A stretch of 64,000 bases of DNA. It comes from Octopus sinensis. Taxonomy: Eukaryota. The stretch covers positions 78,802,001 to 78,866,000 of the forward strand of contig NC_043002.1 in assembly GCF_006345805.1 (NCBI RefSeq). Reading direction: 5' to 3'. Positions 1 through 64,000 of the stretch are shown piece after piece (position 1 is the stretch's first letter; each line of letters begins with the position of its first letter). A program made the translations under genes and the position numbers. The notes below the pieces were generated by a model. That model was not told the DNA's origin. It did not search any database and saw nothing but the letters and a program-made list of their open reading frames with translations.

Positions 1-114
1 AATTAGAAGGAATTGGTTTGACGGAAAACATTTTATGCATATCTATGCACATCAGCCTATGTGAAAATATTTGTGTATATGTATGTTTATATGCATATAT
101 ATATATATATATAT

Positions 115-115
<1 letters not shown>

Positions 116-146
<31 letters not shown>

Positions 147-392
147 TTAATGTCTGCTTTCCATGCTAGCATGGATTGGACGAATGACTGAGGGCTGGCG
201 AACCAGATGGCTGCACCAGGCTTCAATCTTGATCTGACGGAGTTTCTACAGCTGGATGCCCTTCCTAACGCCAACCACTCCGAGAGTGTAGTGGGTGCTT
301 TATACATGCCACCGGCACGGGGCCAGTCAGGCAGTACTGGCAACGACCTCGCTCGAGTCTTTTACACATGCCACCGGCACAGGTGCCAGTAA
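116..392 (-). mobile_element. RTE-type 3' UTR fragment with (GAT)n tail
   Basis: Matches 19560-19766 in reverse. Confidence 0.8.
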
Positions 393-397
393 GGCGA

Positions 398-574
<177 letters not shown>

Positions 575-575
575 T

Positions 576-878
576 TGTTGTTGTTTGTTCCTACTTCAGC
601 CATGCCTGGCTCATAAGTTTCCGGTTTCCTTGGTATATATGTTCTCCACCTGGACGGGACGCTGGTCCATCGCAGGTGAGCTGCAAGATGCAGGAGGAAA
701 AAGTGAGAGAAAGTTGTGGCGAATGAGTCAGCAGAAGTTTGCCATTATCTTCTGCCTGAGCCATGTTCGAGTTTAGGTGTTTCGCTCATAAACATACACT
801 TCAGCCGGTCTGAGATATGAACCCGCGATCCTTCAACCGCAAGTCCGCTGCTCTAAACACTAGGCCATGTGCCTCCAC
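576..878 (-). mobile_element. tRNA-derived SINE, distinct family
   Basis: Minus-strand head TGGCCTAGTGTTTAGAGCAGCGG...GGGTTCATATC; (AAC)n tail. Confidence 0.65.
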
Positions 879-2019
879 ATATAGCTATATATATATATAT
901 ATATATATAGATAGATATATACATATATATATACAGAGCACCACTACATTCACCCAGTGCCCCCAACTGCCATCTCTGCCTCCATGAAATATCCTCCAAT
1001 AACGCACAGTATCCATCAACAAGAGGTATGATTTGTCATATTGCTGTCACCAGAAAAATGCCGTTCTGACAAATTTCAGACCTCTGACCGCTGACAACCC
1101 GGATATATCACCTTAGCACCAGCTGCTACTTTGCACTGCCTGCACCAAGGTTACTGCTACCAACCAACTCCATGAGCTGGATCGCCATTTCCTAATTTCC
1201 AATGTTTACCAACCCCTAACACATACTAACCCCCAACACTTACCAATTCCCAACACTTGTTTTACACATGTACACTTGTGTATGCATGCATGCAAATGCA
1301 CATGTGCACCTGCATGTGTGTGTGCACACACACTCGTATCCATGTGTATGTATTATTTGACTTTTCACCATAAAAGGAAGATAGGGCTGGAAAGAAAATG
1401 CCTGACTGTGAAAACGTTTGAAAATCGATGGAAGAATGTAGCAGGGATGTTGTGAGTGAATGTAACCTCATGAATGCAACGCAGGACATATCTCAGGTAT
1501 CAGTGGCGAGGCAGGGCTCGTGGGGTTCAAATTGAACCCGCCTTCCCACTCCATCCGTAATGTCTTCCGGTCTGTCCTACCATTCGATTTATTTATATTT
1601 TTGTGAATTTTTAATGTCATCTTTATGTTATATCCATCTGTCCATCTGATCCCAATCAGATTGCATTGTCCCTTATCTATGTTGTCCCCTTGTGGGAAAT
1701 TTTAAAAAATCACTCGTATGCAAACAAATATACATATGTACATCTGAATGACTTCGCATGTGTGTGTTTGTATGTGTGTGCATGTGTGCATATGCATGTG
1801 TGTGCATGTGCATGTGTGTGTGTGTGCATGTGTGTATGTTCATCCATGTGTGTGTGTGTGTGCAGACATGCATGTGCACATATACAGATGCATGCACTCG
1901 CATCAATATACACATGCATGCAAGACTATATAAGTGCATCTGCTCACCCACTATACTGGCACATACTGCTCCTTCCTACTTCCACCCCAACAACCTGACC
2001 GACTTCTGGTCTATTCCCT

Positions 2020-2152
2020 GTCCTCAACAAATACTTCAATCCATAAACACTTGCAGAAGTGCCAGATCCAGGACTTTACAGTATCCATCAAGACCACTAA
2101 ATATAATATAGGTAACCTTCAAATCAAGGAGACCAATCTTATTAACAAGCTG
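2020..2152 (+). pseudogene. Penelope-like GIY-YIG remnant
   Basis: STNTSIHKHLQKCQIQDFTVSIKTTKYNIGNLQIKETNLINKL resembles the S-x-I-x-x-H-L...F-x-V-x-I...L-x-I-K-E-x-x-x-I pattern of PLE endonucleases. Confidence 0.5.
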
Positions 2153-3345
2153 GTGTCAACAGAAAAGAACTATATGAAGCAGAATGATTATTATAACAAC
2201 ATCAGTCAGTTCAAGCCACTACCCTCTTTTACATATCTGAGCAATAATTTATTTCATCTCACATTTCTTCACATGTCCAGAATATCAAAATACAAGGTAA
2301 AACTTCAACTGTTGTTCTGTCTTCGTATTTGTAGTTCACTTTGTGTCTCATTTTGCCTTGTTTTGATCTTATCAAATTTTTATCTACTGTAACAGCATAT
2401 AATTCTTCATTCAAACTATTTTATTCAAATACATATTAGTACACACATACACACACACACACACATACTTATATATATTTTTGTGGTGTGCATATGAATT
2501 GTTATAGATAAGATTGAAGAAAATTAAGAAAAGAATTATAAAAAATAATACCAAAAGAAATTATGGAAAAATATATAAAGAAATAGGTAAAAGAAAAGCA
2601 ATAAAGATAGGTGTGGCTAAATGAAAAGAAAGCAATCAAAGGTAATACTTTAATTTTATTAATTATAATACATTTGTTTGTTTATCAAATTGCTAAAAAC
2701 AGTTCAACATAGAAGTTAGGATTGGGAGATGATCAGTATTTTAGAAGAAAATATAATGAATAGTATGAAACAATAATAACGAAAAAAAATTTTTAAGAGA
2801 AAATATAGAAAATGGTAAAAAATATAAAACATTCTTATGAAATTATTTTATTTTTAAATGTATAAAAATAAAGTAGCACTGACAATAAAATTGAAAGTTT
2901 AATTTAATAAACAACTCCCTTTAATATAATGAAAAAATTCATTACTATTCTAATCATCGTCATCATCACCATCACCACCATCATTATCGTTGTCATCGTC
3001 ATCATCATCATCATCAGCAGCAGCAGCAGTATTATGATAATTATTCATTTCATTTTCTGGTGATGGTGGGGCAGTTAACAATATAATCATTTTAACGTTG
3101 TCATTTCATTAAAGTTTTATTTCTCTTTTCCTATATCTTTGATGGATACATTTCAAACACTAAAATATAATATCTGTGTATCATCCATACATGATGTAAC
3201 CCCCTTGTTGTGTCTTGCATGTTGTTTTCCTGTGTATTCCACCTTTGTACTGTCTCCATTGTCTTACTCTATCCAACCCATACTTGTTGCACAGCTCTCA
3301 ATGAATCATTGTTGTGATATTATCATATCTTCCTATAAATATATA

Positions 3346-3743
3346 TCTTTATATATAAAAGTGAGGTTGTGTGCTGTCTGTCTCCTACGATTTAGATTCC
3401 TAACTACTCGCACATTTTGCAGTGCAGTTTAACCAAAACCGGGTATCATATAGTCGTGATTCATATCGAGCCCTTCTGGGTATTAGCACGCGTCTACGAT
3501 GAGTCTATGATTTAAAAAAAAAAATTACCATCAATTTTTCCCATTTTTAATGCATTTTTGGCATATACAAGGGAAGTAACTCTCTAAAAATTTATTATTA
3601 AATCTCAGAACGTAAAAAGCTACAGTAACACCCCCCCCTTTGTGGTTAGCCATATTGAGATGGCTATTATACTTTACATCTCTAAAAATGCTTATATAGT
3701 TATTTCCCTTACAAACCTGAGCAACACCGGGTGACACTGCTAG
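3346..3743 (+). mobile_element. Non-autonomous Helitron
   Basis: A|TC start (TCTTTATATATAAAA), subterminal GC hairpin remnant (CCTGAGCAACACCGGG), CTAG|T end, no TSD. Confidence 0.75.
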
Positions 3744-3761
3744 TATATATATATATAAAGT

Positions 3762-4010
3762 AAATAAGTAACAAGGATGTTGAGATATTAGTGCATTACG
3801 GCCGTTTCAGGTGGCTCCATTTAAGCAAACGATGCAGGCATTACATCAATTTGAAATACACTGCCTGAAACAGCTGTAATGCACTAATACCTTGACATCC
3901 TTGTTACTTATTTGCTTTTTATTCACCTTACTTCAAGCTGTGCAGATAATACCGGACTGACTTGGTGCCTCAACTTAAATACCTAATTCAACTGAATCTT
4001 AATTATTTCT

Positions 4011-4011
<1 letters not shown>
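3762..4011. mobile_element. Fold-back element in TA microsatellite; related copies at 9551-9772 and 41279-41367
   Basis: Arms of about 50 bp form a hairpin over 3762-3913, with a roughly 100-nt extension on the right. Contains GAAAC-GGCC-GTA / GAAAC-AGCT-GTA, resembling a hammerhead 3' half. Confidence 0.65.
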
Positions 4012-4043
<32 letters not shown>

Positions 4044-4182
4044 ATATATTTGGCCAGACTTTGTGCACTCATTCACAATATACCAGACGCTTACACCTTT
4101 ATCACTACACAATCTGCACTGATCACCTTTTGATTTGTTGTCAATTCTGCATTAAGTGTAACTTGCTCTAAGTGCTTATTAT

Positions 4183-4539
4183 TTATTACCTTCGTCTTAG
4201 CAAAGGCAGAGGTATTGTTTTCAGTTGTGTTTGTTTGTTTGTTTGTCCATGGACAAGATATCTCAAGAACCGCCAGATGGATTTGGATGAAACTTTCAGG
4301 GATGTTTGGCCTCATGACTGGCACAAACTGACTAGATTTTGGGATCGATCCAGTACCAGACAAGAATTCTGGGTTATTTTTCTGTTTTTTTTTACATAAT
4401 TTTTGAGAGCGGTCGGGTTCATTTTTAATATTCTTGTTTGTGAGAGCAGTCGAGTTTATTTCAGATATTCTCTGGTTAATCATTGAGAGAACATTGGTAT
4501 TGCCTTGGTGAAGGTTTGTGCTCTCTGAGTGCTCTTGTT
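4183..4539 (+). mobile_element. Helentron/HINE (DINE-1-like) non-autonomous element
   Basis: TTATTACCTTCG start, subterminal inverted repeat (ACCTTCG.. / GGTGAAGGT), (GTTT)n tract, 3' hairpin GTGCTCTCTGAGTGC. Second copy at 16786-17158. Confidence 0.7.
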
Positions 4540-4601
4540 CTTTTTATTTTAGGTTTTGCTGTAACTCCTGGAATCTTGCATGCCTATGCTATTAGTTCTT
4601 T

Positions 4602-4740
4602 TCAACTATCTAATACTTTCCTGATTATTCTGGCCGTGCCAAGGAGACAAACTTTTTGTAACAGATCTACTGGGTATTCTATTCTGATTTCCTTTATACT
4701 CCACTTGACACTTCTCATATTGTCCCCATGGAACCAACAA
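4602..4740 (-). pseudogene. R4/Dong-like LINE C-terminal remnant (restriction-like endonuclease end)
   Basis: GSMGTI...IKEIRIEYPVDLLQKVCLLGTARIIRKVLDS*. Confidence 0.65.
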
Positions 4741-4816
4741 TAATTGGCACTATCTTCACCTTCTTCATTTTTTCATAGCTGGGTTATTTCATACTTAGGA
4801 GGATTGCATACATATC

Positions 4817-4852
<36 letters not shown>

Positions 4853-4941
4853 CATTATTATCATTATTATCATCATCATCACCATCATCACCATCATCAT
4901 CACCGTCGTCGTCGTCGTCATCGTCGTTGATGTTGTTGTTG

Positions 4942-4985
<44 letters not shown>
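4817..4985. repeat. Compound trinucleotide microsatellite (TAT/CAT/CGT/TGT/TAT)
   Basis: Seen directly. Confidence 0.95.
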
Positions 4986-4987
<2 letters not shown>

Positions 4988-6150
4988 AGTGGTGAGCTGG
5001 CTGAATCGTTAGCACACCAAGCAAAATGCTTAGTGAGCATTTCATCCATTGTTATGTTCTGAATTCAAAATCCACCAAGGTTGACTTTGCCTTTCATCCT
5101 TTTGGGGTCAATAAATTAAGTACCATTGAAACATTGGGGTCAATGTAATCAACTAGTCTCCTCCCCCAAATTTCAGGCCTTGTGCCTATAGTAGAAAGGA
5201 TTATTATTATTATTCTTATAAAGGTGGCAAGCTGGCAAAATCATTAACATGCTACATAAAATGCTTAGCAGTATTTCGCTCATCTTTATGTTCAGAGTTC
5301 AAAATTCTTTTGAGGTCAACTTTGCCTTTCAACTTTTCAAGGTCAATAAAATAAGTGCCAGTTGAATGCTGGGGTTGATATAATTGACTTACCCCCCCCC
5401 CATAACTGGCCTTGTGCCAAAATTTGAAACTACAATTCTCTCCAGTTGAGCATCCCTAATCTTGCAGGCTCATAGGTGTTGGTGGCACATAAAAAGCACC
5501 CATGCTGATGCTGTGTAAAAGCACCCAGTACACACTGTAAAGTTGTTGGTGTTAGGAAGGGCATCCAGCCATAGAAACCATGCCATATCAGACAAGGAGC
5601 CTAAACAGCCCTTCAACTGTTTGGCTCCTGTCAAATCATTCAACCCATGCTGGCATGGAAAATGGATGTTAAATGATGATGATGATGATGATGATGTGTC
5701 AAGATGGCAGAATCATTAGCATGTTAGACAAAATGCCTAGTGGCATTTCTTCTGGTTTTATGTTCTGAGTTCAAATTCTGCCAAGCTCAACATTACCTTT
5801 CACCCTTTAAGGGTTAATGAAATAAAAACCTATTGAGCACTGTGGATTGATGTAATCAACAAGCCTCCTCTCTCAAAATTTCAAGACTTCTGCCTAGAGT
5901 AGAAAAGATTACTATAATAATAAAACTGGCCAGCTGGCAGAATCATTAGCATGCCAGACAAAATGCTTGGTGGAATTTCTTCTAGTTTTACATTTTGAGT
6001 TCAAATTCCAATGAGGTCGACTTTGTCATTATCTTTTTGTGGGTTGATAAAATAAGTACCAGTCAAGTTTTGGGGTCAATGAAATCAACTTACCCACATC
6101 CCACTAAAGTTTAGGCTTTGTATCTATTGTAGAAAAAAATTATTATTATT
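4986..6150 (+). mobile_element. Four tandem copies of SINE family A (about 4986-5212, 5221-5430, 5701-5912, 5922-6150)
   Basis: Head AAGGYGGYGAGCTGGCAGAATCRTTAGC, B-box-like GAGTTCAAATTC, body GACTTTGCCTTTCATCCTTT...AAGTACCAG, (ATT)n tails. Confidence 0.85.
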
Positions 6151-6159
6151 ATTATAATT

Positions 6160-6545
6160 CAGTAGCCTTTCTTTTATTGCATAGTTCTGCTAAGCTCAGT
6201 TCTGTATGCCTTAGATATATAGTTTTTTCGTTTGTTTTGGTTTTTTTGTTTCTACGGTATTGAAAGTACTCTATGCAATATTTGTGTAATACCTGTTGGT
6301 GCTACTTTTCATATGTTACCCATATTCCTAAGTCTTGTAGTTTTGGTTATGCATTTGTCTTCATTCCCAAAGTAGCAATTATTATTGAGATTGTTTCTGC
6401 TTTCATCACCCTCAACACACATCCAAGTTATATCTATTTCTAGATCTTTATATTAGGATAATTTCTCTGTCTCTATGAAAAACACATTATCATATATTAG
6501 GATTGGTACTTCAATTAGGAGGTGCATTCTTTCCTGGTTATTCTT
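6160..6545 (-). pseudogene. R4/Dong-like LINE C-terminal remnant ending at (TAA)n
   Basis: LLIEVPILIYDNVFFIETEKLS*YKDLEIDITWM...AETISIIIATLGM...KVAPTGITQILHRVLSIP*. Confidence 0.7.
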
Positions 6546-6777
6546 ACAGCAATTATTAATGTTATTTACTTTTTTTAATCTCAAAATGCTTTTATCACAA
6601 TCACAATTACAGTTTTGAAATATATCCTTCATATTTAAGAGGAAGTAGAATAAAAATGGAGCGGTTCAAAAAACTATTTCATTGTAGGTTTTCTCTAACA
6701 GATGGAGTTTCAATGAAGTTACTTGATCTGCAAGAAATAACAGTTGAATCTCTCAAATATCATAGGCACAGGCATGG

Positions 6778-7095
6778 CTAAAATGCTACTAAGCATTTAA
6801 GCATTTAGTCTGGCATACTAGCAATTCTGCCAGCTCACCAGCTTTAATAATAATCCTTTCTACTATAGGTACAAGGCCTGAATTTTTTTGCAGTGGGGGA
6901 TGGGGTAAGTGGGGAGGATGGGGTGATAGTTGATTACACCAACCCCCGTATGCAACCGGTACTTATTTTATCAACCCCAAAAGGATGAAAGGCAAAGTCG
7001 ACTTCGGCGGAATTTGAACTCAGAACATGAAAACAGATGAAATACCAGTAAGCGTTTCACCCGGTGTGCTAACAATTCTGCCAGCTAGCCATGTT

Positions 7096-7166
<71 letters not shown>

Positions 7167-7631
7167 CCTTTCTACTGGAGGCAGAAGACCTCAAATTTGT
7201 GGGGAGGGGACTTGTTGATTACATCGACCCCCAGTGTTTCACTGGCACTTAATTTATTGACCCTGAAAAGATAAAACGCAAAATTGACCTTAGCAGAATT
7301 TGAACTCAAAACATGAAGACGGATGAAATGCTGCAAAGCAGTTTGCCCAGCATGCTAACGATTCTGTCAGCTTACTGCCTTAATAAAAATAGTAACAATA
7401 ATAATCCTTTCTAGAAAAGGCACAAGGCCTGGAATTTGAGGGGAGGGAGATAGTTGATCACATCAACCCAGTGCTCAACTGATATTTATTTCATTGAGCC
7501 TGAAAGGATGAAAGGCAAAGTCAACTTCAGCGGTATTTGAACTGAGAATGTAGCAGCAGACAAAATACCGCTAAGCATTTTGACCAGCATACTAACAATT
7601 CTGCCAGCTTGCTGCCTTAATAATAATAATG

Positions 7632-7696
<65 letters not shown>

Positions 7697-7986
7697 TGGC
7701 ACCTGAACAAAACATTTGAGCGAGGTCGTTGCCCGTGCCGCTGGACAGACTCCTGTGCAGGTGGCACGTAAAAAAACACCATTTGAGCATGGCCGTTGCC
7801 AGTGCCACCAGACTGGCCCTTGTGCCGGTGGCACGTAAAAGCACCCACTACACTCTCAGAGTGGTTTGCGTTAGGAAGGGCATCTAGCTGTAGAAACTCT
7901 GCCAGATCAGACTGGAGCCTGGTGCAGCCATCTGGTTCGTCAGTCAAATCGTTCAACCCATGCTAGCATGGAAAGCGGACATTAAA

Positions 7987-8018
<32 letters not shown>

Positions 8019-8228
8019 TTCAAGTTATGGCACCAGGCCAGCTGTGTTGGAGGAGAGGTAAGTCAAATACATCGATCCCAGTGTTCAACTGGTACTTATT
8101 TTATCAACCCCAAAAGGATGAAAGGCAAAGTCAACCTCAGTGGAATCTGAACTCAGAATGTAAGAATAGATGAAATACTTTTAAGCATTTTGCCCACCGT
8201 ACTAACAATTCTGCCAGCTCACCACCTT
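6778..8228 (-). mobile_element. Five copies of SINE family A (about 6778-6845 partial, 6846-7090, 7164-7381, 7403-7618, 8018-8228) separated by (AAT)n
   Basis: Reverse complements of the above. Other copies at 9297-9398, 36779-36995, 45847-46055, 46141-46340 and 57218-57312. Confidence 0.85.
7697..7990 (+). mobile_element. RTE-type 3' UTR fragment inserted in (AAT)n
   Basis: Same 3' UTR family. Further copies at about 5470-5695, 23920-24340, 28470-28870, 32473-32785, 41600-41832 and 43024-43445. Confidence 0.8.
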
Positions 8229-8299
8229 AATAATAATAATAATAATAACAAGGCAACACCAACGTCTTCTCAATGAAAATGACCAGATTAGCAGCTTTA

Positions 8300-8640
8300 T
8301 TCTTTGTGGTTCCTGATGTGGCTTATTAGGTCAATTTTGTCATAAACTCCATGGTTACAGTGGGAGCACATAACTGTAGAAGCAGGACCTGATGGGAACT
8401 CTTACTTTCCATGTAAGTCTTCTCTCTTTAAGCTTCTCCGATCATTTCTGATTCTGAGTGCTGTACTGTGGAGTACTCAGCACTATGCCACAGAAAATGA
8501 TCTTGAGCAAGATATTCTGAAGTAGACCATCCTAAGTTATACTTTTTCAAGATTGTTCTGAGAATGTCTCTATATCTCCTCTTTGATCTATCATGCGAAC
8601 ATGTCCACCTAACTGCAATTGGAGTTTACTTAGGAAAACA
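8300..8640 (-). pseudogene. RTE/BovB-like LINE C-terminal remnant
   Basis: Minus-strand translation LQLQLGGHVRM...RRYRDILRTILKKYNLGWSTSEYLAQDHFLWH resembles QLRWAGHVxRM...KRYKD...LAQDRxxWR. Confidence 0.6.
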
Positions 8641-8685
8641 TTTGACATATTATCTCTCTCTTTCTATATATATATATATATATAT

Positions 8686-9545
8686 CATCATCATCATCGT
8701 TTAACGTCCGTTTTCCATGCTGGCATGGGTTGGACGGTTCGACTGGGGTCTGGGAAGCCAGGAGGCTGCACCAGGCTCCAGTCTGATTTGGCAGTGTTTC
8801 TACAGCTTGATGCCCTTCATAATGCCAACCACTCTGAGAGTGTAGTGGGTGCTTTTTACATGCCACTGGTACAGGGGCCAGAGGGGGTTGGCAGCGACCA
8901 CGATCGGTTGGTGCTTTTTACGTGCCACTAGCACAAGGATCATAACTACAATTTCCATTTGATTTTGGTTTTGATGTACTTGACTCAATAGGTCTCCTCA
9001 AGCACAGCATGTCACCCTATGATCCAAGGTACTTTTGAGTGGGCTGGTTATGCGACACTTGTGTAGGTTACAGCAGTAAACTCATTTTATTTGCCAGGTC
9101 TTCTCAGTCACAGCATATCTCCAGATGTCTCAGTCTTTTGTCATTGCCTCTGTGAGGCCCAATGTTCAAAGGTCATGCTTGACCACCTCATCCCATGTCT
9201 TCCTGGGTCTCTCTCTACCCCGGATTCCTTCCACTGTTTGGGAGTGGCACTTCTTCACACATCTCTCCTCATCCATCTGTAGTATATGACCATACCAAAG
9301 TCAACCTCGGTGGAATTTGAACTCAGAGAGTAACGACAGACGAAATACTGCTAAGCATTTCGCCCGGCATGCTTACGTTTCTGCCAGCTCACCGCCTTCT
9401 CTAAGAGTGCTTACACTCTGTCGTGTGTGCACACTGACATTATGCATCCAGCGGATCATGCTAGCTTCATTTCTTTTGAGCCTATGCATGTCTTCAGCAG
9501 TCACCTCCCATGTTTCACTGCCATGAAGCATGGCAGTTCACACAC
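8686..9545 (-). mobile_element. Same RTE-type LINE 3' fragment, interrupted by a SINE at 9297-9398
   Basis: Reverse-complement similarity to 18920-19766; (CAT)n at the left end. Confidence 0.85.
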
Positions 9546-9550
9546 ATATA

Positions 9551-9772
9551 GCAAATAAGTAACAAGGATGTCATGGTATTAGTGCATTACGGCCGTTTCA
9601 GGTGGCTCCATTTAATTGAACAATGCAAGCAATTACATCAATTTGAAATACAGCGCCATCTTCAGTTACTTATTTGCTTTTTATTCACCTTGCTTTGAGC
9701 CTTGCGGATAATACCAGGCTGGTGTGGTGCATCAATTTAAGTACCTTATCCAACTGAATATTAATTATTTCT
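9551..9772. mobile_element. Second copy of the 3762-4011 family, with most of the right arm deleted
   Basis: Colinear similarity with 3760-4011. Confidence 0.65.
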
Positions 9773-10086
9773 AATATATAATAGATCAGGATTCAAGTGT
9801 ATCATGCACTTAAATGGTAAGGCAGCAGATCAGGTTGAAAGGCAAAATGTGTACACAACAAAATAGAGGAATACATATGTGGGTGCCGAAATACAGGCAG
9901 AAAGATGTTCAGGTTAACTGTACCCAACTGGGTATTTCAATAGTACTGAAGCTAATCAAGAAATGCTTATTGTACTAAATGTACGGTCCTTAACATACTT
10001 TAGATCTACTCAAGGAGCAGGTTCTGAATGAGGTGAATAACAAATATAACAGATGGACAATGTGTCTATTAATATATATATATATT

Positions 10087-10419
10087 GAGACCCCCTTAGG
10101 TCATGAATGACTGTGGGATTGCAACCACAAAGTTACACTCCGAGGCACAAGTCCGGACAAGGTTGTTTATGGAAGACCAGCAGTTGCCCATGCATACCAG
10201 CTTCCCCTCTCCACGCCACTGATGATATCCAAAGGAAAGGCAAAGGCCAATACAGCTTGGCACCAGTGACGTCACAACTCATTTCTACAGCTGAGTGAAC
10301 TGGAGCAATGTAAAATAAAGTGTCTTGCTCAAGAACACAACACACTGTCCGGTCCGAGAATCGAACTTACAACCTCACAATCATAAGCTCAACGCTCTAA
10401 CCACTGAGCCATTTGCCTT
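10087..10419 (-). mobile_element. tRNA-derived SINE family C (copies at 16265-16600 on -, 49379-49930 on +; related head at 25020-25347)
   Basis: Minus-strand head TGGCTCAGTGGTTAGAGCG...GTTCGATTC; the copies are mutually similar. Confidence 0.8.
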
Positions 10420-10441
10420 CATGCACACACACACACACACA

Positions 10442-10516
<75 letters not shown>

Positions 10517-11173
10517 TCTAAGCTTTTATCTTGTTGAAGACTGTACACAACTGGAATATTGATCTGTGTGAGCTGATTGATATAAAGTTTTCTGTTGTTT
10601 AACTGGTATTCCAGGGCTTTGGCCATCCCATGTTTTTAAGCCTCTTGTTACAGAACTGACATCTAAAATATATTTGTTTTCATCTTCAAACAGTTAAATT
10701 GGTTTGGACAAGATTTCATTACCATTGCTAAGGTGTAATAGCAAAAATTAATAAATACAAACAAAAGAATTTCAGCATCCAATTTTGAATATTCATAATT
10801 TTATTGATGAAGAAAATTTAAGTAATCAAATATGAAGCAAATTTAGTAGAGCCTATTCTAAATCCTAACAAGAATTTTCAGACATTTAAAAATGCCACAA
10901 ATTGTAATATTAAAATTATAAATGAACTTCAAGAAAATATCCAAATAGAAATATAATAAAAATCAAAATGAATTTAAAAGCTTTCTATTTAATTGAAAGG
11001 TTATACTGTAAAATTAAGCAAATTTTGGGCCCATTGAAAGGAAAGTTCAAGTTGATAAAAAATGGCTTTACCAAGAATATGTAAATTGTTTCTGAAGCAT
11101 AAAAACTGAGCAGTTGTTTAGCCCATGTCATTTTTATGTCTCTCTCTCTCTCTCCATATAATATATATATATA

Positions 11174-11408
11174 CAGGGTAGCCCAAAAGTAGGTTTACAG
11201 TCATTTAACTATCTCTTTCACATTCATATATTAACAGTTTAGATCTTAATTATAAAAAAATGTGAAACCATTATTCTATGCTAATTTAGTTAATTTTGTC
11301 AAGCTCCCTTCTCAGTTTGTAAGATACAAATTTGAATGTAATAAAATGTTTTAAAAGAAATTTAAAGTACCTACATGATAACTGTAAACCTACTTTTGGG
11401 CCACCCTG
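11174..11408. mobile_element. Tc1/mariner MITE
   Basis: TA TSD; TIR of about 28 bp, CAGGGTRGCCCAAAAGTAGGTTTACAGT. Confidence 0.85.
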
Positions 11409-11670
11409 TATATATATATATACTCTTTTACTCTTTTACTTGTTTCAGTCATTTGTCTGTGGCCATACTGGAGCACCGCCTTTAGTCGAGCAAATCAACC
11501 CCAGGACTTATTCTTTGTAAGCCTTGTACTTATTCTATTGGTCTCTTTTGCCGAACTGCTAAGTTACAGGATCATAAACACATCAGCATCGGTTGTCAAG
11601 CGATGATGGGGTTGGGGAACAAACACAGACACAAACATACACACATACACACACATATATATATACATAT

Positions 11671-12272
11671 GAGACCATAACCTCGTGGCCTATGCCAGGG
11701 GTTTAACCAGCCCACTTATGCATACCTTTCCTTCATTGCACACTAAACTCTGCTTGTGAAGACCTGTTGAGGCAAGTGAAATTGAAATCAAAATAAATAT
11801 CAAATTCGATGACTGGCAACCGTGTTAGTGGAGCGCTAAGAGCACCATCTGAGTGTGATCATTGCCAGAGCAACAAACTGGCTTCAATGCCAGAGGCACG
11901 TAAAAAGCACCTTTCGAGTGTGATCGTTACCTGCGTCACCTTACTGGCACTTGGCTAGTGGCACATGAAAAAACATTCGAGCAAGGTTGTTACCAGTGCT
12001 GCTGGACTGGCTCCTATGCAGGTGGCACATAAAAAGCACCATTTGAGCGTGGCTGTTGCCAGTACCGCCTGACTGGCCCTCATGCCGGTGGCATGTAAAA
12101 GCACCCACCACACTCTCGGAGGGGTTGGCGTTATGAAGGGCATCCAGCTGTAGAAACTCTACCAGATCAGATTGGAGCCTGGTGCAGCCATCTGGTTCGC
12201 CAGACCTCAGTCAAATCGTCCAACCCATGCTAGCATGGAAAGCGGACGTTAAACAATGATGATGATGATGAT
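11671..12272 (+). mobile_element. RTE-type 3' UTR copy nested in the TA tract of a family B SINE
   Basis: SINE sequence resumes at 12273 (CGACGGGCTTCTTTCAG) after the (GAT)n tail. Confidence 0.8.
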
Positions 12273-13439
12273 ATATACGACGGGCTTCTTTCAGTTTCCA
12301 CCTACCAAATCCACTCCCAAGTCTTTGGTCAGTCTGAGGCTATAATGGGGCATAAAGGAATGTTAAAAGTTATTTTGGTTAACACTCTACCAATTCTGCT
12401 ATCCAATATACATTATTAAAATTTTGACCCCTATCATTGGTTGAGAGTCACCAGTTTTGGAGAAAACAATCGACCAAGTCAAACTCAATACTTGTTTGGT
12501 ATTTTATTTTGACCTCAGCTGAATTTGAATTCAGAGTATATATATCGATGTTTCCCTTTATCTTACGTTATTATAAACAATAGAGAGCCCTTTATGTTGT
12601 TGCATGTTCTACTAGAAATAGAAGCTAAATTTATCTAAAATAACTCCCAAATAAGAAAGACACATTAAATAGTGTAATTTAGGATATACTGTAACCGAAA
12701 AAGAAAAAAAAAGAATGTCTTAGGTCACAGGTCTGTCGGACCAAGAGCTAACCTGAGCTAAACAACAGCATAATAACACCTAACAGAAATGCTACAGTAA
12801 TGATATCCAACGTTAGGAGCTAAAATTCCAGGGCGTGCTAGAGATATATGTGAAAAAAATCTAAATCAGACTTCACCTGCCTTTCACTACCAATTAAATA
12901 GGGCTCCTAGTTAATTCGTCTGTCATTAAAGAGATGTTGAACTAACAAAAACTTGGAAAACGCTGAATTACAACATCGAACTACATGTTTTACAATATTT
13001 CTTTCGCTCCCCTGCTTTCTGAGTTACATTTTTTCCAGGGTCAGTTTTGATTTTCATTCCTCCAAGATTGACCAGGGAGACTCAATGTTGCCACGCTGTC
13101 TTTTAGAAATAGCAACCAAATCTCTCCCAAATCAACCTCCATTATCTTAAGCGAAGAATATTTTGGATACTCTAGAATTTTTGTATTTTTAAAAATAAGT
13201 ATAAGATAGTTATATGTGAAATGCTTTTGGTCATAGATCTGCAGAATTTATTTGGCTTGAGCCACATAACTGTAACTGTTTCAACACTATCTACATCTCC
13301 GCTAACAACCATCCCCCATCCACTTTCAACAATATCACCCCGCTCCCTCTCATTTACCGACATCAATTAGTTTCCAAATACTCCATATTTCTGAGGAGGG
13401 AAATTTGAATGTGAGACTTTCAAGCCTTTCTCAAGTATA

Positions 13440-14095
13440 TCGCAGACATAAGTAAAGTTTAGTCGCAACAGCCGAGAATTGAAACCGGGTAGCGAACTCG
13501 ACTCCCTTACAGCGCTCGCTCACCCTCGCGCTCAGCATCAGCAGTAGTAACAATCACAAAAATAACATTACACCACTAACAATAAATGACACACACGCAC
13601 ACATCAAGTACACCCTCGCCACCACCACCACCACGCCATAAAAAGTTACTGCTGATAGAATTCTGAACATCAGCGCTACTCTCTCTCTCTCTTTCTCTCT
13701 CCTCGCATATTTAAGTCAACTTCCCATCACTTTAATTTATTTCATATTGTTTTCTTTCACGGCGAAGAGAACAAAATCTGACAGTTGTAGTGCAAACAGT
13801 TGGTAGAAGATAATCCATCCAATCATATTTTTCAATCCTTCCACTCAGTTCTTCCTTTTTGTCTGCCTCGTGTTTTATAAAGCTTCACTTGTTTATTTGG
13901 CGGAGCTTAGAGTTGTCTTCTTAGTTCGGTCGGTTGGTTGGTCGACCGCCGCCGTCCTTGTTGATATTCGGTAGACTAAATAACTACAACTGGGGCGACT
14001 ATAACAAACAAACAAACAAAACGAAAGTGAAGAGGGGAGAAGTCCAGGTCCTGTTCAGTCAAACATTTGACCATACCAACTTCAACATCGCAGAG
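13440..14095 (+). promoter_or_regulatory. Candidate promoter and 5' UTR: CpG-retaining region with TATAAA (13876-13881) and Inr-like TTAGTT (13921-13926)
   Basis: Free of interspersed repeats, visibly richer in CpG than the depleted background, and directly upstream of the signal-peptide exon. The TSS cannot be determined. Confidence 0.55.
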
Positions 14096-14172
14096 ATGTC
14101 GTATCGCCACCGTGTTTTGGTGGTCGTCTGCCTGCTGTTTCTGTTGGATTACCTTTCGGAGGCTCATAATAG
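14096..14172 (+). CDS. First coding exon of an unidentified secreted or membrane protein (signal peptide MSYRHRVLVVVCLLFLLDYLSEAHN-R/S), phase-2 donor
   Basis: ATG with a purine at -3 and no upstream ATG in about 200 nt. Basic n-region, hydrophobic h-region, and an S-E-A cleavage-like motif. Consensus donor AG|GTAAGC at 14171-14178, followed by pyrimidine/AT-rich intron-like sequence. Confidence 0.8.
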
Positions 14173-15062
14173 GTAAGCACATTTATTAAATCAACAGAAA
14201 TATATTTCATTAATGTTTTTCCTATTTCATTCTTTCTTTCAGATTTTGCCTTTTCTTCACTTTTTCTTTTGAATTTTTCTTTCATTCTCTTAATAGATAT
14301 GTATGAAATGAGTTGACGTACGGAGAAATGCAACAGACGACAACTTTTAATTTCATTCAGTCAATGTGATTTCAATGTGATACTCAGTAATTTAATGTTA
14401 TAAAAAACAAAAGAAATAATATTATAATCATAGTTTCTCTGCTAATGTATATACGGAATCACCAAAAAGTTTATTTGTTTAATAGAGTTTCTGCTGATTT
14501 TTTTCCCTTGCCTTCTTTAAATCTGTAATTTGTTTCAGGAATAACTTGTAAATACTTATTTTCAGGATTTTGTTGTTGTTTTTAAAGTTAGGAGATTACT
14601 TTAGACAATGAAAAACTTTGCTCGGCAACATTTAAGAGTTGTACATTGTTTCAAAATCTTTTTAAACATCTACATATCATATTGCACCAATCACTTTAGG
14701 AAAAATGAAAGTAATAGGAAAGAATTAGGATAACTATTTATTTATATTTATTGTTTGTTCTCTATATTTAGCTTTAGACATATTTTTAACGGATATTTTC
14801 GGCAGTGTTGACGTGATATGGTTCCATTTAGAAAAAGAAACTGGATCGCAAACTCGGTTAAAAGTGATGGGCGAATGTAAAGAATATGTACACCCGGTGT
14901 TTAGGGTTAGGGTTTTTGTTACGCCGAAAACGGGTTGTGTACGTATTCTTTACCTCTGCCAAGCGATCAATACATATAAACTAGACTTCAGAAACTTGGT
15001 ACTAGAATCAACATTAGAATAGATACTATAAGTTAACTAATAACGAGGAAATACGTGCGTAC

Positions 15063-15093
<31 letters not shown>

Positions 15094-16638
15094 CACGTGC
15101 GCGTGTAATTATATCTTTTATCTTTTACTTGTTTCAGTCATACTGGGGTACCACCTTGAAATTTTTTTATTCGAATGAATCGATCCCAGTACTTCATTTT
15201 TTTTTTTTTTAGTTTGGTATTTATTCTATCGATCAATTTTGCCTAGCAGATAGGTTACATAAACACACCAACACCGGTTGTCATGTATATACACACACAC
15301 GACGGTCTTTTTCCAGTTTCCATCTACCAAATCCACTCACAAGGCTTTGCTTGGCCTAACTCTATAGTAGATGATGCTCGCTCAAGGTGTCATGCTGTGG
15401 GACTGATGTGTGTACACACACTCACATGTATATAAATTTTTTAGAAAAATTTCTTGATATATTAATCTTAAAAAAAGATTTTCATAAAATTAAGAATTAT
15501 TAATTACATATATATACATACACAAACACCTGACTGCCAGTAGATTTGGTAATCAAAAACTGAAAGAAGCTTATTGTATGCGTGTTAGTATTCCCTCGTC
15601 TTGACAGTGCACAACAATTGTAAATGAGCTTCACCATCATACAAGCAGTGTTGTTTGTTTCTAATCTTTTGTGAAAATGTGTCCAGCCATGGAGAAATAT
15701 TATCTTGCTTGGAAACAAATGACAATTGCAGACAAAAAAATGCATCCAGTCATAGAAAATCTACCTCAATACATTTTGTCTGTTTCATATAAGCATGAAA
15801 AAGTGTTCTTTAAAAATGGTGACATATAATCATTTAAACTCTATCTCCCATGCAAGCATAGGTTAGACAGTTTGACATGATCCAACAAAGCACTGTACTG
15901 CACTAAGCTCTGTCTGTTTTAGCATGGTATCTATGGTTGGATGCCCTTCCCTATACCAGTCACTTTACAGAGTGTTCTGGGTTCTTTTATTTCATTTTCT
16001 GGCACTAATAAGGTTGCCAAGTAAATTGCAAGACAAAGAAAAGATGCTCAACTGAGTGAGATTGATGCTGAAAGGGAGGTGGTATTATGTCAGGCTTTGA
16101 GGGGCTAAAGTATGAGAGATGGACAGGCAGAGGTGTCTTGTTATAAAGAAGATATGTGGCAATCCTACATTATTTAATAGGTGGGATTAATTGGAAAAAA
16201 AGATAATTATGGTGGTGGTGAGGTATGTTATTTTGTATATATACATATAGATAGATGATTGAGGAGAACCCCCCTTTGGTCACAAGTGACCATGGTATTG
16301 TACCTAGAAAGTTCCCCTCCAAAGTACAAGTCCAGGCAAGGTTTTTTGGGGAAGGCCAGCAGTCACCCATGCATACCACTCTCTCCTCTCCATGCCACCA
16401 ATGTTGTTCAAAGGAAGGAAGGGCAAGGGCTGATACAACTTGGCACCAGTGACATCACAATTCATTTCTACAGCTAAATGAACTGGAGCAAGATGAAATT
16501 AGGTGTCTTACTCAGGAACACAATGCACAGCCATCTAGGAATTGAACTCATATCCTTATGATTGCTAGCCTGGCACTCTAATCACAGAGTCATGTGCCTT
16601 CTAGATTGATGGTATGGCTGCCATAATCAAGTGGTTAA

Positions 16639-17199
16639 CCCTTTAGTATTCAAATCTGTTTTATGTTCAAACTGACTGGATCTGGCCTCTCACACCTACC
16701 CTACAATGTCATTCTAAAAATATACAATCACATCATCTAAATCTCAAAGCTAAGAGATAAGGTATGATTAATTGAAAATAATGAGAACAAGAGCACCCAG
16801 AGAGCGCAAACCTTCGCCAAAGCAACACCAACATCCTCTCAACTATTAGCCAGAGATGATTTTTGAAATGAGAATATCTGAAGTAAACTCAACTGCTCTC
16901 ACAAATGAGAATACTAAAAATGAACCCGACTGCTCTCAAAAGTCAAGTAAAAAAAAAAAACGGAAAAATAATCCAGAATTCTTGTCTAGTATTGGATCGA
17001 TCCCAAAATCTAATCAGTTCATGCCAGTTATGAGGCCAAACATCCCTGAAAGTTTAATTCAAGTCCATCCAGCGGTTCTTGAGATATCTTGTCCATGGAC
17101 AAACAAACAAACATGACTGAAAACAATACCTCCGCCTTAGCAAAGGCGGAGGTAATAAATAAGCATTACATTCGGCAGAGTAATCTGAATACCAAAGGG
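16639..17199. mobile_element. piggyBac-like MITE
   Basis: TTAA flanks (16635-16638 and 17200-17203); TIR CCCTTTAGTATTCA / TGAATACCAAAGGG. Confidence 0.75.
16786..17158 (-). mobile_element. Helentron/HINE copy nested in a piggyBac-like MITE
   Basis: Reverse complement of 4183-4539. Confidence 0.7.
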
Positions 17200-18120
17200 T
17201 TAAGGACATTATTTCTACAAGGAAGGGCTCAATACATTGTAATTAAATGTGAGCTTATATGCCATGTAACTATTAATTGTTCATCAAAGGCTTCAGTACC
17301 AGCAGGTTGAATCTTATCAGTTTCTTAAATGGCAGAATTGAACGTATTGGTTTCAAAATCTTTGTACAGTTGTTAGATGCTCTGTTTATAAATATATAAA
17401 TAAGGATATCCTGCAGGCGTGTATGATGCCCCAACCACCACAATGAAAGGTACACCATCTGTATGTGGTTCCAAAATGTCTGAATCTTGATCGGCACTGG
17501 GAGAGTGAAAAAAAAAAAAAAAAAAACGGGTATGCAAAATGTACCAACACAACAAATTTTATTTGACAACTCATTATGTGACATGAGTGCCACCCTCTAA
17601 CTGTTAGAAGCAGTTAAACAGGCAACAACTGAAAAAAAAAACATAAAAAAATAATAAAATAAGCAACCAGAAACCACAACCACCAAAGTTTTCAAATAAG
17701 AATTTACATGCATTTGTAAATTCACATCTGTGTGTATGCATGCACGCGCGCGCATGCACTCTCACACTCACATACACACACACACACAGACGCACAACTG
17801 TATAGTTGTTGACTTACTTGGGTTCATCCGCCCTTTGAAAAGTTTTGCTTTTCATTAAACAGGATGTCCAAAAATCCCATTCCTGATCAGGCAGGCTCAG
17901 TGGGTTGCTAGTTTAGTCACCAATAATCTGATCATGCAATAGGTTGAACAGAGTTATATATCATTTGTAGTATTCCTGATTAACCCAGCACAATATGTAT
18001 ACATTCGTACATGCTCACACAATTACAAGTATATAAATACATATTTAGACATGTATATATGTACACCACACATTTACACATACACCACACATTTACACAT
18101 ACTATATATATAGATAGATA

Positions 18121-18728
18121 GTTAATTTGAGGATGTTAGATCCACATTAAGGATTATATAATCTCAAAACATTCCACTGGTTAATCACTATCATACAATG
18201 AGAAAGTCTCTGTGATATGTTAAGAATTATTGTAGTAATACATATTAATATTGATAGAAAGAAAATGGAGAAAGATGGATGTATGAATAATTTATTTGTA
18301 TGATATAAAGATGTTGAAATTTAAAAAAATAATAATTCAAATAAATTATAAATTGTAAAGCTCAAAAAGAAAATGGGAGATGCGAAAAAGCCTACATATA
18401 TGTTTCAGTTCTAGCCCCTAGTTGATATGCAGTTCTAAGCATTTGGCTATATGCTAAGAATGGTATAATTTTTAACTATACGGGGCAGAACTTCTTCAGG
18501 GTTATCATGAGCTTATAGAACTAAAGTTAACTTGTTTCTTGGAAGGATGCATACAAAATAGAACTGAAACATATATGCAGATTTTTTCACATCTCCCATT
18601 TTCTTTTTAAGCTTTACAACTTATAATTTATTTGTATTATTATTTTAAAACAAAATTTCAATATCTTTATATCATGCAAATAAATTATTCATATATCCAT
18701 CTTTCTCCATTTTCTTTCTTTCAATATA
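18121..18728. mobile_element. Fold-back Penelope-like element remnant between TA-type microsatellites
   Basis: Inverted arms at about 18249-18413 and 18559-18728, an unpaired extension on the left, and a hammerhead on the minus strand. Confidence 0.7.
18388..18503 (-). ncRNA. Type I hammerhead motif with a long stem II insertion
   Basis: Minus strand reads AACC-CTGAAGA-AGTTCT-GCCCC...GGGGC-T-AGAACT-GAA-ACATATATGT-A-GGCT: 11-bp stem II with one bulge, palindromic stem III, GUA site, imperfect stem I. Confidence 0.7.
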
Positions 18729-18736
18729 TATATATA

Positions 18737-19762
18737 TGGGAAGAAACTAGAAGTAGTTGATAGCTTCCGCTACCTAGGTGACCATGTTAGTAGTGGGGGT
18801 GGATGCTCAGAGAGTGTTACCACTAGAATACGAATAGCCTGGGCAAAGTTTAGAAAGCTCTTCCCCTACTGGCGACAAAGAGTCTCTCATTCAGAGTGAA
18901 AGGTAGATTATACGATGCATGTGTGCGAACTGCCATGCTTCACGGCAGTGAAACATGGGCTGTGACTGCGAAGGACGTGTGTAGGCTTGAAAGAAATGAG
19001 GCTAGCATTATCTGCTGGATGTGTAATGTCAGTGTGCATGCACGACAGAGTGTAAGCGCCCTGGACAAGTTGGACATAAGAAGCATCGGATGTGGTGTGC
19101 AGGAGAGACGTTTGCATTGCTATGGTTATGTACTACAGATGGATGAGGAGAGATGTGTGAAGAAGTGCCATTCTCAAACAGTTGAAGGAATCCGGAGTAG
19201 AGGTAGACCCAGGAAGACATAAGATGAGGTGGTCAAGCATGACCTTCAAACATTGGGCCTCACAGAGGCAATGACAAAAGACCAAGACCTCTGGAGATAT
19301 GCTGCGACTGCGAAGACCCAACAAATGAAGTGATGGCCTGCTGTGATTACCTTGGATTGTAGGGCAACCTGCTGTACTTGAGGAGACCTATTGAGTCAAG
19401 TACATCAACATCAAAATAAAAATCAAATGGGAATTGTACTTGTGATACCCGTGCCAGTGACAGGTAAAAAACACTGTCCAAACATGGCTGATGCCAGCAC
19501 TGCCTTGACTGGCATCCCTGCCAGTGGCATGTAAAAGCACCAACCAATTGTGGACGTTGCCAGCCTCCTCTGGCCCTTGTGCCGGTGGCACGTAAAAAGC
19601 ACGCACTACACTCATGGAGTGGTTGGCATTAGGAAGGGCATCCAGCTGTAGAAACACTGCCAGATCAGACTGGTGCCTGGTGCAGCCTCCTGGCTTCCCA
19701 TGCGCTGGTCGAACCATCCAACCCATGCTAGCATGGAAAACGGACGTTAAACAATGATGATG

Positions 19763-19766
<4 letters not shown>
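18737..19766 (+). mobile_element. 5'-truncated RTE/RTE-X clade LINE: RT C-terminus, 3' UTR and (GAT)n tail
   Basis: LEVVDSFRYLG...RIRIAWAKFR, frameshift, then KGRLYDACVRTAMLHGSETW...RSRGRPRKT* and DLQTLGLTEAMTKDQDLWR. The 3' UTR ends GGACGTTAAACAATGATGATGAT. Confidence 0.9.
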
Positions 19767-19820
<54 letters not shown>

Positions 19821-19999
19821 GTACATGTGCATACACACATTTCTGAATAAAGCTACTTCAAGTAGCCCAAATTAACCATAGGTCTTCTTCTAATCCATGA
19901 GCTAAAAACCAGAGTATATAGTAAAACATCTTTATAAATGAGTCCCTTTTCAGGAAGGTTTTGAAATCAGTTTTGCTCTAAGGTCTGGAATGAAGAGAA

Positions 20000-20640
20000 G
20001 GATTTCAGTCAGAATGCATCATGGCTAGATTCACTCAAGAAACAATACTGTATTGGCATGAATAGTGAAATGTTCAACTGTGAAACATTTGCTAAAGTTA
20101 GGGAAAGCTGCCTAGGCACAAAGAAGTGATCTAATTGTTGGATACTGGTACAAGATGTTGAGATTCTTAAAAGAGTTACTGATGTATATATTTAAAAGAA
20201 CTAATGAAGGCCAGGTGATCTGCAAAATTTGTCATTGCACAGATAAATTTTGTAGTCAAAAATGAAAACATTGACTTGACAAAAGATTGTGTACCCATTA
20301 CTTGCCTGAATATTACATATATATTTTATGCAAGCTTGTGTAATTCTTTCATGACCATTTCAAGTCCAAGAAGGTATGTGACTTTTGAACAGGCATATAG
20401 AGAGAAAGGAGTTTTGGGATGTTTATAGTCAGCAACTTTGATAACTAAATCTGTGCTATCTGATACAAGAAAAGTATAATGAACCTTTTAACAGCATAGC
20501 TTTTGATTCTATTCCTTACTTATGGTTGATGGAGTCACTGCTCTTGAAAGGATCACTAAAAGACATTGTCAACAATCTTTACACATGGAACTGAATATCA
20601 AAGAACTGATTTTTTATGCTATAAATCTTTCAAAGGGAAA
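20000..20640 (+). pseudogene. Possible highly decayed pogo/Tigger transposase
   Basis: Scattered motifs in the expected order: ASWLDSLKKQYCI, TKDCVPITCLN, LMVDGVTA. Many stops and frameshifts. Confidence 0.35.
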
Positions 20641-22032
20641 ATTACAAAGAAACAGTCTCTGCTTCTATTTATTTTGGTGCAGTCATTTCTTTTACAAAGA
20701 CTAATAGTTATCTGTCAGGATTCACAACAGCATGAGGCACCAGTGTAATCCATGATTTCTATGTTGTTGATCTAAAGATCTATGCTGGAAATAATTACGA
20801 TGTTGAGAAAAGTTTACTTATATTTTTCAGTTGCTATAGGAACATTTTTTTTCTATATCCTCCCCAAATATTTACATCAGGGGTCTTTCTATCTCTCCTC
20901 TTCCTCACAACAAGTGATAGAAATCTAGATATTGAGGAAAATGTATCCTACAAAAATACTGTGAACCAATAGGGACCATCGGCTATTATATCAGACTTCA
21001 AAAAATATGGCAGTTGGAGTTTTCCTCATTATTCCACAAAGCATTTGCTGTACTAGTACTGATACTTTTGAGATGCTTCACTGGTCTATTCAGGAAATTG
21101 GCTTTATTAAATTTTGCAACATTCTAATAGCAACTAGAAGTTTCCACAAATAATTTTCTTTGTTTTCTAGTCAAGAAAAAGGCAGCACTCGGGACCCTTC
21201 ACTGATTTCTGAGACTGGTGAGAGGAAGGTATTATCAAACCAAAGACCTAGCCAAATACTGTGCACCAATGAAGCCAAGGAATAGTATTACACTGAGCAA
21301 CTGATTTTATCTTCAAGTATAGCATGATGGAATTTGAATTTAGGATGCAAGGCTGGAATAAACACTGCAAAGCATCTATTCCAATATTCTTACAATTCTT
21401 TCAATCCAGTGCATAATGAATTGGTACTTTTTTTTTTTTAAATAATCTCAAAAGGTAGTTGAGCTTAGCAGGATTTGAACTCAGAATGAAGTGAGCTGGA
21501 ATAATTACCACAAGGCATTACATCCAGTGCTCTAACAACTCTGCCAAATTGGCACCAATGTCAATTCACTGCCTGTGTGAATATGCTAATTAATGATAGC
21601 TGGCAGTCTTTATCTTGGGAGAAAGATAGGGATTGATAACAATTTAAGGGGTAATCTCAAAAAGTTGGGGTTTGCAGGCAAGCAAGGTGCTCAGCTATCA
21701 TGCACTTGGTAAATGCAACCTGTAAGTTGAACTGTAAAAGATATGCAAGACTTTCCTTAAGTTCAACATATTACTTCCACCATTGCCGTTAATGAAATTC
21801 TAATAATGGAGTTTAGTTTCTTATAGAAAGAAGATAGCACACATCTTTAGAAAGATAACACACATCTACAAACACAAAAGCACATGCATTTATACATATG
21901 AAATTGTATATACATACTCACATACACCTAGATAAAAATTGATGCATAAAAACATATTCAAATTTGTGTATGCTCAGTTGTATATGTGTATGCAAATACT
22001 TTCTATTTAGCATGTTTACATGCACAAGCATA

Positions 22033-22248
22033 TGAGAGGGTGCTGAAAAGTTCCTGGCTTTCAGTTACAGAAAATACAGGAGGACCAGTTAATTATGATT
22101 TTATTCAACATATTTCCTCTCAGATTCACACATTTATTGCAGTGGCTCTTCAGTCTTTCTAAGCCCCATAAAAGAACCTGGAAGGTTGGGCCTCCAACCA
22201 GGCCTCTTGTGATACCCTTAAAGCCAGGAATTCTTCAGCACTCCCTCG
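22033..22248. mobile_element. mariner-like MITE
   Basis: TA TSD; TIR YGAGRGRGTGCTGAARARTTCCTGGCTTT. Confidence 0.8.
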
Positions 22249-25200
22249 TAGCTGTTAACTATATTGTATATGCACACATACCTATATGTAACTTTCTTTC
22301 TTCCTCTTATACACATATAAACATAAAACCATAAGTTATGAGGAGAAAAGTTGTCAACTCCAGCATTTGATTGGTCCTGGAAGCACAGAAACAAAACCAA
22401 CCCAAGATAGACACAAGACAACTGAATTTTGAGGATGGAATAGTCAATTATATCAATCCCAGTTGATAATTAGGTGCCCTACGAATGCTTAATTATTTGT
22501 AATTTTTTTTCCTTTATGTTTCTCAAGGAAGTCTTTTCTCACTCTCTTGATTTCAGGATCATAATCATCACTGTGTAATTATCACCATTTTAATGTCCAA
22601 TATTCTTTCTTGGTACTTTTTATATTCATACTTCACTTATTCTACTGCAGTTTCTTGAGACTTCAATAATTGCCAAATCTCCTTTAAATCACATCCTGCC
22701 ATCTTGCAAAAGGACAGACACATTTGAATTACCTGGTCCTTTTGCACTGTACTGAAAAAAATGGGATGATTACAATTGGAACACCTGTGGTCATTGGTCT
22801 GCTCAGTTTGGTCCATACACTTTTTTGCATTCTTTTCTTTGTGAAGCAGCTAAACTTCCTCCTATAAATTACCTTAAGTAACACAGACCACATACTACTT
22901 TTAGTAAACTGTTTGTGTCGGTCATAAGTTTCCTCATATCTAACAACTCTTCACTGACCTTTTATCAATCTATTAAAAATCTTTATGCACTTGCTTACTG
23001 GACACACATAAGTGCAGACAAATATGATCAAATGTTTTCCAGCAGTGACCACTCCATTTTTTTCCTATACACAAAGACCTCAAGACCACATTTTAAAATG
23101 TGTACCTTTCAAAGATGGTAAGTGTAATGTGAGGGAGATATCTGGCTACTATTTCTAGCATGTTGAGCAACCATTAGTCCTTTGATTTTGGTGCAGTCTT
23201 TTTTTTTGCATTAGTTCCCTATATTAGCTTGGTATATTTATTTATTTTCAATTATCTTTGCAGCTTATGGCCGTTTCTAGTACCAATTATGCTCAATCAT
23301 GAAATTAGAGGAGTCAGTTGTTAATCATATAAAATGAGTTACATGCACAATTACTTATATTTTAGTCAGCTCTAATCAGTTATTTAGTGAAGCTAGGGCT
23401 TTGTACAATGGTGTCCGAAAAAGTACACATTCAGCAGACTGGTGATAAGAAGGTTTTTGACGATGGCAGTGGAAGGTCCATGATAGTGATGATAGAGGTG
23501 GTAGTGGTGGTAAAGAGAGGCTACTTATTAGGCTGACAGTATTTTCTCAAATTTGATTTAGTCCAGTGAATGAGAGTGAAGGTGGATAGCCTGGTGATTA
23601 GGGTGTTGCAGTCATGATCACAAGACCATGATTTTTGACTCCCAGACCAGGTGATGTGTTGTGTTCTTGAATAAAACACTTTGTGTTGCTCTGGTTCACT
23701 CAGCTGTAAACTAGTAACCCTGGAACGGACTGGTTTTCCATTTAAGGGCAATGTTGTAATCTCAGTCACTTATACACCATGGAATTTGGGTAACCGGCTT
23801 TATGTGTCCTAAGACTTGAGACAGGAATGACCAGTAAATGAGATCCACAGATACACCATTTCTTGTATGTACGCAGAATTCTGTTGTGGAGAGTATGTCT
23901 TGTTAAGCAAACTACAAATCATCATCATCATTTAATGTCTGTTCTCCATGATGGCATGGGTTGGAACGTTCGACAGGAGCTGCCCAGACTCCAATTTGTC
24001 TGTTTTGGCATGGTTTCTACAGTTGGATGCTTTTCCTAATGCCAACCACTTTGCAGTATGTATTGAGTACTTCTTCATGGCACTGGCCTGAGTGCTTTTA
24101 CATGGCACCAACACCCACGAGCCTGCAAGGCTAGGATTTATTGGCTGAGAGAGGGATGTAAAGGACATGCCTGTATGCATGGAAAGCCATGATTTTACTT
24201 AGCTTGACATGTCTTCTCAAGCACAGCAAACTGCCAGAAATCTCAGTCCCTTGTCATCTCCTCTGTGAGGCCCAATGTCCTGTCTGAAGATCCTTTCTCA
24301 CCATTTCATCCCACATCTTCCTGGTTCTACTCCTTCTAGACTTTCCTGTCATAATTAACAATTGATACTTCTTGATACATTTGTCTTTTCTTTTTCTAAG
24401 TTGGTTATGTGAGGTTCTAAAAGAAATTGTCAAAGATTATTAGACATATCATGTATAATGATTGTTTTACAGTCATACCACAGCCATTCTTTTTTCATAA
24501 TCTGGACTGAATGGTTCTGCAGTGGTAAATTATTATTTTTCTCAGCTCTGTATCATCTGCCAAATCCACAATCTCCATTCCTACAAGTAACAACAAAGAA
24601 CATCACTATGACCAAATATTATACAATAAAACACACACACACACACACTGAAGAAAAATTTGCTGGAATTATCTACAATATCTCTACAGCATTCAACCAT
24701 CACAACAAATATAGAATACATAGGAAATTGATGCATGAACACACCTGAGAATTCTTGGGCACAACATTTGGTTAGAAACAGCATTTGTGTACAAAGAATA
24801 TTTTATGAAGCTATCCTGCTTGTTTTCCCAATCTCTCTCTCTCTCTGTGAAATAACAAAGAATACAAAACAGTACTCTTTGCATCACTACAGATTGCACA
24901 CAGATCACATCAATAAACCATATATCATTTTTATAGATGACATAGTTTACAACTTCTTGAACCACTTCTACCCTGTTTATACTTTAGCTACTATTCCTGC
25001 ATTACATCCACCCACATGACTAGTAAACAGCACTCCATTGGTTACGACAAGAGTTCCAGTTGATCTGGTCAACAGAATAGCCTGCTTGTCAAATTAATGT
25101 GCATGTAGCTGAGCTTTCCACAGACACATGTATCTTTAAGATGGTTCTCAGAGAGATTCAGCGTGGCACAGAATGTGATATGGCTGGCCCTTTAAAATAC

Positions 25201-28005
25201 AGGTATTACCCATTTTTGCCAGCTGAGTGGACTGGAATAGCATGAAAATAAAGTGTCTTGCTCAAGGACAATGTGCTGCCAGGAATCGAACACACAACCT
25301 TAGGATTGTGAGCTGAATACCCTAACCACTAAGCCATGCACCTTCACCACACGACTAATAAAATAACCTAGTAACAAAAACTATTTTCTACATCTATCAG
25401 TTAATTTGGGTTGTTCAGAAACATCATTTCTTAGTTCCTCTTCTCCTGTCACATTCTGTACATGTAGTATAAAAGTTCTCATTTGTTTGTAACTCAGAGC
25501 TCCCTTCATTGAATTACATTTTACAAATACATCTTTCATATGTTTTGCAACAAAGAGCAAATCTGCAGATTATTTTAACCATACCAAAGTTACTATTGCA
25601 CAGTGGTCTATCATCCATAATTTATTATCCTAGCCTATGCCATTCTGTGTGTGACACTTTATAGATATTTGCATGAATTAGCAACCCTCAGTGAAATTTT
25701 TATGGAAATCAAGATAGGGTGAAGATTAAATACATTGAGTTATATTGGCTCTTAGTCATGTTTTCTGCTTACTGATAACATAGTGTTCTACTCATATTCT
25801 AATCCTAACAAAAATATTTTCTAAAGTGTGTTTAGAATATGTCTCATACTTGGTTTAAACATTATTTCTTAGAAAAAAGCCCCAAAGACCACAACCCTCA
25901 AAACATCCAATTCCCTCTATAGCACTCACAGGGTGAGGACCAGGTTAAGAACTTCTTACTGATAAAGTACTTCTGAAGTCTTCGTTTCTAATAAGTGTGT
26001 TAGAGATTTCACTTCACTTTTTGCATCCTTGCACTGAGTTCATAATATTGAGTTCATACTAAGTCACTTCCTATAAATCAAGCAATTGTAGCTCTCTGTA
26101 ATTTTTTTCTTTCTTTCTTTTTTTTGTCTTTTTTTTGTATCTTCATTACTATTTGGTCTTTGCCAAGTTGAGACTTCTAAGCATTTTGATTCTTGGAAAT
26201 TCTCTCCTATTATTTTTCTGCTCAGAATATTTTTCATGATGACAACAATGGAAAGGGATTTTTCAAAACTTTTATTTTTAGTTGCTGTCTGGAGTTGTAT
26301 TATTCTTGTGGTAACTGAGTTTCTATAATCATATGTAAGATGTATATCTAGTAGGCAGTATAGACTTTATATGTGGACAATGTATACATGCAGTCATTAA
26401 CACATGTATGTATATTATATGAGAGGGAAAGAGAGACTACACACTTGCATGTATATTGTAAGAGAGGGAAAGAGCAGTTACATATACAGCAACATGTATG
26501 CATGTAATGTGAGTGTGTACACTTTCAGATTCATTTATATATGTGTATATGTATGTGAGAAGCTACTCAATAATGTTAGAATTGTTGTCCTTAAAAAAAA
26601 TCGTCTATAGAAATATTCTTGTATTTTTAGGATAAGTCATACCATAAGGAAGAGAACAATTCTTCTTGAGATGAAAACCTTGATGTTGTGGAACAGAATT
26701 GTTTAGACTGGTAATTGTTTATTGAAGCTTTTAGACTGACTTCATTGATCTAGATGTCTATATATGTAAATATCTGTGTCTGTAAGTATGTGTGTATATA
26801 TGCACAGACAAAATGGCTAAGTGGGTTCAAGAATGATATTGAAAATATTATCAAAGGTCCAGATAAAGATTTTTTTCCAGAAAACTTTGAAACATTTTTG
26901 TTCATGGAGGTAGAAAACATGATTATGTTGTTTTTAATGTTTTCAGTATGTTACATTCCTCTTAAGAAGTTTTTTTTTTAAATAAAAAGACTGAGAGTTT
27001 TGGATAAAAGAATTTCAAATACTAACTGAAAGTTGGAATAGTTTTGTGCATGTGTATGTGTGTATTCTCTGTGTTATATACTCTGAATATGCTATATTAT
27101 TGTGAATGAGTAATTAAGATGTATATGTGTGTGTAAGATTACCATCATCGTCATATATCATCCATGTTTCATATTAGCATGGGTTGGACTCTGTGTGTGT
27201 AGTATATGTATGTATGTGTATTTATAAGTATACATATATGTATGTATATAGATATATGTATGTTACAACTTTTGGAAAGTTTCATACTGGACTTTTTTAA
27301 TTTTACCTAGTTTTATTTTCAATATTATATGCCTCAAGGAAGTAACCCCACTGCAAATGCCTATCATATATCATCCATTCACATTTTATGTTCATACTAA
27401 TGTATCAATTGCTCTCCCATTCATTATATTTGTTGGCCAATCTCTTAGTACCTAGTTTTGCTTTCTCAGTTCTCTTGCACTCAATCTTTCTTGTGGAATA
27501 ATGTTTCACATCCGACACTTGTCATCTCATTCTTCTTCTTTCACAACATTGTATTTAGTGTCCATGTTTCACTGTCATATCGTATTTCTTGCTTGTGCAT
27601 AGCCTCACTCACAATAAGGACACTTTTGCAGTTTATGGTGGTTGTTTAGAAAATTTCTATCAACTCCAGATACTGCATATGCTTTCATTTGCTGTGCTTT
27701 CAACTCTAGATATATTATCATAACCAGGCCACTTCTATGTGGCTGCTTAAACTGGTAAAAATAATAGCCTTCAAACTCCTTCAAACCATACCAATTACTA
27801 AAGGGTACAGTGAGTACTCAGCAGTAAATGGATGCAAGCATGGTTGTATAGTTAAGTAGTTTACTTCACAACTACATGGTTTCAAGTTCAATGTGTTGAA
27901 GATTTTTTCAGAAAAAGTTCCTAATCTGGAAGCATAATCTACAAGTCAAAAGCCATGTTAACCTTTCTTAACAAGGCAAAGATCAAAGAGATGTTTTGTT
28001 TAGAA

Positions 28006-28401
28006 CTCTTTTACTCTTTTACTTGTTTCAGTCATTTGATTGCGGCCATGCTGGAGCACCGCCTTTAGTCGAGCAAATTGACCCCAGGACTTATTCTTTA
28101 GAAGCCTAGTACTTATTCTATCGGTCTCTTTTGCTGAACTGCTAAGTTACGGGGACGTAAACACACCACCATCGGTTGTCAAGCGATGTTGGGGGAACAG
28201 ACACAGAAACACATACACACACATACATATATATGACAGGCTTCTTTCAGTTTCCATCTACCAAATCCACTCACATGGCTTTAGTCGGCCCAAGGCTATA
28301 GTAGAAGACACTTACCCAAGGTGCTATGCAGTGGGACTTAACCCAGAACCATGTGGCTTGTAGGCAAGCTACTTACCACACAGCCACTCCTGTGCCTATA
28401 G
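28006..28401 (-). mobile_element. tRNA-derived SINE family B, full length
   Basis: Minus-strand head GGAGTGGCTGTGTGGTAAG...GGTTAAGTCCC, internal CA/TA tract, (AAAAGAGT)n tail. Other copies at about 11423-12345 (split), 15114-15404, 28997-29411, 44920-45160, 51719-52100 (+) and 52930-53190. Confidence 0.85.
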
Positions 28402-29212
28402 GTAAAATTGTATAAATATTTTGTAGAAGTGAATGTGGAGTGTCTTAGAATCTAGAGGAAAATGTAGTGAGAATGATTCACTGTATGTGTAATACTTGCC
28501 GGCATTAAAGACTGAACACCCGAGCGCTGAGAAGCATCAGCTGTTGTGCGCAATAGAAATAACTGCATTAATGTGATGTAGTGGTTGATGAGAGAGAGCT
28601 AGGTTAATGTGATGCAAACGGTTAAGAGAGCTAGGTGAGAAAAAGTGCTCTGCACCGCTGGTGCATGCAGATGTGGATGTGGGTGTTTTTTGGAAGAAGA
28701 CAACAAAGGAAGTGACGAAACTAGATCTCAGGATGCTGGGCCTTACAGAAAACATAACTAAAGACAGTGATGATTTATAATATGCTACATGGAAGTTCTG
28801 TTTAACCCTTGCCAGCATGAATGAACAGATGTTCAAAAGTTGATGATGATGATGATGATGACGATGATGATATTTGGTATTTTCTTGGTCTGCAGCACTT
28901 TGTTATATCCTGCTGTTTACTTCATTTCAATAGGAATACACACATACATATATACATACACTCTACTCATACATAGAAGCATATATATATATATACTCTT
29001 TACTTTTAGTCTTTCACTTGCATCAGTCATTTGACTGTGGCCATGCTGGAGCACCCTCTTTAGTCAGAGAAATCAACCCCAGGACTTATTCATTGGAAGC
29101 CTGGTACTTATTCTCCTTTGCCGAACTGCTAAGTTTTGGGGATATAAACACACCAGCATCATTTGTCAAGTGATGGGGGGGGGGGGAAACACAGACACAA
29201 AGTCACACACAC

Positions 29213-29275
<63 letters not shown>

Positions 29276-29410
29276 TGGGCTTCTTTCAGTTTCCGTCTAC
29301 CAAATCCACTTACAAGGGTTTGGTCAGCCTGGGGTGCCATGCAGTGGGACTGAATCCGAAACCATGTGGTTGGGAAGCAAGCTTCTTACCACCCACCCAC
29401 CCACTCCTGC

Positions 29411-29475
<65 letters not shown>

Positions 29476-30222
29476 GGTGCCCAGTCATAACAAATGCTGG
29501 AGCACTGCTCCTACTCATCATTGTTTTGCTCTTTAGAAACCTTGCTATCAATCTCTGCCTTTCTTTCTGGTATTTCTAAACAACTATATTAATTAATTGA
29601 TACACTAGGTATTAAAGATAGCAACACCTTCAGGTATAGAATACCTAATTACAGATCAATAAGGGAATCTCTAAGTGGTTGTTCCATTTGCTAGTAATGG
29701 CTGCTAAATATCCCTAAAATCATATCATACCATTTTCCATAAAAATGTATGAACACATCGGATTACATAATCTTAAATACAATGCCTGAAATAAAGTTTA
29801 GATGATCATGTCTGGAATGCTTTTGACTATACAGGTCTGTTCATAGAGAGCTTACCTAGGGCTAAACAGCAACAAAAACACAACAATATATAATAAAATA
29901 AATTTATCAAGCAGTTGCTCTTCTGTTATTTTACAATTGCATTAGACTTTCCAAACTCATGTTTACAAATTGTTTTGGTTACAAATGATAGTTTTTGCAA
30001 TTAGCTCTATTGGTGTTAATTAGAAATATTTTGATTTGTTTACCTGCAATTTTAAAAATTATTATTAATACTGATGGAAAAATGTTCAAGCTTATTCTCA
30101 TAACTTTTAACTCTTTCAGGCATATATTTCTAATGAAAAGCAGTTTTTCAATTAATTTCAAAAAAATAACCTAAATTTGGGGGAATTTAGTCAAGATTTA
30201 ATTACTCTTTCATTATGTAGTG

Positions 30223-30443
30223 CAGTGGTTCTCAACAGGGGTCCATATAAGATTTTGTTAAAACTTTTGTGCCATAAAATTGATTGTATTTCTACATAAG
30301 CAAAATATTTTAATAGTCCTTTTTATACAATTCTTAATAATATTTAATTAAAAATACAATAGGGTTTTTTTTAAACATTGAATGACTGTGGGAGTCCAGT
30401 AGAATCAAAGGGGTCTATAGATGAAAAATGGTCAGAAATACTG
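30223..30443. mobile_element. hAT/Charlie-like MITE, decayed
   Basis: Left end CAGTGGTTCTCAAC; degenerate right end GGTCAGAAATACTG. Confidence 0.5.
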
Positions 30444-30723
30444 ATGTTATGGATATTTGCAACCTAACTTATCAGAAGGTACTTCCATAAATTTACAAGA
30501 GAATTAGAAGAGATTTTAGTTTAGTTAGTATCAAAAGTGTTGAGCAAGTTATTTTTTGAGAATTTCTGCATTTAAGGTATTTTATATGCACACCTATTAC
30601 GTGCCATGTTTCACCATTGAAGTATTTTACATCTGTACTTATGTTTGTCTGTCTCACTGCAGATAAAAGCAATGGAAAGCTGCATGTAATAAAGCTTTAT
30701 AAGTTCAGGTCAAACCTGCACAC

Positions 30724-31082
30724 ATGTGGATGTATGTGTGTATTTGTGTGTATACCAATATAAAGATGTACATTAACAACTCGTGAGCCTGTCTGGATAT
30801 GTGTAAACATATAAATACTTCTGCACATAGACTCACAAATTGTTAGACGTACATGGTAAGTGGTGCACTTGGTAGCCGTTGGCTTACTGAATCGTTCATG
30901 ATGTTGTTTAGCAGACAAGAAGAGAGTAATAATCCTCAACCTCCAAATGTTTTCCCCTCTGTATTAAGCTATACTCATGAAATAGCTATCTATGACTGTT
31001 TTATGCTGTTGATGCTTAACCCCCAAGTTAATCCTGAGTGAACAAGAACTATGATTTAAGATGTAGCAACCAGTACCATACC

Positions 31083-31119
<37 letters not shown>

Positions 31120-31866
31120 ACAACATTTCTCAAGATGTACTTCCTTTTTTCAAAAGAAAGCAGTAGGGAGATTTGGCTGTAATTTCTAGCAGGTTGAACA
31201 ACTGTATAGAGACTCATTTGTTAGCTTGAAATTTCATATGTTTATAAGTTTTTTTTGTAGTTTCAGAGTCACTCAGTGCAAGCATCCCTATGTTATTACA
31301 GACATATGTACATCTGTTTCACTGATGACCCTTTAACTTGTTCTCATGGGCTTCTTAAATATTCTGAATACCTTATCTCTTTTATTACTGCTTCTCCACA
31401 CACACACACACATACACTCACACACACAAGCATGCACACGCACACACATTGTATATTTCCTTCCTTGATATGACATGTTTGTCATTTAGCCATAAAATCT
31501 TCCCCTGAAGTACTTTTCCTTGCCACTTTTTTTTTCCATTTCTTGCACACACACACATACACACACACACACACAGAAAAATGCACATGCATGCACATAT
31601 ACAATGTTAACCTTCATTAAACCATGTAAAGCATCTATGTTGATATGTATTTCATTATGTTTTTAAATGTATTTTACTGTTAAACTATTTTTACATTAGC
31701 TGTATTATTATTTCTTAAGGATAGTATGTATTAGTATGTGGATGTATGTGTGTATTTGTGTGTATACCAATATAAAGATGTACATTAACAACTCGTGAGC
31801 CTGTCTGCATATGTGTAAACATATAAATACTCCTGCACATAGACTCACAAATTGTTAGACGTACAT
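30724..31866 (+). repeat. 131-bp direct repeat pair (30724-30854 and 31736-31866)
   Basis: Two mismatches by eye; the copies are offset by 1012 bp. Confidence 0.9.
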
Positions 31867-33638
31867 CTGTGCCTATACTGATTTCCAATATCCTGTAGTT
31901 ATCTTATGGTTGATTCCCATACTGTTAAAATATGTACAAAGTATCCAGTTTGGAAAGTGAACGGAAAGTTAATGTCTAAAGCTACTTCTTCAATTTCTTA
32001 ATAATTATAAACATATGTTCTGTTTTAACTTAATAACATTTGTTTTGTTTTGCTTGTACATATTTGTGTGTGATATATTAAATGACATACTCGAATTACT
32101 ATGTAGACAGTTACAGCTGGCCATGTCAGTTGGATGATGGACTACCAGCAATGAATCAGCAGCATATATTATGGCTTTGAGATTGGTTTATGGCAAAGAT
32201 ATTTAACTTTCAGTGGCTCAGTCCATCTACTTGAGAATAGTACCATGGTGTGGTACAGATTGCAGCAGTAAGGTGTGGGAACACTGCAAATCAAATCTAA
32301 CTGATGTTTTACTATTTTGTAATGCAAGATTCAAATCTGCTAATGCACCTTGGTCATGGTAAAAGCATTCATATGATGGCCCTATTTCAAACAATTCCAA
32401 AGCTGTCACAGTAGAAGATAGATTTGACTACTGTTTCTGGCAAGTCAAACAACTGTATATAGACTCTCACATTATCATCATCATCATTTAGCGTCTGCTT
32501 TCCAAGCTGGCATGGATTAAACGGTTTGACTGAAACTGGTAAGCTGTAGGGCTACATCAGGTTCAAACTTGATTTGGCATAGTTTCTACTGCTGGATGCC
32601 CTTCCTAATGCCATCCACTCCGAGGGTGTAATGGGTGCTTTTTATATGCCACTGGCACAAGTTCCAGTTATGAGATACTGGCATTGGCCGTGACTATGAT
32701 TTTGCTTGGCTTGACTGGTCTTCTCAAACACAGCATATCACCAAAGGTCTTGGTCACTTACCATTGCCTCCATGAGGCCTAACAGAGGTATTACAGTAGC
32801 AATGATAAATGATCGAGACCTTTGGTATTGTGCCAAAAATTTTATATATCTAGGATTACATTGTCCAATGTAAAAAATGATTTATTTCATATTTCTAAGT
32901 TACCAAATTCTTAGTACATAAAATTCATATAATTCTTGCAGTAAGAACAAAGCTTCTAAAATGAATGAAGAATGTTGTGGGATTACTTTGGTACAATAGT
33001 AAAATGCCTGTCATGTTTACAGAAGCTGTAACCTAAAAAGGGACTTTTAACCTAATATTAACATGCTATTATTTACTTTGAGTTCCTCCCCCTACCATTA
33101 AAAATGATTTATTTCATATTTCTCAAAGTTTCCAAATCCTTATGATGTAAACTTTTACTTCGTTTTTGTATCTATTATTACTGTTGTTTAGCCTCCGGTC
33201 AATCCTGATTATGCAGACTCCTGCTCAAAGGCATTCTTGCTATGACTGACCCATTTATCTAGTGGTATGTAGAGTATATTACCCACTGTGTCCTAAGATG
33301 ACACCAGATAATTCTAAGGAAATTGAGTTGCTATTTCTAGAAGCTTCCCATTGCCTTATATTCAATCTACATATGTCTTCTTCATGTCTTTTATCAATTT
33401 TCCATGTAACTCAAACGTATGATGTTATTCTTTTCTACGAAACCCAGTCTGTTGTAACTATTTCTTCTGAACTTTTACTTGGACAGTAACTATAAGAGAA
33501 GTAGACAATCATGGACTACTGTTGATATTTTGCATTTCATGTCCAAACCAACGTTATTACCTTGCTAGCATATACCATGCAGTGACTTTGAGGGTCAACC
33601 ACATTGTCAGTTCATTTGCACTTAATGTATCTTATAAG

Positions 33639-33889
33639 TCAATTTTGCACTTGTGATTGATTACATGGAGTTTTGTACATCAGATTGATCCTACACTTCA
33701 GATCACACTCAATATTTTACTTTGAACTGATCATTGATCATGCTTAGTTTGTGTATCTGATTGACCATGCTCAGTTTGTATGTCTGATTGATCATTCTAA
33801 GTTTTGTACATCTGATTGGGCACATTCAATTTTGTACATCTTGATTGATCATTTTTTTATATATTTGATTGATCCCAATCAAGTTTTAC
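33639..33889. repeat. Degenerate minisatellite, unit about 27-28 bp
   Basis: Recurring TTTGTACATCTGATTGATCA-like unit, about 8-9 copies. Confidence 0.7.
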
Positions 33890-33899
33890 CTCAATTACT

Positions 33900-35570
33900 G
33901 CAGGTCCTCTTCTTTCCTCTTCAGTCAGTGTATCTTCAAATAGTAGAGAAAGCTTTGTTTCCATTAGAAGTGACAGTTATCCACATTTTCCTTCAATTTC
34001 TAACTCCAGTGTTATGCTTTCATATCAGGATTAATTAAATACCTCATAAGCCTCCTATGAAGGCATTGTCATTGCTAAGTGTCCCATATATGTTGCATAT
34101 AACTTTTCAATCAGTCTTTTATATACCTCTTTTTAAATTTTTATTTGTTTTAATTACACAGTACTGTGTATCAAACAATACCACTTGTTTGTTGGCTCTC
34201 ATTATTATTAGGTATATTCTGTTATTGAGTACTCGGTACTCACAATGTGAATTTTTGAGCCTTTTAGTTGAAATCCATCTTTCCAAACTAAGCTTTTGCT
34301 GTTTGATAACTTATGTAATGGGGATCAACCAAACAGAATATAAAAATAATTTCCATGTAAGTCTGGTCTTAAACTTCTTTGTGATGCCTCAAAGGACTAA
34401 GATGAACTGAATAGAGCTAAGGACAAATTTTATTGAATGTCCACTTAAGTACTAAATTCACCACTTTGTCCTTTGTCACTCCTGATCCTGTTTTTATTAG
34501 CTTCATAGGAAACCTGGATATCTTTAACAAAACCTTTTCTCCTACTGAGTATTCTTAGACCTAAGCTAAAGAATATGAAATTCATTCATACAAAAGTATT
34601 TTCTAAGTTGACAAAAGAAAGTTAGTTGTTTTCTTTTTACCAAATATTTATTACATTTGTCTAAGTCTAACAAGAGATAGCATCTGTGAGTTCAAATTCA
34701 AGTAGAATCCTGTCTAAGCTTATTTTATCCTCCTCCAGCTTTGCCATAATGCTTTCAGCCAACTTAATTATCTGAAAACCTCTAATTTTTTCTTACTAAA
34801 GCATATTCTTTCTTTTGGTACTTATGATCCAATACCATTGACTAGGTTAATACTTTCTGGCACAATCTCATTAATTAAATGAATGATTTATATGATATCA
34901 ACATAGCTTAATATTTTCAATGTCCCAACAATTATCCCTGCAGGAATTATAGCCTTCTAATATTTCCACTTATTTTACTAGCTTTCTTCAGATTAAACTT
35001 TACAACTGGCTGCCATGAGGCATTTTAGATTTTTTTCCAGTGTTCCTAATTTCTCTCTCCACATTAAACTTTACAGCTGACCCTGATGAGGCAGCCAATT
35101 CTTTTAATCTTAATGTTTTCTTATTCATCAAATCCTCACATTGATACTTTCATGCATCTTCAGTTTCATTGTCAGAGAGGATAAGCACTCTCGAATTATT
35201 TCCCACACACTCCTACTTCTCTTAAGCAATATACTCATTTGTTTGATATATTGTCTTGGAATTCTAAATAATTCATGATTCTCATTTTCACATCAAAAAC
35301 ATTGCCAAGCCTTCTATTTGCTGATTTTTACCATCCCTAGGTAAACCTGATATCCGTTATTCTTTATTCAATTTCCTGTTACTGCCTCTCTCTAAAATCT
35401 TCAAAGACTAACATCTTTCTCTTTTGACCTTATTTACTGCAATATTTAGCCATTATATGATCCAATTTCTTATTGGGTCTCTATTCTATCAGCTAAACTA
35501 CTCAGAGCCCTGACATCTTCTGCACAGTAAAAGTTTTATTTCTCTTCATACAGGATTCATTAGAGTATGT
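33900..35570 (-). pseudogene. Possible ancient LINE remnant
   Basis: Purine-rich minus strand, with KLSNSKSLVWKDGF resembling the LKxxKAPGxDG motif upstream of RT. Heavily decayed. Confidence 0.3.
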
Positions 35571-35950
35571 GTTAACACCATTTAGAAGCTGCTCTTAAAG
35601 AAGACATGCACTCAACACCAGAGCTGAAGACACCTCCGTAAGGGGGGGGGGGGCACGTCAAAACGGTAGAGGAGTAGGGACCGAAACCGATGTGGTTCCT
35701 CCTGATGATGTCTTGAGCTAACTGGATCCTATAAAGGAGCTGTTGTGGTAGCAGACCACGAAACATGGTTGAAATTCGCCAAGTGACTTTCAACATCCAT
35801 GCTCTTCTCTTAGTTAATGTTCTTATGATCACTGTTTTCAATTTGATCTTATATTCTATGCACTCCTTACACAAGACAAGCATTGTCAGTCTTTTCAATC
35901 TGGTAAAAATGAATTTGCTTATTAGTTCATATAACAATAATTAGATTATG

Positions 35951-35991
35951 CTTCACTGATGAGGCTTAATAAGATTGAAACTTGTCTAGAG
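35951..35991 (+). ncRNA. Degenerate hammerhead-like motif
   Basis: CTTCA-CTGATGA-GGCTT(aat)AAGATT-GAAAC-TT-GTC-TAGAG: core intact, stems I and II mismatched. Confidence 0.4.
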
Positions 35992-36147
35992 TTGACACCT
36001 TACTGCCAAAGATTAGGTTACCTATTCAATACATTCTTTTTAATTTTTCTCGCTACAGGTGTAATTTTAATTAATTAAACTTTCTCAGTTAACTATGTTA
36101 TATTACCGTGTGTGTGTGAAACAGGCATCCATGGGTATTTTTATCTA

Positions 36148-36350
36148 GTTGTCATTTAACCACAGGTCAGCTTTGACTGAGCACACCTTTGATCAAAGAT
36201 ATTCCAGCTATGGCAGTCCCATATCTTTTTTATGTACAGAGAATCTAGGACCACGTTATCCAGTGTGTCTTTGCTTATGACGGTATGGTGTAATTTGAAG
36301 GAGATTTGATTGTTATTTCTAGTAGGACAATTGACCAAACAGAGCCCTTC
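36148..36350 (+). repeat. Old, abundant interspersed repeat (more than 12 decayed copies, e.g. 12585-12770, 29665-29875, 31005-31225, 33183-33340, several in 40520-42230, 51185-51390)
   Basis: Recurring motifs GTTTARCCCCAGGTCA...GCAGACCTATGATCAAAGGCATTCCAGC...GAGATTTGGCTGCTATTTCTAG. Confidence 0.65.
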
Positions 36351-37310
36351 TCATTAACTTCATTCTATTAGGCTTCCTGTCAGTTAATCTCGCCTAAGAA
36401 GCATGTGAAGAAATTATAGATACTATCAAACTTGTTTATCAAAAACCTAGTCATTTATCATTTTAGCATTTGTTCTAATTACATCAATTACATTCTCTAT
36501 GTACATATTTGTATAAAACTACACAACCAGTCCTGGAATTACCACTTATATTATATCTTTACTTTATCTTTATGAGGAGCTTATTATTTTTTTTACCCTG
36601 ATAATCAAAACTTCTTGTATGGGAAACAAGTTCTATCATTTAGGCTGCAAGCATGCATTGAGAGAATTACAAAGTTAATTGTTCTTTTGTACCCTTCTAC
36701 ATATGTTTGAAATAGAATTCTCATTACTGCATTTTAAAGCAGATAATAATATCAATTATTATTACTATTATCATTAATGTGGGGAGTAGACAGAATTGTT
36801 AACATGCCAGGTAAAATGTTTTGTGGCATTTTGTCCATCTTTACATTCTGAGTTCAAATTCTGTTAAGGTTGACTTTGCCTTTCATGGATAAAATGGATA
36901 AAATAAGTGCCAGTTGAGCACTGGGTGAAATGATATTGACTATCCCGCTCACACCAGATTTCAGGTCTTATGCCTATATTAAAAAGGATTATTATTTTTT
37001 TTAACATTACTGTTGCTTTGTTTTATACGAACTCTTCCAAGTTTCACCCCGAGACTTCAAGTAACTGCAAGTTGGACAATTTACTATGGATGTTATTTAT
37101 GATGCCATGTGACGACCTCCCTTGACCAATTGCAGCCCACCTTACGGTAATAACAATCAATTTCTGTCATTCAAACTCAAAATGGTTGACAACTAGCATC
37201 ATGCTTGAAACTCAAGAGTACCAATGAATTTGAATGAAACTGTTTTGATCCATACATGTAACTCCCAATAAACTTGTTGAGTGCCCTTCTTTAATTTGTC
37301 CACTCACTTG

Positions 37311-37355
<45 letters not shown>

Positions 37356-37429
37356 TTACATGTCTCAGTCATTGGACTTACTCGGGCACTGCCTTGAAGA
37401 GTTTAATCAAGCAAATCAACCCCAGTACA

Positions 37430-37700
37430 ACCGATCATTTTCAACTACTAATCTACCTTTTGGCTTCTTTTCCATTTGCAGCAAAGTTGGAAATCCTGAC
37501 TTGTAAAGATAGGTTGACACAAATGGAAGCAGTGCATAGATAATTTTGCTAAATTGGGGGAGAAATTGCTCATCAATGGCCAAACTCCAGGAATTCATCT
37601 TGACAGTCATCAGGAGCTTTTTCTAATGGTAATTTGAATGAATTTCATGCTAAGTCAACTCATCATCACAGAATTCTGAAAAATATCAGCTGAGTTCATT
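37430..37700 (-). pseudogene. hAT (Charlie/Buster-like) transposase C-terminal dimerisation-domain remnant
   Basis: LLPFVSTYLYKSGFPTLLQMEKKPKGRL resembles LLPFxSTYLCESGFSxL..IKTKxRNRL. Confidence 0.7.
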
Positions 37701-37904
37701 TCTCAGTACTGTCAAATGTCAAATGTTGCTTGATGTATTGGTGGACAGTCAACTGCATTGCAGAGCATAAATTTTAAAGTTGTAGTTGAGAAAAAGTTAA
37801 CTGACATGGAGGACAGGAAGCCATCTGTATCATGATGATTCATGCTGGTTATCAAAATGCCTACACCATGACTGCTTTCAATGCTCTGTGAACACTCTAA
37901 AGGC

Positions 37905-38175
37905 ATGACATTACCCTCCAATGAGGGTGTCATGCTACCCCACATCTTTGACGAGGGCCTTAAGCTCATTTCAGATGGCTATGTGAAGTTGCTGGAAATT
38001 ATATCAAACCCTGGCTAGAGAAGGTTGCTGCTGGAAGGCCGTATATGTGGCAGCAGGATTCAGTCCCTTGCCATACCTCTGGAAAGAGTCAAAACTGGTT
38101 ATATGAGAATTTCTACAACTTCATCAGCCCCAACTTCTGGCCTCCTAGATCCCCTGATTGTAATCCTATGGATTC
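37905..38175 (+). pseudogene. maT (DD37D) transposase fragment
   Basis: WQQDSVPCHTSGKSQNWLYENFYNFISPNFWPPRSPDCNPMD, with exactly 37 residues between the Asp codons at 38057 and 38171. Upstream frameshift. Confidence 0.85.
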
Positions 38176-38240
38176 CCCCGGTGCTTGGCTGGCTTGTTTC
38201 AAATGTAGATGTTGACGAACTTTTGTGTAAACATGCCTCT

Positions 38241-38502
38241 TGTATGTATATACATGCATATATATGTATGTATATGTATGTATATATGTGTATATATATC
38301 TATGTATATATGTCTGTGTGTGTATATATCTGTGTGTGTATGTGTATATATGTGTGTGTGTCTGTGTGTGTATATTTGTGGGTGTATATGTATATATGTG
38401 TGTGTGTATATATGTGTATATATATATATATATCTATGTATATATGTCTATGTATTTATATATATGTGTGTGTATATATGTGTGTGTGTGTGTATATATA
38501 CA
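38241..38502. repeat. Mixed (TG)/(TA) low-complexity tract; similar tracts at 1757-1920, 10424-10513, 39696-39732, 53430-53493 and 59801-59845
   Basis: Seen directly. Confidence 0.9.
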
Positions 38503-38720
38503 CAGATATTTATTGTATCTTTCAGCAATTTCAGGTTATTGTTGCTTCTGTTGTTATTTGTTCTTGTTTCAGTATGTCTCTTGCAAATTTTACTCCCTTT
38601 GACCTGTGTACACTTATTTATTTTTATTTTTATTTTCTTGGCAATGTTGAAACCTTGTCTATAAATCAGATACTTTGAATTTGTATGGCTAAAAGAGCTT
38701 GTGGTACGCATTCAGATAGG

Positions 38721-39138
38721 CTCTTTTACTCGTTTCAGTTATTTTGACTGCGGCCATGCTGGAGCACCGCCTTTAGTCAAGCAAATCGACCCCAAGACTT
38801 ATTCTTTGTAAGCCTGGTACTTATTCTATCGATCTCTTTTGCTGAACCGCTAAGTTACAGATACGTAAACACACCAGCATGGGTTGTCAAGCGATGTTGG
38901 GGACGGACACACACAAACATATACACACAAACATATACACACACATACATACACACACATATAAATATATATATGTACAACGGGCTTCTTTCAGTTTCCG
39001 TCTATCAAATCCACTCACAAGGCTTTGGTCGACCCAAGGCTATAGTAGAAGACACTTGCCCAAGGTGCCACACTGTGGGACCGAACCCGGAACCATGTAG
39101 TTGGTAAGCAAGCTACTTACCACACAGCCACTCCTGCA
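38721..39138 (-). mobile_element. SINE family B, full length
   Basis: Colinear with 28006-28401. Confidence 0.85.
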
Positions 39139-39691
39139 CTGTTAATTTTCGATCCCAATTCATCCCTTGGAACCTTAAAATTCTTTCTGTGGGGGTAAAT
39201 TCCACTGCCCTCCCATCCAGTTGAGAACCATGGTTATAGACACTCCTTCATTTGTGTCTGGATGGGCACATATGTGTTGAGAGAGAGAGAGGGAGGTTCT
39301 ATATCTTATAAAGACTTGTTTTTTCAAAAAATTTGTTTTCATTTGTTCAGTCTATTGTTTAGTTATTCTTGTATTAATCCACACCTACCACTCTTCAGTG
39401 TTTCTTTTTCTATCACATAGTCCCATCTGTAAATAATTAGAAGAATTTACACAGTTGACTGCACATGGAAGAAAAAGAAAAACTATTAAAACTTACCAGA
39501 AGCAGAAACTTGATCTATCTTAATATTGTAATGAACAGAATTCTATGCATACTCATTCACACTGCCACACAAGGAAATACAAATTATATAAACACACACA
39601 CACATACACGCACACACACATGTGATTTCCATATACAACTTGGGTCTTACACATGTAACCACACATGACTTTATTCACTAAATTCATATAC

Positions 39692-39735
<44 letters not shown>

Positions 39736-40334
39736 ATCTCATTCACAAATATTCTTTTTTACTTACTAGCAGATGTTTATACCATCTTTAATATTCAATT
39801 TATTTCCCTTTTTAATTTACATCCACTCCCATATATACTCTTTTTCAGTGGTTTCTATATTCACACGCCATCAAACATACATATCAAAACCTTTTCTCTC
39901 CATCCCTTTAATTCACTTCTCAGATTCTTTCTTTGTTTCACATTTTCCACATCACATCCTATATTCACACACATTTTCTTTCATGATAATTCAACATTAT
40001 AACAAACCATATTAATATCTCCATTCAAATTAGTTTCTTAATTTAGCTGTGAAAGCTATTAACTTAGTATATAACTGTTGATCTTTCTCCCTTAAGTGTT
40101 CATTTGTTGTATTTTGTGTACTGAAGATGAATTAAACTCAATGTCTATGAGTTTTAACCTAGGGCCAATATCCTTGACAAAGGATTACTTAACCGAATTA
40201 GCTTTAGTATTTTACTGGTACAAATTTTAAATACAGTGGAAAGATGAAAGACAATTGAAGACAACTACAGCACCACCTTTAAAAGACAATAGAGGACACA
40301 TGGAAAAGATACCTCAACGATTGTTTCCTATTAA

Positions 40335-40497
40335 AAGATAAAAGAAAAACGGTTTATTAAAATGTTCAAACCTGTTCTTAATGGAAATAATAGCAATAAT
40401 ATAACAACCAGTTAATTATGGGGATTAATAAATATAGACAAGTTACAGTTTGCATGCCTGGCAAACTGTGATGTTTAAGAGCATGTGGATTGATCAA
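40335..40497 (+). pseudogene. Penelope-type GIY-YIG endonuclease C-terminus plus start of the 3' UTR
   Basis: KIKEKRFIKMFKPVLN (40335-40382) fits the E-x3-I-x4-P-x-LN end of GIY-YIG domains. 40454-40497 matches 45494-45537 at 42 of 44 nt. Confidence 0.6.
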
Positions 40498-41367
40498 TTG
40501 ATGTATTGGTATGTTGTTATTGTTGTTTAACCCCAGGATAGCTCTGATACAGCAGACCTATGATGAAAGTGGCTTCTACCGTGATCATCTCAGCTTTGTA
40601 TATTTGTACATTAGTGAGTTTTGATCTCATAACTAAGAACATGATATAATAAAACTTAAGAGAAATTTAAAGTGGTTAAACTATAAATTTTTAAGTCTTT
40701 TGTTGCTGGGCTGTAAGTAGATGTGAAAGTATCTCAATGATGAACCAAGAAGGGGAACTTTACATGGTAGAAGTAGCTACTAAATGTTATTAAAATTACT
40801 GTCACCTTGAAAAGGGATGGACTCATTTACTAATACAGTCCTCTATACATAATGCTTGAGAAAAAGACATTATGATCATAACTAAAATGCCTTTGATCAT
40901 AAATCTGCTCAACCAGGTCTGACCTGGGGCTAAATAACTCCAACAAACCTAGGTGACATCAATCAGCAAGTTATATGTTTTTTTTTGTTTTTTTTTTATC
41001 CTTGTTGCTGTAGTAGTTATGTATCCTCAAGTCAGATTTTTTGAAGCAGACTCCTGATCAGAAGCAGTCAAGCTATGGTCATATTGTTCTTTTCTCTAGT
41101 ATTACATTATCCAGTGTGACCTGCTCTCTTCAAGGTGGTACACTATGTAATTTGAGTGAGATTTGGCTGCTATTTCTTATAGGTTGAATGATTACATAGA
41201 GGCTTCTTTGTTGATCCAGTCAATCCTATGTAGAGTAGCTTCTTGTTGGTCTTATATACACAAATATATATATATATAACTGATGTAATACTTACAGTGT
41301 TTAATAAAATGAAGTAGCATGAAATGATTGTACTACACTACCTTGGATATCCTTGTTGCTTATTTTG

Positions 41368-41410
<43 letters not shown>

Positions 41411-44400
41411 TTGTGTAACTGATAAATTGAAATGTAGTTATGAAGCTTACTTTAAATTATCCTGAGCATCCTTTTAATGTAGTCCTAGAGGCATTATACT
41501 TTAAAGAAAGACAAGTTGACCATAGCTTGAATACCTCCTTGATCACACATCTAGTCAATCAGGGCAAAATAGCAACAGATTGAGTGGTTAATGATTACAT
41601 ACTAGTGTCACGTAAAAAGCCCAGGTGATGGTATCCATGTAAAAAGCACTGGTGATGGTGTCACATAAAAAGCATGCAGTACACTCTGGTTGGTGTTAGA
41701 AGGGACATCCAGCTGTAGAAGCCACAACAAAACAGACAGTGGAACCTGGTGTGGCTCTTGACCTTGCTAGTGCCTGTCAACCTGCCTAACCCATGCTAAC
41801 ATGGAAACATGTTAAATGATGAATATGATGATGAATGTTCTGTTCAATTAACTACATGTTTTACGAGATCTACTCCATTACTCAACATCCATTATCACTT
41901 CTTGCAAGCAACTGAGACTCTGACAAACTTTTCAGTTTTCTTTCAATTTTCATCTTACTGTCTTAAAAGAAGGTAGATCATTTTAGCTAATATAACCCTA
42001 GGTACACAAAAAAGATGAGATGGTCATGGCTGGAATGCTTTTTGATCATAGGTCTGCTCAATTAGACTAACCTATGACTAACTAGTAATAACTGAGGCAC
42101 ATTAGCTAATGAGGGAGCCTCTATGTAGTTGCTTGGCCTGATACAAATAGCAACCACATCTCCCTCAAATCACGTCCTACAGTCTTATGAAAGGTTACTC
42201 TGGAGATAATGTTGTCTAAGATAAACTATTCCACCTGCTTCCCTGTTAGCTAAACCAGTTCTCATACTGAGAAATGTCAAGAACTTACATCACATCTCCC
42301 AAAAATTAGAGAAATTATTTCCCCCTTTCTCATTAATGGGAAGACAAAGCAGAGTTTACATCCATATAATTTTTCTTTCTTTACCATGGCTAAACTTTAA
42401 AATGTTTAAAACCATCTTCATTTTATTAAACAGAGCAATTTGTTTCCTGTCTCTGTAGAGGTGATGGGGTAGATGTGACTATTGAAACACTGATGTTGAC
42501 AAAATTATAACTAATTGAAGAAAGGTTCTCATGCTGTTAATCTCAGTAACAACTTCAAATTCAAAACACACATTATATATTAGTCTAGACAGATCTCTTA
42601 AACTTTTATTTAGGGTAATCACTTGCTTTTAGGTTTAGGTTGTTGACTGTCATATTTAAGTAAACGACCTCCTGACTTGGCAACACACTTCATATTTATT
42701 TAGCTCAATATCTCAAACAATAAAGAAATTAATAAAACAAAATCTTGGTTAAAATATTTAGATTGCTCCCATAGGTCACAAACTTAATATCTTTGTTTTC
42801 TATTAATTACAAATTTGTCAAAACTCTTGTCATCTGGAAGAGACCTACTGCATTACTTACTTTTCAACATATTCCAAAAGTATGTTGATAAATTTATACT
42901 TAGTTTTATTTCATGCCAAGATATCAAAGTTATTGCTTGCTTTATAGTAATGCTCTATAGCTTATTTTTTATTTCCTGTATAAAATGAAAAGTTATATTG
43001 TTTTTTATTTTCATAATCCTTTTCATCATCATCATCAGCTTTCCATGCTGGCATGGGTTAGACAGTTTGACTAGAACTGGTAAGCTGAAGAACTGTGCTA
43101 GGCTCCAATCTGTTTTGGCTTGGTTTCTATGGCTGGATGCTCTTCCTAATGCCAACCACTCCACAGTGTACCAGGTGCCTTTGTGTCACAGGTATGAGTG
43201 CCTTTAATGTGTCACTGGCACGGGTGCACTTTACATGTCACTGGCATGGGTGCCTTCAATGCACAAATGGCACGAGTATATTTTATGTATCACAGGCACA
43301 GGTGCCTTCAATACATCACCAGCACAGGTACCGTCAACGCATCACTGGCACAGGTGGCCTTCAATGCACCACCAGCACTGGCTATGATTATGTTTTCAAT
43401 CAACTTGATGTCTTCTCAAACAGCAAATTGCCAAAAGTCTCAGTCATTTTAATAATAATATTTGTTCCATACAGAATTTGTTCTATATAGAATTTGGTCT
43501 AACCGAAGATTCAAGTGAAATAAGAACACAGTGTGGAAGCCACTTTCTTTGACTAGTCAACAGTCCAAAGCATGAGTCACTCGCTTGGTTTGTTCATTAT
43601 TTGATTCCCTTTGTTGTTCATATAATTTGAGAAATACTGCAGAAATGCACAAAATTGCATAAAAGTGGAATATTTTGATATAGACTATGGACGTATGGGC
43701 ATAGCTATGTGGGTAAGAAGTTTCCTTTAACCAACATAAACTTAGAGGCCTAGTTCCTCTGTTTAACATATTGGGCAAATATCTTCTGTTGCCTCAGGCC
43801 AACTAATGCTTTGGGAGTGAAATTGTATGGCAGAAAGTGCATAGAGGCTTCATATCACTTCAAATCTGTTTTCCATGCTGAGATAGGTTGGATGATTCAA
43901 CAGGATCTAATGAGTCAGAGACCCACAACTTGATCAAATGTCTGTTCTGGCATGGTTTCTTTTTTTTTTTTTTTGACTGGATGCTTTCCTAACACTAACC
44001 ACTTTACAAAGTCTATGTGTGTGTGTGTTTGTGTGTGCACATGTGCATGCATGTGTATCTGAACAAGGAATTTATCATCTCTACTTCTTGTATGAGATTG
44101 TCTGAGCAAAAATATGTATAAAAGGCGACATCCTGTTTACTTTCCCAATGAACTTTGTATCTTGTAACTCTACACTCTCAGAGTAGTTGTCTAAAAACTC
44201 CCTAACTTATAAAACAGGAAAAGGTTGGTGACAGGAAAAGCATATGGCTGGCACTACAGTAAAATGTGAAAATGAACAAACAAAATAATCTAATTAGAAA
44301 ATGATATTCATTGTAAGCATAAATTGATGAAATTACTGAAAATCTGTTAATATCTATTCCAAAGTTAACTTTATATATCTATATTTGTTTTGTTTTTTAA

Positions 44401-45144
44401 TAAAGGATAATTTAATTTAATTTGATTTATTGAAATTAGAACATTTTGCTAACATTTCAATATTAACAACACCCAGTTATAACTTTCAAACAAATCAGAT
44501 TTAAAATATTATGTAATAATATCATTTTACTCTAAAAAATCTTTTATTAAAATGTTTTCTTATATCACTAAGTAGAAATAAATCCATATCCATTAATAGC
44601 TAAAATATTTTATCTAATCCCTCTTTTCAACTAGCAAGCCATAAAATACATAAACAAAATTAACTCTTTCCTTTCTTTTCTATTTCTAATATGAAAGAGC
44701 TGCAATGGTTGAGTGATAAAGTTGTTGACTCACATGTCATCAATTTGTTTCTAGTCAATGGTCCTATGCTTTGACCTTAGAAAGAGCACTGTATACTCTC
44801 CCAGCAACCTTAGCTGCATGAGATTATTCAGCAAGAGTTTTGCAACAAACTGATGGGATATTTGCAAAAGTTTGGTAGTCTATAGTTCTAAGAAGTTCTT
44901 TCTGTAAATTCTTAGCCCTCTCTTTTACTCTCTTTTACTTGTTTCAGTCATTTGACTGCAGCCATGCAGGAACACTGCCTTTAGTTGAGCAAATCGCCCC
45001 CAGGACTTATTCTTTGTAAGCCTAGTACTTATTCTATTGGTCTCTTTTGCCGAACCGCTAAGTTACGGTGATGTAAACACACCAGCATTTGTTGTCAAGC
45101 GATGTTGGGTGGGTGGGGGGACAAACACAGACACACAAACATAT

Positions 45145-45208
<64 letters not shown>

Positions 45209-45341
45209 GACTGATAGGAGGTTTCAGATATATATATATATATTGTTTTGAATTTGTGTGAATGTGTATAGAATAATATATCAGTTGAAGAAAATTAAAA
45301 CATTGTCTGGTTTTCACATTTTTTATTATGGTATTTTAACA

Positions 45342-45379
45342 AAATTAGCGCTTTCATACATAGTGTACTCATCAGATTT
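45342..45379 (-). ncRNA. Minimal type I hammerhead ribozyme motif
   Basis: Minus strand reads AAAT-CTGATGA-GTAC(actat)GTAT-GAAA-GCGC-TA-ATTT: stem I AAAT/ATTT, stem II, palindromic GCGC loop, predicted cleavage after CUA. Confidence 0.8.
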
Positions 45380-45623
45380 CAAATGTGTTTAACTAACAGT
45401 TGAGCTCTTGACATCTCTTAAAATGCTCCAACCGGCTGAATTTTTAGAATATCTTTTTGATCAATCCGCATGCTCTTAAACATCAAAACCGGTATGCCTG
45501 GCAAACCATGATGTTTAAGAGCATGTGGATTGATCAAAAAGGTATTCTAAAAATTCAGCTGGTTGGAGCATTCTAAGAAGTACTAAAGTTGTCAAGAACT
45601 CAACTGTCAGCTAAATATATTTG

Positions 45624-45661
45624 AAATCAGATGAGTACACTATGTATGAAAGTGCTAATTT
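45624..45661 (+). ncRNA. Mutated hammerhead copy
   Basis: AAAT-CAGATGA-GTAC(actat)GTAT-GAAA-GTGC-TA-ATTT. The core U4>A change probably inactivates it. Confidence 0.55.
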
Positions 45662-46377
45662 TGTTAAAAATACCATAATAAAAACATGAAAACCAGACTA
45701 TGTTTTAACTTTATTCAACTGATATGTGTGTGTTTGTGTGTGTGTGATTTGAGTTCTATTTTCTTGTTTGTATCACCAAATCTGTTCATAATAAAATATG
45801 TTGATAACAACAGCCCGATGCTTAATGACAAAAATAATCACCAGAGATTGGCTTCAAATTTTGGCACAAGGCTAGCAATTTCTGGGGAGTGAGTAGGTCA
45901 GTAACATCAACCCCAGTGCTCAACTGATACTTATTTTATCGACCCCCAAAAGAATGAAAGGCGAAGCCAACCTCAGTGAAATTTGAACTCAGGACATAGA
46001 TATGCTGCTAAGCATTTTGCTCAGCATGTTAATGATTCTGCCAGCTCACCATCTTACAATCACCAGATATTAAAAGAAAGAAGCTATTTCTATTTACCAC
46101 TTTCTGTACCTCAAATCTTCAATTCTTATTATGAAATCAGGGTTGAGAATTGGTAGAATTGCCAGAGTGTCAGGAAGGAATGACTTACAGTATTTGTTCT
46201 GGTTTTGCTATGTTCTGAATTCATATCCTGTAGAGATCAATGTTGCCTTTTGCCAACTCCAGTATTGATAAAATAAAATACCAGTCAAGTACTGGTTTAA
46301 TAAACTAACCTCAAAATGTTTGATCTTGTGCTTATGTCATTAATAATCATTATTAAGAAATCAGACTTATTAATATT

Positions 46378-46658
46378 TCTTTTTTAGATTTGGTTTGCAA
46401 GATTCTTTATATGAGTTCGTGTGTTGAAGTATATTCTGTTGTCTGGGGAGAGTCATTCTCTTTTAGTGCCTTATTATTTAACACACTCACCGGTAAAATT
46501 TTGTTGCGTCTTGCAACCTTTTCAATAGTCAAAACTATTGAAAAGGTTGCAAGACGCAACGAAAATTTTAGGAAAATAAAAATAAGTGGAAATTTTACCA
46601 GTGAGTGTGCTAAATAATAAGGCACTAAAAGAGAATGACTCTCCCCAGACACAACAGA
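46378..46658. mobile_element. Fold-back element with a one-sided extension and target duplication
   Basis: Direct repeat CAGACTTATTAATATT at 46362-46377 and 46655-46670. Inverted arms 46435-46658. Perfect 27-bp inner stem 46503-46529/46534-46560. Confidence 0.75.
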
Positions 46659-48122
46659 CTTATTAATATTCTTATATTACCTATAATGTATTTGTATGTT
46701 TTTTTATTAGTTTTGATATAATGGATATTTCATGCCATTCATTTCAATAAATTTTGCCATCTAATATTTACTATCAATTTTTCCTGTATTTCATTTTATA
46801 TGAAAGTAAACATTGTAGAATAGATAAATTCTTGGTGAGTAATCCCACAAATAGGTATGAATATCTGGTTGCTTTGCTATCAGGTTATTTAAGCTTTGAT
46901 CTTAGTGTGCAGCACCTTTGGCAACTGCCTTTAACTATTAGCTTCAGTTAACCAAAACTTATCAATGGAATTTGGTAGACAGAAACTTTGCTAAAATTCA
47001 TCGTATATGTGTGTTTGTAAGGTGCAGACATGAGTATGGGCTACAGATACAGGTGTGGCTATCTGGTTAAGAAACTTGCTTCCCAATTATATGGTATTGG
47101 GTTCAGTCCCACTGTACAGCACCTTAGGCAACTGAGTTTCTGGTCTGAAGATAACTGCCCCACTCATTTTCTTCCACTATTCTTGTGAGGACCTGGAAAG
47201 GATCCCTTAATTTCTTTTTGGTTTTAAAAAATAAAAATTATGCTCATGTAAGAAATTAATCTCAAACAATTCAGGTTATATTTCATCTTATACCTTATAA
47301 TTCTAAAAATCTGTATAACTTTTTATAAATCATTGGGTCGAGAATCTTTTGACCTTTTTATCACAATCAGTTCGACTTCAAGTGGAAATGCTGCCTATTT
47401 TTAGTTATCTTGAACTTAAAGGTCAAAGAAAATGCCATTTATAAGAATTGCATTATTTTTACCTTTTGTCTTGCACCTTTGCTATGTTTTCTCTTATGTT
47501 ACCAATGTTATTTTGATATTCTGGTAACTCACTTCACCATGAAAAAATTTTGTGCTGTACTAAATCCAAAGTCACTTATGTTCATTTCATATCCATTAAT
47601 CAATATCTCAATGAAAAGTTATATTTATACAGGTTCATGTTTTTACTTGCCCTTTCATATTTCTTTCTCATCTGTCTGTTTACAACTGTCTTAGTTCTAT
47701 TTCTGTTTAGAAATAAACTAAGGAGTCTTCAATTTATAGTTTTCTAGGTGCAGATATGGATGTGTGGTTAATAAGCATGTGATTCAAGGTTCAATCTCAT
47801 TGTGAAGACCTTTAGGTGTGTGTGTTCTAGCAAAGCTTCCTGGTTGACAAACACTTTGAAATTTGGTAGACAAAGAGAATAACTGTGCTGAAACCCATTG
47901 TTTCACTCACAGTATATAACATTCATGCATACATATATACATATATATATATATTAATAATAGTAATAGTAACTTCTATGTATAATTTCAAAATTAGGCA
48001 ACAAATTTATAGACTACACAGTACAAAAATAGAGTAGCTCTATATTTAAGAGATGAGGAATTATGTACATTATTTACATTATTTACATTTGACGGATATT
48101 TGTCCTCATCTTGTTTGTTGTT

Positions 48123-48168
48123 AATACAACATTTCAGCTGATATACCCTCCAGCCTTCATCAGGTGTC
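48123..48168 (-). ncRNA. Hammerhead motif, inverted and partly decayed copy
   Basis: Minus strand reads GACAC-CTGATGA-A-GGCTG(gagggtatat)CAGCT-GAAAT-GTT-GTATT. Confidence 0.6.
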
Positions 48169-48448
48169 TTGGGGAAATTTCGAACCTGGGTTCTCATTCC
48201 TAAGGTATTTTTCAATGCTGTTATTATTATTATTATTATCATTATTCAGGTCACTGCCTGAATAGTAGCCTGTGCTCTTAACCACTACGCCATATGCTCG
48301 TGGGCATATGGCATAGTGGTTAAGAGCACGGGCTACTAACCCCAAGATTCTGAGTTCGATTCCAGACAGTGACCTGAATAATAATAATAATAATAATAAC
48401 ATCGAAAAATACCTTAGGAATGAGAACTCAGGTTTGAAATTTCCCCAA

Positions 48449-48494
48449 GACACCTGATGAAGGCTAGAAGGTATATCAGCTGAAACGTTGTGTT
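48449..48494 (+). ncRNA. Minimal type I hammerhead ribozyme motif
   Basis: GACAC-CTGATGA-A-GGCT(agaaggtatatc)AGCT-GAAAC-GTT-GTGTT: stem I GACAC/GTGTT, stem II, palindromic ACGT stem III, predicted cleavage after GUU. Confidence 0.75.
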
Positions 48495-48561
48495 AACAAC
48501 AAACAAAATGAGGACAAATATCTGTCAATTGTAAATAATGTAAATAATGAAAAATAGAGTA

Positions 48562-48792
48562 ATAATAAATCTCTGAGCGAGGTATAAACAGTAGCTGCAC
48601 GATATCGTGAAGTATATTTGCCACTTAAATGTGGCTAACCCCTAAGGGTAGATGCTACTGTAGCTTGTAGCATCCACCCTTAGGGGTTAGCCACAAGCTA
48701 CAGTAGCACCCACCCTTAGGGGTTAGCCACAAGCTACAGTAGCACCCACCCTTAGGCGGTTAGCCACATTTAAGTGGCAAATATTCTTCACG
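48562..48792. mobile_element. Fold-back element with an internal 36-bp tandem triplication and a 44-nt one-sided extension
   Basis: Left arm starts at 48606 (CGTGAAGTATATTTGCCACTTAAATGTGGCTAACC) and its inverse ends at 48792. The 36-bp unit starts at 48667, 48703 and 48739. Flanked by AAAAATAGAGTA at 48550-48561 and 48793-48804. Confidence 0.75.
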
Positions 48793-49648
48793 AAAAATAG
48801 AGTATTATAACAAAATAAATGACAGCTAATACAAAATGACTGTAGCTATCAAATATCACCAATTATTTTGTTTTAGGTGTTATTTATTTTCTATACGTAT
48901 TGGGGCGCTTGAGAAATAATTACGTGTTTCCAAAGAGAAGTTTGTGTAAAAAAAAAATCCATTTTATTCATTTATTTATTTCTTCTAAACAAAGTTTGAC
49001 TTACTATTTTCAAAATCTTTATTTCTGAAAATTCTACTGCCTATGAAATGTTCTAGTGATTAACATAAATGTTAATTTCTAGATGCTCTGGTGTGTATGA
49101 GGAATGTATAAGAGCTTCCCAGCTGAATGATCTTATCTTTTCTTGGGTTTGTTTTACAGAATGAGCACTTATATAATAAATATACAAAGGTACAATAAAT
49201 ACCTTTTGTTACTAAATGTGATCACTTTTGATATAATTCTTCGTTCGCATGATCAAATTGCTGGCAATAAATGTCTGTAATAATGTTTTAAAAAATTTTT
49301 TTTTTAATACCTCATAGCAGACAACACCATTCAGCTCTGGGGATGAAGTATTGGTTTCAGCACTGCTACTCTGGTAAAAGCGCATAGCTCACTTGCTAGA
49401 GTGTTAGGCTCACAATCATGAGGTAGTGAGTTTGATTCCCAGACTAGACTGTGCTATGTTCTTGAGCAAGACACTTTATTTCACATTACTCCAGTTATCT
49501 CGGCAGTAGAAATGAGTTTGTGACGTCACTGGTGCCAAGATGTAATGGTCTTTGCCTTTCCCATGATATACATGGATGACTGCAAGTCTTCCATAAACAA
49601 CCTTGCCTGGACTTGTGCCTTGGAGGGGAACTTTCTAGGTGCAATACC

Positions 49649-49880
49649 TATTTCTTTACTACTCACAAGGGGCTAAACACAGAGAGGACAAACAAGGACA
49701 GACACATGGATTAAGTCGATTATATCGCCTCCAGTGTGTAACTGGTACTTATTTAATCGACCCCGAAAGGATGAAAGGCAAAGTCGACCTCGGTGGAATT
49801 TGAACTCAGAACATAGCGGCAGGCGAAATACCGCTAAGCATTTTGCCCGGCGTGCTAACGATTCTGCCATCTCGCCACCT
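49649..49880 (-). mobile_element. Young family A SINE nested inside a family C SINE
   Basis: TSD TTCTAGGTGCAATACC at 49633-49648 and 49880-49895; CpGs largely retained. Confidence 0.9.
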
Positions 49881-50333
49881 TCTAGGTGCAATACCATGGT
49901 CATTCATGACTGGGCGGGGGTTACCCTTTTTCTCTGGTTTCCCATTAACTGTAAACCACTGACTTTTTATCTTTCTGTTGACATGCTGTATCTCTTTTTA
50001 ATCACTTTTAATGTGGTGCAGAAAAAAGAAATTTTTATTCTTGGTCAAGAGACAGCTGCAGATGGTAGAATGTTGAGTTCAGTTCTCAAGAAAGAACTGA
50101 TGAGGAAACCAAATTTTCTCTCTGTACTTTTTCCCATGCTGAACCAGACACATTCAGTTTCTGTATAATATCTCTGCTGCTTTGATAAGGATATAACACA
50201 CTTCCACATAAAAGAACTGATAAACTAAATCTAGACATTGCTTTCTATCACTTACACATCATCATTCTTGTTTGTTGTTTGACATCAGTGAAACATGTAA
50301 TTACTTTCTGAATATGCTAAAATGTAGTTGTAA

Positions 50334-50635
50334 TTTGGGAGGGTCATTTTGACAATAAACACACACTGGTTATAGTTCATTTTATTCAGTTTTATAGTAA
50401 CTAATCACTCAACTAACCGTTTATTTGTTTGACTTAAAAATTTTTTTGTCACACTACTGTGGCCTTTCCAATGATTCTTTATTCTGCAGCTGATTTTCTT
50501 TCGTTATTGTGGAAAGAATAAGCACAATAACACCACCATCCCACTACGACTCTCTTAACACCAACACTACCATCATAGTAATACAAGAATGAGAACAAAA
50601 TAAGATTAAAGTCAACTTAAGTCAACCACTACATG

Positions 50636-50675
<40 letters not shown>

Positions 50676-51058
50676 AACATATATCCACAAAGCAACATAT
50701 ATGCACACACACATCCATGAATTACATATCACAAACCAAATGCTTTTTCACTTACACACACACACACATTCCTATGTAAGAACAAAAAAGAAAAATAAGC
50801 AAGTAAAAAAAAATCAAGTGCAATGTAAACAAACTAGCTATACCACATATATGCTTGACAGCATATAGACGACACATGACATAGACAAACAAAAAAAAAA
50901 AAGTAATTAATTGCAGGATTGCAAATCATTGAAAAGGCCACAACAGTGTGATGAAAAATTTTTAAAAAGTTAATCAAGACTTGATTGATTAGTCAATAAA
51001 TAAAACTGAAGTAAATTACAGCAATACATGTATTTATTAACAAAATGACCCTCCCAAA
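50334..51058. mobile_element. Non-autonomous DNA transposon with imperfect TIRs of about 140 bp
   Basis: TTTGGGAGGGTCATTTTG...TGTGGCCTTTCCAATGATT (50334-50476) is inverse to about 50924-51058. No TSD seen. Confidence 0.65.
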
Positions 51059-53451
51059 ATATGATCAATGTCATCTAAAATCCTTTGAAGATGGCTTCCC
51101 AGCTTTGGCTGCAATCCAGTGACTAACACCAGCAAAAGAAGAATAAAAAGAGTATGCAGTTTACATCATTTGTCATGAGCCAATGGTGGGGCTTCTATAT
51201 GGTCACTTGCTAGAAATAGCAGCTAAATCTAACCCAAATTACACCTGCATTTTAAAAGCAGGAAAAACACACTAGGCAATCTAGTACTCCCTAATATAAA
51301 AAGAAAATGTTTTTTAAATCACTCCAGAATGATCATGGCTAGAACTATCATCGGGTTGATAGTTCAGAGCTGATCTGAAGATAAATAACAAGGATACTAG
51401 TGGACTTGTGTGCAGTATATAATCTATGGATATGCTACAAATTTTAGGTTAGTCAAAAAATGCCTGCCAAGATATTCCTGGAAGTTGAGGGATTTTAATG
51501 TGCCACACTGGGCTGTATATGTATTTCTTTGAAGCAAAGTGAAAATACTGTTTTTGTAGAAGGAAAAAAAGAAAAACTTTTAAAAAGTTGATGCATTGTA
51601 AAACTTTTAGTGCCAGAGTTGGTGTACCTTGTAGGGAAAAAGGTTGGAAATTGTTGCTCTCAGTATTCATTTCACCTGCTAGAAATGGCAGCACAATCTC
51701 CTCAAATCCCATTCTGAGGTGCAAGTGTGGCTGTGTGAATAAGAAGCTCACTTTGCAGTCACTTTGTTCTACTGCATGGCACCTTGGGCACTGGGCAATT
51801 GTCTTCAACTATTGTCCTGGGCCAACCAATGCTTTGTGAGTGAATTTGGTAGACAGAAACTGTGTGGAAGCCCATCGTGTGTGTGTGTGCACATGTGCAT
51901 GCACGTGCATGTGTGTCTTTGTGTTTGTTCCATCACTGCTTGACAACCAGTGTTAGTTTGTTTATATCTCTGAAACTTGGTTTGGAAAAAGGTACCTATA
52001 GAATAAATACCAGGCTTTAAAAAATAAGTACTGGGGTTGATTCATTTGACTAAACCTCTAAAGGCAGTGCCCCAGCATGGCCACTTTCCAATGAGTGCAA
52101 CAAATAATAGATAAAGGTTACTCTTAAAAGAGAGAAAAAAAGAACTCATTGGACAATGTAGTTGTCCCTTACATTGAAAAAAAATGAAGTCATCATGAGT
52201 GAGATGTATTTTTTATTATGGGCTGCTAAATCAAGGCTGATCTATAGCTAAACAATATATTCAACTATCTCAGGCAAAAATCCATTTTAGAAGTTTGTAA
52301 TTACATGATCCAAATTCCTGTACTCTTAATTATATAGTCTGTTTTCTTTGACATGAAATTAATTGCAGCTTCTGACAAATCTCTTATCTGAAAATCAAAT
52401 GATATATAATTATATCATCATAACTCCCTTTTATTTTTAGTTTATATTATGTGTCTATTTAATGCTTTTATCTTACATGACACAATGTGGTTAATATGAT
52501 CTATCATTATATCAGAAATTCCTCACACACATAAACACAGATTTCGTTTTTGATTTTTCTCTTTTGAGATTTCCAACATACTTAACCTTTCCATTAAGAC
52601 TCATTTTCTTTTCACAATATGAAAAGAAAACAGTTCATAAGACATTTTTCTAGGCTGTCATTATTGAACCTGAAAATTGAAAAAGTATTGAAAAATGAAG
52701 TGTATTATTGTATTGAAGCTAACATTACAATAAATCACAATAACTGAGCAATTTCTGTATTGATGCCTCAATACCAAATGTATTTGATATGGTATATGTG
52801 AAAAGAAACAAGAATATACTATGGTGATATTTGCAATACTTGATAGATATTTGACATGGGTTATCAATTCATAATCTTACGATCTTTCAATTCCTGTTTC
52901 TTTCACTTCTCTTTTTTTCTTTATCTTACTTTTTATCTTTCACTTGTTTCCGTCACTGGACTGTGGCCATGCTGGGGCACTACCTTGAAGAGTTAGTTGA
53001 ACAAATCGGACCCAGTTCTTCTTTTTTTTTTTTTTTAACTCTGTTACTTATTTTATCAGTCTCTTTTGCAAAACTTCAAAATCACAGGGATGTAAACAAA
53101 CAAGTACCAGTTGTCAAGTAGTGGTGGTGGACTGAACTCAAAAACCATGTGGTCTGGAAGGAACCTTCTTGACCATAAAGCCACATCTGACTCCTTGTTC
53201 TTTTCTCCACTCTTCTTTCTTTCAACTGGTGTCAATCATTGGACATGGTCATTCTGGGACATCTACTTCAATGGTTTGGTCAATTATATCTTTAGAAATT
53301 ATTTAATTATTAACAGAAAGTGGAAAAGTAAACACTACATGGGTGTAAAGAGTTTTAACTAGCAGGTTGAGGCCCATACCAAAGTATACAAAAATAAAGG
53401 TATTTTGGCAAAGTTTTACACCTCATCCATACACACTCATACACACACACT

Positions 53452-53494
<43 letters not shown>

Positions 53495-53934
53495 TAATGT
53501 TTGCTTTTATGTCAAGTTATATATCAAAGCAATTTAACATTAAACTGAAGGATTACTCCATACTTTACAGTAGAGTATATTCTTATTAATTTTTACAAGG
53601 AAAAGTTCAATGTCAAGCTTTGGAAAAATTGCATGTGTGTGTTTGTGTAAATTAGAAAGAGAGAGAGAGACTGAGAGATATCTCAGTGGTTCCCTTTGTA
53701 CCATTCACATCTACTAAATTTGTCACAAGGCTTTAGTTAGTCAACGCTTTGACAGAAAAGGTGATATCAAACACAGAAGTTGTGATTGCAAAGCAAACTT
53801 TCTAACACACAGTCATGCTTGTTATTTTTATTCTTCCTTCTCCTTTTCCATTCTTCTTCCCTACTCTTTTCCTTTCTTTTATTGAACACTTTTCTATTGG
53901 ATGGACTTAAGTGTGAATACTTCCTAGTAATAAT

Positions 53935-54512
53935 TCAAATCAAACCAAATTCGATGACTGGTACCCATGCCAACCTTCCTTCATTGGACACTAAACTCTG
54001 CTTGCGAGGACCTGTTGGGGCAAGTGAAATCGAAATTGAATCAAATTCAATGACTGGCACTCATGCCAGTGGAGCACTAACAGCTCCATCCGAGCAGGAT
54101 CACTGCCAGAGCAGCCGTCTGGCTTCCATGCTGGTGGCATGTAAAAAGCACCATTTGAGCGTGATTGTTACCAGCGTCGCCTTACTGGCACTTGTGCTGG
54201 TGGCACGTGAACAAAACATTCGAGGGAGGTCATTGCCAGTGCCACTGGACTGACTCTTGTGCAGGTGGCATATAAAAAAAACACCATTTGAGCATGGTCG
54301 TTGCCAGTACTGCCTGACTGGCCCTTGTGCCGGTGGCGCATAAAAGCACCCACTACACTCTCAGAGTGGTCAGCGTTAGGAAGGGCATCCAGCTGTAGAA
54401 ACTCTGCCAGATCAGATTGGAGCCTGGTGCAGCCATCTGGTTCACCAGTCCTCAGTTAAATCGTCCAACCCATGCACTAGCATGGAAAGCAGATGTTAAA
54501 TGATGATGATGA
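53935..54512 (+). mobile_element. RTE-type 3' UTR copy
   Basis: Colinear with 11720-12272; (GAT)n tail. Confidence 0.8.
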
Positions 54513-55235
54513 TTGATGGAATTGATATAAAATTTGAAAAGATAATGAATGCCACTATAGGAAAGGTATTGCATGATGCCTTAGAAAGAAGACTGTCATC
54601 TTCTGTTTGTAATCAGAATGAATGACTGTTTTTATTGTTCAGTATAGGGTTTCGGTACAGTAACAAAGTATGTGCAACAAGGAGAAATTTTAGTGACAGT
54701 TTCTTGGTAAGGTATAGTTAATATAGTCCATAGAGCAATGCTTGATAGAAGTAATGATTGCAAAAAGCAGAAAGATATACGTTACTGAAAAAGTTTAATG
54801 ATATTAGATTGTTGGTAAAAATTTTCAGAAAAACTTTCTATAGTCATAATTAAAGAAGTAACCAAGAGCTGAATGATGAACTCCAAATCGGCCATGCCAA
54901 ATAAAGCTCATATCGTAGGATTTCACATTTGTATTGTCATATTATAGTGAATTAATAATAAAAATAATAATAAAACTTAACTGACTTTACTCATACATTC
55001 AGTAGGAAAAAGATTTCTTTGAGAGCAGGTGTTTAAAATCTAAAATCTAAAAACTATAAACAAGATAAATAACTCAAATAGAATCAGCTAATTGAAACTT
55101 GCAGCAAATAAAGATGATGCATGTACAAGTGGATCTTGTCTTTAAAGCCAACCATAGAAAACTGTGCATGTTTCAGTTTTATTAGACCTTCAGGAAAGCA
55201 TTTTCTACTTAGTTGACAAAATTTAGTAGTGATCA

Positions 55236-55269
<34 letters not shown>

Positions 55270-56083
55270 AGAGAGAAATAGGGGGAATGAAGTGAATTTG
55301 ATTATGTATATCAACAATATGGTTGAGGAAAGTACCTCAAAGGCGTGTTCTGCATACTAAATACACATATGATAAAAAGCCCCTATATGTAATGCAAATA
55401 AATGTATTCTACTGTAGGCATCATCTGTGAAATCTTCACCTATTTCTTTTATTAAAAGTCCAGTATTGTATATACATGAACATGCATTGTTCATAACCAG
55501 TTGTCTTAGATTTGGGTCAGAAGATCAAAAAGGTTTCTTACAGGCCATTTCAGTACTATTCCCAATTCCTAGGACAAGAAAACTAAAGAAAACACATTGA
55601 CCACTCCCATTCCTTTGCTTATGCAAAACCCAACTTCAAACCCATCAAAAACAGTTACAGGATGCAGATCCAGCCTGTGCCCTTTTAATTGTGCTCTTTC
55701 CTGTGATCAGTAAATAATTCTATACAATTTCCTTTATCTTTCATAAAATGAGATTGTTCAAGAGAAAAATATTCTTAAAACATAAAAGAAGCCTGTTATT
55801 ACTTAAAATAGGAGATGAAAAGTTTGTTTCTAAAAATTATATCTTGGAAACTATAGGATCTGAAATGCATAAGGTCTGAAATTAAGCTTTTAGCTTATCT
55901 TTGTCTTACCTGGAACTTAGCAACAAATGTCATTCTAAGCTTTTAGTTTATCTTACTTGGGTCTTAGTGATAAGTGTCATACAGTTAAAGGGTGCAGACA
56001 TAGTTACATGTTTAAGAAGTTTGCTATGTGAGTAAATGACATTGTGTAACATTCTGAGTGAGTGAAGACAAATGTTCAAGAGG

Positions 56084-56128
<45 letters not shown>

Positions 56129-57420
56129 TATATTTATCTTATTTTTAAAGCTATTGAGAAAGGATAATTGAGATATTATGAAACGAGATTTGATTTTAAA
56201 GAGTAAAAAAAAAATTCCTCTGTCTCAGAATGTTTCATTCCTTCAATTTTGCTATATGTCATATTCTAAAGTTTTTACAGTTTAGTGTTTATTTTTTGCT
56301 GATGTATAATCAACAAGAAAGCTGAAATGTCAATGTTTTTTTAATGAATTTCTTTACAATGTCTCTTCTGCATGAAGGTATAGACTATCTTTTGTCACTC
56401 TTACTGCCAGAAATGCTGTGAACTAGTAACTAGCTCAATGGAAACCTGTGACCAACAATGCTATTATTCATTAACAGCATTATAATATGATACAGGTGTG
56501 TGGTAAGAAGTTTACTTCCCAACAATACGGTTTCAGGTTCAGTCCTACAGTGTGACATCTTGGTAAGTGTCTAAAGCCTTGTGAATGGATTTAGTAAAAG
56601 GAAACTGCAAGAATCTGTCATACATGTGTGTGTGTGTGTGTGCCCTGACATCTTATGACAGTTGTAAATGAATGTCACTGTGATTCAAGTGGTGTCCTTT
56701 GTTTCCAATCTTCTGTGAAAACTCATCCACCCATGAGAAAATATAAATTTATGTGAATACAGATGAGGGTTGGCAAAAGGACAGGTATTCAGCCTTAGAA
56801 AATTCATCTTAACAAATACTGTTTGACCAATGTAGGCAATGGATAAGTGGACATTATACCAATGATGAATATGATACAATATATGTGTGTAAGTAGGCCT
56901 ATCGAACAAAACATTTTATCAACATCTCTATCTTTGTAGTGATTCTGTCTTTATTGTGAAAACCACATACTGTAGTCAGTAGTGGTTTTTGTTTGGACAT
57001 TTTTGACTTAATACATTGTGTAGATCAAGTATTGATAATTACATAGAAACAAACCCACTGATGTATCAAGTGTTATCATTTTTCTGCTTAGTTTACATCT
57101 GGTTCAGATAATTAGTCATGTATTTAATTTCTCTAGTAATAAAGAATTCCTAATACATATTTTACTATGTTGACAAATGAAATATTTAATCAGAAAAGAG
57201 AGTAAGTGGCACCAAATATTGGTTTCAAATTTTGGCACAAGGCTGGCAGTTTTGGAGGACGGGCTAAGTTGATTACATCGACCCCAGTGCTCAACTGGTA
57301 CTTGTTTTATCAAAGTGGCACTAAATATTGGATGAATTTGGAAGCAGGAATTACAATTAGTTGTCCATGACCATTTTTCTACACTCTCAAGAACCATAGA
57401 AGTTTGAAATTAGCAGTTAA

Positions 57421-57848
57421 GCCCTTTAGCATTTAAACCAGCCATATCTGGTCAATATATTCTACCCTTTCTATGTTCAAACTGGCCAAATCAGGTTTCT
57501 TACACCAAGCCTACAATATCATTCTAAGACATTAACCCTTTCAATACCAACCTGGCTGAAACCGCATCTGGCTCTGTAGTACTAAAGTCTTGTTTTCATA
57601 AGTCCTGAATTAAAATTTTCCACCAAGCCTTAGTCACAATTTATGTTCCTAACACCAACTTAATGATAACTAAGTTATTTTACTAAATTCTGTGTTATAT
57701 TTAAAATAATTTAAAGAAACACAGAGCATCACAAAATAAATACAGTAACGAAAAGGTTAAGTTACCTCATCGAAATCTCAAAATCACAAGATAATGCATG
57801 ATTAATTCAAAACATTATATTTGACAGAATAATGTGAATGCTAAAGAG
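57421..57848. mobile_element. piggyBac-like MITE containing a second TTAA MITE (57536-57756)
   Basis: Outer TTAA-GCCCTTTAGCATT...AATGCTAAAGAG-TTAA, similar to 16639-17199. Inner TTAA-CCCTTTC...GAAAAGG-TTAA. Confidence 0.7.
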
Positions 57849-59798
57849 TTAAAACCAATTAGGTTTAAAGGCTTAACATGATCAAGTCTAGGTCTGGAAT
57901 AGAAATGCCTAAATCATCTGTGTCAGTTTAGTATGTAGGAAAGAACTTAACTCTGAATCATCAGTGTTCGCCAGTTTAATATTACTAAGTGGTCCTCCTG
58001 TATCTTTAACAGAGTCCTTGTTGCAAGCATTTGTACCATTTCTTCAAGTCTACTTCAGTGTTTATGTATGGTTTCTTTTCTACTGCAGAAACCTATGAGT
58101 CATCATTTCTGCTGCCCGTCTTCCCCAGCACTACCAATCTCAGAGACCTTGCAAATGTCATTGGCACTACCCTTCCTACTCTGACTAAGCAGTAAAAAAG
58201 AAGAAAAATAAAATGATTAAGCAAAAGGTGCAGTAGAATGTCTGGTTGATCAGTGGGGGACCAAAGTTTTATGTGTCCCTCAATGCTAGCAATTTAAGAT
58301 TGTGGAATAGCTGTACAAGGTGGTTTTGTTGTTGATCTAAATTGACTCAGTATGTCATTTTAGATATGCCAAAGCTACTTTCATTTCTATACATACAGTC
58401 AAGCTCTTTCTAATACTCAATAAAATTTAGGAATGAGATCTATTCTATACTGCAATGTTTATCAATGCTTGAGTATTCACTTTCAAAACTTGTTCAGTTA
58501 GTTATTTACCAGCTCTGTTTGTTACAACTTATATATACATTTATACATTACTGAGCATAAGCTTATAATCTGTTTTGTTTGTCTTGCAGGGGAAATATGA
58601 CATTTGCATACTATTCTTATGACAATGGTTCCATTATTTATAAATTGTGGAAAATCTGAATTATTTTTTCTTTAACCATGTTGCTGGTATCTTTTAGCAA
58701 GTGCAGTGTCGTTTTTGTATTTGGAAAGAGCTTTCTTTCATTTCAGCTGCCTGATAACAACATGAAGAATTTCTGATATTATGCTACAACCAGCCTTTTT
58801 TAATGCCCTCAATGTTTTTTTTTTGTTTGTTTGTTTTTTGTTTTTGTTTTGTTTTTTAATGTTTTCACATTGGCAATTTTAAAACTTTCTTTTATGCAAC
58901 TGTTTCATTTATGATATTTAAGTGGTTTTTATAGACAACGTAAATATCACACAAGAAATCTTAGAAACTATTCTCTTTAGTTTTGTTCTTTACATATCTT
59001 TTCTTTTTTTTAGTCCAGTTAAATTTTTAAAAATTACTGCATTTTCTCATATAATTTAGGATCTTTGATTTAGATTTTCTTTCTTTCGAAACAAATATCC
59101 TACATGATTTTGCAGATGAGATGAAAGATTGAATTATATATATAATTTTTTGCTGCATTCAATTTTATTGATATTTTCGAAAGTTGGGTAATCATGTTTT
59201 AGCTGCATTTTAAAAGAGTTTATTTAATCCTTTGAGATTTCTTAATATAGAATAGTTTTCATTCTTCTCTCTATGGAATTTAGTTATGTTGTAAATTATA
59301 CTGTTTATAGCCAGTGTAAATTTTTAGAAACTTTTAACTTTATGTTCAACATAACGATTTTTAACCCTTTTCAATCCATGACACATTGAGTTAAAAGTGT
59401 TATAGCATACCATCAGCTTTTAATAAGGTTAATTATCTAGAGAAAAAAAAAATTTGAATAGAGCTGAGCTCATAAGTTGTACTTTCTTGCAAAAGAAATT
59501 CTCTTCAAAAACACTTGACGTTTCTAAATATATTAGCATTTTTCAACTTGTGCCACATCTGCACAAGTGTACTCTGATGCAGCGATTAAACATGTCTTTT
59601 CTGTATTTTCAATATATTAGTTTGTTTGTTTAATATCCATCTTCCTAGTATGGATTTGGACATCCTGTAATCAACACTTACCTGTTTTCAAGCAGCAGAA
59701 TTTTTATACCAGATGATTTTGAAACCACAGAGAAACTGGTCATGATGCCAATAAGGAATGCTAATATCATCACTGTCTCACTCAACCAATGAAAGCAT

Positions 59799-59846
<48 letters not shown>

Positions 59847-62800
59847 TAAATGATCAGTGCTTTTTTATACAGCTCTCCTCATTTATATGCTTCACATGTC
59901 CATATCAGTCTTCTTCCTTGCATACAGTTAATTCCTTTTACACTCAGGTTTTCTCTTAACACATCAGTGCTTTGTTGTTTATGCTCTTAAATTGCATGCC
60001 CAATGGAGCATGCCAGTTTAATTTTTGTTTCCAATCTTCTCAAGTACTCTGCATTTAAGGCAAAGGGTATGTTTCACTACCATGCAATATTGAAGTTTTA
60101 GCACAAGTATAGTGCAATCTACCTTTTGCTTTGAAGGAAAAGACCTTTGTTGCCAGCTGCAATAGAAGCACCCTGAATGTTTTCCAACATGCTCTTACCC
60201 TAGACACTATGCATTCAGAGCAACCTCCTACACTGCCAATTACATCTCTTAGGCAACAAAAGCTATTGACTGCTTCTAGTGAGATTTCAGCTGTCTCTTA
60301 TAATAGCACATACCATGTTTTTGTTTTCCATGTCAATGATGAGTGTGCTTTCATCATTTTGAATACACTTCTTACCAATGATGTCCTAGTTCTCTCTCAC
60401 TCACAGTCTTGCAATTTTGAATACTTCATGTCTCTGATCTCTTTTTCTTTTTTTTTTCTGCCTCATCCTTAGTCAAGTACACCTGCTGCTTAGCTATTCT
60501 TCTATCCATTTGATAGTGCTCCCTATTACTGCTTTCCTTCCTAGTTTCCCAAGCCTGTCTTTTATCCCCTGCTGCCCTATCAACCATGTCATTTTACCAC
60601 CATGTTATTTTAATTTGGCTGGGACTTTGTACCTCTTAGTAGGTTATTTCATGGAAATTACAAGTAACTTATGCTACAGGCATTTAAATCTTTCTCCCTA
60701 AAATTGTATGCATCAATTAGAATTTTGCTAACCCTATTCCCAAGTGGGAGATCTTTTAGCTTTCATTTCTTCCTTCTCCATATCATCTGCTTCTGTGTCT
60801 GCCTAGCTCTGACTTTGAAATCACTATTAACTAATCTATGCTGTGTTGTGCATTCTGTTTTGAGGTGCATTCTGTACAATAGCTCTTCTGTTCTATTTCC
60901 GTGTGAGAATGTAATCTATCTGACTTGTGTGTTCACCAGTTGGCAGATGATGAAGTGGCTGGTTTCTTAAAGTGTGTTAGATCAGCTGCATCATATCTTA
61001 CACCTTCTTCATTTCTTGGAACAAAACCATAGTCTCAAGTGTATTTCAGAAAAGCCATCATTGTGTTGGCCAACATGTCTGTTGAAGTTACCTGCCACAG
61101 TAATGAAGTCACTGTCAAATCACTATTGAGGTAGTTTACAGGAAGATTTCATAGAAACCACCCTTTTATTTTTGTCAAACTTGCCTGTTGAACATGTGCA
61201 GAAATAAATGTTACTGTTGTGTTGCCTACAAGTCTCATCTTAATTATCTTATCACATACCCTGACTACCTTTATCTATCTGTCTATTTATCTATTTGTTC
61301 ATCTCTCTCTTTCTATACACACGCACACACACACTCTCTCTCTCACTCTCTCTCTTTCTCTTTCTCTCTAGAAAGCAATAGTATAGTTTATTGGTAGAAT
61401 ACTGAAGTGTGTTGAAGCAGATCATGAGGAACCACTGTTGGGATTCACAATACTGAGTTCATATTTTCTAACTTTAATTCTTTCATACTTTTAAGATAGT
61501 TGCTTCAACTGATTTTTGTTATTTTATAACTCTTGTATTTTCAAAGCTGATTGGTGGGTTGTTTGTCTATTGGAACAACCTATTTTGTACTGATTCCCCA
61601 TTTGAAATTCATGGGATCAAAAATTAAATCCACCCCCAACCCCTTTTCACTTTGTCGCCTTTCTTTCAGTGGAATAGAATAATATGCTGGTCTCAGCATT
61701 TTCTCAGTGTTTTGGCCTAAGCCGTTTGATTTTAATGTAAATGTATTATTTCAACATGTAGAACTTACTAAACCTGGCACCATTTCAAAGATCATGCGAT
61801 TTCTTTAGGAGAAGTGTACTTACTTCATTGTCTAATCATTAAAATAATAATGAATTTCTTATGTAGGGTACTCAGGTACATTAGAACTCATCAGAAAATA
61901 GTAAGAGACAAAAAAAATCACACAAACAGCAGTAAGACAAGCAAAGAAAGACATAATGGTGGCCAAAAGATTTATGCAAAGTACACTGAATAATACACAA
62001 TAGTATGAAAATGTGGACAGTAATAAGCCATCAGAAAGAAAAGAATGTGTAAGCAGGTTAAAAGTAGTGTTGATTGATTGCCGGAAGCATGGGATTATTG
62101 AAGCATGCAGTGCCTTGACAGTTAACAATTAATGTGGATAGTTTATTTCATGCCTTAACAATTTTGAGTGTAAAAAATTGCTTCTTAATGTCATGGGTAT
62201 TGCAATGCATTTTATTTTATAATTATGGCCATTGATGGTTGAGATACTGAATTCAGAAAGATGGATAAAGTTGTTGGTAGAGAGCTGCTGGATAATTTTG
62301 TGCACCTCTTCTAAATTACGAAGCTGCTCTATGTTGAAGTTTTAGTGTGTTAATGTTTTTTTTTTTAATATATGTTATGGTTTAGCTAGAGGAAGAAGGG
62401 CAGTGTGCATGACCTTTTTACTGGGTCTCTGAGTCTGAGGAGGAAAGGCAATCTAAAACCATAACTTCTGGATTAATGCCACTGGAAGCAGTGCATCAAG
62501 ATATTGAGTTATCCTTAGCCCGGAAGCTTGGAAGGAATGCATGCAACAGTAGACTCCACTAAAGGCGCACAAGAGTCATGTGGTAGTTTCAATCTTGGGT
62601 ACAGTTGCACTAACAACACAGAACTGACTTCCTTTGTTAGCTTAAATCAACTATGTTGATGCTACGGATGTGGTTGATCTTAGATTGTATACATTATTTA
62701 AAATACATTTTAATAACATTGTTATATTAATAGTGTTAAGCTTAAAATCTAAATGCAGTGTTACCTTTCTTCCTTGCACTTTTTACTCGCATTTAAAGAA

Positions 62801-64000
62801 ACATATTGTTTTTCATTCTTTGTTTATTTTATTTAATAACTTTATTTTACTTTTGATATAAAAGTACATCTCTTCCATATGGTTCTGCATCTGGAATAAA
62901 TATAATTATTTTTCTTTATTCCTTTACCATAGTATTGTTATAATTTTTTGAGGATGCTTGTTCTGTATCTCCTTTCATATCAACCATTTTATTTTTTATT
63001 TTAAATAAATATAATCTTCCTGTGTGACATTTCACACTCCAACTGACACATACAGTAAATAGCATGAAAGTTTGTGCATCTGTGTATGTATGAGTGAGAA
63101 GCGGAGAGTGAAAGAGTGATGGGGGAGTAAAAAGTCACATCATGTATTTTGTAATTGTTTTATTTGAATTGACTCAGTTGTTTATCAAGGTTTTTTTTTA
63201 AATTATTGCTATCTATTTGGTAAATATTCTAAAAGAATGAGAAAGGAAGATAAATGTAAACATATAATGTGTGAGGCAGGATACAGATGAAATATGTCAA
63301 GAAGTTGATTTGATTGCCTCTTTAGAAAGGTTAGTAATAGGTTAAATACTTTTACATGTCAAAATAAAAATGTGAGGTGGGAAAATGACTTCAAGAAAAT
63401 ATTATAAGCTAACTTCTGTATTTGTTTCATATTACGTAATAAGTTGATTTTGAGAGATCATATTTAATAGAGCAATGAAACAATTGGATGAGTAAAATAG
63501 CAGTAGTTGTTATAGAGGATAGGGATTACTATCAAAACTTTCCAGAGGATATTTTCATATGCAGAGACCCATATTTAAAAAAAAAAAGGGAAGGAATTGT
63601 GAAATAATATTTGTATGTCATAAATGACAACCAAATAAAATAAAAAAGAAAAATAGCAAACAAAAGATAATAGTTAACAATAACAAATTAAAGACATCCA
63701 TATGCTCTCACTTCCTGCTAGTAGTTTTCTTCTCAATAAAACAATTTGACGGTGATGGTGATAATAACGATTACAACAGTGGTGACAGATTTATAGAGGG
63801 AAGCTACTATAAATCTAAGAACAGTGTCAGAATATTGTTTAGTTCTGCAAGTGAGATGAGAAATAGCAGTAAGTTGAGGTATTGCACACTAAAACTTCAA
63901 ACAGAACAACCACCAGTTCAAATGTAATAAAAATATGCAAATTAGCTAATGGCATATTCACATCTCAAATATTCAAATTAGATATTGTAATTATTCAAAT

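What the first reader, a model, noticed from the sequence alone, without database searches (positions are those of the whole stretch)
3762..48792. Shared 'palindrome plus 3' tail' architecture across six sequence-unrelated families
Seen: 3762-4011 (and 9551-9772), 18121-18728, 45243-45725, 46378-46658, 48037-48549 and 48562-48792 are all fold-backs with an unpaired extension on one side only. In the four with a full or half hammerhead, the extension lies 3' of the ribozyme-sense arm each time. MITE TIRs would instead reach both termini. Inference: these are products of one mechanism (PLE reverse transcription with an inverted second copy), forming a class of ribozyme-bearing elements that repeat annotators would probably label MITE or unknown.
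Basis: partly seen in the sequence, partly recalled or inferred. Interest (0 to 1): 0.75.

Follow-up and report, generated by a model that had tools for sequence, protein, structure and literature searches.

The report
Penelope retrotransposon head-to-head insertion scars
Six unrelated mirror-image DNA pieces with a one-sided tail are the known insertion scars of Penelope-type jumping genes (four traced to the element's own protein gene, two likely copied by a helper), and their many copies in this genome indicate that each scar is likely built from two separately primed DNA copies joined head to head.

Summary
Observation confirmed. All six families are head-to-head fold-backs with a family-conserved one-sided tail (147 of 147 inverted pairs head-to-head). 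This is the published Penelope-like element (PLE) signature (inverted 5'-truncated copy plus tail), not a new class. Four families lead to RT/GIY-YIG genes: A and B Hydra-type, C Neptune-type, E Poseidon-type. D runs on into a longer element without an RT found; F is a tandem 350-bp retrozyme-like unit. All six carry a hammerhead motif, sense to the tail. Departures from print: tails of about 55, 90 and 117 nt (published 30-40), stem II of 58 and 86 nt in A and B, and a tRNA-Arg-like head inside E's terminal repeat. Mechanism: neither arm can be a copy of the other, so two target-primed cDNAs are likely. In family D, 237 of 245 insertions have both arms from one subfamily and 8 are mixed (about 0.01 expected by mutation, 85 if arms were independent): usually one source RNA, sometimes two, or later gene conversion. 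This scan already noted the tRNA head, the long stems and the two-copy idea on other DNA of this genome.

The parts
3760..4011 (+). Family A insertion 1 (Hydra-type PLE 3' end): inverted tail-less arm about 3760-3861, tailed arm 3864-4011, tail about 3922-4011, in (TA)n; 3' half of hammerhead at 3867-3883 (+) and 3808-3792 (-)
   Evidence: family link to RT-thumb/endonuclease
9550..9772 (+). Family A insertion 2: inverted arm 9550-9663 holding a complete long-stem hammerhead motif on the - strand (core 9665-9659, GAAA half 9599-9583); tailed arm 9665-9772 pairs over 14 bp only
18121..18737 (-). Family B insertion (Hydra-type PLE 3' end): tail 18121-18237 (117 nt), tailed arm to 18562 with hammerhead core at 18499-18493 and GAAA at 18406 (86-nt stem II), inverted arm 18559-18737, in (TA)n
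   Evidence: RT and endonuclease in L222
45243..45725 (-). Family C insertion (Neptune-type PLE 3' end): tail 45243-45277 (35 nt), minimal hammerhead 45375-45341, inverted arm 45498-45725 with a mutated core
46378..46658 (-). Family D insertion (about 205-nt unit with fixed 5' end): tail 46378-46434 (57 nt), U3-A8 variant minimal hammerhead motif complete in the inverted arm (46535-46571, +), ATG at 46456 (-) opening a frame through the tail
46362..46377 (.). Target-site duplication of D, left copy (16 bp with junction overlap; right copy 46655-46670)
48037..48549 (-). Family E insertion (terminal repeat of a Poseidon-type PLE): tail 48037-48067 (31 nt), minimal hammerheads 48163-48126 (-) and 48454-48491 (+), ATG at 48197 (-) and 48420 (+)
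48302..48363 (+). tRNA-Arg-like head of family E at the palindrome centre (A box 48309-48319, B box 48352-48363); mirror copy on the - strand has the A box (48292-48282) and lacks the B box
48562..48792 (-). Family F insertion (piece of a tandem 345-350-bp hammerhead unit): tail 48562-48604 (43 nt); hammerhead not included in this copy
48025..48036 (.). 12-bp target-site duplication present three times (48025-48036, 48550-48561, 48793-48804), framing E and F, which point the same way

Best explanation
All six are insertion scars of Penelope-like retrotransposons (four traced to RT/GIY-YIG genes, two likely copied in trans), each likely formed when the element's enzyme nicks both target strands about 12 bases apart, primes one DNA copy from each nick at one of two fixed start sites inside the element's RNA, and the two incomplete copies join head to head. 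The tail is then the RNA stretch between the two start sites, which gives a family-fixed length on one arm only. Shown here: head-to-head geometry, fixed outer ends, variable inner ends, target duplications around the whole unit, hammerhead motifs and coding links. Taken from print: two internal start sites and both-strand nicking (PAc in vitro). Inferred: the two-cDNA join, and that short D and E copies with a fixed 5' end are copies of the front end of the RNA.
For: 147 of 147 inverted pairs are head-to-head, and most differ by one family-fixed tail. Non-microsatellite duplications of 8-16 bp flank the whole unit in 16 of 30 D, 16 of 24 E and 8 of 24 F palindromes, against 12 of 870, 0 of 552 and 4 of 552 mismatched-flank controls; in sets chosen on the tail alone, 19 of 28 D and 16 of 29 E copies have a tail-less inverted arm. 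Coding links: C upstream is GIY-YIG (PF01541, E 6e-7) and L235 shows inverted tail-less arm, RT-EN frame and tailed end; B in L222; A in L478; E in L487 and L490. In 24 of 49 D palindromes the tail-less arm holds more than 10 nt of 5' sequence missing from the tailed arm, which in turn holds the tail, so neither arm is a copy of the other. Tail ends run on into shared sequence in 4 of 100 E and 2 of 100 D listed matches, so the tail end lies inside a longer element. PMC11167929 reports both-strand cutting and extension and equates the tail with the gap between two RT start sites.
Against: No reaction was observed; the order of events is read from old, mutated copies. No RT gene was found for D or F. 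For A only the RT thumb and endonuclease were seen. Pfam named no family in the E frame; its assignment rests on BLAST to other PLE proteins and motifs read by eye. Four F palindromes carry the tail on both arms. A, B and C sit in (TA)n, so no duplication can be measured (0 of 19, 0 of 7, 0 of 6). Most loci were best hits to the window copies and are not a random sample.
Confidence: 0.8

Rival explanations
1. Same elements, but the inverted arm arises by self-priming (snap-back) on the first strand or on an antisense RNA, with the tail left by endonuclease trimming, as proposed for rotifer Penelopes.
For: Short natural palindromes sit at the junction in D and E, as PMC3846280 notes for its elements. 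237 of 245 D insertions have arms of one subfamily, as a copy of one strand would give. A snap-back loop could explain extra inner sequence on one arm.
Against: A target-primed tail-less strand cannot template the tail on the other arm; either arm can be the longer one; 8 of 245 D insertions have arms of different subfamilies at two linked sites, against about 0.01 expected from the single-site rate of 2 in about 372 arms.
Confidence: 0.1
2. The six form a distinct class of short non-autonomous ribozyme elements with a palindromic master copy that moves as a unit.
For: D and E have fixed 5' ends and thousands of short copies; F is non-coding and tandem; no RT was tied to D or F.
Against: Arm lengths differ from copy to copy (spans 154-940 in A, 97-585 in F), single-arm copies are common, and A, B, C and E continue into their own RT/endonuclease frames. 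The palindrome is made anew at each insertion. The idea survives only for F, and perhaps D, as known non-autonomous PLE derivatives.
Confidence: 0.07
3. They are MITEs or other DNA-transposon derivatives with long terminal inverted repeats.
For: Short, non-coding, inverted repeats, flanked by duplications, some in TA.
Against: Inverted repeats stop 30-117 nt short of one terminus; duplications vary from 8 to 16 bp; hammerhead motifs and RT/GIY-YIG links.
Confidence: 0.02

Closest known systems
EN+ Penelope-like element insertions with inverted pLTR and tail (PMC8557442 passages, section 11, supplement part 2; PMC3846280 passages and Discussion)
   Same: Inverted 5'-truncated copy next to the tailed copy, tail at one end, 8-10-bp duplications, small palindromes at the junction.
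   Different: Published tails are 30-40 nt; here D has about 55, A about 90 and B about 117. The self-priming model of PMC3846280 fits the arm contents and the mixed arms poorly.
PAc, Poseidon of Anolis carolinensis (PMC11167929, parts 1-2 of 4 read)
   Same: Frame starts at the hammerhead and runs through the tail (E: 52-55 codons, D: 28); tail ends are internal to a longer element; predicted dimer and both-strand nicking fit the two-cDNA reading.
   Different: E's terminal repeat begins with a tRNA-Arg-like head; the parts of the paper that I read do not explain the inverted arm.
Hydra-clade PLEs, including Hydra-1_Obim (PMC8557442 section 11, File S1 and S2)
   Same: A and B endonucleases have CxCX5C, CxxC and CxH; (TA)n targets; hammerhead near the 3' end.
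   Different: Stem II regions of 58 and 86 nt against about 25 nt at most in the 26 Hydra rows of File S2; A has a CCGA core; 3' untranslated regions of 1.4 kb or more.
Neptune-type PLEs (clade features from PMC8557442)
   Same: C has a CX4CxxC linker before a GIY-YIG with the CCHH pattern, minimal hammerhead, 35-nt tail, TA targets.
   Different: Nothing notable.
Metazoan non-LTR retrozymes (PMC7229834 passages; bioRxiv 10.64898/2026.07.22.740005 passages and part 1 of 5)
   Same: F: tandem 345-350-bp units, each with a type I hammerhead, no coding frame found.
   Different: F also inserts as inverted arm plus 43-nt tail with duplications, direct structural evidence of PLE mobilisation; the terms tail and palindrome do not occur in the preprint's text. 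Circular RNA not shown here.
Minimal PLE hammerheads (PMC4209133, parts 1-2 of 4 read)
   Same: Extra base before stem II, palindromic stem III, U3-A8 variant (D), pairs on opposite strands 100-700 bp apart.
   Different: Long stem II of A and B.

Membership tests
EN+ Penelope-like elements | Single frame with PLE RT and GIY-YIG endonuclease continuous with the repeat | tested here: met
   C. B. E: (Pfam silent). A: RT thumb and endonuclease only.
EN+ Penelope-like elements | Same coding link for families D and F | tested here: inconclusive
   D continues past the tail in 2 of 100 listed matches, no RT reached; F continues only into its next monomer.
EN+ Penelope-like elements | Inverted 5'-truncated copy, head-to-head, with one-sided tail | tested here: met
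   147 of 147 pairs in all six families.
EN+ Penelope-like elements | Type I hammerhead motif in the terminal repeat, sense to the frame | tested here: met
   Core, stems and cleavage triplet in family consensus of all six; motif and predicted fold only.
EN+ Penelope-like elements | Hammerhead self-cleavage | not testable with these tools
   No sharp read ends in standard RNA-seq of a related species, which cannot settle it.
Hydra clade (A, B) | CxCX5C linker, CxxC and CxH around the E and N residues, no CCHH, (TA)n targets | tested here: met
   Translations; flanks.
Hydra clade (A, B) | RWK and DKT motifs; placement in an RT tree | not tested
   No copy with the N-terminal part was fetched.
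Hydra clade (A, B) | Canonical (short stem II) hammerhead | tested here: not met
   58 and 86 nt between core halves against File S2.
Neptune type (C) | CX2-5CxxC linker and CCHH GIY-YIG at the C terminus | tested here: met
   L006 frame; no tree built.
Penelope/Poseidon type (E) | C-terminal GIY-YIG without the upstream zinc-finger linker; frame begins at the hammerhead | tested here: met
   L487, L490, L492 translations, read by eye; no tree built.
tRNA SINE (E) | tRNA-derived head with A and B boxes | tested here: met
   50 of 75 aligned columns match the genome's tRNA-Arg(ACG); score 66 against at most 53 in 5000 shuffles. Other tRNA types were not compared; ARAGORN and Rfam do not call the head.
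tRNA SINE (E) | Non-coding unit separate from its partner element | tested here: not met
   The head lies inside the terminal repeat of the coding element: 7 of 66 heads follow its 3' untranslated region, and the tail runs on into the RT frame.
Pol III transcription of the whole E element | No T-run terminators in the sense strand | tested here: inconclusive
   No run of 5 or more T in 3.6 kb of three copies, but not below codon-shuffle expectation, and 2 of 6 other PLE frames also have none.
Non-LTR retrozyme (F) | Tandem 170-400-nt units each with a type I hammerhead, no protein | tested here: met
   L160/L231 hold three units of about 350 bp.
Non-LTR retrozyme (F) | Expressed as circular RNA | not testable with these tools
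   Only standard RNA-seq of a related species was available.
MITE | Inverted repeats at both termini, constant length, fixed short duplication | tested here: not met

The most novel reading that the evidence does not exclude
PLE integration is a double target-primed reaction by a dimeric RT-endonuclease that makes two overlapping cDNAs, usually from one RNA or one source locus but in roughly a tenth of events from two different RNA molecules; tail length (about 30, 35, 43, 55, 90, 117 nt) is a family-specific ruler between the two start sites; and one protein-coding Poseidon-type family is transcribed from a captured tRNA-Arg Pol III promoter, flooding the genome with SINE-like front-end copies.
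Probability: 0.35. Interest if true: 0.65.

Novelty: new variant of a known kind. Interest (0 to 1): 0.4.

Why it matters
The shared architecture is ordinary for PLEs, so the proposed new class falls. How PLEs form their inverted structures is called an open question in PMC8557442 and is left unvalidated in PMC11167929. Six families in one genome give a comparative set, and the mixed-arm insertions of family D give a genomic test and a clear bench prediction (two tagged RNAs, one insertion). The long tails, long-stem hammerheads and tRNA-headed terminal repeat widen the described range and explain why standard ribozyme and repeat searches miss these elements (Rfam found no hammerhead in the window).

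Tried and rejected
Rfam scans found no hammerhead or tRNA, only microsatellite-driven miRNA hits. My first descriptor capped stem II at 60 nt and required a CTGA core, so it missed A, B, D and E. I first read E as a stand-alone tRNA SINE because by eye none of 29 tail-selected copies seemed to extend beyond the head; that was wrong, since L183, L188 and L426 have the coding element's 3' end upstream. PLE frames next to B and A copies in L221, L222 and L226 downstream of the tail are other families in the same TA run. The intact Neptune-type and Hydra-type frames fetched do not share ends with A, B, D, E or F. A Hydra-type endonuclease 1.3 kb behind D in L489 has its own inverted arm and was not counted as D's gene. 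Homologue searches with the B endonuclease piece and the E peptide gave no RT-linked hit. A loose read end at E's tail had no match in G000. No RNA holder was listed for E; reads of a related species cover E and F on both strands without sharp ends, which says nothing on promoter or cleavage. E has only CpG-type variable sites, so its arms could not be typed. The core-variant tally printed for A picked the wrong position and is not used. Paper searches for a tRNA- or Pol III-headed PLE and for twin priming or two-RNA models in PLEs returned no paper whose listing describes either; those hits were seen as listings only, except PMC6962438 (passages). Subscription journals and Repbase/Dfam were not searched, and the bioRxiv supplement was not seen.
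Full report
Setting. The window lies in G000, a 2.72-Gb AT-rich animal genome. The host is likely an octopus: the E peptide matches a protein that a source names as from Octopus at 89%. I call the six families A (3760-4011, 9550-9772), B (18121-18737), C (45243-45725), D (46378-46658), E (48037-48549) and F (48562-48792).

Observation. The fold-backs and one-sided extensions are there and the six are unrelated in sequence. Own-genome searches gave 541 to 8045 first-look candidates per family, of which 40 were scored and 30 fetched each time. The extensions are family sequence with sharp ends: about 90 nt in A, 117 in B, 35 in C, 55 in D, 30 in E, 43 in F. In C, 15 of 23 copies end at the tail end and 8 at the tail-less end. 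All 147 inverted pairs in 215 distinct loci are head-to-head. D, E and F have 8-16-bp duplications around the whole unit (16 of 30, 16 of 24, 8 of 24; controls about 1% or less), while A, B and C sit in (TA)n. In sets picked on the tail alone, 19 of 28 D and 16 of 29 E copies have a tail-less inverted arm, 11 and 12 of them with a duplication of 8 bp or more. The palindrome is common, not obligatory.

Ribozymes. Family consensus and folding show a type I hammerhead motif upstream of the tail in all six. C and E are minimal. D has the U3-A8 core (38 of 42 arms) described in PMC4209133. F has a longer stem I. A and B have 58- and 86-nt stem II hairpins, against about 25 nt at most in the 26 Hydra rows of File S2 of PMC8557442. 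Activity is untested.

Parents. C: copies extend upstream into a GIY-YIG frame whose relatives carry RVT_1 and GIY-YIG; L235 shows inverted tail-less arm, frameshifted RT-EN and tailed end; the CX4CxxC linker makes it Neptune-type. B: walking upstream reaches an endonuclease with CxCX5C, CxxC and CxH, and L222 holds RT and endonuclease pieces matching a Hydra-type protein (E 4e-9 and 3e-12). A: the same walk reaches RT thumb and endonuclease in L478 (E 2e-13 and 6e-9). E: an ATG 34 nt before the hammerhead core opens a frame through the tail; 4 of 100 listed tail ends share a continuation; L487 runs from head through tail into RT and endonuclease pieces and a second repeat; L490 holds a 551-aa frame similar to PLE RTs (E 7e-41 and 8e-31) followed by a short untranslated stretch, the head, the hammerhead and the tail-less end. 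Pfam named nothing in it, and none of the 150 best endonuclease matches has a longer open frame. D: a unit of about 205 nt with a fixed 5' end, a 28-codon frame through the tail, a shared run-on in 2 of 100 listed matches, no RT reached. F: tandem units of about 350 bp, no frame found.

The tRNA head of E. The centre of E aligns to the genome's tRNA-Arg(ACG) gene (50 of 75 columns; score 66, shuffles at most 53). Of 66 heads held, 7 follow the coding element's 3' end (4 of these in loci fetched for their frame), 24 follow an inverted head and 35 follow other sequence. So the head belongs to the terminal repeat, and many short copies begin at it, as expected if it is the promoter and reverse transcription starts at the first tail site near the RNA's 5' end (inference). 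T-run depletion in the frame was not significant.

Mechanism. PMC11167929 shows in vitro that a PLE protein cuts and extends both strands and starts at two internal sites that bound the tail. PMC3846280 explains the inversion by self-priming on an antisense template. Here the tailed arm has sequence that the other lacks (the tail), and in 24 of 49 D palindromes the tail-less arm has more than 10 nt of 5' sequence that the tailed arm lacks. Two target-primed cDNAs joined at their incomplete ends explain both. The arms overlap on the RNA, so one RNA is read twice or two RNAs are used. D has two subfamilies marked by two linked sites. Exact-match patterns with a 140-170-nt gap count 51 and 186 insertions with matching arms and 8 with mixed arms. 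Independent arms would give about 85 mixed; double point mutation about 0.01, from 2 single-site changes in about 372 arms. In the held loci 4 of 44 fully typed insertions are mixed, and one of them, L127, has a 10-bp duplication. So arms usually share a source and sometimes do not. Gene conversion after insertion is not excluded; the other 7 mixed matches were seen only as 80-base listings.

E and F share one 12-bp duplication present three times and point the same way. F is closer to its family reference (97%) than E (85-90%), so F likely inserted later at exactly one copy of E's duplication. This is one case.

Comparison. The arrangement is in print as typical of PLEs: an inverted 5'-truncated copy and a 30-40-bp tail at one end (PMC8557442; PMC3846280), and paired minimal hammerheads on opposite strands (PMC4209133). 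A Hydra family from Octopus is listed in that supplement. Tandem hammerhead units are described as non-autonomous PLE derivatives. What I did not find in print in my searches: tails of 55-117 nt, stem II of 58-86 nt in Hydra elements, a tRNA-headed terminal repeat, and a count of mixed arms. Earlier unchecked notes of this scan already report the tRNA head, the long stems and a two-copies-from-one-RNA reading on other DNA of this genome; the first of these changed my reading of E, and I then tested it.

Verdict. Real and well explained: known kind, with variants worth recording. Interest 0.4.

Noticed in passing
window 40334-40497: Another fragment of family C (84% to the reference), without hammerhead or tail.
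   Followed up: no
window 3617-3677: A 61-nt stretch 77% like part of F lies in a different repeat next to A that ends in a short hairpin and CTAG, a Helitron hallmark by recall; F may share a captured piece with it.
   Followed up: no
window 48812-48890: A weak 79-nt inverted repeat (76%) right after the third copy of the E/F duplication; unexplained.
   Followed up: no
G000:C1:86768061-86768138: An E tail is joined directly to the hammerhead region of D, suggesting a template jump between families or nested insertion.
   Followed up: no
L236-L245, L409-L415, L269-L272, L433-L462: Several young PLE families with intact frames (Neptune-type 775-784 aa, Hydra-type about 727 aa); the Hydra-type L440 has a 3' region of about 1.1 kb ending in TA, and L269 has a U3-A8 hammerhead motif.
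   Followed up: partly
G000:C2:3121912-3157893: A tandem array of about 90 matches to the tRNA-Arg(ACG) loop pattern, mostly 206 bp apart.
   Followed up: no
P0005: A host gene model begins with 36 residues of the E frame joined to a cysteine-rich receptor-like protein; exonisation or an annotation error.
   Followed up: no
L230:4690-5340: A D insertion with three tandem antisense units of about 175 bp before the tailed arm; the units join inside the tail, not at its end.
   Followed up: no
L221, L222, L226: Unrelated PLE families are stacked in the same TA run, directly behind A or B tails.
   Followed up: partly

What the first reader, a model, noticed from the sequence alone, without database searches (positions are those of the whole stretch)
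48025..48804. Two different fold-back elements stacked at one 12-bp target (AAAAATAGAGTA x3)
Seen: the 12-mer occurs at 48025, 48550 and 48793 and exactly brackets two unrelated elements, both with their extension on the left. Inference: sequential insertion at the same nick by an endonuclease with sequence preference, each event regenerating the target, or co-integration by template jumping.
Basis: partly seen in the sequence, partly recalled or inferred. Interest (0 to 1): 0.7.

Follow-up and report, generated by a model that had tools for sequence, protein, structure and literature searches.

The report
Penelope target site reused three times
Two different folded-back jumping-gene fragments sit side by side between three copies of one 12-base sequence, likely because Penelope-type retrotransposon enzymes cut the same spot twice and the first insert's own ends rebuilt their preferred cut pattern; in one contig from a related organism a third such element starts at the same spot, which hints at a true re-insertion hotspot.

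Summary
Observation confirmed. The 12-mer (48025, 48550, 48793) brackets two separate high-copy families; their junction occurs only here. E1 is the terminal repeat (pLTR) of a coding Penelope-like element (PLE). E2 is the 3' end of a ~350-bp tandem hammerhead repeat, retrozyme-like. Fold-back, one-sided tail and ~12-bp duplication are the normal insert form of both, and known PLE anatomy. Not found in print: the duplications sit in a symmetric AAC-N12-GTT consensus (G after the nick in 31 of 54 half-sites), and E1's ends improve both neighbouring copies as targets. In one contig of organism F a third family, E3, begins at the same junction. One E1+E2 stack per genome is near chance (0.05-2 expected); the third use is not (about 1e-4 to 3e-3) but rests on one low-depth contig. 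Best reading: sequential insertion at a regenerated target, E1 likely first.

The parts
48025..48036 (+). Target-site duplication copy 1. After E1 its context is TAC-[12]-GCT, top 0.9% of window positions under the dyad target model. In organism F a third family (E3) starts right after 48036.
48037..48067 (-). E1 tail, 31 nt: present only on the long arm (the stretch between two reverse-transcription start sites, by analogy with PAc).
   Evidence: family range 23-48 nt in 30 copies measured; PMC11167929
48037..48300 (-). E1 long arm: antisense copy of the PLE pLTR. It encodes the start of the PLE reading frame and has a locus-specific ~22-24-nt deletion near 48262.
48290..48311 (.). E1 fold-back centre, at a natural palindrome of the ORF-pLTR junction; 11 of 31 E1 fold-backs with a TSD carry this centre.
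48301..48549 (+). E1 short arm: sense copy of the pLTR with A-box/B-box-like head (seen by eye; ARAGORN and Rfam find no tRNA), (AAT)n and hammerhead, ending at the short stop.
48449..48494 (+). Minimal type I hammerhead motif of E1 (5-bp stem I, CUGAUGA, stem II, GAAA, palindromic AACGUU). Cleavage untested.
   Evidence: definition in PMC4209133
48550..48561 (+). Duplication copy 2, shared by E1 and E2. With the preceding G (48549) it reads AAT-[12]-ATT in the pre-E2 state, the likely E2 target register.
48562..48605 (-). E2 tail, 44 nt, on the long arm only.
   Evidence: family range 40-51 nt in 11 copies
48562..48671 (-). E2 long arm: antisense 3' end of a ~350-bp tandem hammerhead repeat. 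The hammerhead itself lies outside the part inserted here.
48667..48792 (+). E2 short arm, joined to the long arm over a 5-nt GTAGC overlap, with a 36-nt unit triplicated (likely slippage).
48793..48804 (+). Duplication copy 3, followed by essentially single-copy flank.

Best explanation
This is a stack of two independent inserts, the pLTR of a coding Penelope-like element (E1) and the 3' end of a tandem hammerhead repeat (E2), likely pasted in one after the other by PLE enzymes at a target that the first insertion duplicated and improved. Inferred mechanism: a dimeric GIY-YIG nuclease nicks both strands just 5' of a GTT-like triplet, 12 nt apart (AAC-N12-GTT), leaving 12-nt 3' overhangs. Each overhang primes reverse transcription, one at the long and one at the short internal start site, and the two cDNAs join at a short inverted repeat. 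That gives fold-back + one-sided tail + 12-bp duplication. Because E1's long end begins G(C/T)T and its short end finishes AAT-G, both new copies of the duplication are re-armed: E2 likely used the right copy (one base left of E1's register), and in organism F the related family E3 likely used the left copy at E1's exact register. Shown: anatomy, family independence, TSD length, consensus, one E3 junction. Inferred: enzyme action, order, E2 register, hotspot status.
For: Families independent: 7,710 exact E1 long-end and 866 E2 long-end 17-mers in G000; the E1-to-E2 junction is at this place only. E1 follows the PLE ORF in 16 of 20 RT loci (one of the 20 is the query's own), and an inverted upstream copy lies in 9 of 20; RVT_1 E=6.5e-9. 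TSDs in 25 of 33 E1 fold-backs against 0-2 in mismatched-flank controls; length 12 is the mode in E1 (13 of 31), E2 (4 of 11) and E3 (13 of 22). Dyad: of 54 half-sites from 27 exact-12 TSDs, G at +1 in 31 (p 6e-11), T at +2 in 33, T at +3 in 34; 33 match GTT at 2 of 3 or more, against mean 10.4, max 15 at offsets 5-44. Site scores: empty 0.54 bits (top 13%), left copy after E1 3.86 (top 0.9%), right copy at shift -1 1.82 (top 5%) versus -2.64 at shift 0. E1's left junction is in organism C (piece 2); E2's right junction is in B and E (pieces 32 and 16). F: orthologous flank + 12-mer + the commonest E3 long start. PAc nicks and extends both strands, is predicted dimeric and has two RT starts (PMC11167929).
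Against: The preference is weak (at most ~14-fold at the best copy) and the model was built on only 27 sites, 2 of them E2. Most E2 copies land in (TA)n, where TSD controls are uninformative (20 of 27 versus 6-10). E2's mobilising PLE was not found. The order is not proven: arm divergence does not separate E1 (17 of ~227) from E2 (3 of 53), and E2-first at register 0 scores only about 1.4 bits lower (my sum from the matrix). No empty allele and no allele with E1 alone was seen; C and F do not cover the right flank at all. The E3 evidence is one junction in one contig of depth 7.4. Other cross-family stacks were not found, so re-arming does not make stacking common.
Confidence: 0.72

Rival explanations
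1. Locus-specific hotspot: beyond the weak sequence preference, this site (chromatin, or the cruciform-prone E1 fold-back next to it) attracts PLE enzymes, so several families hit it in separate lineages. This adds to the best explanation rather than replacing it.
For: The chance that one named site is re-used is about 3e-5 to 1e-4 for E2/E3-sized families and up to 3e-3 for an assumed 100,000 later insertions, yet E3 sits at the junction in F. One further same-register contact exists, an E1 short end abutting another E1/PLE insertion's TSD (L063/L192). PMC11167929 proposes nicking in the element's own pLTR.
Against: One contig only. Beside 7,710 E1 long ends no E2/E3 end was found in either orientation, so fold-back neighbours are not general magnets. 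The 12-mer is not a recurrent motif. L063 has no third TSD copy within 4 kb.
Confidence: 0.25
2. An ancestral triple array (TSD-E3-TSD-E1-TSD-E2-TSD), or ancestral polymorphism, with precise loss of whole fold-backs by slippage between the 12-bp repeats in different lineages.
For: Hairpin inserts between short direct repeats are deletion-prone (recalled, not tested here). F probably also carries this E1 copy: a depth-6.5 contig crosses the E1 deletion junction that is unique in G000 (tables 3-4).
Against: C shares 9 listed flank variants with F against the window yet has E1, not E3, after the 12-mer, so two losses are needed instead of one gain. It still needs three insertions at one target.
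Confidence: 0.08
3. Co-integration of E1 and E2 in a single event by template jumping.
For: Same orientation and adjacent; template jumps have been proposed for PLEs (PMC3846280 passages).
Against: The middle junction (E1 short end, TSD, E2 long start) needs priming from both strands of a second copy of the target. Each insert is a complete two-armed unit with its own family's tail length. E1 and E2 differ in typical targets.
Confidence: 0.06
4. A composite repeat that moved as one unit, or the 12-mer as part of an element.
For: The first 9 letters of the 12-mer match the E3 consensus just outside its long start.
Against: The junction is unique, the outer copies are identical to the middle one, and other copies have other TSDs.
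Confidence: 0.02

Closest known systems
EN+ Penelope-like element insertions (Craig et al. 2021, PMC8557442, passages read; Arkhipova et al. 2013, PMC3846280, passages read)
   Same: Inverted 5'-truncated copy next to a pLTR, 30-40 bp one-sided tail, palindrome at the inverted junction, hammerhead in the pLTR, short TSD (8-10 bp in Adineta).
   Different: Here the TSD mode is 12 bp with a symmetric AAC/GTT flank consensus shared by two families, and two different families share one TSD. The passages read describe neither.
PAc, Poseidon PLE of Anolis (Frangieh et al. 2024, PMC11167929, parts 1-3 of 4 read)
   Same: Nicks and extends both strands, predicted dimer, two internal RT start sites that define the tail, prefers an ATT motif, pLTR overlaps the ORF start.
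   Different: The paper gives no stagger length or dyad target consensus and no cross-family re-insertion. The genomic consensus here is GTT first, ATT second.
Metazoan non-LTR retrozymes (PMC7229834, passages read; bioRxiv 10.64898/2026.07.22.740005, parts 1-2 of 5 read)
   Same: E2 and E3 families: ~290-360 bp tandem units, type I hammerhead with 6-bp stem I and palindromic stem III, no ORF; mussel units are 350-390 bp.
   Different: Described there as tandem or monomer repeats with a rolling-circle model. Here they insert as PLE-style fold-backs with tail and 12-bp TSD. Circular RNA and cleavage were not tested.
TE tandem dimers by double insertion at one site (McGurk and Barbash 2018, PMC5932611, passages read)
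   Same: The TSD lies between two elements; insertion preserves and copies the target; dimers favour better-matching sites.
   Different: The passages describe same-family dimers (P, jockey, hobo, R1) and the paper has no occurrence of 'Penelope'. Here the partners are different families and the element's own ends supply half of the new target.

Membership tests
EN+ Penelope-like element (E1 family) | PLE-type RT ORF followed by the repeat as pLTR | tested here: met
   E1 directly follows the ORF in 16 of 20 RT loci; RVT_1 above cut-off; E1 also opens the ORF in L150
EN+ Penelope-like element (E1 family) | C-terminal GIY-YIG endonuclease | tested here: inconclusive
   A GIY-YIG-like motif is seen by eye after the RT, but Pfam gave no hit on the decayed pieces tested
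EN+ Penelope-like element (E1 family) | Minimal type I hammerhead in the pLTR | tested here: met
   Motif at 48449-48494 and in most of the first 30 loci; activity untested
EN+ Penelope-like element (E1 family) | Inverted truncated copy, one-sided 30-40 bp tail, TSD | tested here: met
Penelope/Poseidon clade | RT phylogeny places it in the clade | not tested
   No tree was built; the clade label comes only from earlier scan notes
Non-LTR retrozyme (E2, E3 families) | Short tandem units with canonical type I hammerhead | tested here: met
   Periods 349-360 (E2 set) and 291-344 (E3); motif in 15 of 59 and 15 of 52 loci, the E2 count including a few other-family motifs. The window's E2 copy is too short to hold it.
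Non-LTR retrozyme (E2, E3 families) | No coding capacity | tested here: met
   No PLE ORF hit adjoining E2 in 60 loci; one E3 locus of those searched abuts a PLE RT, link unresolved
Non-LTR retrozyme (E2, E3 families) | Self-cleavage and circular RNA | not tested
tRNA-derived SINE (E1) | tRNA-related head with Pol III boxes, no own ORF | tested here: not met
   ARAGORN 0 of 7 loci, no tRNA match in Rfam; boxes seen by eye only; the head is part of a coding element's pLTR
MITE / fold-back DNA transposon | Terminal inverted repeats abutting the TSD at both ends, fixed element length | tested here: not met
   One arm always carries an extra tail and insert lengths vary from 120 to 1,102 bp
Double insertion at one target site (McGurk and Barbash) | TSD of the family's typical length at the junction, matching its target consensus | tested here: met
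Double insertion at one target site (McGurk and Barbash) | Empty and single-insert alleles exist | tested here: inconclusive
   Only single junctions were seen in contigs of organisms B, C, E, F

The most novel reading that the evidence does not exclude
The duplication beside a Penelope-type insert is a self-renewing landing pad: the element's own termini complete an AAC-N12-GTT dyad, and at some loci this makes a hotspot that different PLE machineries (one moving a coding element's pLTR, one moving retrozymes) hit at the same bond in separate lineages, here three times.
Probability: 0.25. Interest if true: 0.75.

Novelty: new variant of a known kind. Interest (0 to 1): 0.5.

Why it matters
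How PLE nucleases choose and cut targets is still open (PMC8557442 passages). A symmetric AAC-N12-GTT site with a 12-nt 3' overhang, shared by a coding PLE family and a retrozyme family, gives a concrete substrate for the existing in vitro PAc assay. It also supports the view that animal retrozymes ride on PLE enzymes. Re-use of one bond by different families would make PLE insertions homoplasy-prone as phylogenetic markers and a seed for tandem arrays. If the third junction fails, the locus is a neat but roughly once-per-genome coincidence on top of known anatomy.

Tried and rejected
Composite repeat: rejected. 12-mer as a recurring recognition motif: rejected (this locus only). General stacking among the three families: not found. 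E2-to-E2 0; E1-short to E3-long 0; E1-long to E2/E3-long 0; E2/E3-short to E1-long 1 match, E1-short to E2/E3-short 2 matches, all judged chance by eye; 9 matches internal to E3; E1-to-E1 11 matches at 10 places, none a clean triple, one same-register contact (L063) and one apparent local duplication (L069). These are exact-pattern searches and miss diverged copies. Dating by divergence did not order E1 and E2. Rfam gave only sub-threshold hairpin-driven miRNA hits and a CRISPR-DR hit. ARAGORN found no tRNA (41). MFE folding did not give the hammerhead fold, and two of the three segments given were mis-placed. Search for the E2/E3 mobiliser: a young GIY-YIG family from L043 shares nothing with E2 beyond the source locus; the RT beside E3 in L186 has E3-like DNA near 2 of 24 other loci, in no clear pLTR position. 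F's 24 letters do not occur in the window. The missing cover of the right flank in C and F is unexplained and not used as evidence. The Pyatkov 2004 paper was not held; it is known here only through PMC11167929. Supplements were not read; those of PMC11167929 and PMC8557442 may hold target-site data.

Full report
Observation. The 12-mer is exact at 48025, 48550 and 48793. Between the copies lie E1 (513 bp) and E2 (231 bp), each an inverted pair of arms with an unpaired left extension of 31 and 44 nt. Copies 2 and 3 share a 13th letter, a preceding G. The genome is a 2.7-Gb animal assembly; 'octopus' is my guess and the wording of earlier scan notes, not something I tested.

What the parts are. 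E1 has 2,745 first-look candidates (40 scored) and 7,710 exact copies of a long-end 17-mer. It follows the end of a reverse-transcriptase ORF in 16 of 20 loci and lies inverted upstream in 9 of 20 (RVT_1), and it encodes the start of that ORF. So it is a PLE pLTR, with a minimal hammerhead motif (defined in PMC4209133, part 1 of 4 read). A GIY-YIG motif is seen by eye only; Pfam missed it. E2 has 2,158 candidates and 866 long-end 17-mers, part of them from a sister family sharing the tail. Longer copies form 349-360-bp tandems with a canonical type I hammerhead, as in non-LTR retrozymes (PMC7229834 passages; bioRxiv 2026.07.22.740005 parts 1-2). The window holds only its last ~110 nt. Its mobiliser was not found.

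The anatomy is normal for these families. Of 99 E1 loci, 46 showed both arm ends and 31 a non-simple TSD; of 60 E2 loci, 27 and 11 (three of these still TA-rich); the mode is 12 bp (each set includes the window's own copy). In the first 60 E1 loci, 25 of 33 fold-backs had a TSD against 0-2 in mismatched controls; for E2 the control is weak because most copies sit in (TA)n (20 of 27 versus 6-10). Tails are family-specific. This is the published PLE form (PMC8557442 passages; PMC3846280 passages). PAc biochemistry explains it: both strands are nicked and extended, and two internal RT starts define the tail (PMC11167929). From the geometry I infer 12-nt 3' overhangs that each prime a cDNA. The arms meet at short inverted repeats: a palindrome at the ORF-pLTR junction for E1 (11 of 31 copies) and a 5-nt overlap for E2.

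Target consensus. I kept the 27 TSDs of exactly 12 bp, dropping the window's own, the TA-rich ones and all other lengths. Their 54 half-sites read G, T, T after the nick in 31, 33 and 34 cases. Offsets 5-44 in the same flanks give G in 5-17 of 54. Both E1 (12 sites) and E3 (13 sites) show it; E2 gives only 2 sites. Under this model the empty site is middling (top 13%). After E1, the left copy is in the top 0.9%, and the right copy, shifted one base left, is in the top 5%, while unshifted it scores below average. The shift fits the shared G and E2's commonest start and stop. This favours E1 first, but only modestly, and divergence does not settle the order. Paper searches found no such dyad consensus for PLEs; subscription papers and supplements were not seen.

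Is the stack special? The E1-E2 junction is unique. Seven other junction patterns found no cross-family stack and no clean triple, apart from one same-family same-register contact without a third TSD (L063). With the measured copy numbers and a 3.5- to 14-fold preference, 0.05-2.3 exact stacks per genome are expected. One is therefore unremarkable, and double insertion at a preserved TSD is known for other elements (PMC5932611 passages).

Other organisms. I laid contigs of 5 of the 24 listed runs. B and E carry E2's right junction with the right flank (pieces 32 and 16). C carries the left flank, the 12-mer and an E1-like start (piece 2; 8 differences in 80 letters). In F one contig (depth 7.4) follows the left flank for 437 letters through the 12-mer (piece 17) and goes on with 24 other letters. 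These have 1,060 near-copies in G000 and are the commonest long start (9 of 18) of a third fold-back hammerhead family, E3, related to E2, with 12-bp TSDs in 13 of 22 copies. F probably also has this E1 copy: a depth-6.5 contig crosses a deletion junction unique in G000 (tables 3-4). That is read from table rows, not from a spanning contig. So E3 likely entered the left copy, the best-scoring one, at E1's exact register. Chance re-use of a named site is about 1e-4 to 3e-3 even with preference (the upper figure assumes 100,000 later insertions). Against this: one junction, low depth, no empty allele, and C and F lack cover of the right flank.

Verdict. The elements and their anatomy are known kinds, already noted elsewhere in this genome by the scan (no sequence or stacking match). 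What is added is a testable dyad target with a 12-nt stagger, re-arming of the target by the element's own ends, and a single-contig sign of a third use. Interest 0.5; hotspot reading 25%.

Noticed in passing
L134-L153 (G000), window 48290-48380: The pLTR of the coding E1 PLE opens with an A-box/B-box-like head directly after the ORF end, preceded by a palindrome at which many fold-backs are centred. Already noted by earlier scan reports.
   Followed up: partly
L105-L129 (e.g. L106-L108, L128): A second ~360-bp tandem family shares only the ~40-nt tail with E2 and stops at the same distance, which points to the tail as the cis signal for a common mobiliser.
   Followed up: no
L154-L178; A very young PLE family (150 scored GIY-YIG regions 96-100% identical, open frames up to 789 aa) that may still be active; a candidate for biochemistry.
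   Followed up: no
L293-L314; A second young PLE family related to the RT beside E3 in L186, with open frames of 778-854 aa.
   Followed up: partly
L063/L192: An E1 short end abuts the left TSD of a truncated PLE insertion in exact register; no third TSD copy within 4 kb.
   Followed up: yes
L069: The left junction of an E1 fold-back is repeated right after its right TSD, like a local duplication or aborted second priming.
   Followed up: no
window 48025-48033: The first 9 letters of the 12-mer equal the E3 consensus just outside its long start; chance or primer-template pairing is unresolved.
   Followed up: partly
window 48805-49250: Much of this essentially single-copy right flank has no or almost no cover in organisms C and F although the left flank is ~96% alike.
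   Followed up: partly
window 3617-3677, 3753-3922, 18238-18737: A diverged E2-like piece and two other inverted-repeat stretches in the window.
   Followed up: no
window 48812-48890: A 38-nt, 79% inverted repeat just right of the third 12-mer.
   Followed up: no
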